A DNA stretch of 64,000 nucleotides from Anthoceros angustus (Eukaryota > Plantae > Anthocerotophyta), in the NCBI GenBank assembly GCA_010909165.1, contig MU008156.1:744001-808000 (forward strand), written 5' to 3'. Made by a program: the position numbers and the translations under genes. The notes beneath the pieces are model-generated. The model did no database searches, was not told where the DNA came from, and saw only the letters and a program-made list of their open reading frames with translations. This document shows positions 1 through 64,000 of this stretch, one piece after another (position 1 is the stretch's first letter; every line of letters starts with the position of its first letter).

Positions 1-44
1 AAAATCTTCCCACTCAATTTAAACCATAATATGTATGCACTTAC

Positions 45-957
45 CGTCCACCCAGCTTCCGCAGTATTTTTGTTGAAGCCATTTTCGGCAACCACCCATA
101 TTTGTGAAATTGTTGCGCCACCCCCGTTAGCAGGGACTTGGGGGTTCCATATACTAATGGAAGATGTTGCACCATGAAAAGGAAGTCCTGTGAACTCGTC
201 TCTTGCATACTACATCCAAAAGATATAAGGACATTAGCTTTGTAAGGTTAGCTTCATTCACCGCATTGATCCACATACAGTATTGAATAAAAGCATCATG
301 AATACAGTTACGTACATCATGCACAGCTCCATCATTCACGGCATCAAGATGAGAGGATTTGATATTTTTTCGCAGATTATGTGCTTGTTTCAAACGTTCA
401 AGATCATCTTCCAATATGCGTCGCACAGGAATAGTTCCCTCTTGGCACATGCCAACTTCTCGATGATACACTTGAACATTGGAAGAACCTCCCATGGCTT
501 TTAGTTGTAAATGTTGAAACGATGGAGGTGGTTTCTGCAAGTACATAGCAAGAAAACATTTACATACATGTAAATTAAAAAAAAAAACAATCTCATATAT
601 TTAAAACCATTTGAGACATACTTGAAGAACATGATCTTTGAACAATGGATGTTGCAAAGTTAATTGGTCTTCAATTCTCACACAATCCACAATGGAACCA
701 TCTGAAAGCTATTCATATATATATCTCAAATGAGTATAAGATAAACAAAAATAAAATAAACTTTCACCATCATAATAAACATGTTAGGAAATGAATACAT
801 TATGAGACGTCACAAAAGGTCGATTGACAATATCCAAGTCCAATGTTTCCACTTCGAATGAGTTCTTCAGATGGGAACTGTGAATCATATTATTTTTTCC
901 ACAAAACAAAATAATATAGACAAACCATATAATGCATGACAACAATGAGGCAGTCAT
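45..957 (-). CDS. Neprosin-family protein (activation peptide plus start of neprosin/DUF239 domain), 3' end runs off the window
   Basis: Inferred GT-AG exons 957-799, 708-622, 534-316, 209-45. They give a hydrophobic N-terminus (MTASLLSCIIWFVYIILFC), then DGSIVDCVRIEDQLTLQHPLFKDHVLQ, CQEGTIPVRR and SIWNPQVP...SQIWVV...NTAEAGWT, which are typical neprosin motifs. Confidence 0.85.
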
Positions 958-1280
958 CTTTTCCTCTGTGAAAAGTGTGATCTGAAGTTTTTTGTTTTTC
1001 TTTCTCTTCATGCTATACATATATAGCCCAAAGGGGATGCAATCTTTCGAACTAAATAACAAAATCTCGATATATATATAATTTTTACATATAAACTCTC
1101 TTAGTATATCTCATCTCTTTTTCTTACATAAAATCTTCTTTCCTTTACATGTCAATATTTACAAGACATTCTTCAAGCACCCAATAATTTTTTTCCATCA
1201 TTATTCAAGTAATACAACCAATCTTAATATTTCCTATTAAAAAAATCAATTTTGCTTGCATTCGCTTCTTACAATACAAA

Positions 1281-1612
1281 CCAACACAAGAAGTGAAGTG
1301 AGCCTCATAGTTAAGCATCCATACCTTCTTACACGTATAGAACAACACAAGAAGCGAGACTCACAGCCAATCATCAATCCCTTCTTACAGCCCTGAGGTA
1401 CAAAACAATTCACGACAGGCCAGCCTCACAACAAAGGAGGATCAATCCCTTCTCCCAATCCTCAGGTAGAAAACAACACCAGGAAGCGAGCTTGGCAGCC
1501 AAGCATCAATCCCTGGAGTCCTAGCGTCCCCAGGTACAAAACCACCCAAAGTGAGCCTCACAGCTGATCATCAATCCCATCCTACAGTCCTCAGGTAAAA
1601 AACAACAGCCAG
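1281..1612. repeat. Degenerate tandem repeat, about 5 copies of a ~60-70 bp unit
   Basis: Recurring blocks aacaacac(a)agaagcgag(a/c)ctcacagc..atcaatccct..ca(g)..ct(c/g)aggta(c/g)aaaac at roughly 65-bp spacing. Confidence 0.7.
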
Positions 1613-1826
1613 ACGTCAGGCTAAAGGTGCTATGGCATCAAAGGAATATGATGTGCAGGCCGCTTTGTGAAGCACCTTGCCATATAGTGGACGTCATCTG
1701 CCCTGTGGGGATGTCGTCTGCCTTGTGGGCAAGTCAGCTGCGTCCACTTTGAAGTTCGCTGGGTTCGGTGGTGAACACCCATGAGGGAGACGGGGGTTTG
1801 GCCCAGCATGTCACCAAGTGTTTGAA

Positions 1827-1852
1827 CACTTGAGAAGATATCTTCTCAAGTG
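1827..1852. repeat. Perfect 26-bp palindrome overlapping the NPF stop codon
   Basis: cacttgagaagat|atcttctcaagtg is its own reverse complement. Confidence 0.9.
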
Positions 1853-3871
1853 ACCTTGTAACGGTACCTCCAAGCAACGAGGCAGAAGGCAGCGAGGTTG
1901 ACAGTGCCCACGATAGCGAACATCCAGAAAAACTTGTCCAAGCTCGAGCGATTCACATTGGTGCCGATCCACGGGGGCTGTGTGCTTTCATTCACAACGG
2001 TGATGATGACGCTGCTGAGGAAGGTGCCGACACCCGCGATGCTGAGGTAGTAGCCGGTGCCCACGCTGCGCATGTGGTCGGGGGACTGGTCGTAGAAGAA
2101 TTCCAGCAACCCGGCGATGGTGAGGGCGTCCGCCACGCCCATTATCGCATACTGCGGCACCAGGTGGAAGACGGAGAGCGGGAGGATGGTCTTGGGGGAG
2201 TCCTGCAGGCCGTGCTGCCGGACGTACTCCAGCCTGCTGGTCTCGACAACAGCTGCGCACACCATGGATATGTTGGCAAGGAGCAGCCCAAATCCAACGC
2301 GCTGCAGCATGGAGATCCCGCGTGGGTTCCCGGTAAACCGCCGGGCCATTGGCACCAACACCCGATCGTAGACTGGGATGGTCACCATTATGGCAATCGT
2401 GGTGAAGACCTGCAAGGAAGCCGGGGGGATCCGGAAGTGGGGGCCGAGCCGGGTGTCCATCGTGGCTCCCATTCTTGTGAACACAGTCGCTCCCTGCCCG
2501 ACCGTGGCTGCGAAGATCAAGGTTGTCACCCACACCGGAATCATGTTCACAAACAGCTTGATCTCCTCCACTTCAGTGACGGTGCAGAGTCGCCAATGAG
2601 AGCTGTGGGCTGTGGGTATGGCGGCCTTGTCCAGAAATCTGCCAGGCATGAGTGAAATTGGCTCGAATTGCTTTTGCAAGCAGATAATTTAAAAGGACTT
2701 CGGCTCAGCTGCACTCACCTCAAGGATTTGGTGTGGGGAATTAGACGCTGGCCCGGAGGCGGGGACTTGGTGCCGATGTCGATCTCGTAGAGCAGGTTGG
2801 GGTCGGCAGGCAGCTTCACATTCCAGTTCCGGGCGGCTGCAACCAGCACTCGGGCTATCTGCGTGAAGGGGCTGCCTAAGTGTGTCTGGTATCGGTACAA
2901 TTTGGTGCCTGCGAAGAATAGAGTCAAGGAGATGGCCAACACGATAGTGGGGATCCCGAAGCCCCAGCTCCAGGACACGTTATCCTGGACGTAGACCACC
3001 ACGGTGACGGCCAAGAGAGTCCCGGTTCCGATCATCATGTACCACCAATTGAAGAAGGAGTTCTTCCGGAGCGACTCCTTTGCATCCCCGTAGTCGAACT
3101 GGTCTGCCCCGAAGGAGGAGACGTTGGGTTTCATCCCACCTGATCCCAGCGCTGTGACGTAAAGCGCGCAGTAGAAGAAAGCCACCTGAGCTCCCGTGGC
3201 TTTCTGGCAGGATCCGGCCTCGGCTGTGGGTTCGCACGTCGGGGGCTTCAGGCCGGGCACCGTGACCGACATGACCAGCATGAGCAGACCCTGTCGTTCA
3301 AAACGTGCACACGGGATTCCCGTCACCTGCATGCCTGCAAGCAATCTGCGAATTACGATGCTGTTGGATGAGAACTCACGATCATGTAGACGGCGCCGAA
3401 CAGGGCGATGGCTCTGTACCGCCCCAGGTACGCATCCCCCACGAACCCGCCGACGATGGGAGTGAGCAGGCTCGTCCCTTGCCAGTTGTTCACGCTCTTG
3501 GACGCCGTGGCCAGCCCTTGTTGCAGCACGTCGCTGAGGTACGTAACTAGGTTGGATCCAACCCCAAAGTACACCAGCCGCTCCGACAACTCGTTCCCTT
3601 CTCAACCACGGCAACAGATCCATCAGACTCTGATACGTGGTCAGAACCTTGCATCAGCAGCACCTGCAGTACTAGTCAAGATTGAAAGACTCTCACCGAG
3701 AATGAAGTAGCAGGGCGTCCAACCCCCCGTATGCAGCTTGTTGGCAGGCCTTCCCTTGCAATCCACCGACCCATCCTGCGTGAAGCAGCTTCCCGCATCC
3801 ATATCCCCGGCCTGGGCCCCATCTCTCTGACCAACATCCTGCCCGCCCTCACCGCTGTCCGGAGAGGGCAT
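1846..3871 (-). CDS. NRT1/PTR (NPF, POT family) proton-coupled nitrate/peptide transporter
   Basis: Inferred exons 3871-3697, 3597-3380, 3290-2719, 2638-1846, all GT-AG. Motifs: TGGW, ELSERL (ExxER), FGADQFD, SFFNWWY, RYQ..GSPFT, FLDKAA, LCTVTEVEE, EFFYDQSPD.MRS. The start could instead be the downstream Met (MDAGSCF). Confidence 0.93.
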
Positions 3872-4256
3872 CCTGCTGTCAACCTCGTCGCGAGCCGGTT
3901 ACAGCACCCAAGCGTAGTTCCCGCCGCAGGCAGTCTGTAGATGTGTATACTCTTGGCTTGCTTGCAATGCTCCAGGAATCATTGCGGCTGCAAAGCTGCC
4001 AGCTGAATCCAACGAGGCCGGGAACTAAGAAGCTCGCTTCACTTTCAAAGACCTCCCTGCTTTCCTGGTGCAACTCCAGTGCCGCCATAGAAAGCAACTA
4101 GAAGACCTGTCTCAGTCCGCTGCGCGATTTCCTCGTCTCTACACGTCACAGGAGGCATCGGTTGCAACCGGTTAACCCGTTAATTCAGCACAGTTTTTTC
4201 GACGTGCGGGAAATATGTTTATGCGATAAGGGGGAGAGCGGTGGCATTTGCACATA

Positions 4257-4377
4257 CTTTCCTCAATCGGGGAGGTGAACGAGAAATCAGACTCTACACA
4301 GACTTTCTTGTACACTCGTAGCCTTTCCTCAATCGGGGAGGTGAACGAGAAATCAGACTCTACACAGACTTTCTTGT
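4257..4377. repeat. Direct duplication, 66-bp period, 2 copies
   Basis: ctttcctcaatcggggaggtgaacgagaaatcagactctacacagactttcttgt at 4257 and 4323. Confidence 0.9.
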
Positions 4378-4847
4378 TTTGCTGTCAGACACAAGATCAC
4401 GCAAAGATGAGGCACAATCAACCAGCGACTGTTCCCAAGAGGCACACTGGTTAGTAGCTATGTATCAGCCTGGACAAGTATCAGCACCACTCACACAAGC
4501 CTGCAATACTACCACAATCTACCAGGACAGTTCGTTAGCTGCCAACAGTTCATTAATAGTACAGTGGAGGCAACACAAATGTGGTCATCACTACAAAGGA
4601 ATAGGGTAAATAAACAGTTACAGAATACGACTGTAGGGTAAGTAAACAGTTGCAGAACAAGACTGTTGTAGCAAGCCGAAAACATTGTACCCAATAGTAA
4701 GGCCAGGAGCAAGGCAAGGCTCTTGTGTCCCTCTCTTATACCAAGAGTGATACAGTAACCAATATGGTTCTCAAAGTCTCCAAAGAACATATTTACCTTC
4801 CAAAGGGCAGATTTGCCTAAAGCTTGGATCCTACAGAAGCCTTCTTT

Positions 4848-5015
4848 ATCCTCGCTTCACTAACATCCTAGCTTCACTAACATCCTCGCTTCACCAACAT
4901 CCTCGCTTCAGACGAGTTTTTTTGGTTGTACGTATCGTATGAGCCTTATTCCGAGGTTATGACGAGTTTTTTTTGTTGTACATATCGTATGAGCCTTATT
5001 CCGAGCTTGAGACGA
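4848..5015. repeat. 17-bp tandem repeat (about 4 copies) directly followed by a 50-bp duplication
   Basis: atcct(c/a)gcttcac(t/c)aac starts at 4848, 4865, 4882 and 4899; gacgagtttttt..ttgtac.tatcgtatgagccttattccgag starts at 4911 and 4961. Confidence 0.85.
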
Positions 5016-5562
5016 AGGTGGTCCGTGGAGGGAGTTTGTCCTGTGCAGCCAAGCCAGCTGCCGGCCTGTGCTGGTGGGGATTTCCCTCCGCAGGGGTCCC
5101 AGAGTCCAGGAGGCCTGGGGAGAGCATCAACCATCGCGAGGTGGTTCATCAGGTGTCCCCTCAATTCCGACTTCCCTGGCTGCCACGTGCACGACAGTTG
5201 GTGCTCTGCTCGAAACAAGCAAGGCGATGGTGTCCTCCATGGCTTGTCCAGTTGCGGTGCGAACCTTCCTGCGCTTCTTGTTGCCCGGAAGAGGTCTCCC
5301 AGCGGGCTTTCATGTGGAGCGGTCTGGAGCGGCGTGAGGTGGCGGCCACCGGGCACCCTTCGCTTCAGTGTAGCCGGGGTGGGAGTCGGCTTGCCTTCGC
5401 TGCTGCTGCTGCTGCTGCTGCTCTTCCCTTCTGTTAGGGCGGGGGATCAGCAGGCTCGGGGTTTGTGTTTCGGCGTTGCTCTTGCAAGACAGGCAGGCGG
5501 TGATGGCGGGTGCGGAGTGAGCAGGTTGTTGGTTTGGGGTGGCTGGAGTTGGGGTTGTTGCA

Positions 5563-7741
5563 ATGCAGAGATTGCCGTCTATCCCACGCGTGGGGCACCA
5601 GAAGTCGGAGATAAGGAGAGTTCTTGGTGCTGGTCATAAGTCGCGCCACTATGTTCTCTGCGTTGTGTGGGTGCTGGCTTTCGCGCTCCTCTTTGCTTGG
5701 CAGCGGGAGCAGATTGTGAAGTATGCGCCGTTTAGCCATGAGGAGGTTGTGGAGGCTGCACTGCCCTTTCCGACGCTGCGGCGGCACGTGTTTAATCTGA
5801 CGGATTTCGGAGCGGTGGGCGATGGGAGGGCGCACAATACGCAGGCGTTTGAGGCAGCAGTTGCTGCGATCCGGGTGGTGGCAGGGGATGGAGGAGGGCA
5901 GCTCAACGTTGGGCGGGGGCGCTGGCTCACTGCCCCTTTCAATCTCACCAGCCATATGACCCTGTTTCTGGCCAAGGGTGCCGTCATTCTGGGGATTCAG
6001 GTGAATTTTGTTTTGGCGTTTCCTGAGTTTGTACGCTGTCAGGCAGAGTTGGTGCTTGCTTGTAGAGGATTTGTTTGAGCTTTTTTTGAAGATTGTTTCT
6101 TTTCTTGACACTTCAGTAGGCAGGACGTTGGGTGCACATGGTGATCGAATGGAGGTGAAGAGCTAGTTTGCATGGTGGTAGCAGTGAGCTTGTGGTGGGA
6201 AGGAGGGATTGCAGCTGGAAAGGGGCTTTGTGACCAGCATGGAACAATGCGCAAGGTGAGAGGGATAGAAGGGGGGATGTGGAGGGGAGTTTACTGCTCA
6301 TGTGTGTAGTACCTAGGTGCTGCTGATGTGTGATGAATGAATCCTAGGCATTGCTTTCTGCATGTCTTCTGTGACCCAAGGTTTGCTCATGCTTACTCTT
6401 AGGACGAGAGCTACTGGCCTATCCTGCCTCCCTTGCCGTCATATGGACGTGGTCGCGAATACCCAGGTCCTCGGTATGGTAGCCTGATTCATGGTCAAAA
6501 ACTTGAGGACATTGTAATCACCGGTTATTTCTCACTCCGACACCATGCTTGTTTTCTTCGTTTTGGATTCTGTTGTAGATGTTCCTGCAGGACATACTTG
6601 ATCGATGTTGGATCCTTGCCGCTGCAGGTCACAATGGGACTATTGACGGGCAAGGGCAACGTTGGTGGCGCAAGTTCAGGCAGAAGAAATCTCGGCGCAC
6701 AAGGCCCTGCCTGGTGCAGTTCCAATGGTCCAAGAACGTTGAAATATCAAATGTCACTCTCAGAAACTCGCCCTTCTGGACTTTTCATCCTTACGACTGC
6801 AAGAATGTTACTGTCAGAGGAGTTACAGTGTTGGCACCAGATTCTTCTCCCAACACAGATGGCATAGACCCAGGTACTAGAAACAAGTCGAGCTTGCAGC
6901 TCCTTGTAATACTACACGATCTTCGAATCTTGCCCTAACGACTGCCACCTGCTTTTTTCAGACTCTTGCACAGATGTTGTGATAGAAGACTGCTACATAA
7001 GCGTGGGAGATGATGCAGTGGCTATTAAGAGCGGATGGGACCAGTATGGCATCAAGTATGGTCGACCTTGTGCCAACATCATCATCCGCAACCTAATTGC
7101 GCATGCTCCAGTGAGGTATTCACTTGCCCCCATCAATCGTTTCATCATGCGTGAGCACAGAAGTAGCTTGTGACATGCCGAAGAAAGAAAGAGGCCTTTA
7201 ACTGGGATGTGTTTACAGTGCTGCAGTCTCCATTGGCAGTGAAATGTCAGGTGGAGTGACCAATGTCTCCGTCGAGAACCTGCTTGCATGGGGCTCCAGG
7301 AGGGGAATCCGCATCAAAACCTCTGCAGGTAGAGGTGGGTACGTGACCAACATCAGATACAAGGATGTCAGGTTTGAGTCAGTGCGGGTTGGCATTGCCA
7401 TCAAGACCGACTACGGCGACCATCCAGACGAATACTTTGACCCTCTCGCCTACCCAAAGGTGGCAAACATCTCCTTCCACGACATCTACGGCAAAGATGT
7501 GCGCATTCCTGTGAGAATCTACGGCACCAAGGAAATCCCCATCACTGGACTGGAGTTCAAGAACGTGTATGTGGGTTCCAGTAAGAAAAAGAAACACATC
7601 TTCCAGTGCTCTTTTGTGGAAGGCAGAGTTGTGGGCAAAATCCAGCCCAGTCCTTGCGGAGATCTTGTGAGGTATCCAGCCAATGATGTCGAGCATGAAC
7701 TGAATGGCCCCATTGGAGCGAGTCCCCGAAACTCCAGCTGA
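5563..7741 (+). CDS. Polygalacturonase / pectin lyase-like GH28 protein with an N-terminal membrane segment
   Basis: Inferred exons 5563-6000, 6403-6523, 6628-6873, 6962-7115, 7219-7741. Motifs: DFGAVGDG...NT.AF, WLTAPFNLTSHMTLFL, LPSYGRGRE, SPNTDGIDPDS, GDDAVAIKSGWD, SIGSEMSGG, RIKT. The GHG motif is absent, as in the plant PG subgroup with the SGWD motif. Confidence 0.93.
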
Positions 7742-8006
7742 GAGGCGGTCTTTGTTTCTTATAGTTGTCCTGTGGCTCAATGGCTTCCCAGGCCTGAACT
7801 AGCCGACACTTTTGGACTGGACGGTGTTGGTTCTGGGAACAGTGAAGTGGAAAGGCTTGCCGTATGTGTGCTCGGTTGTCCTGGAGAAACTATCATCCGA
7901 AAACATAGCCAACCGCGACCCCGGGGGCCACAATGGGTGTGCACTCAGCAGCCTCGGAAGAGTCGTAAGTCCCGCTGGCGGGGGGAATTCCCGAAGCCCC
8001 AACCAG

Positions 8007-8045
8007 GCCGGCACGTTTTGCTCAAGGCAAAGTACCCGCCACGTG
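8007..8045 (+). promoter_or_regulatory. Candidate cis-elements upstream of the RAM1-like gene (GCCGGC palindrome and GCCACGTG G-box)
   Basis: GCCGGC at 8007-8012 and GCCACGTG at 8038-8045, about 200-240 bp upstream of the putative ATG. These are short motifs in GC-rich DNA and may be chance. Confidence 0.25.
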
Positions 8046-8243
8046 CGGGCGAAGCCTGCGGTTCGAACCAGGGTGGTAGGGAAAATCGAGGCTTGGTGAT
8101 GGAGGGATGGAGGGATGGAGGATGGGGAGGTCGTGTGCTGTGCAGTGCAATGCAATGCAGCGGCGCACCATGAGTGGGAAACGACGCAGGCGCAAGTGTA
8201 GGAGGAAGAGGATTATGCTGATGCCGGAGGGGCAAGTCGCACG

Positions 8244-11200
8244 ATGCAGGATTCCATGTGCGGCAGTCTGAGCCACGGCCTGCAGGGCCTGGAGATCGTG
8301 GAGGTTCCGGTTCCGGGAGCGGACGACGGGGACGGGGAAGCGGATTCGGAGGCCGAAGAGGAGCAGGAAGAGGAGGCGCAGGAGGAGGAGCCGGACTTGC
8401 TGCTGCTGGATATGGATTCCCCGGAGAGCTCCACGCTGCAGTGGATCGAGAACATGATTGACCTAGAGCAGTTGATGGAGGATTCCATGGACACGTCAGG
8501 TCCCGTGGAGCAGCAACAACAGCAGCAGCAACAACAACAACAACAGCAACAACAGCAACAACAGCAGCAACAGCAGCAGCAGCAAATGGATACAAAGCAG
8601 CAGCAGCAGCAAGGGCCGTCTTACTACAGCCCGGTGCCGTTGTACCAGCACCAGCACCTCAATATGTTCGCCGCGGTACAGTCACAGGGACAGGCACAGG
8701 GCGCACAGAGCGGGGGGAATGGCCACAAGAACTGTCTGATGCCGCACACTCACCCGCATCCGCATACCCCGCCGCGCAGGACAGCATCTCCGGCCCTCTC
8801 AGGGCTGCATTCGCCTCCGGCAACCCCGTATGCAGACTACGGGGGAATCATTCCGCCGCCGCGCTCCTCCTCGCCGGGCATGGCGGGAAACGCGTTCCTG
8901 GACTCCTCGCACCACCACCACGCCCGGAGCCACCAGCAGCAGCAGCAGCCGCCGCAACCCCAGCCGCAGCAGCATCAACAACACTACTCCCACTCCCAGC
9001 AGCTCTCGGGCCGGCGCCCGGGCGCGCACTCCATGAGCGTCAACATCTCCCGCCCCTCCCTCGCCCACCCGCACCCGGGCAGCCCCGGCTCCGGCTCCCG
9101 CTCCATCTCCCCCTTCCAGCAGTTCCTCAGCAGCGGCAGCATGTCCATCAGCGGCGGCAGGATGCACAAGGTGCCCTCGGCGCCGCAGCTGGAGCAGATG
9201 GGGATGGAGCAGCCGCAGCCGCAACCGCAGCCGCAGCAGCCGCAGCCGCAGCCGCAGCCGCAGAGGCAGGTGCCGCATGCGCACCAGGCTTACCCTTCCA
9301 TGTCCCCTGGGAACGGCAGCATGCAGACGCTCTCCTCCAGCCCGGTGGCGTCCGCGTCCGCCCCACCTCGCTGGCGCGGAGAAGCAGCAGCGGGAGCAGC
9401 AGCAGCCGCAGCCATAGCCACAGGTACGCGGGGCCGGGGCCGGGGCCGGGGCCCGCGCACGACTACGCCATGGAGCAGTACATGGTAGGCTCGCCCTCCC
9501 GCAGCGCCGCCGCATCGCACCTCCACGCCCACGGCCATGCGGGAGCAGCGGGGTCATCGGCCGGCCATGCCCGGAACAACTCCCTCTCGGGCCAGCTCTC
9601 CCACTCCCTCTCCTTCTCCAACTCCCCGCCCAGCCTGCCATCGCTCTGGTCCGCGGCCCCCGCGCCGCCATCCCACTTCAGCGCCGCGGCCATGGAGATG
9701 TCCTCGTCGGCCAGGCTCTCCGGAGCGGCATCGCTTTCGCAGGCATCGATTTTCTTCCTGACTAGTTGTTTCCATGTTCTCCTCCTTCCGTTGTATGTAG
9801 TTGTTCGTTGTTCGTTGTTCGTTGTTCAACACGTTTTGATTGTGGACATGGAATGGAGAAGGCGCAGGAAGGCGAGCCCATGGTGGGCATCGCGGAGCAG
9901 CAGCACGACAGCGGGCTGCAGCTGGTGCACCTGCTGCTGTCGTGCGCGGAAGCGGTGGCGCAGGACGACAAAATCCTGGCGCAGGGCAGCCTGCTGCAGC
10001 TGCAGCAGATGGTGTCGCCGATGGGGGACTCGATGCACCGCGTGGCGGCCTATTTCACGGACGCGTTACACGCGCGGATCATGGGCACGGGATCCCGCTC
10101 CTACATGGCGCTGCGGGCCTACGACCCCGCGTCCAGCGAGGAGGTGCTGGCGGCGTACCAGATCCTCTACCAGGCCTGCCCCTACGTCAAATTCGCGCAC
10201 TTCACGTCCAACCAGGTCGGGATCATCACATGGGCTGCTTTGAACACGATGCCATGCCATGAAATGCTTCAAGTGCTCTAATGCTGCCGTTCGCAGGCCA
10301 TATTCGAGGCGTTCGATGGCGAGGAGCGGGTGCACATCATCGACCTGGACATCCTGCAGGGCTACCAGTGGCCGACTCTGATGCAGGCGCTGGCTGCGCG
10401 GCACGGCGGAGCGCCCCGCCTGCGCATCACCGGCGTGGGGATGCCATTGGACGCGGTCCAGGAAACAGGCGAGTCACGATGAACCGCACACCCACGTCCT
10501 TTGCATCACGCCGCTCCCATGCGGCCGCAGCACGGAAAGAAAAAGGGAACAAAAGGGATGGCTGGAGCCCCATTGAAGCTGGGGGATGGGTGGCACCCCA
10601 TCTAAGCCACTGATGCGTCGGCGTGTGTTTGTGGTGTTTCAACGAAGTCATGTCTGGATGTCACTCCTCGAAGGGAGGACAGTTGGGTCGTCACTTCATC
10701 CTCATGCTCTCCTGGAACTCATTAGTAACAGACAATGTGGATCGCATCGCAGGAAAGACGCTGGCCACAATTGCCGAGTTCCTGCAGATGCCCTTCGAGT
10801 TCCATGCCGTGGGCGAGCGCCTGGAGGACGTGCAGGTACGCACGGCCACCCGCACCTACACCACCACCTTTTGCTGCTGCAAGTTTACCTCGCCTACTTC
10901 TCCTTCGCTTCTTCCGCCCTCTGCCGCCTTCTTCCCAGATGTTTGGAAATTGTGCAGGCCTACATGTTGCAGCGGCGCGTGGGCGAGGCGCTGGCGGTGA
11001 ACTCTGTCAACAGGCTGCACCGGCTGCTGTCCATGAACAACGACCCGGTCACCCCGCTGGTGGGGATTCTGCACATGATCCGGGAGCAGGCTCCAAAGAT
11101 CGTGACGCTGGTGGAGCAGGAGGCGTCGCACAACGGCCACTTCTTCCTCGGCAGATTCCTGGAAGCCTTGCACTACTACTCGGCCATCTTCGATTCTCTG

Positions 11201-11631
11201 GACGCCACGCTCCCGCAGGTCAGTTGCCCGCTCTCCTCCACCTCATTCCAGGAGTCCATGACATGTGCAGGAAGGTAGAGCCCGTGAGATGACATGCGCG
11301 CATCCGCCCATGGATGTCCCTATGGCACGTGCAGGAAAGCCCTGAGCGGGCCAAGGTGGAGCAGCTCATATTCGCGCAGGAGATCACCAACATCGTGTCG
11401 TGCGAGGGGACCGAGCGGGTGGAGCGGCACGAGAAGCTGGAGCGGTGGCGCAAGATCATGGAGAGCATCGGCTTCCAGAGCGTGCCGCTCAGCCAGAACG
11501 CCACCCACCAGTCGCGCCTCCTGCTCGGGCTCTACAGCTGCGACGGATACACGCTGGTCGAGGACAAGGGCTGCCTGCTCGTGGGCTGGCAAGATCGGCC
11601 CATCGTCGCCGCCTCTGCCTGGCGATGTTAG
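8244..11631 (+). CDS. RAM1: GRAS transcription factor, RAM1 (Required for Arbuscular Mycorrhization 1)-like, with a long Q/P/H/S-rich N-terminus
   Basis: [113 protein letters not shown] and [31 protein letters not shown] match my recollection of legume RAM1. Inferred exons 8244-9742 (with an apparent 1-nt frameshift near 9361), 9868-10215, 10297-10468, 10753-10835, 10958-11218, 11335-11631. Confidence 0.85.
8511..8612 (+). repeat. CAG/CAA microsatellite encoding a poly-glutamine tract in the RAM1-like N-terminus
   Basis: About 25 consecutive Gln codons followed by a further 6. Confidence 0.95.
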
Positions 11632-12019
11632 CTCACGTACGTGCTCGAGTGAATGCAACTTCTCCTGGCCGGATCCCCGCAGTGCTCACCAAGAGACGAG
11701 AATTCGCCGACAACATGACCATCACTTTTGAATCAAAGGCTTGCAATCGGGGATCGATCTATTCCACATCCACAGACGGCCTGGAGTGTGCATCCAGTCA
11801 CGAAGGTACCGCTTACCAGTAACTAACCCTAACCCAGTGCGCAGCTGCACTGCACAGATGCCAGGCCCAGGCTCCATCCAACAACATCAAGCTCTGATCA
11901 CGGAGTCTGCTGGCATCGGGCTACAGCTACAGTCTGATCGGAAGCTTTAGAGCTCGTCACGTCAAATCTTCCACATGAGCTTCCATCACTGATTTCAGAA
12001 TTTAAATTGCACCAAGTGA

Positions 12020-15000
12020 TTATGTCGATGTTCGGGAAGCATGTGTAGGCCAGTATGTCATGACCGAGATCTCCAGGTTCTTGGTTCTATTGCTGGGATG
12101 TGGTAGTGCACTCAATCTCAACCTATAGAAGGGCCCATATACTTCTCCGTCTACCAGAGTGTGGAAGGGTTTGCTGAAGTCCTTAGCCTGGATGATGACT
12201 TGCTTGGTGTGATAAGTATTAAGCCAGTTGGTAATATCATCCAGCACTCTGCACCTTCTCGTGGACTGAATCTCGGTTTCCATAAAACAAAGCTCCAGAA
12301 CATCCGTTCGGGGATCGCATCCCAGCCGCCGTTCAGATGGTCGAGGAACGTTTATGGCCAAAACTGCTGAGAAATGGCCGTGTATAGTTTGAAGTGGCAA
12401 TTCCCTCCCATCAAAATCCAGAGGATAGAAAATCAAGGTGACGGAAAGAGAGAAGATAGGTTTTAGTGTGTCCAGTGCATCCGAGTTGTAGAGATGTTTG
12501 GATGAAAGGCTCATCACAGGCTTTCGAGGAACACAATATGGGCTCACCAGCTCGGCCTGATGTGTTCCTGCTGCAAGTGCGGCTGGAAGCCCTAGTTCCA
12601 CCCGTCCGAAGAAGGGAATTGTGGTGTAGAAGTTTTTGTTGGCTTGAGTATCTCTATACCATGCCTCACAATTGAATATAACAATGTTCAATTTATATTG
12701 TGCTTCTAAATAATAATTTTCCACTTGCTGGGAGAGTAAAACTTTTGGCAACACACTTGTTTCTTGGTGACTTTGGATTTTCCAAGTCATGCCATGGGAG
12801 ATTGGAAGCTCCAGCAAATTAGCTTCCGAAGATCCAATGTATGGAATATAAGGAAGACTGTCGGTGAGAGGACGATATATTGTAGTGTCATACCATAAAT
12901 CTCTTTGTGCGATGTATGTTGCTAATACGTTTACATCCCCAAGTGGGAGTAAGTAAAAATTGAAATCTAATTTATCCATCAATATTCGATATTGACTAGA
13001 ATAGTACATATCAATATATCCTAATAAAATATATTGCAATGTTCCATCTCCTCCCGCTATTGTTACCCTAATGGTTTGCCTAGATTCTTCTGTTTCAGCC
13101 TCAGTTTTCAAAAATACCTCATCTTCTAGATTCACACCGTGTTTTGAGATGAATTTTTTCAGTAACTCTTCTCCACCTGTTTTAGTAAAACGAGGTGCAA
13201 AGGAAGGTAAGATGGGTCTCTGTTGACTCTCCATCTCCAAAACCTCACTTGCCATTGGCCTCCATATCATGTCGTCCTCTATGATGAGTTGATATCTCAT
13301 AGGTGTGGATCTACAAGTAGACATCCGAGTTTTTTGAAGAAAGTAGTGATGGAGAAGTTAGTATGAAAATATGCTCTGTGCATTCTTGTGTTCAAGAATC
13401 TATAAACTGGTTGCAATATTTGTATTGAATAAAGACCTGTTCATAAAATTATCAATTGTCGGTGCTTCACTGCTACTAGCTAATTCTTCTTTGGAAACTA
13501 AAACTTGAATGTGTTCGGCATTGATCAACTCGTTCCAAACTTCGATCACTCTTGATTTCATAAGTGAGTTGGCCTCACTTACTTTGATGACATCTTGTGC
13601 ATCTTCCATTATTGCTAAAAAGGCTTCAAAAATAATAGCTATAGACGTTTTCGGAACTTTCTTCCACATCTTCTCATTGAATTCCACACCACTTGCCATT
13701 AGAATTTGCAATATCATAATTTGTTTCATTCTCGTCGGCTCTAATTGTTCAATTACAATGTCTTGCCTTTCAATATCAAGCAAGGATTGAAACGTGAAAC
13801 TTGAGGGACATGTAGGGTTGAAAATAATGCTCAATGGTTCCAGTGGTTCTATTTTAATAATTCCACTGTGATCATAAGGAATTGATAACCTCTTGTCACT
13901 TTGTAACCATCTCTTCCGTAATGCATAGCCTATAATCTAAACATGATTATTTTCAGTTTTTCATATTGTAGGCACATGTTTTAAAGATGTTTGATTGGCC
14001 AATGTTTTACATATTTTTAAGTTTTAAAAAAATACAATCATTTCCACATACGCAAGCAATAAAGTAAGACTTGTACCAGGAGCTTTCATTTCACGAATGA
14101 TAAGCCTAACAGCCTCACGAGCATGTAAGCCTACTGGGAGAGGCCATTGCATGAACGTACTTATCGAAGCTTTCCATTGCCTTAAAAGGTCTTCATCAGC
14201 TACATGCTGCACCATATATCCATGAATTTTTGTTTTTGCATCCACAAATATATATAAGAGGATTTTCATTATTATATAAAAATTAAAAAAAATCTTTCAT
14301 GCTTACCAAGGATAAAAATTGCCGAACCATAAAGAATAAACAATTAATTTGCAGCTCATGCGAAGGAGTGAAAACTGTTTTCATGTCTCTCTCGATCAAT
14401 TGTATCGTAGCGGCAAGACCATGTTGTGTCTCTGCAGCAAATCCCGTCAATAGCTGTTGTTGTAACCATAAATACATCCATCCTCCACCTACAAGGCTAG
14501 ACAAATTAAAAATGGAGAATAAATACACCTACAAGTCAGTAATTAAAACAGGGAGAAATTTTGGAATGTTAAATGTTTACAGAGATGTATTGTAATCATC
14601 TTCTAATTGCCCTCAACAAACTATTTGAAGATGTTGGAGGTGAAAGCTCAATACAAAGAAGGCTATTGTCCGAAGCCGAAACCTCGCTGGACATGAAAGC
14701 AGCACATTGAGCTAGTAGCGGGGGAATCATTATTGAGTGACCCTCGAGAGAACCCCATTTCAAGATCTGCAGCACCTGAAATCACATACGTATGTACCTT
14801 TATGGCGTGTGTGTGTGGAGATATGTGAGGGCATTGAGGGGGAGAAGTACAATATTGACAGCATGAATGAAAACTTACCACTGTCGTCCATGTGGGTTTG
14901 GGTGGCTCAACCTTAGCAACCTTTGCAGGTGGAGGAGGTTTGCCATCCTTTTCTTTGACGTCATTTTCAGCTTGCTTTTGATTTTTTTTCTCCTCGGCCT

Positions 15001-15990
15001 TCCTGTCGTCTTCGAGCTTTTTATCGAACTTGTTCAACATGGCGTGGACTTCCTCATCCTTAACATCGATAGTGAAGAAGAGCGCCATGATGAGAACAGT
15101 GTTGAGAATTGCAGCCCTCATCGATGTCTTGATGTCTGTGCAAGGGTGTCCTTACTGTCAAGGCCTGACGGTGAGTAACCCTGAAGGATGTTTCACATGA
15201 TGCAGATAGAAGGAGAAGCAAGGACGAGGATACAGTAAGAAGCCCCGACTTGGATGGCAGGGAACTTGAAGGTCCGGGTCATGGGAACAGCTCCTTCTGC
15301 CTGGATGGTGCCATCCTTGTTGTGGTCCATGGCCACACTCCAGGACCTGCAAAGTGGCTTACTCCCCCCCACTCTCTTCACCAGGTCCCTGTTGTCCAGA
15401 CGGTCCCTCTCCATCTCAAACAGCCTCTTCAACAAGGCGGCAACCACCACGCCGGCCACATCTATCTTGGTCAGCTGCTGCCAGAAGGACGAGAACCTCT
15501 CCAGATCGAACAAGGGCTGCTGATCCTTCTTCCTCCTCCCACGCCGGCCCCAGGTTTTGAAAGCCTGCCTCAGCTCGTGGCTGAAGTTGCTGTAGTTGAT
15601 GCAAGTGACCGAGGCCTCATCCTTGCTCCCGCAATTCAAGCTCAGATCTGCTCAATCCCAGCCAATCGAATCCAAGCCAAGCCCCTCGTCCATTAGGGTT
15701 TCCAAGGTTCCTGAAGGTGGAAGTTTAAAGCTTCACTGCTGTACGTGTGCCCACCCAGACGCTTCCGCTGGTTGATGGTGGTGGCCTTCATGAGAATGAC
15801 GAGTTCATCCCGAATCTGGCTGGTGATATCCACCGGCGCCTCGGAGTCCCTCCCCCAATTTAGCAACGACGAGAAGGTCTTCACCACGCGCAAGCGACGA
15901 AGGATCGAACCTCAGCTCCAGCAATCATCACCGCAACTTCACGAGCTGAAAACAACCGAACCCGCCACGTACCTTCTGCGCATCGTCCAT
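12020..15990 (-). CDS. Multi-exon gene for a protein resembling PI3K-gamma regulatory subunits p101/p87 (PIK3R5/PIK3R6), with a PACS-like C-terminal region; 5' structure uncertain
   Basis: Inferred exons include 14488-14307, 14206-14077, 13929-~13437 and ~13310-12020. Spliced motifs DLLRQW..ISTFMQWPLPVG...IIREMKAPGYALRKRW, IRVTIAGGD...FNFYLLPLG..VLATYIAQRDLWY, VENYYLEAQYKLNIVIFNCE, IPFFGRVELG and LVDGE...ISVMTYW parallel recalled p101 motifs (FLTWPVPY...ELKAPGISY; LRVVVFGSD...FFYVP; YLG.LDPWY; LPIMTF). The upstream coding-like stretches (14660-15990) may be further exons or a separate gene. Confidence 0.55.
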
Positions 15991-16723
15991 TGCGTACGGC
16001 GTCGGGTCTGGATCAGCACAAGAGCTTCAGATCACCTCACAGTCCATATCCTCCTTCCCATCCCATCCCATCCCATCCGCTGCTCCTTCCTTCCTTTCTC
16101 CCGTCTCGCTTCCTTCTCTTCCATCCCTTCCTTCCGTCTCCCCCGGCGGACCGTTGAAGCGTCCGGGCGGTTACATGATGGTAAATCCAAGTTACCACGG
16201 CACGGCATGATGGCAGATCAAAGTCAAATGTTTTCAACCAGGCGTCACGATTTGGTCAAAGTCAAAGAATGTTTGGTCGGTAGACTGGTGGCAGCGACTT
16301 GAATGTGAGAGGGCGAGGCGCGACGGCGAAACCCCCTTCCGCCGGGGATGCTTCGGGCGCAGCGCCCAAGTGGGGCCTGCCTGCCTGCCATCCCCCGCGG
16401 CACCAATTCTTAGCCCTCTCCTCCCCTCCGCTTACGGCATCGCACTTCACCACCCCCTCTAGCCCTGTCGCCCCGCCCCCGCTGCCCTCTCACGCCGGGA
16501 GGCGGAAGAGGACGCCACTGCCGCGCCCTCTGGATTCCTGCCAGGCAGATGTATGGAATCAGCGTTACATTGCTGACGATCGCTGCAACCCCGCCATCTC
16601 CTTCCTCCTGTCCCTCCTTCCTTCCTCTTCCAGGATTCTTCCCCATCGCTCCGGCTCCGCCATGGATCGAGCTCTCCCGCGCCGGGTGCGCTGATCCGGG
16701 TCGAGAAGCAAGGCAGGATCAGG

Positions 16724-18091
16724 ATGAGGAACCCGCTGAAGCAAGGGCGCCTCAAGCCCCCGCGGGGACAGGCCTTCGGGTGCGGGATGTTCGGGGTTTG
16801 CGCGCAGGACGTGCTCAGCCCCAAGTCCCCCCCGGGGATGCTCAAGGACGGGAGCAGGCGGCGCCCGGACCCGGTCGGCGACCAGGAGGCAGCGACCGGG
16901 AGGGAGGAAGAAGGCGGGAATTTGAACGAGGCGGGTGCCCTGGAGGAGGCGAGGAGCGGGTCGGGAGGGAGCTGGGAGGAGAAGCGCGGGATGCTGTTGG
17001 ACTCGCCGTTGGCCGGAGAGGGGAGGGCGGGGGCGGATGAGGTTGCCCTAAAGCATGCAAGATCTGGCGATGGCGGTGCAGCGGAGTGCTCGGACTCGCC
17101 GTTTCATTACGATTTGTTGCTGGGGGCGTCTACTTCTAGGGATTCGGACGTGCGGTTCATCGACGCGCTGGTGAGGGAGGTGGCGGGGGGCAGCCCGGGG
17201 CAGGCCGCGCTCGGGAGCCTGCTGCAGCTGGCCAAGGAAAGCGAGAGCTACCGGAGGCGGATGGTGGAGGCGGACGTGGTGCCGGGGCTGCTGGCCGTGT
17301 TCGCCACTACGGAGGTGAGCGTGGAGGGCGGGGAGCAGGGGTTAGCGGAGGGGTTCAGCCTGCTGGCGCTGCTGGCGTCGGACCTGGAGGTGCGGCCGAT
17401 GCTGGCCAGCCCGCCCTTCCTGTCCGTGGCAAGCTACTACCTCAACATGGGGAGCCCGGGGTCCAGGCTGGACGCGGCCTACATGCTGGAGAAGGTGGCG
17501 GTGGTGGAGGGGCTGAAGGAGACCGTGGGGAGCTCGGCGCTGGTGATGGAGGGCGTGGTGAACCTGCTGCGGGACAGGACGCATTTCTGGAGCTACCGGA
17601 AGGTGGTGAAGTCGGCCACCAAGACGCTGCTGGCGCTGTGCCTGGAGAAGGAGAACAGGAGCAGGGCGGCGGATGCCGGGGCCGTGGCCGCGTTGCTGGA
17701 GATCCTCCCGGACGCCACGGCCGTGCCCGCCGAGCGGGCGCTGGCCACGCTGGAGCTCCTGGCCACCACCGAGGACGGGAGGCAGGCGCTGCTGCACCAC
17801 GCCCTCGCCGTGCCCATCCTCGTCACCATGATCCTCAAGGTGTCGAATCGGGGGTCGGAGTACGCTGCCGGCGTCCTGTGCGCCATGTGCGGCACGGACG
17901 ATGCCCGTGCGCAGGAGGCTGCCATCCAGGTCGGAGCCCCCACCCAGCTCCTGCTCCTCATCCAGAGCGACTGCACTGCCAGAGCACGCCGCAAGGCCAT
18001 GCAGCTTCTCAAGATCCTGCATAAGAGGTGGGAGGAAAGCCCCTGCAACCCCGACTCCTTCCTGGCCCGATCCAAGCCCGTCCTTCTCTGA
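16724..18091 (+). CDS. Intronless armadillo-repeat protein related to the ARM region of plant U-box (PUB) E3 ligases; no U-box seen
   Basis: 455-aa ORF with LAKESE..RR.M.EADVVP.L, L.ALCL..ENR.RA..AGAV.AL.E.L, ERALATLELL...EDGR, ILKVS..GSEYA.GVL.A.C and LLLLIQSDCT.RARRKA..LLK, typical of PUB ARM domains. Confidence 0.85.
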   Translation: MRNPLKQGRLKPPRGQAFGCGMFGVCAQDVLSPKSPPGMLKDGSRRRPDPVGDQEAATGREEEGGNLNEAGALEEARSGSGGSWEEKRGMLLDSPLAGEGRAGADEVALKHARSGDGGAAECSDSPFHYDLLLGASTSRDSDVRFIDALVREVAGGSPGQAALGSLLQLAKESESYRRRMVEADVVPGLLAVFATTEVSVEGGEQGLAEGFSLLALLASDLEVRPMLASPPFLSVASYYLNMGSPGSRLDAAYMLEKVAVVEGLKETVGSSALVMEGVVNLLRDRTHFWSYRKVVKSATKTLLALCLEKENRSRAADAGAVAALLEILPDATAVPAERALATLELLATTEDGRQALLHHALAVPILVTMILKVSNRGSEYAAGVLCAMCGTDDARAQEAAIQVGAPTQLLLLIQSDCTARARRKAMQLLKILHKRWEESPCNPDSFLARSKPVLL

Positions 18092-18727
18092 TGGCCAGCG
18101 CATACCATACCAAGGTTAGTTTGTACCATAGCAGCGATCTTAGCAAAGGACAGGAGTAGCTTATCAGGCATAGAAGAGAAGAGACGATAGCCTCCCCAAT
18201 TTTCCCACACCCTTCATCCATCCATACATCCATCGCTGTACAGAAGCTGATTACCGCCGCGTTCACTAGGCTGAGACTCGAGAGTAGGAATGTGTATCTA
18301 TGTCGTATCGGAATTAGGGTTTAGTGCGCAGGACTGGGTGTCATGCTTTTCTGCCTGCTCCAGAACTGCCGCACAACGCAATCTGCATCACGGTAGTGTA
18401 TGTACTCTCCGCTGGATAGATACAAGAGACAGCTTTTGTGCGCAGATGTTCAGTCAAACTGCAAACTCCATGCATGGAGCGACTGAAAGTGGGCGGGGTT
18501 CTGCCTCCTTTATTACCGATCACCCTTGACAAGGATCAGGTTCCACTTCGGAGAAACTCTTGGCCAGCACAATATGTGGAGAGATTTGTAACCTAGGCTA
18601 CTATCATACATCTGCCGGAGAGGCTCGTTCTCACGAAAGGAAAGGAGTGGAGTTTCTGTTTAGGACAATTCGCTGATCTCATCTGCACCTGCAGAGGTGG
18701 AACCCTAGCCTCGTCTTCCACACCACT

Positions 18728-19378
18728 TCATCGCGGTATTATCTTGGAGTCGCAAGCTACAATCTTCACCCTCTCCACGTGCTGCGCGTCATTGTCTGTC
18801 TTGAACACCGCCTTCTCCAGGATGAAGGTCCATACGTTGTCGCAGAACCGGTAGGTATGGAGATGGCCCTGCGGAGGAGAAACACACATGTTGGGATCAC
18901 CTCGTCCTCCAACACCAACTGGGAGGAAGGAAGGATGGAAGGAAGTAAGCCCAGCCTTGCTACCTACCTTGAAACTCGTCTTGGACTTGACCCTGGCCTG
19001 GAGGGCATCAGAGATGGACTGCACATCAGAGACCAGGAACATGAGGCACACGCTCAACAAGCACAAAACCTTCCCTGCTCAAAGACCTAACCAGCCAGCC
19101 AACGCAAGAATGTGCTATCATCATAACTCAGGAACAGCTCATGTGGCGGGAAACTCCTTCCACGATTGCTGGAAACAGCTTCCTAGGACACGAGCTGCTA
19201 GCTAGGAGCAAGCAACCCGCCGGGCGGGCGCGCTGATTGAGGCCAGCACCTTGTCAAACTGCATTAGAACTTTGACGGCAAGAAGAGGCGGGATCGAGCC
19301 TCCTATCACGAGCTCGTCCAGCGCTTCTGTCAAGCATGTTCCGATTGAGGACTTGCGGTAGATCTCAATGGTGCTCAT
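18728..19378 (-). CDS. TFIIA-S: Transcription initiation factor IIA gamma (small) subunit
   Basis: Exons 19378-19250, 19018-18968, 18868-18728 give [24 protein letters not shown]...VLMQFDK / [17 protein letters not shown] / [17 protein letters not shown]...VKIVACDSK. Confidence 0.96.
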
Positions 19379-19829
19379 ACTGGAGGAAGAGCTAGCCCTT
19401 TCCTTCCCACTCCGCTCCTGTGCACTTTCGAGACTTGTCTATTTTTCAGCAGGAATCCGGGCATAGGGTTCTGGCATTTTATATATGATGGTGTGAGAGC
19501 GCAATACTTACACTTTAGACTAATTAGGTCATCTCGAATTCGATGGTATCATATTTTAGTTGTAGTTTTCCTTGTGTCACCCGTTGTCAACTTGTCACCA
19601 GATGCCATGGTCACCAACGCCTGCCCTAGTTAAAATACGTATTACCATAGTAGATACAGCTGTTAGACACACCACTGCCCAATGGATTGTTATTTTTGGC
19701 GCTAGGTTATTAGGTTAAGTCAAATTAATTTATACAGTAAAATATTAGAAATATATAAATTTATATTTTTAAACACCTAGAAATACCTACCTCTTTCCTT
19801 CATGATGGGCTCTCTCTGCCCCCATCTTG

Positions 19830-20997
19830 TCCTCACGTTTCTTAATTCGGCATTCACATATCGTGGAGGCTTTTGTCGCGGGCGATAAGGAGGGGACTTT
19901 TCCCATGCAAGTCTCGCTAAGTTTAGCTAGGAACTCTTTATCCTCCGAGGCAAGGGCTGCCATGCCGTCTTTTTCCTCGCTTCCCGAGGTTGGGCTCCAG
20001 GGGCTTCAGGCATCCCTCCTGGAGAAACAGTACGGGTAGGCGCAGTTGGCCCTCCTCCGGGATTCCTCCATTCCTAAGCCCACTCAGGCTCATCTCCGCT
20101 CTTGCTCGGGAAAGAGGACAGGTTCTTGGCTTCTGGCTCGACCCAATATTCAGGCGTTCCGCATCACACTAACAACTTTTTCCACCGCAATGCGTTTTCG
20201 TCTGGGCTTGGTCCATCCTCTGGCTTGCTCTCTTTCAACTTGCAGCTGCGGGGCCCCTCTCGATGACTCCGGGACTTGGCTCCCTGTCCCGCGGGTGGGC
20301 AGCATATCGCTACACATGACGCCATCCGGGATGTCATGTTTTCTATTATTAGGGAAAGTGGGTTCCTTCCATTTAGGGAGTGCCCTTACACCCTGCTCAA
20401 CGAGGTTTCACTTAGGGCTGATCTATTTTTGACCCGGGGGATCAGGTTTCAGTTGCTGATATGGTTGTAACCGATCCCACCCAGAACAATGTCTGCGAAC
20501 ATGTTATCCTTAACCCTCCAGGTTGGGCGGCAAAGGGATGCACGACATCTAAGGTCCACAAGTACTCTCCTATGCAGGACGGCCACGCCTTCGTCCTCAT
20601 TGCCATCGAGACTCACGGAGCCATGGCAAGGATTTCTCTAGATTCGTCAAGGCCTCTGCCAAGGCTTATCACAGCCGCAACAATGAGGTTGGCCTCCCCC
20701 TTTCTTATATTGTTGCTTTCTTCCGGCAAAGGGTTTCCATCGCTCTGCAGAGGGCGTTGGCCAACACAGTGTACAGAACGACAGCGACCGCGAGAAATGC
20801 AGCTTCTTAGATACCGGTGGTAAGTAGGCCTTTTCACATCCCTCACCACGAAGTTCTTCGGGCGGTTGATAGTTTTGAAATGCGTGATTGTGGAGGCTAG
20901 TCCCCCTAGCATGGTGCCCTTCGTTGGATTTTTTTCCCCCTTGTCTTTGGGGTGGATGGGTTTTTCCCATCTCTTTTCAATAATAAAGTCTTCTTTT
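19830..20997 (+). mobile_element. Degenerate 3' fragment of an RLE-type (CRE-like) non-LTR retrotransposon
   Basis: Frameshifted ORF pieces: AHLRSCSG...GSWLLARP...FSTAMRFRLGL...CSCGAPLDDSG, C..GG..IATHDAIRD (zinc knuckle), RADL...D.VVTDP and FVLIAIETHG (PD-(D/E)xK-type endonuclease). The AT-rich 3' end has aataaa near 20981. Confidence 0.7.
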
Positions 20998-22327
20998 CCT
21001 TCCTTCATGATTAGGGTTTCACATCCTAATGAAATTTGAAAAGATACCTACTTATACAAGATTGATTTTATACTTGATTGTCTAAGTATTACAATTCCAT
21101 CTATCCAACAAACTCTTTTGAACTTTACGGAGATCTATATAAAGGAGAAGCAAATAGAATTGCCGCATAATTGTCTCATGTTCCAAGAGGAGTTGGCAAG
21201 AAAGTTCCAAATTGACAATTGTGGAATGTCTCTAAGATGGCCAAGGAACATAATGGTTGCAATATTAGTGCCTTGAAGCACAAATGACCATCATAAATGA
21301 CAATGGCCCTACTCTAGATTTTGTGGATACCACCGTCCAAGTTGAAGATGAGTTACTCCTATTTTTTTCTACTTATTTATGGTTTCTATAGATAATTTTT
21401 CTCCTCTTTTTATCTTCTCTCTTTTTTATTTTTCTTTCTCTCCTCTCAATTTTTAAATGATCTTATGCGTCTTTTTAGGGACTTCCTTATGGTGTACCAA
21501 GAGCACCAAGATGGTCCTCACACATAAGCGCGATGCTGCACAATAGCAAGCACACACCGGATTGTCAAATTTGTCAGGCGCTTGCACCAATGGATCAATA
21601 ACACTACGGTCATGAGGACTTACAATTTTGGATAATGAATTTGTGATTTCAGAAAAATACCCATAACAAAAATAATGGTCTTAATATATACGGAATGTAA
21701 AAAATATACGTCACAGCCGTAATACATAGAATATGTCTGGTTATCCAAAGGCGTATTGAAGATAATTACCAAGGGAAAGATAATAGTCCACTGAATTAAA
21801 GTAACAAGGGAAAAAAAGTTTTTTTTTTGTAGTGTGGTGTCGCTATGATTTAAACAAGTTTACTTGCAAAATACTCCTTATGTTCTCAAATTTTTAATTT
21901 TATTTTCACTGAAGAGATGAGTTTTTTTCATATCTTTGTCTTATTACAAATTCCATGTATTGCTCCTTTTTCGTATGGTGCTAGTTTTTTTGAACAACTT
22001 AGATGGTTGGGGGGGATCGAGAGGGGAGGGTATACAGTAACCATCGAGCTATGCTACCTCCCATAGCATCGATCCCACGTGTATTGTCGTTGTCTAGTAT
22101 ATCCTACATATGGCACCTGTTCAGTAGAATTCTTAACATGCGATTTTGTTACAAGCATGCCTTCACATGTAAAGACCATCAAGTAGTAGATCCCTCCAAA
22201 AGGAAACCTTGTACTTCTAAGTCCATCTAATACTAAGCCCATCCAAGAAAACCAATACCACCAATATGACCAGGTTCCGCTGGTTTATCATAGAATAATC
22301 TTCCAATCCATACATTCTTATTAAATT

Positions 22328-23054
22328 CAAGAAGATTTTATTGAGGTGAAAAAACGATGGGAAAAGCCCATCTAGGAGGGGACAACCAAAGGGGACCAGG
22401 GGTCGAGGTGAAGAGGAGCAAATAAGCTCCCTACCTAAAGTCACCCATCGCACCCACAATGTCATATGCGTGAAGAATAAACGGCCCGCAAACCACGGAG
22501 GTAGAGGAAGATGCGTCACCCACTGCCGCCGCCTTGTGGAGGATCGCTGAGAGCGCCTGAAGGGCAATTGAAACCCATTGTCGGAAGTATCGTGAAGTAC
22601 GAGAGGGGACAGACCGTGTCACGTGCATGGTAAGCTTTGGCACAGACTTGACAAATTTGTCAAAGTCCTCGCCCATTGCCCCATACGCTTCTAGTGCAAG
22701 CGAATAAGAGGTGGCCCGCTTGCATCCCGCTATATTTGCGGACCTTGAGAGCCGCCGCCGGCAGCAGCCCAACTCGACGGTTAGTGATGACCGAGGAGAT
22801 GGTGTCTCGTGTAGGATCGGTAACCACCACATCTCGCCATCAAACCGGTCGCCACGGACAAGGTACAGTCACCGATTGAACGACCAGACGGAGAGTATAC
22901 ATCCGCCTCCTCCATGCCATGTAGCCGCCATGATGGCGAACTTGACATCGCGATGGCGCGTGAGTGGCAATGCGACCGTGAGGGGACAACGAGCAAGGTG
23001 TACCCCAGAATCATCGAGGGCAGAGCCGCACTCGCAAGTAAGGAGCGAAGAACA
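22328..23054 (-). mobile_element. 5'-truncated copy of a related non-LTR retroelement inserted in the first array spacer, with an 11-bp target-site duplication
   Basis: CECGSALDDSGVHLARC...TRHRDV, DVVVTDP and LALEAYGAMG motifs. Flanked by cttattaaatt at 22317-22327 and 23055-23065; this site is single-copy in the other array units. Confidence 0.85.
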
Positions 23055-23621
23055 CTTATTAAATTTGAGCATCCATTTCACTTACCTTAAGCTCCAAAGC
23101 TAGCCTTTTCTATAAGCCGCATACTTGCCATAATTGCACAGTTGCTAATTTTGGGACTCCTTACAATGACACATGTATGGACTACCCCTATAGACAACAT
23201 TCTCTCTATAAATTACGTAGTAATATATATAAGCGTGTTTCCAAGCATATAACTACTTCTATAAGCATGACTTGTTAATGTATATAGTTCTTAGTTTACC
23301 TCATTTTATTTTCTTATTGTATTTCAACGGTTCTTATTTCTAGCTTTATACAACTATTTTAGGGATGGTTCTAAGTTAGAAGTTCATACCCCTATATGAG
23401 GATATAGGCTAGTACAAAGTCAAAGCAAGACTACATACTCCAAGAAAAATCTCGATAGTTCACACTATTGTGCTATATATGTAAATACAACATTTGATTG
23501 AGCTCAAGAAGCTTTATGAGTTACTTGAGTTTTTCGAATCAAAATTATTCGCCATCGGTCAAATCTCCCTTGTACGTAAATCAAACTTGTGACCTAGTTG
23601 CCTAAACTGTGGGGCATCAAG

Positions 23622-26600
23622 ATGAGCACGATGGAGAAGACTTCAAAAGCCGCGGTGTTAGAGGAGACTACAAGACCCACCGTAGTGGAGGAGACTCAGC
23701 ACCCACGATGGTGGAGAGACTCTAGCGCCCATGGTGGTGGAGGAGTCAACAGGACCCAAGGTGATGGCGGAGGAGGAGACTGCAAGAGCCATGGCGGTGG
23801 CCGAGCTCAAGACTCTAGCATCCACCGTGGGGAAGAGGAGGAGACTAGTACAACAAGAGCCTGCATGGTGGAGAAGGAGGAGCATACTACAGAGCCACAG
23901 TCATGGTGGAGGCGGAGGAGACTCCAGCAGAGCCATGGTGGAGGAGGAGGAGCATCTGCAAGAGCCATAGTCATGGTGGAGGAGGAGGAGCATCTGCAGG
24001 AGCCACGGTCATGTTGGAGGCAGAGAGACTCCAACAGCAGCCACGGTGGTGGTGGAGGAGGAGGAGCATCGCACGAGCCATAGTCATGGTGGAGGAGGAG
24101 GAGACTACAAGAGCTACGGTGGAGGAGGAGGAGCATATTGCAGCACCCACGGTCATGTTGAGGCAGGAGGAGACTGCAAGAGCCACATGGTGGAGGAGGA
24201 GGGGCATATCGCACGAGCCATAGTCATGGTGGAGGAGGAGGAGACTACAAGAGCTACGGTGGAGGAGGAGGAGCATATTGCAGCACCACGGTCATGTTGG
24301 AGGCAGAGGAGACTCCAGCAGCAGCCACGGAGGAGGAGGAGACTACAAGAGCTACGGTGGTGGACGATGAGGAAACTATAAGAACCAGTGCGGTGACAAT
24401 GAGCATACTACAAGAGCCCCGGAGAAGAGGAGGAGCATATTGAAGGAGCCACGGTCATGGTGGAGGATGAGGAGACTGCAGGCCACGATGGATGGGGAGG
24501 AGACTAGAAGAGCCATGGTGGAGGATGAGGAGACTACAAGAGCCACGGTGGAGGAGGAGGGGCATATCGCACGAGCCACTCGTGGTGGAGGATGAGCATC
24601 GCAGTGCAGCCACGGTGGAGGAGGAGGAGACTACAAGACCCACATTGCATGTGGAGGACGAGCATATTGCAGCGACCACGCTCATGGTGGAGGATGAGGA
24701 AACTACAGGAGCCAAGATGGAGGAGGAGGAGACTACACGAGCCACGGTGGTGGAGGAGACTGCAGTGCTACCCACACGCGTGGTGAAGGAGGAGGAGACT
24801 ACAGGAGCCAGTGGCGGAGGAGACTCCAGACTACCCAAGATGGTGGAAGAGGAGCATACCACAGGAGCCACGTAATGGTGGACGAGGAGAATATTACGCT
24901 ACGGTGATGGAGGAAGAGGAGGAGACTCCAAGCAGCCACAATGGTCAAGAAGGAGGAGGAGACCCTAGTAGAAACCACGGTGGTGGTGGAGGAGGTGGAG
25001 ACTCCAACATGCGCTGACCGACGGTGGTGGAGGATGAGGAGGAGTCTCAAACAACATCAACGGTGATGGAGGAGGAGGAGACTCTAGCGGCCGTGACGCT
25101 GGTGGATCGAAGGAGGAGACTCTAGCAGATCCATGGTGTTGGAGGATCGTGAAGAGGCGCATGTTTCAGAGCCACGGCGAAGGTGGATATTTCATACGTA
25201 ATCTACAACGGAGAGTAGCTCAAAATTAGGGCCCATGATAGAGGAGACTCTAGAATTAGAATCGACGGTGGTGGAGGAGACTCTAGAATCCATGCATATG
25301 GCGAAGAGTCCAAAATCGACTCCATGGCGAGGAGAGTCCGGAATCAAAATCCACGGTGGAGGAGACTCCAAAACCAAAATCCACTAAGGATACAAAATGT
25401 ATTTTGTCAAATATCCAAAGCCTCTTGAAAGTTCATACAATGGAAAAATTGCATCAAAGGAGCTTGAAGTGAAGTGGTATCTGTGAGTGCGAGATGTTTT
25501 ACATGCTGGAGTTGTATTCAAAAGGTATGAGAAGGACAACGTGCTCACTATGTTGAAAGTACTGCAACTAGCTCAACTCATGAGTTAGACCTTGCTAAAC
25601 TACAAAGACAAAAACTAGCTTAGAACAAGAGATAAAACAAATTTCAACAAGAAAGGAATTAGAAATGAAAAGCAACAGAAGCATATCAAGAGCTCCAAGC
25701 ATTGCCGTGGAGAAGAATGCGAGCATGAAGCATACAATGAAAATCGCAAAGGGATCAAATATTATGTTATTGGCAAAAGAAAAGGACAAGGCTGCACTTG
25801 AGGTGGAATGTAAAAAGCAAGTCGAAACATTTTTTCCTTGTGGAATGCTAGTAGCTCAACATTTCAAATCATTATATTTGTGCGAATGAGTTGAGAACAT
25901 TGTATCGACTAGCAATCGCAGACGGAAGAACACTATCGGATGAAGAGTTGTTATCTTTGAAATTTGAAATACCGGAAGATCCACCTGCTTCCCGGACCAT
26001 CAATGTATAAAAATATTGATGATCTGATTTCAATAGGCTTAAAAATGTTGCACAAGAAGAAAATTATGGACCATGCATCCACCGCATTGCCCAAGAAGGA
26101 CTACGGGCATCCACCGCATTGCCCAAGAAGGGATTACAGTATCCACCACATTGCCCAAAAGGACAACAGCATCAACGACATTGACTAGAAAGGGACTACA
26201 AACATCCACAATTGAAAGTATACAGTGCATCCACGCACCGCCATTGCAAGAAGGACTACAGGTGCATCCATAGTTGAAAGTGTACAGGCTCCATCCACGG
26301 CCGCCATTGCCCAAAGAGGGACTACAGGCATCCAGCTGAAAGTATACAGTGCATCCACAGCCCGCCATTGCCCAAAGAGGGACTACAGGCATCCACAACT
26401 AAAAGTATACAGGCTCCATCCACATCTCCGCCATTGCCCAAAGAGGGACCTGCATCCACTAAAAGTACACATGCTCCATCCACAGCCCGCCATTGCCCAA
26501 AGAGGGACTACAAGCATCCACGCTTGAAAGTATACAGCATCCACCGCATTGCCCAAAAGGGACTATGTGCATCTATGTTATTGATTGGAAAGGGACTACA

Positions 26601-27315
26601 GGCATCCACGCCACCATTGCCGGCCCAAGAAGGTCTGAGCATCCACGACAATTCCGCGGAGGAGCTAGACATCCACGACACCACTTAGGTTGACTCGCAT
26701 GGAGAAGCAAAACAAAAAGTCACAAAAGAGCAAAAGTCTATCGATCAACATGGAAAGAAAAGATATGATTACAACTCGAATGCCAATATTTTTCGTGCTT
26801 AGAAGTTGATGATGGTTGCGAAATGGATGGCATGTCATCAATTCCAAAGCCGGAGGTTGTGAGAAAAAACAACTCATGGGGTCTCAAAGGCCCATGTTGA
26901 CAAAGCAAATTCGTGTTTTGGATGCTGATCGGTAAAAATGCAATAATTCACTAGCCTTGAAGATATCAATGCCTATTGGGGACGAAGATACATTTTTGAT
27001 AAGGACTCTCAAAAGAACTTCAATGCAATTCTGTGCCAACCATTTCCATGACACATGTCTACTTCCTAATGAAGACCCTTTGAATGCCATGCATTCTAGA
27101 GCAATAGCAAGGCCTCATAAGGCAAGTGGTCACAAGGCTTCAAAGAAAAAGGAGAGTTGCTGGTCCGGATCAAGAAAAACAGTCTTCATATGCATGTTTT
27201 GGTCCCGATCAAGAAAAAGTCTTCATATGCATGTTTTGGAGCACGTGGTTGGATTTTCCTAGCTATTTTTATTGTTATTGGTGTGATGATTGCCTATATG
27301 TGCTTTTCACGTTAA
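23622..27315 (+). CDS. Array unit 1: PPI (proton pump interactor)-like repeat protein; frameshifted in this assembly (gene or pseudogene)
   Basis: Glu/Thr-rich repeats (~23620-25190); PPI-like block YKMYFVKYPKP...KQKAYQELQ...NENRK...LAKEKDKAALE...QVETFFSLWN...RL..DGRTL.DEE (~25390-25960, restored across homopolymer indels); PPLPKEGLQAST repeats (~26070-26680); hydrophobic tail ending IVIGVMIAYMCFSR-stop. Confidence 0.65.
23650..25190 (+). repeat. Purine-rich minisatellite of ~30-36 bp units (representative copy; present in every unit)
   Basis: Core atggtggaggaggaggagactacaagagc(t/c)acg, translating as (M)VEEEETTRAT / VEEEEHIAAPT. Confidence 0.92.
26070..26680 (+). repeat. Minisatellite of ~33-bp and ~63-66 bp units (representative copy; present in every unit)
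   Basis: Core ccgccattgcccaaagagggactacaggcatccaca..(t)gaaagtataca, translating as PPLPKEGLQAST.ESIQAPST. Confidence 0.92.
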
Positions 27316-28388
27316 GTTTTTCGAATGACTCAAGCAAGTTTATTTTTGTAGTACGGTGTCGCTATGATGTAAGCAAGTTCACTTGAAAAATACTCCCTAT
27401 GTTCTCAAATTTTTAATTTTATTTTCATCAAGAGATGAGTTTTTTCATATCTTTGTCTTATTACAAATTCCATGTATTGCTCTGCTTAGTATGGTGCTAG
27501 TTTGTTTGAACAACTTAGATGGTTGGGGGATCGGGAGGAGGGTACGCAGAACCATCGAGCTATGCTACCTCCCATAGCATCGATCCCACGTATTGTCGTT
27601 GTCTAGTATATCCTACATATGGCACTGTCTAGTAGAATTCTTAACATGCGATTTTGTTACAAGCATGCCTTCACATGTAAAGACCATCAAGTAGTAGATC
27701 CCTCCAAAAGGAAACCTTGTACTTCTAAGTCCATCAAATACTAAGCCCATCCAAGAAAACCAATACCACCAATATGACCAGTTCACTGGTTTATCATAGA
27801 ATAATCTTCCAATCCATACATTCTTATTAAATTTGAGCATACATTTCACTTACCTTAAGCTCCAAAGCTAGCCTTTTCTATAAGCCGCAGACTTGCCATA
27901 ATTGCACTGATTGCTAATTTTGGGACTCCTTACAACGACACATGTATGGACTACCCTATAGGCAACATTCTCTATAAATTACATAGTAATATATATAAGC
28001 GTGTTTCCAAGCATATAACTACTTCTATAAGCATGACTTGTTAATGTATATAGTTCTTAGTTTACCTCATTTTATTTTCTTATTGTATTTCAACGGTTCT
28101 TATTTCTAGCTTTATACAACTATTTTAGGGATGGTTCTAAGTTAGGAAGTTCATACCCTATATGAGGATATAGGCTAGTACAAAGTCAAAGCAGACTACA
28201 TACTCCAAGAAAAAATCTCGATAGTTCACACTATTGTGCTATATGTAAATACAACATTTGATTGAGCTCAAGAAGCTTTATGAGTTACTTGAGTTTTTCG
28301 AATCAAAATTATTCGCCTTCTGGTCAAATCTCCCTTGTACGTAAATCAAACTTGTGACCTAGTTGCCTAACTGCCGTGGGGCATCAAG

Positions 28389-31300
28389 ATGAGCACGATG
28401 GAGAAGACTTCAAAAGCAGCGGTGTTAGAGGAGACTACAAAGACCCACCGTAGTGGAGGAGACTCTAGCACCCACGATGGTGGAGAGACTCTAGCGCCCA
28501 TGGTGGTGGAGGAGTCAGGACCCAAGGTGATGGCGGAGGAGGCGCAAGAGCCATGGCGGTGGCCGAGCTCAAGACTCTAGCATCCACTGGGGGAAGAGGA
28601 GGAGACTAGTACAACAAGAGCCTGCATGGTGGAGAAGGAGGAGCATACTACAGAGCCATAGTCATGGTGGAGGCGGAGGAGACTCAGCAGCCAGTGGAGG
28701 AGGAGGAGGAGGAGACTACAAGAGCCATAGTCATGGTGGAGGAGGAGGAGCATACTACAGAGCCACGGTCATGTTGGAGGCAGAGGAGACTACAAGAGCC
28801 TGCATGGTGGAGGAGGAGGAGCGTCGCACGAGCCATAGTCATGGTGGAGGAGGAGGAGACTACAAGAGCTACGGTGGAGGAGGAGGAGCATATTGCACCA
28901 CGGCCATGTTGGAGGCAGAGGAGACTCCAGCAGCCAGTGGAGGAGGAGGAGCATCGCGAGCCATAGTCATGGTGGAGGAGGAGGAGACTACAAGAGCTAC
29001 GGTGGAGGAGGAGCATATTGCAGCACCCACGGCCATGTTGGAGGCAGAGGAGACTCCAGCAGCCAGTGGAGGAGGAGGAGACTACAAGAGCCACGGTGGT
29101 GGGCGATGAGGAAACTATAAGAACCAGTGCAGACAATGAGCATACTACAAGAGCCCGGAGAAGAGGAGGAGCATATTGAAGGAGCCACGGTCATGGTGTG
29201 GAGGATGAGGAGACTGCAGGCCACGATGGATGGGGAGGAGACTAGAAGAGCCATGGCGGTGGCCGAGCTCAAGACTCTAGCATCCACTGGGGGAAGAGGA
29301 GGAGACTAGTACAACAAGAGCTGCATGGTGGAGAAGGAGGAGCATACTACAGAGCCACGGTCATGGTGGAGGCGGAGGAGACTACAGAGCCACAGTGGAG
29401 GAGGAGGAGCACTGCAAGAGCCATAGTCATGGTGGAGGAGGAGGAGCATACTGCAGCCACGTCATGTTGGAGGCAGAGGAGACTCCAAGCAGCCACGTGG
29501 AGGAGGAGCGATCGCACGAGCCATAGTCATGGTGGAGGAGGAGGAGACTACAAGAGCTACGGTGGAGGAGGAGGAGCATATTGCAGCACCCACGGTCATG
29601 TTGGAGGCAGAGGAGACTCCAGCAGCCACAGTGGAGGAGGAGGAGCATACGCACGAGCCATAGTCATGGTGGAGGAGGAGGAGACTACAAGAGCTACGGA
29701 GGAGGAGGAGCATATTGCAGCCACGGTCATGTTGGAGGCGAGAGGAGACTCAGCAGCAGCCACAGTGGAGGAGGAGGAGACTACAAGAGCCACGGTGGTG
29801 GAGGATGAGGAAACTATAAGAACCACAGTGCAGACAATGAGCATACTACAAGAGCCCGGAGAAGAGGAGGAGCATATTGAAGGAGCCACGCCATGGTGGA
29901 GGATGAGGAGACTGCAGGCCACGATGGATGGGGAGGAGACTACAAGACCCACATTGCATGTGGAGGATGAGGAGACTACAAGAGCCACGGTGGAGGAGGA
30001 GGGGCATATCGCACGAGCCACGGCCGTGGTGGAGGATGAGCGATCGCAGTGCAGCCACAGTGGAGGAGGAGGAGACAAGACCCACATTGCATGTGGAGGA
30101 CGAGCATATTGCGACCACGCTCATGGTGGAGGATGAGGAAACTACAGGAGCCAAGATGGAGGAGGAGGAGACTACACGAGCCACGGTGGTGGAGGAGACT
30201 GCTACCCACACGCGTGGTGAAGGAGGAGGAGACTACAGAGCCACGGTGGCGGAGGAGACTCAGACTACCCAAGATGGTGGAAGAGGAGCATACTACAGGA
30301 GCCACGTAATGGTGGACGAGGAGAATATTACGCTTCGGTGATGGAGGAAGAGGAGGAGACTCAACAAGAGCCACAATGGTCAAGAAGGAGGAGGAGACCT
30401 AGTAGAAACCACGGTGGTGGTGGAGGAGGTGGAGACTCAACATGCGCTGCACACGGTGGTGGAGGATGAGGAGGAGTCTCAAACAACATCAACGTGGTGA
30501 TTACGGAGGAGGAGACTCTAGCGGCCGTGACGCTGGTGGATCCAAGGAGGAGACTCTAGCGATCCATGGTGTTGGAGGATCGTGAAGAGGCGATGTTTGT
30601 GGAGCCACGGCAAGGTGGATATTTCATATCTGAGAATCTACAACGGAGAGTAGCTCAAAATTAGGGCCCATGATAGAGGAGACTCTAGAATTAGAATCGA
30701 TGGAGGAGACTCTAGAATCCATGCATATGGCGGCGAAGAGTCCAAAATCAGACTCCATGGCGAGGAGAGTCCGGAATCAAAATCCACGGTGGAGGAGACT
30801 CCAAAACCAAAATCCACAGAAGGATACAAAATGTATTTTGTCAAATATCCAAAGCCTCTTGAAAGTTCATACAATGGAAAAATTGCATCAAAGGAGCTTG
30901 AAGTGAAGTGGTGGAGTGCGAGATGTTTTACATGCCGGAGTTGTATTCAAAAGGTATGAGAAGGACAACGTGCTCACTATGTTGAAAAGCACTGCAACTA
31001 GCTCAACTCATGAGTTAGACCTTGCTAAACTACAAAGACAAAAACTAGCTTAGAACAAGAGATAAAACAGCCTTCAACAAGAAGGGAATTAGAAAATGAA
31101 AAGCAGAAAGCATATCAAGAGCTCCAAGCATTGCATGTGGAGAAGAATGCGAGCATGAAGCATACAATGAAAATCGCAAAGGGATCAAATATTATGTTAT
31201 TGGCAAAAGAAAAGGACAAGGTGCACTTGAGGTGGAATGTAAAAGCAAGTCGAAACATTTTTTCCTTGTGGAATGCTAGTAGCTCAACATTTCAAATCGT

Positions 31301-34300
31301 TATATTTGTGCGAATGAGTTGAGAACATTATCGACTAGGCAATCGCAGACTAAGAACACTATCGGATGAAGAGTTGTTATCTTTGAAATTTGAAATACCA
31401 AGATCCACAGTGCTTCCGGACCATCAATGTATAAAAATATTGATGATCTGATTTCAATAGGCTTAAAAATGTTGCACAAGAAGAAAATTATGGACTGCAT
31501 CCACCGCATTGCCCAAGAAGGACTACAGCATCCACCGCATTGCCCAAGAAGGGATTACAGGCATCCACCACATTGCCCAAAAGGACAACAGCATCAACGA
31601 CATTGACTAGAAAGGGACTACAAACATCCACAATTGAAAGTATACAGTCGCATCCACGCACCGCCATTGCCCAAGAAGGACTACATGCATCCATAGTTGA
31701 AAGTATACAGCTCCATCCACGGCACCGCCATTGCCCAAAGAGGGACTAAGGCATCCACAGCTGAAAGTATACAAGTGCATCCACAGCCCGCCATTGCCCA
31801 AAGAGGGACCAGGCATCCACCTAAAAGTATATGTGCTCCATCCACATCTCCGCCATTGCCCAAAGAGGGACTACAGCATCCACAACTAAAAGTACACATG
31901 CTCCATCCACGCCCGCCATTGCCCAAAGAGGGACTACAAGCATCCACAGCTTGAAAGTATACAGCATCCACCGCATTGCCCCAAAAGGGACTATGTGCAT
32001 CTATGTTATTGATTGGAAAGGGACTACAGGCATCCACAGGCCACCATTGCCGGCGCCCAAGAAGGTCTGGTGCATCCACGACAATTCCCGGAGGAGCTAC
32101 AGACATCCACGACACCACTTAGGTTGACTCGCATGGAGAAGCAAAACAAAAAGTCACAAAGAGCAAAAGTCTATCGATCAACATGGAAAGAAAAGATATG
32201 ATTACAACTCGAATGCCAATATTTTTCGTGCTTAGAAGTTGATGATGGTTGCGAAATGGATGGCATGTCATCAATTCCAAAGTCGGGAGGTTGTGAGAAA
32301 AACAACTCATGGGGTCTCAAAGGCCCATGTTGACAAAGCAAATTCGTGTTTTGGATGCTGATGGTAAAATGCAATAATTCACTAGCCTTGAAGATATCAA
32401 TGCCTATTGGGGACGAAGATACATTTTTGATAAGGACTCTCAAAAGAACTTCAATGCAATTCTGGTGCCAACCATTTCCATGACACATGTCTACTTCCTA
32501 ATGAAGACCTTTGAATGCCATGCATTCTAGAGCAATAGCAAGGCCTCATAAGGCAAGTGGTCACAAGGCTTCAAAGAAAAGGACAACAGCATCAACGACA
32601 TTGACTAGAAAGGGACTACAAACATCCACAATTGAAAGTATACAGTGCATCCACAGCCCGCCATTGCAAGAAGGACTACAGTGCATCCATAGTTGAAAGT
32701 GTACAGGCTCCATCCACGCGCCGCCATTGCCCAAAGAGGGACTACAGGCATCCGCAGCTGAAAGTATACAAGCATCCACAGCCCGCCGCCATTGCCCAAA
32801 GAGGGACTACAGGCATCCACGCCTAAAAGTATACAGGCTCCATCCACATCTCCGCCATTGCCCAAAGAGGGACTGAGGCATCCACAACTAAAAGTACACA
32901 TGCTCCATCCACGCCCGCCATTGCCCAAAGAGGGACTACAAGCATCCACAGCTTGAAAGTATACAGGCATCCACCGCATTGCCCCAAAAGGGACTACATG
33001 TGCATCTATGTTATTGATTGGAAAGGGACTACAGCATCCACAGGCCACCATTGCCGGCGCCCAAGAAGGTCTACAGCATCCACGACAATTCCCGGAGGAG
33101 CTACAGACATCCACGACACCACTTAGGTTGACTCGCATGGAGAAGCAAAACAAAAAGTCACAAAGAGCAAAAGTCTATCGATCAACATGGAAAGAAAAGA
33201 TATGATTACAACTCGAATGCCAATATTTTTCGTGCTTAGAAGTTGATGATGGTTGCGAAATGGATGGCATGTCATCAATTCCAAAGTCGGGAGGTTGTGA
33301 GAAAAACAACTCATGGGGTCTCAAAGGCCCATGTTGACAAAGCAAATTCGTGTTTTGGATGCTGATGGTAAAATGCAATAATTCACTAGCCTTGAAGATA
33401 TCAATGCCTATTGGGGACGAAGATACATTTTTGATAAGGACTCTCAAAAGAACTTCAATGCAATTCTGGTGCCAACCATTTCCATGACACATGTCTACTT
33501 CCTAATGAAGACCTTTGAATGCCATGCATTCTAGAGCAATAGCAAGGCCTCATAAGGCAAGTGGTCACAAGGCTTCAAAGAAAAAGGGACAACAGCATCA
33601 ACGACATTGACTAGAAAGGGACTACAAACATCCACAATTGAAAGTATACAGTGCATCCACAGCCCGCCATTGCAAGAAGGACTACAGTGCATCCATAGTT
33701 GAAAGTGTACAGGCTCCATCCACGGCGCCGCCATTGCCCAAAGAGGGACTACAGGCATCCGCAGTTGAAAGTATACAAGCTGCATCCACAGCTCTGCCAT
33801 TGCCCAAAGAGGGACTACAGGCATCCACAGCTAAAAGTATACAGGCTCCATCCACATCTCCGCCATTGCCCAAAGAGGGACTACAGGCATCCACAACTAA
33901 AAGTACACATGCTCCATCCAGCCCGCCATTGCCCAAAGAGGGACTACAAGCATCCACAGCTTGAAAGTATACAGGCATCCACCGCATTGCCCCAAAAGGG
34001 ACTACATGTGCATCTATGTTATTGATTGGAAAGGGACTACAGCATCCACAGGCCACCATTGCCGGCGCCCAAAGAAGGTCTACAGCATCCACGACAATTC
34101 CCGGAGGAGCTACAGACATCCACGACACCACTTAGGTTGACTCGCATGGAGAAGCAAAACAAAAAGTCACAAAGAGCAAAAGTCTATCGATCAACATGGA
34201 AAGAAAAGATATGATTACAACTCGAATGCCAATATTTTTCGTGCTTAGAAGTTGATGATGGTTGCGAAATGGATGGCATGTCATCAATTCCAAAGTCGGG

Positions 34301-34762
34301 AGGTTGTGAGAAAAAACAACTCATGGGGTCTCAAAGGCCCATGTTGACAAAGCAAATTCGTGTTTTGGATGCTGATCGGGTAAAATGCAATAATTCACTA
34401 GCCTTGAAGATATCAATGCCTATTGGGGACGAAGATACATTTTTGATAAGGACTCTCAAAAGAACTTCAATGCAATTCTGGTGCCAACCATTTCCATGAC
34501 ACATGTCTACTTCCTAATGAAGACCTTTGAATGCCATGCATTCTAGAGCAATAGCAAGGCCTCATAAGGCAAGTGGTCACAAGGCTTCAAAGAAAAAGGA
34601 GAGTTGCGCTGGTCCGGATCAAGAAAAAGTCTTCATATGCATGTTTTGGTCCCGATCAAGAAAAAGTCTTCATATGCATGTTTTGGAGCACGTGGTTGGA
34701 TTTTCCTAGCTATTTTTATTGTTATTGGTGTGATGATTGCCTATATGTGCTTTTCACGTTAA
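28389..34762 (+). CDS. Array unit 2: PPI-like repeat protein with a duplicated acidic block and a triplicated Pro-rich/C-terminal segment; frameshifted
   Basis: Same blocks as unit 1, with jumps back at about 29250, 32580 and 33585. Confidence 0.5.
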
Positions 34763-36077
34763 GTTTTCGAATGACTCAAGCAAGTTTATTTTTGTAGTAC
34801 TGTCGCTATGATGTAAGCAAGTTCACTTGAAAAATACTCCCTATGTTCTCAAATTTTTAATTTTATTTTCATCAAGAGATGAGTTTTTTCATATCTTTGT
34901 CTTATTACAAATTCCATGTATTGCTCTGCTTAGTATGGTGCTAGTTTGTTTGAACAACTTAGATGGTTGGGGGATCGGGAGGGAGGGTACGCAAGAACCA
35001 TCGAGCTATGCTACCTCCCATAGCATCGATCCCACGTGTATTGTCGCTATGATGTAAGCAAGTTCACTTGAAAAATACTCCCTATGTTCTCAAATTTTTA
35101 ATTTTATTTTCAATCAAGAGATGAGTTTTTTCATATCTTTGTCTTATTACAAATTCCATGTATTGCTCTGTTTAGTATGGTGCTAGTTTGTTTGAACAAC
35201 TTAGATGGTTGGGGGATCGGGAGGGAGGGTACGCAAGAACCATCGAGCCATGCTACCTCCATAGCATCGATCCCACGTGTATTGTCGCTGTTCAGTATAT
35301 CCTACATATGGCACCGGTGTCAGTAGAATTCTTAACATGCAAGATTTTGTTACAAGCATGCCTTCACATGTAAAGACCATCAAGTAGTAGATCCCTCCAA
35401 AAGGAAACCTTGTACTTCTAAGTCCATCAAATACTAAGCCCATCCAAGAAAACCAATACCACCAATATGACCAGTTCACTGGTTTATCATAGAATAATCT
35501 TCCAATCCATACATTCTTATTAAATTTGAGCATACATTTCACTTACCTTAAGCTCCAAAGCTAGCCTTTTCTATAAGCCGCAGACTTGCCATAATTGCAT
35601 TGCTAATTTTGGGACTCCTTACAACGACACATGTATGGACTACCCCTATAGGCAACATTCTCTATAAATTACATAGTAATATATATAAGCGTGTTTCCAA
35701 GCATATAACTACTTCTATAAGCATGACTTGTTAATGTATATAGTTCTTAGTTTACCTCATTTTATTTTCTTATTGTATTTCAACGTTCTTATTTCTAGCT
35801 TTATACAACTATTTTAGGGATGGTTCTAAGTTAGGAAGTTCATACCCTATATGAGGATATAGGCTAGTACAAAGTCAAAGCGACTACATACTCCAAGAAA
35901 AATCTCGATAGTTCACACTATTGTGCTATATATGTAAATACAACATTTGATTGAGCTCAAGAAGCTTTATGAGTTACTTGAGTTTTTTCGAATCAAAATT
36001 ATTCGCCTTACGGTCAAATCTCCCTTGTCGTAAATCAAACTTGTGACCTAGTTGCCTAAATCGTGTGGGGCATCAAG

Positions 36078-39000
36078 ATGAGCACGATGGAGAAGACTTC
36101 AAAAGCCGCGGTGTTAGAGGAGACTACAAGACCCACCGTAGTGGAGGAGACTCTAGCACCCACGATGGTGGAGAGACTCTAGCGCCCATGGTGGTGGAGG
36201 AGTCACAGGACCCAAGGTGATGGCGGAGGAGGAGACTGCAAGAGCCATGGCGGTGGCCGAGCTCAAGACTCTAGCACCCACGGTGGTGGAGAAGGAGGAG
36301 ACTAGTACAACAAGAGCCTGCATGGTGGAGAAGGAGGAGCATACTACAGAGCCACAGTCATGGTGGAGGCGGAGACTCAGCGATCACGTGGAGGAGGAGG
36401 AGCATACTACAAGAGCCATAGTCATGGTGGAGGAGGAGGAGCATCTGCAGGAGCCACAGTCATGTTGGAGGCAGGAGACTCCAACAGCAGCCACAGTGGA
36501 GGAGGAGGAGCATCACGAGCCATAGTCATGGTGGAGGAGGAGGAGACTACAAGAGCTACGGTGGAGGAGGAGGAGCATATTGCAGCACCCACGGTCATGT
36601 TGGAGGCAGAGGAGACTCCAGCAGCAGCCCAGTGGAGGAGGAGGAGCATACCGCACGAGCCATAGTCATGGTGGAGGAGGAGGAGACTACAAGAGCTACG
36701 GTGGAGGAGGAGGAGCATATTGAAGGAGCCACGGTCATGTTGGAGGCAGAGGAGACTCCAGCAGCCTGAGGAGGAGGAGACTACAAGAGCTACGGTGGTG
36801 GGCGATGAGGAAACTATAAGAACCACGTGCAGACAATGAGCATACTACAAGAGCCCCGGAGAAGAGGAGGAGCATATTGAAGGAGCCACGGTCATGGTGG
36901 AGGATGAGGAGACCTGCAGCCACGATGGATGGGGAGGAGACTAGAAGAGCCACGGCCGTGGTGGAGGATGAGGAGACTACAAGAGCCATGGTGGAGGAGG
37001 AGGGGCATCTTGCACGAGCCACAGTCATGGTGGAGGATGAGCGCATCGCAGTGCAGCCACGGTGGAGGAGGAGGAGACTACAAGACCACATTGCATGTGG
37101 AGGACGAGCATATTGCAGCCGACCACGCTCATGGTGGAGGATGAGGAAACTACAGGAGCCAAGATGGAGGAGGAGGAGACTACACGAGCCACGGTGGTGG
37201 AGGAGACTGCAGTGCTACCCACACGCGTGGTGAAGGAGGAGGAGACTACAGAGCCACGGTGGCGGAGGAGACTCCAAAGACTACCCAAGATGGTGGAAGA
37301 GGAGCATACTACAGAGCCACAGTGGTGGACGAGGAGAATATTACAGACGCTACGGTGATGGAGGAAGAGGAGGAGACTCCAGCAGCCACAATGGTCAAGA
37401 AGGAGGAGGAGACCCTAGTAGAAACCACGGTGGTGGTGGAGGAGGAGGAGACTGCAAGAGCCATGGTGGTGGTGGAGGATGAGGAGGAGTCTCAAACAAC
37501 ATCAACGGTGGTGATTCCGGAGGAGGAGACTCTAGCGCCCATGGTGGTGGAGGAGTCAGGACCCAAGGTGATGGCGGAGGAGGAGACTGCAGAAGAGCCA
37601 TGGCGGTGGCCGAGCTCAAGACTCTAGCATCCACTGGGGAAGAGGAGGAGACTAGTACAACAAGAGCCTGCATGGTGGAGAAGGAGGAGCATACCAGGAG
37701 CCACAGCCATGGTGGAGGCGGAGGAGACTCAGCAGAGCCACAAGTGGAGGAGGAGGAGCATACTGCAAGAGCCATAGTCATGGTGGAGGAGGAGGAGCAT
37801 ACTGCAGAGCCACTCATGTTGGAGGCGAGGAGACTCCAACAGCAGCCTGAGGAGGAGGAGGAGGAGCATATTGCAGCCACGGTCATGGTGGAGGAGGAGG
37901 AGACTACAAGAGCCAGTGGAGGAGGAGGAGCATATTGCAGCACCCACGGTCATGTTGGAGGAGACTCCAGCAGCAGCCACAGTGAGGAGGAGGAGCATAC
38001 CGCACGAGCCATAGTCATGGTGGAGGAGGAGGAGACTACAAGAGCTACGGTGGAGGAGGAGGAGCATACAGCACCCACGGTCATGTTGGAGGTGGAGGAG
38101 ACTGCAAGAGCCACAGTGAGGAGGAGGAGACTACAAGAGCTACGGTGGTGGACGATGAGGAAACTATAAGAACCACGGTGCAGACAATGAGCATACTACA
38201 AGAGCCCCGGAGAAGAGGAGGAGCATATTGAAGGAGCCACGGTCATGGTGGAGGATGAGGAGACTGCAGGCCACGATGGATGGGGAGGAGACTAGAAGAG
38301 CCACAGGTGGAGGATGAGGAGACTACAAGAGCCATGGTGGAGGAGAGGAGGGGCATATCGCACGAGCCACGGCCGTGGTGGAGGAGGAGCATCTGCAGAG
38401 CCACGGTGGAGGAGGAGGAGACTACAAGACCCACATTGCATGTGGAGGAGGAGGAGCATATTGCAGCCGACCACGCTCATGGTGGAGGATGAGGAAACTA
38501 CAGAGCCAAGATGGAGGAGGAGGAGACTACACGAGCCACGGTGGTGGAGGATCGCAGTGCTACCCACACGCTGTGGTGAAGGAGGAGGAGACTACAGGAG
38601 CCACGGTGGAGGAGACTCCAAAGACTACCCAAGATGGTGGAAGAGGAGCATACCAGTGAGCCACAAGAATGGTGGACGAGGAGAATATTACAGACGCTAC
38701 GGTGATGGAGGAAGAGGAGGAGACTCCAACAGCAGCCACAATGGTCAAGAAGGAGGAGGAGACCCTAGTAGAAACCACGGTGGTGGTGGAGGAGGTGGAG
38801 ACTCCAACATGCGCCTGCACCGACGGTGGTGGAGGATGAGGAGGAGTCTCAAACAACATCAGCAGTGGTGATTCCGGAGGAGGAGACTCTAGGCGGACGC
38901 TGGTGGATCCGAAGGAGGAGACTCTAGCGATCCATGGTGTTGGAGGATCGGGAAGAGGCGCATGTTTGAGAGCCACGGCCAAGGTGGATATTTCATACGT

Positions 39001-41130
39001 AATCTACAACGGAGAGTAGCTCAAAATTAGGGCCCATGATAGAGGAGACTCTAGAATTAGAATCGGCGGAGGAGACTCTAGAATCCATGCATATGGCGAA
39101 GAGTCCAAAATCGACTCCATGGCGGAGGAGAGTCCGGAATCAAAATCCACGGTGGAGGAGACTCCAAAACCAAAATCCACAGAAGGATACAAAATGTATT
39201 TTGTCAAATATCCAAAGCCTCTTGAAAGTTCATACAATGGAAAAATTGCATCAAAGGAGCTTGAAGTGAAGTGGTATATGAGTGCGAGATGTTTTACATG
39301 CTGGAGTTGTATTCAAAAGGTATGAGAAGGACAACGTGCTCACTATGTTGAAAGCTCGTGCAACTAGCTCAACTCATGAGTTAGACCTTGCTAAACTACA
39401 AAGACAAAAACTAGCTTAGAACAAGAGATAAAACAGCCTTCAACAAGAAGGGAATTAGAAATGAAAAGCAACAGAAAGCATATCAAGAGCTCCAAGCATT
39501 GCAGTGGAGAAGAATGCGGAGCATGAAGCATACAATGAAAATCGCAAAGGGATCAAATATTATGTTATTGGCAAAAGAAAAGGACAAGGCTGCACTTGAG
39601 GTGGAATGTAAAAGCAAGTGAAACATTTTTTCCTTGTGGAATGCTAGTAGCTCAACATTTCAAATCGTTATATTTGCGAATGAGTTGAGAACATTGTATC
39701 GACTAGGCAACGCAGACGGAAGAACACTATCGGATGAAGAGTTGTTATCTTTGAAATTTGAAATACCGTAAGATCCACCAAGTGCTTCCGGACCATCAAT
39801 GTATAAAAATATTGATGATACAGATTCAATAGGCTTAAAAATGTTGCACAAGAAGAAAATTATGGACTACGTGCATCCACCGCATTGCCCAAGAAGGACT
39901 ACATGTGCATCCACCGCATTGCCCAAGAAGGGATTACAGCATCCACCACATTGCCCAAAAGGACAACAGGCATCAACGACATTGACTAGAAAGGGACTAC
40001 AAACATCCACAATTGAAAGTATACAGTCGCATCCACGGCACCGCCATTGCTTCAAGAAGGACTACAGGCATCCATAGTTGAAAGTGCCAGCTCCATCCAC
40101 GGCACCGCCATTGCCCAAAGAGGGACTACAGCATCCGCATTGAAAGTATACAAGGCTGCATCCACAGCCCGCCATTGCCCAAAGAGGGACTAGGCATCCA
40201 CGGCTAAAAGTATATGTGCTCCATCCACATCTCCGCCATTGCCCAAAGAGGGACCATGGCATCCACAACTAAAAGTACACATGCTCCATCCACAGCTCCG
40301 CCATTGCCCAAAGAGGGACTACAAGCATTGAAAGTATACAGCATCCACCGCATTGCCCAAAAGGGACTACAGCATCTATGTTATTGATTGGAAAGGGACT
40401 ACAGGCATCCACAGCGCCACCATTGCCGGCGCCCAAGAAGGTCTCTGCATCCACGACAATTCCCCGCGGAGGAGCTACAGACATCCACGACACCACTTAG
40501 GTTGACTCGCATGGAGAAGCAAAACAAAAAGTCACAAAAGAGCAAAAGTCTATCGATCAACATGGAAAGAAAAGATATGATTACAACTCGAATGCCAATA
40601 TTTTTCGTGCTTAGAAGTTGATGATGGTTGCGAAATGGATGGCATGTCATCAATTCCAAAGGCCGGAGGTTGTGAGAAAAAACAACTCATGGGGTCTCAA
40701 AGGCCCATGTTGACAAAGCAAATTGTGTTTGATGCTGATCGGTAAAAATGCAATAATTCACTAGCCTTGAAGATATCAATGCCTATTGGGGACGAAGATA
40801 CATTTTTGATAAGGACTCTCAAAAGAACTTCAATGCAATTCTGGTGCCAACCATTTCCATGACACATGTCTACTTCCTAATGAAGACCCTTTGAATGCCA
40901 TGCATTCTAGAGCAATAGCAAGGCCTCATAAGGCAAGTGGTCACAAGGCTTCAAAGAAAAAGGAGAGTTGCGCTGGTCCGGATCAAGAAAAAGCAGTCTT
41001 CATATGCATGTTTTGGTCCCGATCAAGAAAAAAGTCTTCATATGCATGTTTTGGAGCACGTGGTTGGATTTTCCTAGCTATTTTTATTGTTATTGGTGTG
41101 ATGATTGCCTATATGTGCTTTTCACGTTAA
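36078..41130 (+). CDS. Array unit 3: PPI-like repeat protein; frameshifted
   Basis: Same blocks; acidic block restarts at about 37530. ORF 40891-41130 ends in a clear tail anchor, GWIFLAIFIVIGVMIAYMCFSR-stop. Confidence 0.55.
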
Positions 41131-42212
41131 GTTTTCGAATGACTCAAGCAAGTTTATTTTTGTAGCACGGTGTCGCTATGATGTAAGCAAGTTCACTTGA
41201 AAAATACTCCCTATGTTCTCAAATTTTTAATTTTATTTTCACCAAGAGATGAGTTTTTTCATATCTTTGTCTTATTACAAATTCCATGTATTGCTCTGCT
41301 TAGTATGGTGCTAGTTTGTTTGAACAACTTAGATGGTTGGGGGATCGGGAGGAGGGTACGCAGAACCATCGAGCTATGCTACCTCCCATAGCATCGATCC
41401 CACGTGTATTGTCGTTGTCTAGTATATCCTACATATGGCACCGGTGTCTAGTAGAATTCTTAACATGCAGTATTTTGTTACAAGCATGCCTTCACATGTA
41501 AAGACCATCAAGTAGTAGATCCCTCCAAAAGGAAACCTTGTACTTCTAAGTCCATCAAATACTAAGCCCATCCAAGAAAACCAATACCACCAATATGACC
41601 AGTTCCATTTGGTTTATCATAGAATAATCTTCCAATCCATACATTCTTATTAAATTTGAGCATACATTTCACTTACCTTAAGCTCCAAAGCTAGCCTTTT
41701 CTATAAGCCGCAGACTTGCCATAATTGCACATTGCTAATTTTGGGACTCCTTACAACGACACATGTATGGACTACCCCTATAGGCAACATTCTCTATAAA
41801 TTACATAGTAATATATATAAGCGTGTTTCCAAGCATATAACTACTTCTATAAGCATGACTTGTTAATGTATATAGTTCTTAGTTTACCTCATTTTATTTT
41901 CTTATTGTATTTTCACGGTTCTTATTTCTAGCTTTATACAACTATTTTAGGGATGGTTCTAAGTTAGAAGTTCATACCCCTATATGAGGATATAGGCTAG
42001 TACAAAGTCAAAGCGTTACTACATACTCCAAGAAAAAATCTCGATAGTTCACACTATTGTGCTATATATGTAAATACAACATTTGATTGAGCTCAAGAAG
42101 CTTTATGAGTTACTTGAGTTTTTCGAATCAAAATTATTCGCCTTCTTGGTCAAATCTCCCTTGTACGTAAATCAAACTTGTGACCTAGTTGCCTAAATCG
42201 TGGGGCATCAAG

Positions 42213-45200
42213 ATGAGCACGATGGAGAAGACTTCAAAAGCAGTTAGAGGAGACTACAAGACCCACCGTAGTGGAGGAGACTCTAGCACCCACGATGGTG
42301 GAGAGACTCTAGCGCCCATGGTGGTGGAGGAGACTACAAGAGCTACGGTGATGGAGGAGGAGACTGCAAGAGCCATGGCGGTGGCCGAGCTCAAGACTCT
42401 AGCATCCACTGGGGAAGAGGAGGAGACTAGTACAACAAGAGCACATGGTGGAGAAGGAGGAGCATATTGCGACCACGCCATGGTGGAGGAGGAGACTCCA
42501 GCAGCCACAAAGTGGAGGAGGAGGAGCACTGCAAGAGCCATAGTCATGGTGGAGGAGGAGGAGCATACTGCAGAGCCACGGTCATGTTGGAGGCAGAGGA
42601 GACTCCAGCAGCCAGTGGAGGAGGAGGAGGAGCGTCGCACGAGCCATAGTCATGGTGGAGGAGGAGGAGACTACAAGAGCTACGGTGGAGGAGGAGGAGC
42701 ATATTGCAGCACCCACGGTCATGTTGGAGGAGGAGACTCAGCAGCAGTGGAGGAGGAGGAGCATATCGCACGAGCCATAGTCATGGTGGAGGAGGAGGAG
42801 ACTACAAGAGCTACGGTGGAGGAGGAGGAGCATATTGCAGACCCACGGCCATGTTGGAGGCAGAGGAGACTCAGCAGCAGCCACAAAGTGGAGGAGGAGG
42901 AGACTACAAGAGCCACGGTGGTGGGCGATGAGGAAACTATAAGAACCACGGTGCAGACAATGAGCATACTACAAGAGCCCCGGAGAAGAGGAGGAGCATA
43001 TTGAAGGAGCCACGGTCATGGTGGAGGATGAGGAGACTGCAGGCCACGATGGATGGGGAGGAGACTAGAAGAGCCACGGTGGTGGAGGATGAGGAGACTA
43101 CAAGAGCCATGGTGGAGGAGGAGGGCATCTTGCACGAGCCACGGCCGTGGTGGAGGATGAGGAGACTGCAGTGCAGCCACAGTGGAGGAGGAGGAGACTA
43201 CAAGACCCACATTGCATGTGGAGGACGAGCATATTGCAGCCGACCACGCTCATGGTGGAGGATGAGGAAACTACAGGAGCCAAGATGGAGGAGGAGGAGA
43301 CTACACGAGCCACGGTGGAGGAGACTGCAGTGCTACCCACACGCGTGGTGAAGGAGGAGGAGACTACAGGAGCCACGGTGGCGGAGGAGACTCCAGACTA
43401 CCCAAGATGGTGGAAGAGGAGCATACTACAGAGCCACAGAATGGTGGACGAGGAGAATATTACAGACGCTACGGTGATGGAGGAAGAGGAGGAGACTCAA
43501 CAGCAGCCACAATGGTCAAGAAGGAGGAGGAGACCCTAGTAGAAACCACGGTGGTGGTGGAGGAGGTGGAGACTCCAACATGCGCTGCACCGACGGTGGT
43601 GGAGGATGAGGAGGAGTCTCAAACAACATCAACAGTGGTGATTCTGGAGGAGGAGACTCTAGCGGCCGTGACGCTGGTGGATCCGAAGGAGGAGACTCTA
43701 GCAGTATCCATGGTGTTGGAGGATCGGGAAGAGGCGCATGTTTGAGCCACGGCGAAGGTGGATATTTCATACGTAATCTACAACGGAGAGTAGCTCAAAA
43801 TTAGGGCCCATGATGAGGAGACTCTAGAATTAGAATCGATGGAGGAGACTCTAGAATCCATGCATATGGCGGCGAAGAGTCCAAAATCGGACTCCATGGC
43901 GGAGGAGAGTCCGAATCAAAATCCACGGTGGAGGAGACTCCAAAACCAAAATCCACAGAAGGATACAAAATGTATTTTGTCAAATATCCAAAGCCTCTTG
44001 AAAGTTCATACAATGGAAAAATTGCATCAAAGGAGCTTGAAGTGAAGTGGTATACAGGAGTAGATGTTTTACATCGGAGTTGTATTCAAAAGGTATGAGA
44101 AGGACAACGTGCTCACTATGTTGAAAGCGGCTCGTGCAACTAGCTCAACTCATGAGTTAGACCTTGCTAAACTACAAAGACAAAAACTAGCTTAGAACAA
44201 GAGATAAAACACTTCAACAAGAAGGGAATTAGAAAATGAAAAGCAGAAAGCATATCAAGAGCTCCAAGCATTGCAGGAGAAGAATGCGGAGCATGAAGCA
44301 TACAATGAAAATCGCAAAGGGATCGAAATATTATGTTATTGGCAAAAGAAAAGGACAAGGCTGCACTTGAGGTGGAATGTAAAAGCAAGTCGAAACATTT
44401 TTTCCTTGTGGAATGCTAGTAGCTCAACATTTCAAATCGTTATATTTGTGCGAATGAGTTGAGAACATTGTATCGACTAGGCACCGCAGACGGAAGAACA
44501 CTATCGGATGAAGAGTTGTTATCTTTGAAATTTGAAATACCGGAAGATCCACCGTGCTTCCGGACCTTCAATGTATAAAAATATTGATGATCTGATTCCA
44601 ATAGGCTTAAAATGTTGCACAAGAAGAAAATTCGGACTACAGCATCCACCGCATTGCCCAAGAAGGACTGTGCATCCACCGCATTGCCCAAGAAGGATTA
44701 CAGCATCCACCACATTGCCCAAAAGGGACAACAGCATCAACGACATTGACTAGAAAGGGACTACAAACATCCACAATTGAAAGTATACAGTGCATCCACG
44801 CACCGCCATTGCCCAAGAAGGACTACAGGCATCCATAGTTGAAAGTGTCTGTGCTCCATCCACGGCACCGCCATTGCCCAAAGAGGGACTACAGTGCATC
44901 CGCAGCTTGAAAGTATACAAGCTGCATCCACACCCGCCATTGCCCAAAGAGGGACTGGCATCCACTAAAAGTATACAGGCTCCATCCACATCTCCGCCAT
45001 TGCCCAAAGAGGGACTACAGGCATCCACAACTAAAAGTACACATGCTCCATCCACAGCCCGCCATTGCCCAAAGAGGGACTACAAGCATCCAGCTTGAAA
45101 GTATACAGGCATCCACCGCATTGCCCAAAAGGGACTGTGCATCTATGTTATTGATTGGAAAGGGACTACGAGGCATCCACAGGCGCCACCATTGCCGGCG

Positions 45201-45897
45201 CCCAAGAAGGTCTACAGTGCATCCACGACAATTCCGCGGAGGAGCTACGACATCCACGACACCACTTAGGTTGACTCGCATGGAGAAGCAAAACAAAAAG
45301 TCACAAAGAGCAAAAGTCTATCGATCAACATGGAAAGAAAAGATATGATTACAACTCGAATGCCAATATTTTTTCGTGCTTAGAAGTTGATGATGGTTGC
45401 GAAATGGATGGCATGTCATCAATTCCAAAGTCACGGGAGGTTGTGAGAAAAACAACTCATGGGGTCTCAAAGGCCCATGTTGACAAAGCAAATTCGTGTT
45501 TTGGATGCTGATCGGGGTAAAATGCAATAATTCACTAGCCTTGAAGATATCAATGCCTATTGGGGACGAAGATACATTTTTGATAAGGACTCTCAAAAGA
45601 ACTTCAATGCAATTCTGGTGCCAACCATTTCCATGACACATGTCTACTTCCTAATGAAGACCCTTTGAATGCCATGCATTCTAGAGCAATAGCAAGGCCT
45701 CATAAGGCAAGTGGTCACAAGGCTTCAAAGAAAAAGGAGAGTTGCCTGGTCCGGATCAAGAAAAAGTCTTCATATGCATGTTTTGGTCCCGATCAAGAAA
45801 AAGTCTTCATATGCATGTTTTGGAGCACGTGGTTGGATTTTCCTAGCTATTTTATTGTTATTGGTGTGATGATTGCTATATGTGCTTTTCACGTTAA
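42213..45897 (+). CDS. Array unit 4: PPI-like repeat protein, simple unrearranged unit; frameshifted
   Basis: Single pass through acidic repeats, PPI-like block, Pro-rich repeats and tail. Confidence 0.55.
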
Positions 45898-46965
45898 GTT
45901 TTCGAATGACTCAAGCAAGTTTATTTTTGTAGTACGGTGTCGCTATGATGTAAGCAAGTTCACTTGAAAAATACTCCTATGTTCTCAAATTTTTAATTTT
46001 ATTTTCCAAGAGATGAGTTTTTTCATATCTTTGTCTTATTACAAATTCCATGTATTGCTCTGCTTAGTATGGTGCTAGTTTGTTTGAACAACTTAGATGG
46101 TTGGGGGATCGGGAGGGAGGGTACGCAGAACCATCGAGCTATGCTACCTCCCATAGCATCGATCCCACGGTATTGTCGTTGTCAGTATATCCTACATATG
46201 GCACGTGTTCAGTAGAATTCTTAACATGCGATTTTGTTACAAGCATGCCTTCACATGTAAAGACCATCAAGTAGTAGATCCTCCAAAAGGAAACCTTGTA
46301 CTTCTAAGTCCATCAAATACTAAGCCCATCCAAGAAAACCAATACCACCAATATGACCAAAGTTCACTGGTTTATCATAGAATAATCTTCCAATCCATAC
46401 ATTCTTATTAAATTTGAGCATACATTTCACTTACCTTAAGCTCCAAAGCTAGCCTTTTCTATAAGCCGCAGACTTGCTATAATTGCATTGCTAATTTTGG
46501 GACTCCTTACAACGACACATGTATGGACTACCCCTATAGGCAACATTCTCTATAAATTACATAGTAATATATATAAGCGTGTTTCAAGCATATAACTACT
46601 TCTATAAGCATGACTTGTTAATGTATATAGTTCTTAGTTTACCTCATTTTATTTTCTTATTGTATTTCAATCGGTTCTTATTTCTAGCTTTATACAACTA
46701 TTTTAGGATGGTTCTAAGTTAGGAAGTTCATACCCCTATATGAGGATATAGGCTAGTACAAAGTCAAAGCGATTACATACTCCAAGAAAAATCTCGATAG
46801 TTCACACTATTGTGCTATATATGTAAATACAACATTTGATTGAGCTCAAGAAGCTTTATGAGTTACTTGAGTTTTTCGAATCAAAATTATTCGCCTTATG
46901 GTCAAATCTCCTTGTACGTAAATCAAACTTGTGACCTAGTTGCCTAAATCACGTGGGGCATCAAG

Positions 46966-49900
46966 ATGAGCACGATGGAGAAGACTTCAAAAGCCGCGGT
47001 GTTAGAGGAGACTACAAGACCCACCGTAGTGGAGGAGACTCTAGCACCCACGATGGTGGAGAGACTCTAGCGCCCATGGTGGTGGAGGAGTCAGGACCCA
47101 AGGTGATGGCGGAGGAGGAGACTGCAAGAGCCATGGCGGTGGCCGAGCTCAAGACTCTAGCATCCACTGGGGGAAGAGGAGGAGACTAGTACAACAAGAG
47201 CTGCATGGTGGAGAAGGAGGAGCATACTACAGGAGCCACGGTCATGGTGGAGGCGGAGGAGGAGACTCCAGCAGTGGAGGAGGAGCATCAAGAGCCATAG
47301 TCATGGTGGAGGAGGAGGAGACTACAAGAGCCATGTTGGAGGAGGAGACTACAGAGCCACAGTGGAGGAGGAGGAGGCTGCAAGAGCCATAGTCATGGTG
47401 GAGGAGGAGGAGACTACAAGAGCTACGGTGGAGGAGGAGGAGCATATTGCAGCACCACGGTCATGTTGGAGGCGAGGAGACTCAGCAGCCAGTGGAGGAG
47501 GAGGAGCATCTTGCACGAGCCATAGTCATGGTGGAGGAGGAGGAGACTACAAGAGCTACGGTGGAGGAGGAGGAGCATATTGCAGCACCCACGGTCATGT
47601 TGGAGGAGGAGACTCCAGCAGCCACAGTGGAGGAGGAGGAGACTACAAGAGCTACGGTGGTGGACGATGAGGAAACTATAAGAACCACGGTGACAATGAG
47701 CATACTACAAGAGCCCGGGAGAAGAGGAGGAGCATATTGAAGGAGCCATGGTGGAGGATGAGGAGACTGCAGAAGCCACGATGGATGGGGAGGAGACTAG
47801 AAGAGCCAGTGGTGGAGGATGAGGAGACTACAAGAGCCATGGTGGAGGAGGAGGGGCATCTTGCACGAGCCACGGCCGTGGTGGAGGAGGAGGAGCATCT
47901 GCAGCCACGGTGGAGAGGAGGAGGAGACTACAAGACCCACATTGCATGTGGAGGACGAGCATATTGCAGCGACCACGCTCATGGTGGAGGATGAGGAAAC
48001 TGAGCCAAGATGGAGGAGGAGGAGACTACACGAGCCACGGTGGAGGAGGAGACTGCTACCCACACGCGTGGTGAAGGAGGAGGAGACTACAGGAGCCACG
48101 GTGGAGGAGACTCGACTACCCAAGATGGTGGAAGAGGAGCATACTACAGAGCCACAGTCATGGTGGAGGAGGAGCATACTACAAGAGCTACGGTGATGGA
48201 GGAAGAGGAGGAGACTCCAGCAGCCACAATGGTCAAGAAGGAGGAGGAGACTCCAGCAGCAGTGGAGGAGGAGGAGCATCGCACGAGCCATAGTCATGGT
48301 GGAGGAGGAGGAGACTACAAGAGCTACGGTGGAGGAGGAGCATATTGCAGCACCCACGGTCATGTTGGAGGCGGAGGAGGAGACTCCAGCAGCAGTGGAG
48401 GAGGAGGAGCATACTGCACGAGCCATAGTCATGGTGGAGGAGGAGGAGACTACAAGAGCTACGGTGGAGGAGGAGGAGCATATTGCAGCACCCACGGTCA
48501 TGTTGGAGGCAGAGGAGACTCCAGCAGCAGCCAGTGGAGGAGGAGGAGACTACAAGAGCCACGGTGGTGGAGGATGAGGAGACTACAAGACCCACATTGC
48601 ATGTGGACAATGAGCATACTACAAGAGCCCCGGAGAAGAGGAGGAGCATATTGAAGGAGCCACACATGGTGGAGGATGAGGAGACTGCAGAAGCCACGAT
48701 GGATGGGGAGGAGACTAGAAGAGCCATGGTGGAGGATGAGGAGACTACAAGAGCCATGGTGGAGGAGGAGGGGCATCGCACGAGCCACGTCGTGGTGGAG
48801 GATGAGCGGTGCAGTGCACTGGAGGAGGAGGAGACTACAAGACCCACATTGCATGTGGAGGACGAGCATATTGCACCACGCTCATGGTGGAGGATGAGGA
48901 AACTGAGCCAAGATGGAGGAGGAGGAGACTACACGAGCCACTGGAGGAGACTGCTACCCACACGCTGGTGAAGGAGGAGGAGACTACAGGAGCCACGGTG
49001 GCGAGGAGACTCCAAAGACTACCCAAGATGGTGGAAGAGGAGCATACTACAGGAGCCACAGAATGGTGGACGAGGAGAATATTACGCTACGGTGATGGAG
49101 GAAGAGGAGGAGACTCCAACAGCAGCCACAATGGTCAAGAAGGAGGAGGAGACCTAGTAGAAACCACGGTGGTGGTGGAGGAGGTGGAGACTCCAACATG
49201 CGCTACCGACGGTGGTGGAGGATGAGGAGGAGTCTCAAACAACATCAACGGTGGTGATTCGGAGGAGGAGGCTGCAGTGCTACCCACACGCTGGTGGATC
49301 CAAGGAGGAGACTCTAGCGATCCATGGTGTTGGAGGATCGGGAAGAGGCGCATGTTTCAGAGCCACGGCGAAGGTGGATATTTCATATCTGGAATCTACA
49401 ACGAGAGTAGCTCAAAATTAGGGCCCATGATAGAGGAGACTCTAGAATTAGAATCGGCGTGGAGGAGACTCTAGAATCCATGCATATGGCGGCGAAGAGT
49501 CCAAAATCGACTCCATGGCGGAGGAGAGTCGAATCAAAATCCACGTGGAGGAGACTCAAAACCAAAATCCACAGAAGGATACAAAATGTATTTTGTCAAA
49601 TATCCAAAGCCTCTTGAAAGTTCATACAATGGAAAAATTGCATCAAAGGAGCTTGAAGTGAAGTGGTATACAGGAGTGCGAGATGTTTTACATGCTGGAG
49701 TTGTATTCAAAAGGTATGAGAAGGACAACGTGCTCACTATGTTGAAAGTGCTCGTGCAACTAGCTCAACTCATGAGTTAGACCTTGCTAAACTACAAGAC
49801 AAAAACTAGCTTAGAACAAGAGATAAAACAGCTTCAACAAGAAGGGAATTAGAAAATGAAAAGCAATGAAAAGCATATCAAGAGCTCCAAGCATTGCAGG

Positions 49901-52900
49901 AGAAGAATGCGGAGCATGAAGCATACAATGAAAATCGCAAAGGGATCAAATATTATGTTATTGGCAAAAGAAAAGGACAAGGCTGCACTTGAGGTGGAAT
50001 GTAAAAGCAAGTCGAAACATTTTTTCCTTGTGGAATGCTAGTAGCTCAACATTTCAAATCATATTTGTGCGAATGAGTTGAGAACATTGTATCGACTAGG
50101 CAATCGCAGACGGAAGAACACTATCGGATGAAGAGTTGTTATCTTTGAAATTTGAAATACCGTAAGATCCACCGCTTCCGGACCATCAATGTATAAAAAT
50201 ATTGATGATCTGATTCAATAGGCTTAAAAATGTTGCACAAGAAGAAAATTATGGACTACAGGCATCCACCGCATTGCCCAAGAAGGGACTACAGCATCCA
50301 CCGCATTGCCCAAGAAGGGATTACAGCATCCACCACATTGCCCAAAAGGGACAACAGCATCAACGACATTGACTAGAAAGGGACTACAAACATCCACAAT
50401 TGAAAGTATACAGGCATCCACGGCCATTGCCCAAGAAGGACTACAGTGCATCCATAGTTGAAAGTGTACTGCAACTAGCTCAACTCATGAGTTAGACCTT
50501 GCTAAACTACAAGACAAAAACTAGCTTAGAACAAGAGATAAAACAGCTTCAACAAGAAAGGAATTAGAAAATGAAAAGCAGAAAGCATATCAAGAGCTCC
50601 AAGCATTGCAGGAGAAGAATGCGAGCATGAAGCATACAATGAAAATCGCAAAGGGATCGTAAATATTATGTTATTGGCAAAAGAAAAGGACAAGGCTGCA
50701 CTTGAGGTGGAATGTAAAAGCAAGTCGAAACATTTTTTCCTTGTGGAATGCTAGTAGCTCAACATTTCAAATCGTTATATTGTGCGAATGAGTTGAGAAC
50801 ATTGTATCGACTAGGCAATCGCAGACGGAAGAACACTATCGGATGAAGAGTTGTTATCTTTGAAATTTGAAATACGGAAGATCCACCAGTGCTTCCGGAC
50901 CTTCAATGTATAAAAATATTGATGATCTGATTCAATAGGCTTAAAAATGTTGCACAAGAAGAAAATTATGGACTGTGCATCCACCGCATTGCCCAAGAAG
51001 GGACTACAGCATCCACCGCATTGCCCAAGAAGGGATTACAGGCATCCACCACATTGCCCAAAAGGGACAACAGCATCAACGACATTGACTAGAAAGGGAC
51101 TACAAACATCCACAATTGAAAGTATACAGCCGCATCCACGGCACCGCCATTGCAAGAAGGACTACAGGCATCCATAGTTGAAAGTGTACTGCAACTAGCT
51201 CAACTCATGAGTTAGACCTTGCTAAACTACAAAGACAAAAACTAGCTTAGAACAAGAGATAAAACAGCTTCAACAAGAAAGGAATTAGAAAATGAAAAGC
51301 AACAGAAGCATATCAAGAGCTCCAAGCATTGCAGGGAGAAGAATGCGAGCATGAAGCATACAATGAAAATCGCAAAGGGATCGAAATATTATGTTATTGG
51401 CAAAAGAAAAGGACAAGGCTGCACTTGAGGTGGAATGTAAAAGCAAGTCGAAACATTTTTTCCTTGTGGAATGCTAGTAGCTCAACATTTGAAAATCGTT
51501 ATATTGTGCGAATGAGTTGAGAACATTGTATCGACTAGGCACCGCAGACGGAAGAACACTATCGGATGAAGAGTTGTTATCTTTGAAATTTGAAATACGG
51601 AAGATCCACCAGTGCTTCCGGACCTTCAATGTATAAAAATATTGATGATCTGATTCAATAGGCTTAAAAATGTTGCACAAGAAGAAAATTATGGACTACA
51701 GGCATCCACCGCATTGCCCAAGAAGGGACTACAGCATCCACCGCATTGCCCAAGAAGGGATTACAGCATCCACCACATTGCCCAAAAGGGACAACAGCAT
51801 CAACGACATTGACTAGAAAGGGACTACAAACATCCACAATTGAAAGTATGCATCCACGGCACCGCCATTGCAAGAAGGACTGGTGCATCCATAGTTGAAA
51901 GTGCATGTGCTCCATCCACGGCACCGCCATTGCCCAAAGAGGGACTGTGCATCCGCAGTTGAAAGTATACAGTGCATCCACAGCTCCGCCATTGCCCAAA
52001 GAGGGACCATGCATCCACTAAAAGTATACAGGCTCCATCCACATCTCCGCCATTGCCCAAAGAGGGACTACAGGCATCCACAACTAAAAGTACACATGCT
52101 CCATCCACGCCATTGCCCAAAGAGGGACTACAAGCATCCACAGTTGAAAGTATACAGGCATCCACCGCATTGCCCCAAAAGGGACTGTGCATCTATGTTA
52201 TTGATTGGAAAGGGACTACAGGCATCCACAGGCGCCACCATTGCCGGCGCCCAAGAAGGTCTACAGCATCCACGACAATTCCCGGAGGAGCTACAGACAT
52301 CCACGACACCACTTAGGTTGACTCGCATGGAGAAGCAAAACAAAAAGTCACAAAAGAGCAAAAGTCTATCGATCAACATGGAAAGAAAAGATATGATTAC
52401 AACTCGAATGCCAATATTTTTCGTGCTTAGAAGTTGATGATGGTTGCGAAATGGATGGCATGTCATCAATTCCAAAGTCATCGGAGGTTGTGAGAAAAAC
52501 AACTCATGGGGTCTCAAAGGCCCATGTTGACAAAGCAAATTCGTGTTTGGATCTTGATCGGGGTAAAATGCAATAATTCACTAGCCTTGAAGATATCAAT
52601 GCCTATTGGGGACGAAGATACATTTTTGATAAGGACTCTCAAAAGAACTTCAATGCAATTCTGGTGCCAACCATTTCCATGACACATGTCTACTTCCTAA
52701 TGAAGACCCTTTGAATGCCATGCATTCTAGAGCAATAGCAAGGCCTCATAAGGCAAGTGGTCACAAGGCTTCAAAGAAAAAGGAGAGTTGCTGGTCCGGA
52801 TCAAGAAAAAGTCTTCATATGCATGTTTTGGTCCCGATCAAGAAAAAGTCTTCATATGCATGTTTTGGAGCACGTGGTTGGATTTTCCTAGCTATTTTAT

Positions 52901-54744
52901 TGTTATTGGTGTGATGATTGCCTATATGTGCTTTTCACGTTAAGTTTTCGAATGACTCAAGCAAGTTTATTTTTGTAGTACGTCGCTATGATGTAAGCAA
53001 GTTCACTTGAAAAATACTCCCTATGTTCTCAAATTTTTAATTTTATTTTCACCAAGAGATGCTTCAACAAGAAGGGAATTAGAAAATGAAAAGCAGAAAG
53101 CATATCAAGAGCTCCAAGCATTGCAGGAGAAGAATGCGAGCATGAAGCATACAATGAAAATCGCAAAGGGATCGTAAATATTATGTTATTGGCAAAAGAA
53201 AAGGACAAGGCTGCACTTGAGGTGGAATGTAAAAGCAAGTCGAAACATTTTTTCCTTGTGGAATGCTAGTAGCTCAACATTTCAAATCGTTATATTGTGC
53301 GAATGAGTTGAGAACATTGTATCGACTAGGCAATCGCAGACGGAAGAACACTATCGGATGAAGAGTTGTTATCTTTGAAATTTGAAATACGGAAGATCCA
53401 CCAGTGCTTCCGGACCATCAATGTATAAAAATATTGATGATCTGATTCAATAGGCTTAAAAATGTTGCACAAGAAGAAAATTATGGACTACGAGGCATCC
53501 ACCGCATTGCCCAAGAAGGGACTACAGGCATCCACCGCATTGCCCAAGAAGGGATTACAGGCATCCACCACATTGCCCAAAAGGGACAACAGCATCAACG
53601 ACATTGACTAGAAAGGGACTACAAACATCCACAATTGAAAGTATACAGTGCATCCACGGCACCGCCATTGCAAGAAGGACTGGTGCATCCATAGTTGAAA
53701 GTGTCTGTGCTCCATCCACGCGCCCGCCATTGCCCAAAGAGGGACTGCATCCGCAGCTTGAAAGTATACAGTGCATCCACAGCCCGCCATTGCCCAAAGA
53801 GGGACTGAGCATCCACTAAAAGTATACAGCTCCATCCACATCTCCGCCATTGCCCAAAGAGGGACTACAGGCATCCACAACTAAAAGTACACATGCTCCA
53901 TCCACGGCACCGCCATTGCCCAAAGAGGGACTACAAGCATCCACAGCTTGAAAGTATACAGGCATCCACCGCATTGCCCCAAAAGGGACTACAGGCATCT
54001 ATGTTATTGATTGGAAAGGGACTACATGCATCCACGCCACCATTGCCGGCGCCCAAGAAGGTCTACAGGCATCCACGATTCCGCGGAGGAGCTGAGACAT
54101 CCACGACACCACTTAGGTTGACTCGCATGGAGAAGCAAAACAAAAAGTCACAAAAGAGCAAAAGTCTATCGATCAACATGGAAAGAAAAGATATGATTAC
54201 AACTCGAATGCCAATATTTTTCGTGCTTAGAAGTTGATGATGGTTGCGAAATGGATGGCATGTCATCAATTCCAAAGTCATCGGAGGTTGTGAGAAAAAC
54301 AACTCATGGGGTCTCAAAGGCCCATGTTGACAAAGCAAATTCGTGTTTTGGATGCTGATCGGTAAAATGCAATAATTCACTAGCCTTGAAGATATCAATG
54401 CCTATTGGGGACGAAGATACATTTTTGATAAGGACTCTCAAAAGAACTTCAATGCAATTCTGGTGCCAACCATTTCCATGACACATGTCTACTTCCTAAT
54501 GAAGACCCTTTGAATGCCATGCATTCTAGAGCAATAGCAAGGCCTCATAAGGCAAGTGGTCACAAGGCTTCAAAGAAAAAGGAGAGTTGCTGGTCCGGAT
54601 CAAGAAAAACAGTCTTCATATGCATGTTTTGGTCCCGATCAAGAAAAAGTCTTCATATGCATGTTTTGGAGCACGTGGTTGGATTTTCCTAGCTATTTTA
54701 TTGTTATTGGTGTGATGATTGCCTATATGTGCTTTTCACGTTAA
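46966..54744 (+). CDS. Array unit 5: PPI-like repeat protein with repeated re-entry into the PPI-like block; frameshifted
   Basis: Jumps back into the PPI-like block at about 50466, 51186 and 53061; tail stop codons at 52943 and 54744. Confidence 0.45.
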
Positions 54745-55816
54745 GTTTTCGAATGACTCAAGCAAGTTTATTTTTGTAGTACGGTCGCTATGATGTAAGC
54801 AAGTTCACTTGAAAAATACTCCCTATGTTCTCAAATTTTTAATTTTATTTTCCGAAGAGATGAGTTTTTCATATCTTTGTCTTATTACAAATTCCATGTA
54901 TTGCTCTGCTTAGTATGGTGCTAGTTTGTTTGAACAACTTAGATGGTTGGGGGATCGGAGGGAGGGTACGCAGTAACCATCGAGCTATGCTACCTCCCAT
55001 AGCATCGATCCCACGTGTATTGTCGTTGTTCAGTATATCCTACATATGGCACTGTCTAGTAGAATTCTTAACATGCGATTTTGTTACAAGCATGCCTTCA
55101 CATGTAAAGACCATCAAGTAGTAGATCCTCCAAAAGGAAACCTTGTACTTCTAAGTCCATCAAATACTAAGCCCATCCAAGAAAACCAATACCACCAATA
55201 TGACCAGTTCACTGGTTTATCATAGAATAATCTTCCAATCCATACATTCTTATTAAATTTGAGCATACATTTCACTTACCTTAAGCTCCAAAGCTAGCCT
55301 TTTCTATAAGCCGCAGACTTGCCATAATTGCACAGCTAATTTTGGGACTCCTTACAACGACACATGTATGGACTACCCCTATAGGCAACATTCTCTCTAT
55401 AAATTACATAGTAATATATATAAGCGTGTTTCCAAGCATATAACTACTTCTATAAGCATGACTTGTTAATGTATATAGTTCTTAGTTTACCTCATTTTAT
55501 TTTCTTATTGTATTTCAACGTTCTTATTTCTAGCTTTATACAACTATTTTAGGGATGGTTCTAAGTTAGAAGTTCATACCCCTATATGAGGATATAGGCT
55601 AGTACAAAGTCAAAGCGATTACTACATACTCCAAGAAAAAATCTCGATAGTTCACACTATTGTGCTATATATGTAAATACAACATTTGATTGAGCTCAAG
55701 AAGCTTTATGAGTTACTTGAGTTTTTCGAATCAAAATTATTCGCCTTCTTGGTCAAATCTCCTTGTACGTAAATCAAACTTGTGACCTAGTTGCCTAAAT
55801 GCTGTGGGGCATCAAG

Positions 55817-58800
55817 ATGAGCACGATGGAGAAGACTTCAAAAGCCGGGTGTTAGAGGAGACTACTGACCCACCGTAGTGGAGGAGACTCTAGCACCCAC
55901 GATGGTGGAGAGACTCTAGCGCCCATGGTGGTGGAGAGTCAGGACCCAAGGTGATGGCGGAGGAGGCATCTGCAAGAGCCATGGCGGTGGCCGAGCTCAA
56001 GACTCTAGCATCCACCGTGGGGGAAGAGGAGGAGACTAGTACAACAAGAGCCACATGGTGGAGAAGGAGGAGCATACTACAGGAGCCACGGTCATGTTGG
56101 AGGCGGAGGAGACTCAACAGCAGCCAGTGGAGGAGGAGGAGCATCGCAAGAGCCATAGTCATGGTGGAGGAGGAGGAGCATCTGCAGGAGCCACGGTCAT
56201 GTTGGAGGCGAGGAGACTCCAACAGAGCCACGGGAGGAGGAGGAGCGTCTTGCACGAGCCATAGTCATGGTGGAGGAGGAGGAGACTACAAGAGCTACGG
56301 TGAGGAGGAGGAGCATATTGCAGCACCCACGGTCATGTTGGAGGCAGAGGAGACTCCAGCAGCCACAAGTGGAGGAGGAGGAGCATCGCACGAGCCATAG
56401 TCATGGTGGAGGAGGAGGAGACTACAAGAGCTACGGTGGAGGAGGAGGCATATTGCAGCCACGGTCATGTTGGAGGCGGAGGAGACTGCAGAGCCACAGT
56501 GGAGGAGGAGGAGACTACAAGAGCCACGGTGGTGGGCGATGAGGAAACTATAAGAACCACGGTGCAGACAATGAGCATACTACAAGAGCCCGGAGAAGAG
56601 GAGGAGCATATTGAAGGAGCCACTACCATGGTGGAGGAGGAGGCTGCAGGCCACGATGGATGGGGAGGAGACTACAGGAGCCAAGATGGTGGAGGATGAG
56701 GAGACTACAAGAGCCATGGTGGAGGAGGAGGAGCATCGCAAGAGCCACGCCGTGGTGGAGGATGAGCAGATCAGTGCAGCCACGGTGGAGGAGGAGGAGA
56801 CTACAAGACCCACATTGCATGTGGAGGACGAGCATATTGCGACCACGCCATGGTGGAGGATGAGGAAACCACAGGAGCCAAGATGGAGGAGGAGGAGACT
56901 ACAGGAGCCACGGTGGTGGAGGCTGCAGTGCTACCCACACGCGTGGTGAAGGAGGAGGAGACTACAAGACCCACCGTAGTGGAGGAGACTCTAGCACCCA
57001 CGATGGTGGAGAGACTCTAGCGCCCATGGTGGTGGAGGAGTCAACAGGACCCAAGGTGATGGCGGAGGAGGAGACTGCAAGAGCCATGGCGGTGGCCGAG
57101 CTCAAGACTCTAGCATCCACCGTGGGGGAAGAGGAGGAGACTAGTACAACAAGAGCACATGGTGGAGAAGGAGGAGCATACTACAGGAGCCACGGCCGTG
57201 GTGGAGGCGGAGGAGACTACAGGAGCCAAGATGGAGGAGGAGGAGCATACTGCAAGAGCCATAGTCATGGTGGAGGAGGAGGAGCATCTGCAGAGCCACT
57301 CATGTTGGAGGCAGAGGAGACTACAAGAGCTACGTGGAGGAGGAGGAGCGACGCACGAGCCATAGTCATGGTGGAGGAGGAGGAGACTACAAGAGCTACG
57401 GTGGAGGAGGAGGAGCATATTGCACCCACGGTCATGTTGGAGGCAGAGGAGACTCCAACAGCAGCCACAGTGGAGGAGGAGGAGCATCTGCACGAGCCAT
57501 AGTCATGGTGGAGGAGGAGGAGACTACAAGAGCTACGGTGGAGGAGGAGGAGACTAGTACAACAAGAGCCACGGTCATGTTGGAGGCAGAGGAGACTCCA
57601 ACAGCAGCCACAGTGGAGGAGGAGGAGACTACAAGAGCCACGGTGGGACGATGAGGAAACTATAAGAACCACGCAGTGTGACAATGAGCATACTACAAGA
57701 GCCCGGAGAAGAGGAGGAGCATATTGAAGGAGCCACGGTCATGGTGGAGGATGAGGAGACTGCAGGCCACGATGGATGGGGAGGAGACTACAAGACCCAC
57801 ATTGCATGTGGAGGATGAGGAGACTACAAGAGCCATGGTGGAGGAGGAGGCATCTTGCACGAGCCACGCCGTGGTGGAGGATGAGCGATCGCAGTGCAGC
57901 CACGTGGAGGAGGAGGAGACTACAAGACCCACATTGCATGTGGAGCATATTGCAGCACCACGCTCATGGTGGAGGATGAGGAAACTACAGGAGCCAAGAT
58001 GGAGGAGGAGGAGACTACAAGAGCCATGGTGGTGGAGGAGACTGCAGTGCTACCCACACGCGTGGTGAAGGAGGAGGAGACTACAGGAGCCACGGTGGCG
58101 GAGGAGACTGCAGAGCCACGGGAGGAGGAGGAGGAGCATCTGCAAGAGCCATAGTCATGGTGGAGGAGGAGGAGACTGCAGAGCCACCATGTTGGAGAGG
58201 AGACTCCAGCAGTGGAGGAGGAGGAGGAGCATCGCACGAGCCATAGTCATGGTGGAGGAGGAGGAGACTACAAGAGCTACGGTGGAGGAGGAGGAGCATA
58301 TTGCACCCACGGTCATGTTGGAGGCAGAGGAGACTCCAGCCAGCAGCCAGTGGAGGAGGAGGAGCATCTGCACGAGCCATAGTCATGGTGGAGGAGGAGA
58401 CTACAAGAGCTACGTGGAGGAGGAGGAGCATACTACAGAGCCACGGTCATGTTGGAGGCAGAGGAGACTCCAGCAGCCACAGTGGAGGAGGAGGAGACTA
58501 CAAGAGCCACGGTGGGACGATGAGGAAACTATAAGAACCACGTGCAGACAATGAGCATACTACAAGAGCCCGGAGAAGAGGAGGAGCATATTGAAGGAGC
58601 CACGGTCATGGTGGAGGATGAGGAGACTGCAGGCCACGATGGATGGGGAGGAGACTAGAAGAGCCACGGTGGAGGATGAGGAGACTACAAGAGCCATGGT
58701 GGAGGAGGAGGGGCATATCGCACGAGCCACGCCGTGGTGGAGGATGAGCGATCGCAGTGCAGCCACGGTGGAGGAGGAGGAGACTACAAGACCCACATTG

Positions 58801-61800
58801 CATGTGGAGGACGAGCATATTGCGACCACGCTCATGGTGGAGGATGAGGAAACTACAGGAGCCAAGATGGAGGAGGAGGAGACTACACGAGCCACGGTGG
58901 TGGAGGAGACTGCAGTGCTACCCACACGCGTGGTGAAGGAGGAGGAGGAGGAGACTACAGAGCCACGGTGGCGGAGGAGACTCGACTACCCAAGATGGTG
59001 GAAGAGGAGCATACTGGAGCCACAGAATGGTGGGCGAGGAGAATATTACACGCTACGGTGATGGAGGAAGAGGAGGAGACTCAGCAGCCACAATGGTCAA
59101 GAAGGAGGAGGAGACCCTAGTAGAAACCACGGTGGTGGTGGAGGAGGTGGAGACTCAACATGCGCCTGCATGGTGGTGGAGGATGAGGAGGAGTCTCAAA
59201 CAACATCAACGGTGGTGATTCCGGAGGAGGAGGAGACTCTAATGGTGGATCCAAGGAGGAGACTCTAGCAGATCCATGGTGTTGGAGGATCGTGAAGAGG
59301 CGATGTTTCAGAGCCACGGCGAAGGTGGATATTTCATACGTAATCTACAACGAGAGTAGCTCAAAATTAGGGCCCATGATAGAGGAGACTCTAGAATTAG
59401 AATCGGCTGGAGGAGACTCTAGAATCCATGCATATGGCGAAGAGTCCAAAATCGACTCCATGGCGAGGAGAGTCCGAATCAAAATCCACGGTGGAGGAGA
59501 CTCCACAACCAAAATCCACGGCGAAGGATACAAAATGTATTTTGTCAAATATCCAAAGCCTCTTGAAAGTTCATACAATGGAAAAATTGCATCAAAGGAG
59601 CTTGAAGTGAAGTGGTATACAGTGCGAGATGTTTTACATGCTGGAGTTGTATTCAAAAGGTATGAGAAGGACAACGTGCTCACTATGTTGAAAAGCAGTA
59701 CGTGCAACTAGCTCAACTCATGAGTTAGACCTTGCTAAACTACAAAGACAAAAACTAGCTTAGAACAAGAGATAAAACAGCTTCAACAAGAAGGGAATTA
59801 GAAAATGAAAAGCAGAAAGCATATCAAGAGCTCCAAGCATTGCATGTGAGAAGAATGCGAGCATGAAGCATACAATGAAAATCGCAAAGGGATCAAATAT
59901 TATGTTATTGGCAAAAGAAAAGGACAAGGCTGCACTTGAGGTGGAATGTAAAAAGCAAGTCGAAACATTTTTTCCTTGTGGAATGCTAGTAGCTCAACAT
60001 TTCAAATCGTTATATTTGTGCGAATGAGTTGAGAACATTGTATCGACTAATCGCAGACGGAAGAACACTATCGGATGAAGAGTTGTTATCTTTGAAATTT
60101 GAAATACCAAGATCCACCGCTTCCGGACCTTCAATGTATAAAAATATTGATGATAATCTGATTCCAATAGGCTTAAAATGTTGCACAAGAAGAAAATTAC
60201 GGACTAGGCATCCACCGCATTGCCCAAGAAGGGACTACAGCATCCACCGCATTGCCCAAGAAGGGATTACAGCATCCACCACATTGCCCAAAAGGACAAC
60301 AGCATCAACGACATTGACTAGAAAGGGACTACAAACATCCACAATTGAAAGTATGTGCATCCACCGCATTGCCCAAGAAGGACTACATCCATAGTTGAAA
60401 GTATACAGCATCCACAGTTGAAAGTATACAGCTCCATCCACGGCACCGCCATTGCCCAAAGAGGGACTACAGGCATCCGCAGCTGAAAGTATACAAGTGC
60501 ATCCACAGCTCGCCATTGCCCAAAGAGGGACTACAGCATCCACTAAAAGTATACAGCTCCATCCACATCTCCGCATTGCCCAAAGAGGGACTACAGCATC
60601 CACAACTAAAAGTACACATGCTCCATCCACGCCCGCCATTGCCCAAAGAGGGACTACAAGCATCCACAGTTGAAAGTATACAGGCATCCACCGCATTGCC
60701 CAAAAGGGACTACAGCATCTATGTTATTGATTGGAAAGGGACTAGGCATCCACGCCACCATTGCGGGCGCCCAAGAAGGTCTACAGCATCCACCACATTG
60801 CCCAAGAAGGAGGAGGCTGCAGTGCTACCCACACGCGTGGTGAAGGAGGAGGAGACTACTGGAGCCACGGTCATGGTGGAGGAGACTCGACTACCCAAGA
60901 TGGTGGAAGAGGAGCATACTACAGAGCCAGTGGTGGTGGACGAGGAGAATATTACACGCTACGGTGATGGAGGAAGAGGAGGAGACTCCAACAGCCACAA
61001 TGGTCAAGAAGGAGGAGGAGACCTAGTAGAAACCACGGTGGTGGTGGAGGAGGTGGAGACTCCAACAGAGCCACGGCCGTGGTGGAGGATGAGGAGGAGT
61101 CTCAAACAACATCAACGGTGGTGATTCGAGGAGGAGACTCTAGCGGACGTGTTGGTGGATCCAAGGAGGGACTCTAGCAGATCCATGGTGTTGGAGGATC
61201 GTGAAGAGGCGCATGTTTGAGCCACAAGGTGGATATTTCATACGTAATCTACAACGGAGTAGCTCAAAATTAGGGCCCATGATAGAGGAGACTCTAGAAT
61301 TAGAATCGGCTGGAGGAGACTCTAGAATCCATGCATATGGCGGCGAAGAGTCCAAAATCGACTCCATGGCGGAGGAGAGTCCGGAATCAAAATCCACGGT
61401 GGAGGAGACTCCACAAAATCCACTAGAAGGATACAAAATGTATTTTGTCAAATATCCAAAGCCTCTTGAAAGTTCATACAATGGAAAAATTGCATCAAAG
61501 GAGCTTGAAGTGAAGTGGTATACAGAGTGCGAGATGTTTTACATGCTGGAGTTGTATTCAAAAGGTATGAGAAGGACAACGTGCTCACTATGTTGAAAGC
61601 GGCTCGTGCAACTAGCTCAACTCATGAGTTAGACCTTGCTAAACTACAAAGACAAAAACTAGCTTAGAACAAGAGATAAAACAGCTTCAACAAGAAGGGA
61701 ATTAGAAAATGAAAAGCAACAGAAGCATATCAAGAGCTCCAAGCATTGCAGAGAAGAATGCGGAGCATGAAGCATACAATGAAAATCGCAAAGGGATCGA

Positions 61801-64000
61801 AATATTATGACGCTACGGTGATGGAGGAAGAGGAGGAGACTCCAACAGCAGCCACAATGGTCAAGAAGGAGGAGGAGACCCTAGTAGAAACCACGGTGGT
61901 GGTGGAGGAGGTGGAGACTCAACATGCGCCTGACCGACGGTGGTGGAGGATGAGGAGGAGTCTCAAACAACATCAACGGTGGTGATTCCGGAGGAGGAGA
62001 CTCCGTGACGCTGGTGGATCCAAGGAGGGACTCTAGCAGTATCCATGGTGTTGGAGGATCGTGAAGAGGCGCATGTTTCTGTGAGCCACGGCGAAGGTGG
62101 ATATTTCATACGTAATCTACAACGGAGAGTAGCTCAAAATTAGGGCCCATGATAGAGGAGACTCTAGAATTAGAATCGAGTGGAGGAGACTCTAGAATCC
62201 ATGCATATGGCGGCGAAGAGTCCAAAATCGACTCCATGGCGGAGGAGAGTCCGAATCAAAATCCACGGTGGAGGAGACTCCACAACCAAAATCCACTAGA
62301 AGGAAGGATACAAAATGTATTTTGTCAAATATCCAAAGCCTCTTGAAAGTTCATACAATGGAAAAATTGCATCAAAGGAGCTTGAAGTGAAGTGGTATCA
62401 GGAGTGCGAGATGTTTTACATGCTGGAGTTGTATTCAAAAGGTATGAGAAGGACAACGTGCTCACTATGTTGAAAAGCAGTGCAACTAGCTCAACTCATG
62501 AGTTAGACCTTGCTAAACTACAAAGACAAAAACTAGCTTAGAACAAGAGATAAAACAGCTTCAACAAGAAGGGAATTAGAAAATGAAAAGCAACAGAAGC
62601 ATATCAAGAGCTCCAAGCATTGCATGTGGAGAAGAATGCGGAGCATGAAGCATACAATGAAAATCGCAAAGGGATCGAAATATTATGTTATTGGCAAAAG
62701 AAAAGGACAAGGCTGCACTTGAGGTGGAATGTAAAAAGCAAGTCGAAACATTTTTTCCTTGTGGAATGCTAGTAGCTCAACATTTCAAATCGTTATATTT
62801 GTGCGAATGAGTTGAGAACATTGTATCGACTAGGCAATCGCAGACGGAAGAACACTATCGGATGAAGAGTTGTTATCTTTGAAATTTGAAATACGGAAGA
62901 TCCACCAGTGCTTCCGGACCTTCAATGTATAAAAATATTGATGAATCTGATTCAATAGGCTTAAAATGTTGCACAAGAAGAAGGACTACAGGCATCCACC
63001 GCATTGCCCAAGAAGGGACTACAGCATCCACCGCATTGCCCAAGAAGGATTACAGGCATCCACCACATTGCCCAAAAGGACAACAGCATCAACGACATTG
63101 ACTAGAAAGGGACTACAAACATCCACAATTGAAAGTATACAGTGCATCCACGGCACCGCCATTGCCCAAGAAGGGACTAGGCATCCATAGTTGAAAGTGT
63201 CTGTGCTCCATCCACGGCGCCGCCATTGCCCAAAGAGGGACTACAGGCAGCTGAAAGTATACAAGTCGCATCCACACCCGCCATTGCCCAAAGAGGGACT
63301 ACAGCATCCACAAAAAGTATACAGGCTCCATCCACATCTCCGCCATTGCCCAAGAAGGGATTACAGGCATCCACAACTAAAAGTACACATGCTCCATCCA
63401 CGCCCGCCATTGCCCAAAGAGGGACTACAAGCATCCACAGTTGAAAGTATACAGGCATCCACCGCATTGCCCAAAAGGGACTACAGCATCTATGTTATTG
63501 ATTGGAAAGGGACTACAGGCATCCACGCCACCATTGCCGGGCGCCCAAGAAGGTCTACAGCATCCACGACCCTCATGGAGGAGCTATGACATCCACGACA
63601 CCACTTAGGTTGACTCGCATGGAGAAGCAAAACAAAAAGTCACAAAAGAGCAAAAGTCTATCGATCAACATGGAAAGAAAAGATATGATTACAACTCGAA
63701 TGCCAATATTTTTCGTGCTTAGAAGTTGATGATGGTTGCGAAATGGATGGCATGTCATCAATTCCAAAGCCGGGAGGTTGTGAGAAAAACAACTCATGGG
63801 GTCTCAAAGGCCCATGTTGACAAAGCAAATTCGTGTTTTGGATGCTGATCGGTAAAAATGCAATAATTCACTAGCCTTGAAGATATCAATGCCTATTGGG
63901 GACGAAGATACATTTTTGATAAGGACTCTCAAAAGAACTTCAATGCAATTCTTGGTGCCAACCATTTCCATGACACATGTCTACTTCCTAATGAAGACCC
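55817..64000 (+). CDS. Array unit 6: PPI-like repeat protein, heavily re-duplicated, truncated by the window end
   Basis: Acidic block of about 3.5 kb; jumps back into it at about 60806 and 61809. Confidence 0.45.

What the first reader, a model, noticed from the sequence alone, without database searches (positions are those of the whole stretch)
23622..64000. Tandemly amplified family of PPI-derived, tail-anchored proteins carrying two coding minisatellites
Seen: what looks like satellite DNA is a head-to-tail array of at least 6 gene-like units. Each has an ATG, then Glu/Thr-rich 10-12-aa repeats, a unique block, Pro/Ser/Thr-rich 11/22-aa repeats, and a basic linker ending in a single C-terminal hydrophobic helix. 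Restoring single bases in homopolymers, the unique block reads YKMYFVKYPKP...KIASKE...VRDVL...KRYEK...EQEIKQLQQE...KQKAYQELQAL...YNENRK...LAKEKDKAALE...QVETFFSLWN...TLYRL..DGRTLSDEE. Established (from memory): plant proton pump interactors (Arabidopsis PPI1 family) bind the plasma-membrane H+-ATPase regulatory domain, share these motifs in this order (FYFVK, RDKAY, FYQNR, LA.KKD..ALE, EVEKFMSLW, DGR...DE) and end in a tail anchor. Inference: a lineage-specific amplification of a remodelled PPI with a long acidic disordered arm, possibly a dosage-amplified pump regulator or a membrane tether or scaffold. I know of no description of such an array.
Basis: partly seen in the sequence, partly recalled or inferred. 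Interest (0 to 1): 0.85.

Follow-up and report, generated by a model that had tools for sequence, protein, structure and literature searches.

The report
Tandem array of broken pump-regulator genes
A moss-relative plant genome holds a real head-to-tail array of a heavily remodelled gene related to regulators of the plant proton pump, but a separate sequencing run keeps the reading-frame breaks and no transcript was seen, so it is more likely silenced, repeated dead-gene DNA than a family of working proteins.

Summary
The array is real: six unit starts of a basic 4.77-kb unit from 23055 on. Contigs of public run X1 cover the unit and span the head-to-tail junction. Homology to the proton pump interactor (PPI) family is confirmed: a profile from 61 fetched homologues matches the copies in order, and a read-through with X at breaks scores 75 bits (E 2e-15; 40 bits without the motif used for fetching). 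The unit lacks about 125 central residues and the conserved C-terminal coil. A long acidic arm is not new: Arabidopsis At1g20970 has 816 residues of it. The 'working tail-anchored family' reading is not supported: three high-depth X1 contigs keep frame breaks in the PPI block and the linker, and the one RNA-like run shows no transcript. Caveat: X1's platform is unrecorded and the shared breaks resemble long-read errors, so an intact but silent family keeps about 30%. Copy differences cluster at CG/CHG, implying methylation. Best reading: a methylated, concertedly evolving, gene-derived macrosatellite. The scan already noted this array's continuation (s1-278029) and similar arrays of other genes in this genome (unchecked).

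The parts
21821..22327 (+). Left-edge remnant of the inter-unit spacer, 3.6% diverged by substitutions from inner copies (inner copies 0-0.9%)
22328..23054 (-). Short non-LTR retroelement fragment (Cys/His knuckle plus restriction-like endonuclease motifs, judged by eye; no Pfam hit) inserted in the edge unit, flanked by an 11-bp target duplication at 22317-22327 and 23055-23065; high-copy in X1
23055..27822 (+). Unit 1, the basic 4768-nt unit
23055..23621 (+). AT-rich upstream segment (GC 0.34), 1.3% diverged in the edge unit; TATA-like run at 23224, 398 nt before the ATG
23622..25385 (+). ATG and Glu/Thr-rich minisatellite arm (periods mostly 27-39 nt, multiples of three favoured); stays in frame over 24902-25062 in X1 (net +3)
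25386..25995 (+). PPI-homologous block (profile positions 5-81, 128-140, 208-307; about 125 central residues absent), frame-broken
26075..26560 (+). Pro/Ser/Thr-type minisatellite (periods 32-33 and 63-66 nt); coding status unresolved
26561..27160 (+). Linker; no match to the conserved C-terminal coil of PPI; stops in all three frames in X1 contigs over 26725-26918 and 26931-27160
27161..27239 (+). Near-perfect 37-nt tandem duplication just before the tail
27253..27315 (+). Single hydrophobic helix preceded by basic residues, then stop (27313-27315): tail-anchor-like end, weak match to the family's C-terminus
27316..27822 (+). AT-rich spacer; junction to the next unit spanned by X1 contig 8 (27650-27906, depth 126)
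27823..35515 (+). Unit 2, with the second minisatellite plus linker present three times (junction 27149 to 26157 in unit-1 terms; not among X1 joints)
35516..41645 (+). Unit 3, with a doubled Glu/Thr arm
41646..46403 (+). Unit 4, basic 4758-nt unit
46404..55248 (+). Unit 5, with partial repeats of the PPI block (50434, 51155, 53063) and two tails
55249..64000 (+). Unit 6 and rearranged partial units, running off the window end

Best explanation
A gene-derived macrosatellite. Step 1 (shown: homology; inferred: history): a PPI-family paralogue with the unbroken coding stretch seen in Sphagnum was remodelled while still under selection: central coil and C-terminal coil lost, acidic arm rebuilt from a minisatellite. 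Step 2 (inferred from X1 contigs): it acquired frame breaks in the PPI block and the linker, so the dominant unit cannot make a tail-anchored protein; at best a frame would end near 25888, before the DGR motif. Step 3 (shown: array, edge gradient; inferred: mechanism): a 4.77-kb segment holding upstream DNA, frame and 3' spacer was amplified head to tail and is kept uniform by unequal crossing-over or gene conversion, with older, less homogenised copies and a retroelement insertion at the edge. Step 4 (inferred): the array is CG/CHG-methylated heterochromatin and silent. The extra noise and probably some internal sub-duplications are long-read assembly error.
For: Homology 67-75 bits in most copies (45-75 overall) against 12-17 for shuffles; 19 of 25 near-invariant columns kept in the C-terminal part, on a long branch of 1.42 substitutions per site. 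X1 contig 7 (0 mismatches, one known inserted base) has stops in all frames; contig 6 has no open frame in any of 772 possible versions; contig 5 has net zero indels, and none of 134,338 compatible versions holds the four PPI motifs in one open frame. No X2 contig on the unit body beyond two short partial matches in the repeat; no protein from the array among 1.84 billion representatives. Edge divergence 3.6% and 1.3% against under 1% inside. Copy disagreement 1.2% away from, 5.8% near CG and 9.8% near CHG; in Anthoceros agrestis CG/CHG methylation marks transposons and repressed genes, not active gene bodies (PMC10952607). Four- and five-base runs are not depleted in the array, so short-run breaks shared by nearly all copies are not simply explained by run compression.
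Against: X1's library is not on record. Nearly all shared breaks are one-base shortfalls in homopolymers or beside CG/CHG, some copies carry the frame-keeping allele (3 of 10, 2 of 11, 1 of 10, 1 of 9), and no nonsense substitution shared by the copies remains once breaks are bridged: the signature of long-read error. X1 contig ends sit at such sites, and contig 8 is 4 nt shorter than all assembly copies, unexplained. Contigs drop rare variants, so an intact minority or master copy is not excluded. X2 is one run, only guessed to be RNA. Runs of seven or more bases do look compressed in inner copies.
Confidence: 0.6

Rival explanations
1. An intact or partly intact ampliconic gene family, silenced in vegetative tissue and used at one stage (for example sex organs or sporophyte). 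The product would be a roughly 1,200-residue tail-anchored protein with a minisatellite-built acidic arm and a shortened PPI coil, acting as a variant pump regulator or spacer at ER or plasma membrane. The breaks would be systematic long-read errors that X1 shares, or would be absent from a minority of copies.
For: Breaks are almost all one-base shortfalls at error-prone sites with no shared nonsense substitutions; near-invariant columns largely kept; Glu/Thr repeats favour multiples of three and stay in frame in X1; stop-free stretches of 94-108 codons in the linker and tail; contig 5 depth (92) is below that of other unit contigs (118-139), leaving room for dropped variants.
Against: X1 departs from the assembly majority at methylation hot spots (25913-25916, 26567-26568) and keeps a longer run at 26864, as accurate reads would, yet keeps the breaks; no transcript contig; central coil and C-terminal coil absent; H+-ATPase binding untested.
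Confidence: 0.3
2. The array is largely an assembly artefact: one or two loci written out many times from noisy reads.
For: Copies differ mainly by error-like changes; two partial copies (50642, 53157) share the same odd alleles; clean sub-duplication junctions are not among X1 joints although joints of depth 5-13 are listed.
Against: X1 contig 8 spans the insertion-free head-to-tail junction at the same depth as the unit body (126 against 118-139), window-specific alleles beside the array sit near depth 10-15, and edge copies carry substitution-type divergence and a target-duplicated insertion. Depth figures are rough and not a copy number.
Confidence: 0.07
3. Splicing rescues the frame: unannotated introns remove the broken stretches, for example a GT at 25808 to an AG near 25889 and a 3' site near 27099.
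For: GT and AG positions of matching phase exist by inspection (candidate lists).
Against: The first intron would remove the best-conserved part of the block and use a rare GAG acceptor; no strong donor lies upstream of the linker stops; the Sphagnum homologue is one 701-codon frame through the tail; no RNA support.
Confidence: 0.03

Closest known systems
Plant proton pump interactor family (Pfam PF27883 PPI_C; Arabidopsis PPI1 At4g27500, BIP103-named members, moss and liverwort members)
   Same: Same motifs in the same order, about 40% identity over the C-terminal part of the block, basic stretch plus single C-terminal hydrophobic helix. PPI1 is described as 612 residues with three coiled coils and a transmembrane domain, mainly at the ER, binding and stimulating the plasma-membrane H+-ATPase (PMC11394911).
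   Different: About 125 central residues and the conserved C-terminal coil are missing; two minisatellites are built in; frame is broken in the dominant unit; tandemly amplified; very long branch, no orthologue from its own lineage found.
Arabidopsis At1g20970 (UniProt F4HWC3) and related long PPI-like proteins
   Same: Long acidic N-terminal arm before the PPI domain (816 residues, 24% Asp+Glu; another member 953 residues, 26%), same DGR-containing motif, tail helix.
   Different: Their arm showed no DNA similarity to the array and was not seen to be a minisatellite, their domain is complete, and they are expressed (At1g20970 phosphopeptide in a membrane proteome, PMC4969306).
Gene-carrying macrosatellites and amplicons (human D4Z4 with DUX4, from my own knowledge; repeat-rich Marchantia V chromosome with ORF162, PMC9261002 for the gene's existence, its amplification from memory)
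   Same: Kilobase head-to-tail unit holding a gene-like frame, near-identical copies, inferred methylation silencing.
   Different: Cargo is a PPI derivative; lies next to ordinary genes; no expressed copy shown; no evidence for sex linkage.
Pseudogene-derived tandem repeats under concerted evolution (general knowledge)
   Same: Shared lesions across copies, more diverged edge copies, mobile-element insertion at the edge.
   Different: The ancestor was a strongly remodelled gene that seems to have stayed under selection for long; similar arrays of other regulators are noted in the same genome (scan notes, unchecked).

Membership tests
PPI family (PF27883) | Significant sequence similarity to PPI proteins, motifs in order | tested here: met
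   75 bits, E 2e-15 at 5.8 billion; 40 bits without the fetching motif; N-terminal piece 17 bits, in order
PPI family (PF27883) | Direct match to Pfam model PF27883 | not testable with these tools
   The Pfam copy on hand gave no such hit even for genuine members; the accession appears only as precomputed annotation
PPI family (PF27883) | Complete conserved coiled-coil domain including the central segment | tested here: not met
   Profile positions about 82-127 and 141-207 have no match in any copy
PPI family (PF27883) | Conserved C-terminal lysine/glutamate/alanine coil before the tail | tested here: not met
   C-terminal profile positions 120-175 not matched
PPI family (PF27883) | Single C-terminal transmembrane helix | tested here: met
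   Encoded at 27253-27309, hydropathy 2.66, weak profile match; not shown to be in frame with the domain
PPI family (PF27883) | Continuous reading frame from domain to tail | tested here: not met
   rests on X1, whose platform is unrecorded
PPI family (PF27883) | Expressed | tested here: inconclusive
   No contig of the single guessed RNA run on the unit
PPI family (PF27883) | Binds and stimulates the plasma-membrane H+-ATPase | not testable with these tools
   needs a binding assay
Gene-derived macrosatellite | Head-to-tail kilobase units of near-identical sequence, present in data other than the assembly | tested here: met
Gene-derived macrosatellite | Edge copies more diverged than inner copies (concerted evolution) | tested here: met
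   16 substitutions in 441 and 7 in 528 at the edge against 0-4 inside; left edge only
Gene-derived macrosatellite | Methylated, heterochromatic | tested here: inconclusive
   indirect only: error enrichment at CG/CHG; no bisulfite or signal-level data

The most novel reading that the evidence does not exclude
The units (or a minority of them) are intact and form an ampliconic, methylation-gated gene family for a remodelled PPI, a long tail-anchored protein with a minisatellite-built acidic arm that is switched on at one life stage; together with the similar arrays of remodelled TFIIB-, ELF1-, ALY- and PLATZ-like genes noted elsewhere in this genome it would mark an undescribed class of amplified, fast-evolving copies of conserved regulators in a bryophyte.
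Probability: 0.2. Interest if true: 0.7.

Novelty: new variant of a known kind. Interest (0 to 1): 0.33.

Why it matters
As a dead-gene macrosatellite it is a modest result: an example of how kilobase satellites are born from genes in a plant group reported to have only very short tandem arrays (PMC8075897; that search stopped at 2,000-bp periods, so a 4.8-kb unit would have been missed), and a warning that such arrays are unpolished in long-read assemblies. It also records a strongly remodelled PPI paralogue. If intact copies exist, it would give a natural deletion variant that tests which parts of PPI are needed for pump binding, and a first amplified PPI family.

Tried and rejected
Direct searches with stop-free pieces of the block failed: Pfam, word search, ESM Atlas, and phmmer against 1.84 billion representatives gave only a spurious repeat protein, P0001. 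Homologues were reached by a short degenerate motif (partly from memory, used only as a lead) scanned in metagenome contigs and then named by independent evidence; circularity was controlled by rescoring without that motif. No orthologue from this lineage was found; no DNA similarity to fetched loci. The first tree run returned nothing and was redone with FastTree; placement of the array is unresolved. The column count is valid only for profile positions 211-307, because the local alignment dropped the N-terminal piece. No paper on PPI in hornworts or liverworts or on such an array turned up. No structure prediction was run, since the stop-free pieces are short helices. The species was not identified; hornwort is a guess from genome size, gene content and other notes.
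Full report
Observation. Tiling and segment maps show a head-to-tail array from 23055 to the window end, with six upstream segments, six ATG starts, eight YKMYF motifs and six hydrophobic tails. The basic unit is 4.77 kb (units 1 and 4); units 2, 3, 5 and 6 are longer through internal duplications. Each unit runs: 0.57-kb AT-rich upstream segment, ATG, Glu/Thr minisatellite, unique block, Pro/Ser/Thr minisatellite, linker, 37-nt duplication, hydrophobic helix, stop, 0.5-kb spacer. An unchecked note says the array goes on for about 42 kb in the next window. Flanking DNA holds long open frames of ordinary-looking plant genes, so the noise is confined to the array.

Nature of the noise. Copies are 92-98% alike, mostly by one- or two-base indels. 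Disagreement per column is 1.2% away from methylatable sites, 5.8% near CG and 9.8% near CHG. By established knowledge this is the pattern of nanopore error on methylated DNA left unpolished in a repeat; methylation is therefore inferred, not measured. In Anthoceros agrestis CG and CHG methylation lies mainly on transposons and repressed genes (PMC10952607); whether this genome is that species is not known.

Is the array real? Only one public DNA run (X1) holds it, plus one guessed RNA run of the same sample (X2); X1 may be the assembled sample itself. X1 contigs cover the whole unit; contig 8 spans the insertion-free head-to-tail junction at depth 126, like the unit body (118-139), whereas window-specific alleles next to the array sit near 10-15. 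That fits roughly ten or more copies, but the tool warns that depth is no copy number. Edge copies differ by substitutions (3.6% and 1.3%) against under 1% inside, the gradient expected from homogenisation by unequal exchange. The clean internal duplication junctions are not among X1's joints, so those may be assembly artefacts.

Homology. Stop-free pieces were too short for direct searches. A degenerate motif scan of metagenome contigs returned 36 plant loci. One encodes a 1,397-residue protein holding the exact peptide assigned to Arabidopsis At1g20970; another is the Sphagnum fallax member, one 701-codon frame through the tail. Its relatives carry PF27883 (PPI_C) and names such as proton pump-interactor 1 and BIP103. 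A profile from 61 of them finds 42 pieces in the window at E up to 10; nearly all lie on the plus strand in the array's unique blocks, in order: positions 5-81, 128-140 and 208-307. Frameshift-aware alignment gives 45-75 bits per copy against 12-17 for shuffles and 11 for the reverse strand, and 43 bits without the fetching motif. The read-through with X at breaks scores 75 bits, E 2e-15. So PPI ancestry is established. But about 125 central residues are absent, the conserved C-terminal coil has no match, identity is about 40% where bryophyte members share 53-66% with the Sphagnum protein, and the branch is long with unresolved placement. Nineteen of 25 near-invariant columns survive in the C-terminal part, which suggests selection acted along most of that branch. 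A long acidic arm is a known feature of the At1g20970-like branch (816 and 953 residues, 24-26% acidic); only its minisatellite build is special here.

Is there a protein? Breaks at profile positions 246, 268 and 280 are shared by all seven aligned copies. X1 speaks against that. Contig 5 lays 254 letters on 254 with two gap letters, so the YNENRK and DGR motifs stay 188 nt apart unless one gap lies outside them, and none of 134,338 compatible versions holds the four conserved motifs in one open frame; the best-supported version ends in a stop before DGR. Contig 6 has no open frame in any of 772 versions. Contig 7 is fully determined and has stops in all three frames. The Glu/Thr arm, by contrast, stays in frame where it could be checked. 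X2 has no contig on the unit body. The weak point is X1's unrecorded platform. For accurate reads: it departs from the assembly majority at methylation hot spots, restores bases that most copies lack, and keeps a six-base run where six of nine copies have five; four- and five-base runs are not depleted in the array. For shared long-read error: nearly all breaks are one-base shortfalls at error-prone sites, some copies carry the frame-keeping allele, no shared nonsense substitution remains, contig ends fall at such sites, and contig 8 is four letters shorter than every copy. I put X1 as accurate at about 70-75%. Contigs also drop rare variants, so an intact minority is not excluded.

Mechanism. 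Most likely (0.6): a remodelled PPI paralogue lost its frame recently and its 4.77-kb segment became a methylated macrosatellite kept uniform by unequal crossing-over or conversion; it makes no tail-anchored protein. Shown: array, junction, homology, deletions, edge gradient, breaks in X1. Inferred: methylation, silence, order of events, mode of homogenisation. Rivals: intact but stage-specific ampliconic family (0.3), wholesale assembly artefact (0.07), rescue by splicing (0.03).

Comparison and novelty. It descends from the PPI family but fails three membership features (complete domain, C-terminal coil, continuous frame); whether its ancestor worked like PPI1, which binds and stimulates the H+-ATPase (PMC11394911), is untested. 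As a structure it is a gene-derived macrosatellite, a known kind. I found no description of a PPI array. Unchecked notes of this scan list similar arrays of TFIIB-, ELF1-, ALY-, PLATZ- and U-box-like genes in the same genome, so this is one case of a genome-wide habit rather than a special PPI system; that habit may be the more interesting thing, since hornwort genomes were reported to have only short tandem arrays in a search limited to 2,000-bp periods (PMC8075897).

Limits. Verdict: real array, real PPI ancestry, function not supported; new variant of a known kind; interest 0.33.

Noticed in passing
window:12020-13324 (-): 434-codon open frame, noted by the scan as PI3K-gamma adaptor-like; Pfam gives only sub-threshold hits to Pacs-1 (E 4e-4) and the DAGK catalytic domain (E 0.007), so a PACS-like identity is an alternative lead.
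   Followed up: partly
window:22328-23054 (-) and 20461-20823 (+): Two fragments with motifs like the restriction-like endonuclease end of non-LTR retroelements (by eye; no Pfam hit). The first has an 11-bp target duplication and reaches depth 1,000-5,000 in X1; short X2 contigs match it in part.
   Followed up: partly
window:1846-3623 (-), 5539-7741 (+), 8244-11800 (+), 16724-18091 (+): By eye from translations: a peptide/nitrate transporter of the NRT1/PTR type, a polygalacturonase-like gene, a GRAS gene with long glutamine runs, and an armadillo-repeat protein; frames look clean, showing that the noise is limited to the array.
   Followed up: no
window:27650-27906: X1 contig 8 is four letters shorter than all five assembly copies with no mismatches; unexplained.
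   Followed up: partly
window:34797-35289: A 242-nt stretch of the spacer is duplicated in unit 2 (98% match); junction not among X1 joints.
   Followed up: partly
L002:5897-7999, L019, L033, L036: The Sphagnum PPI gene is one 700-codon frame through its tail, whereas genomic seed-plant-like loci have a frame that begins 17-20 codons before the motif, suggesting an intron there that mosses lack.
   Followed up: partly
L016:159-4349: At1g20970, listed as uncharacterised in a membrane phosphoproteome, has a complete PPI-like domain, an 816-residue acidic arm and a tail helix; only three papers in the library mention it.
   Followed up: partly
P0001-P0006 (ENA contigs): Spurious hit: proteins called on a 71-codon tandem repeat, probably satellite DNA read as genes.
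   Followed up: no
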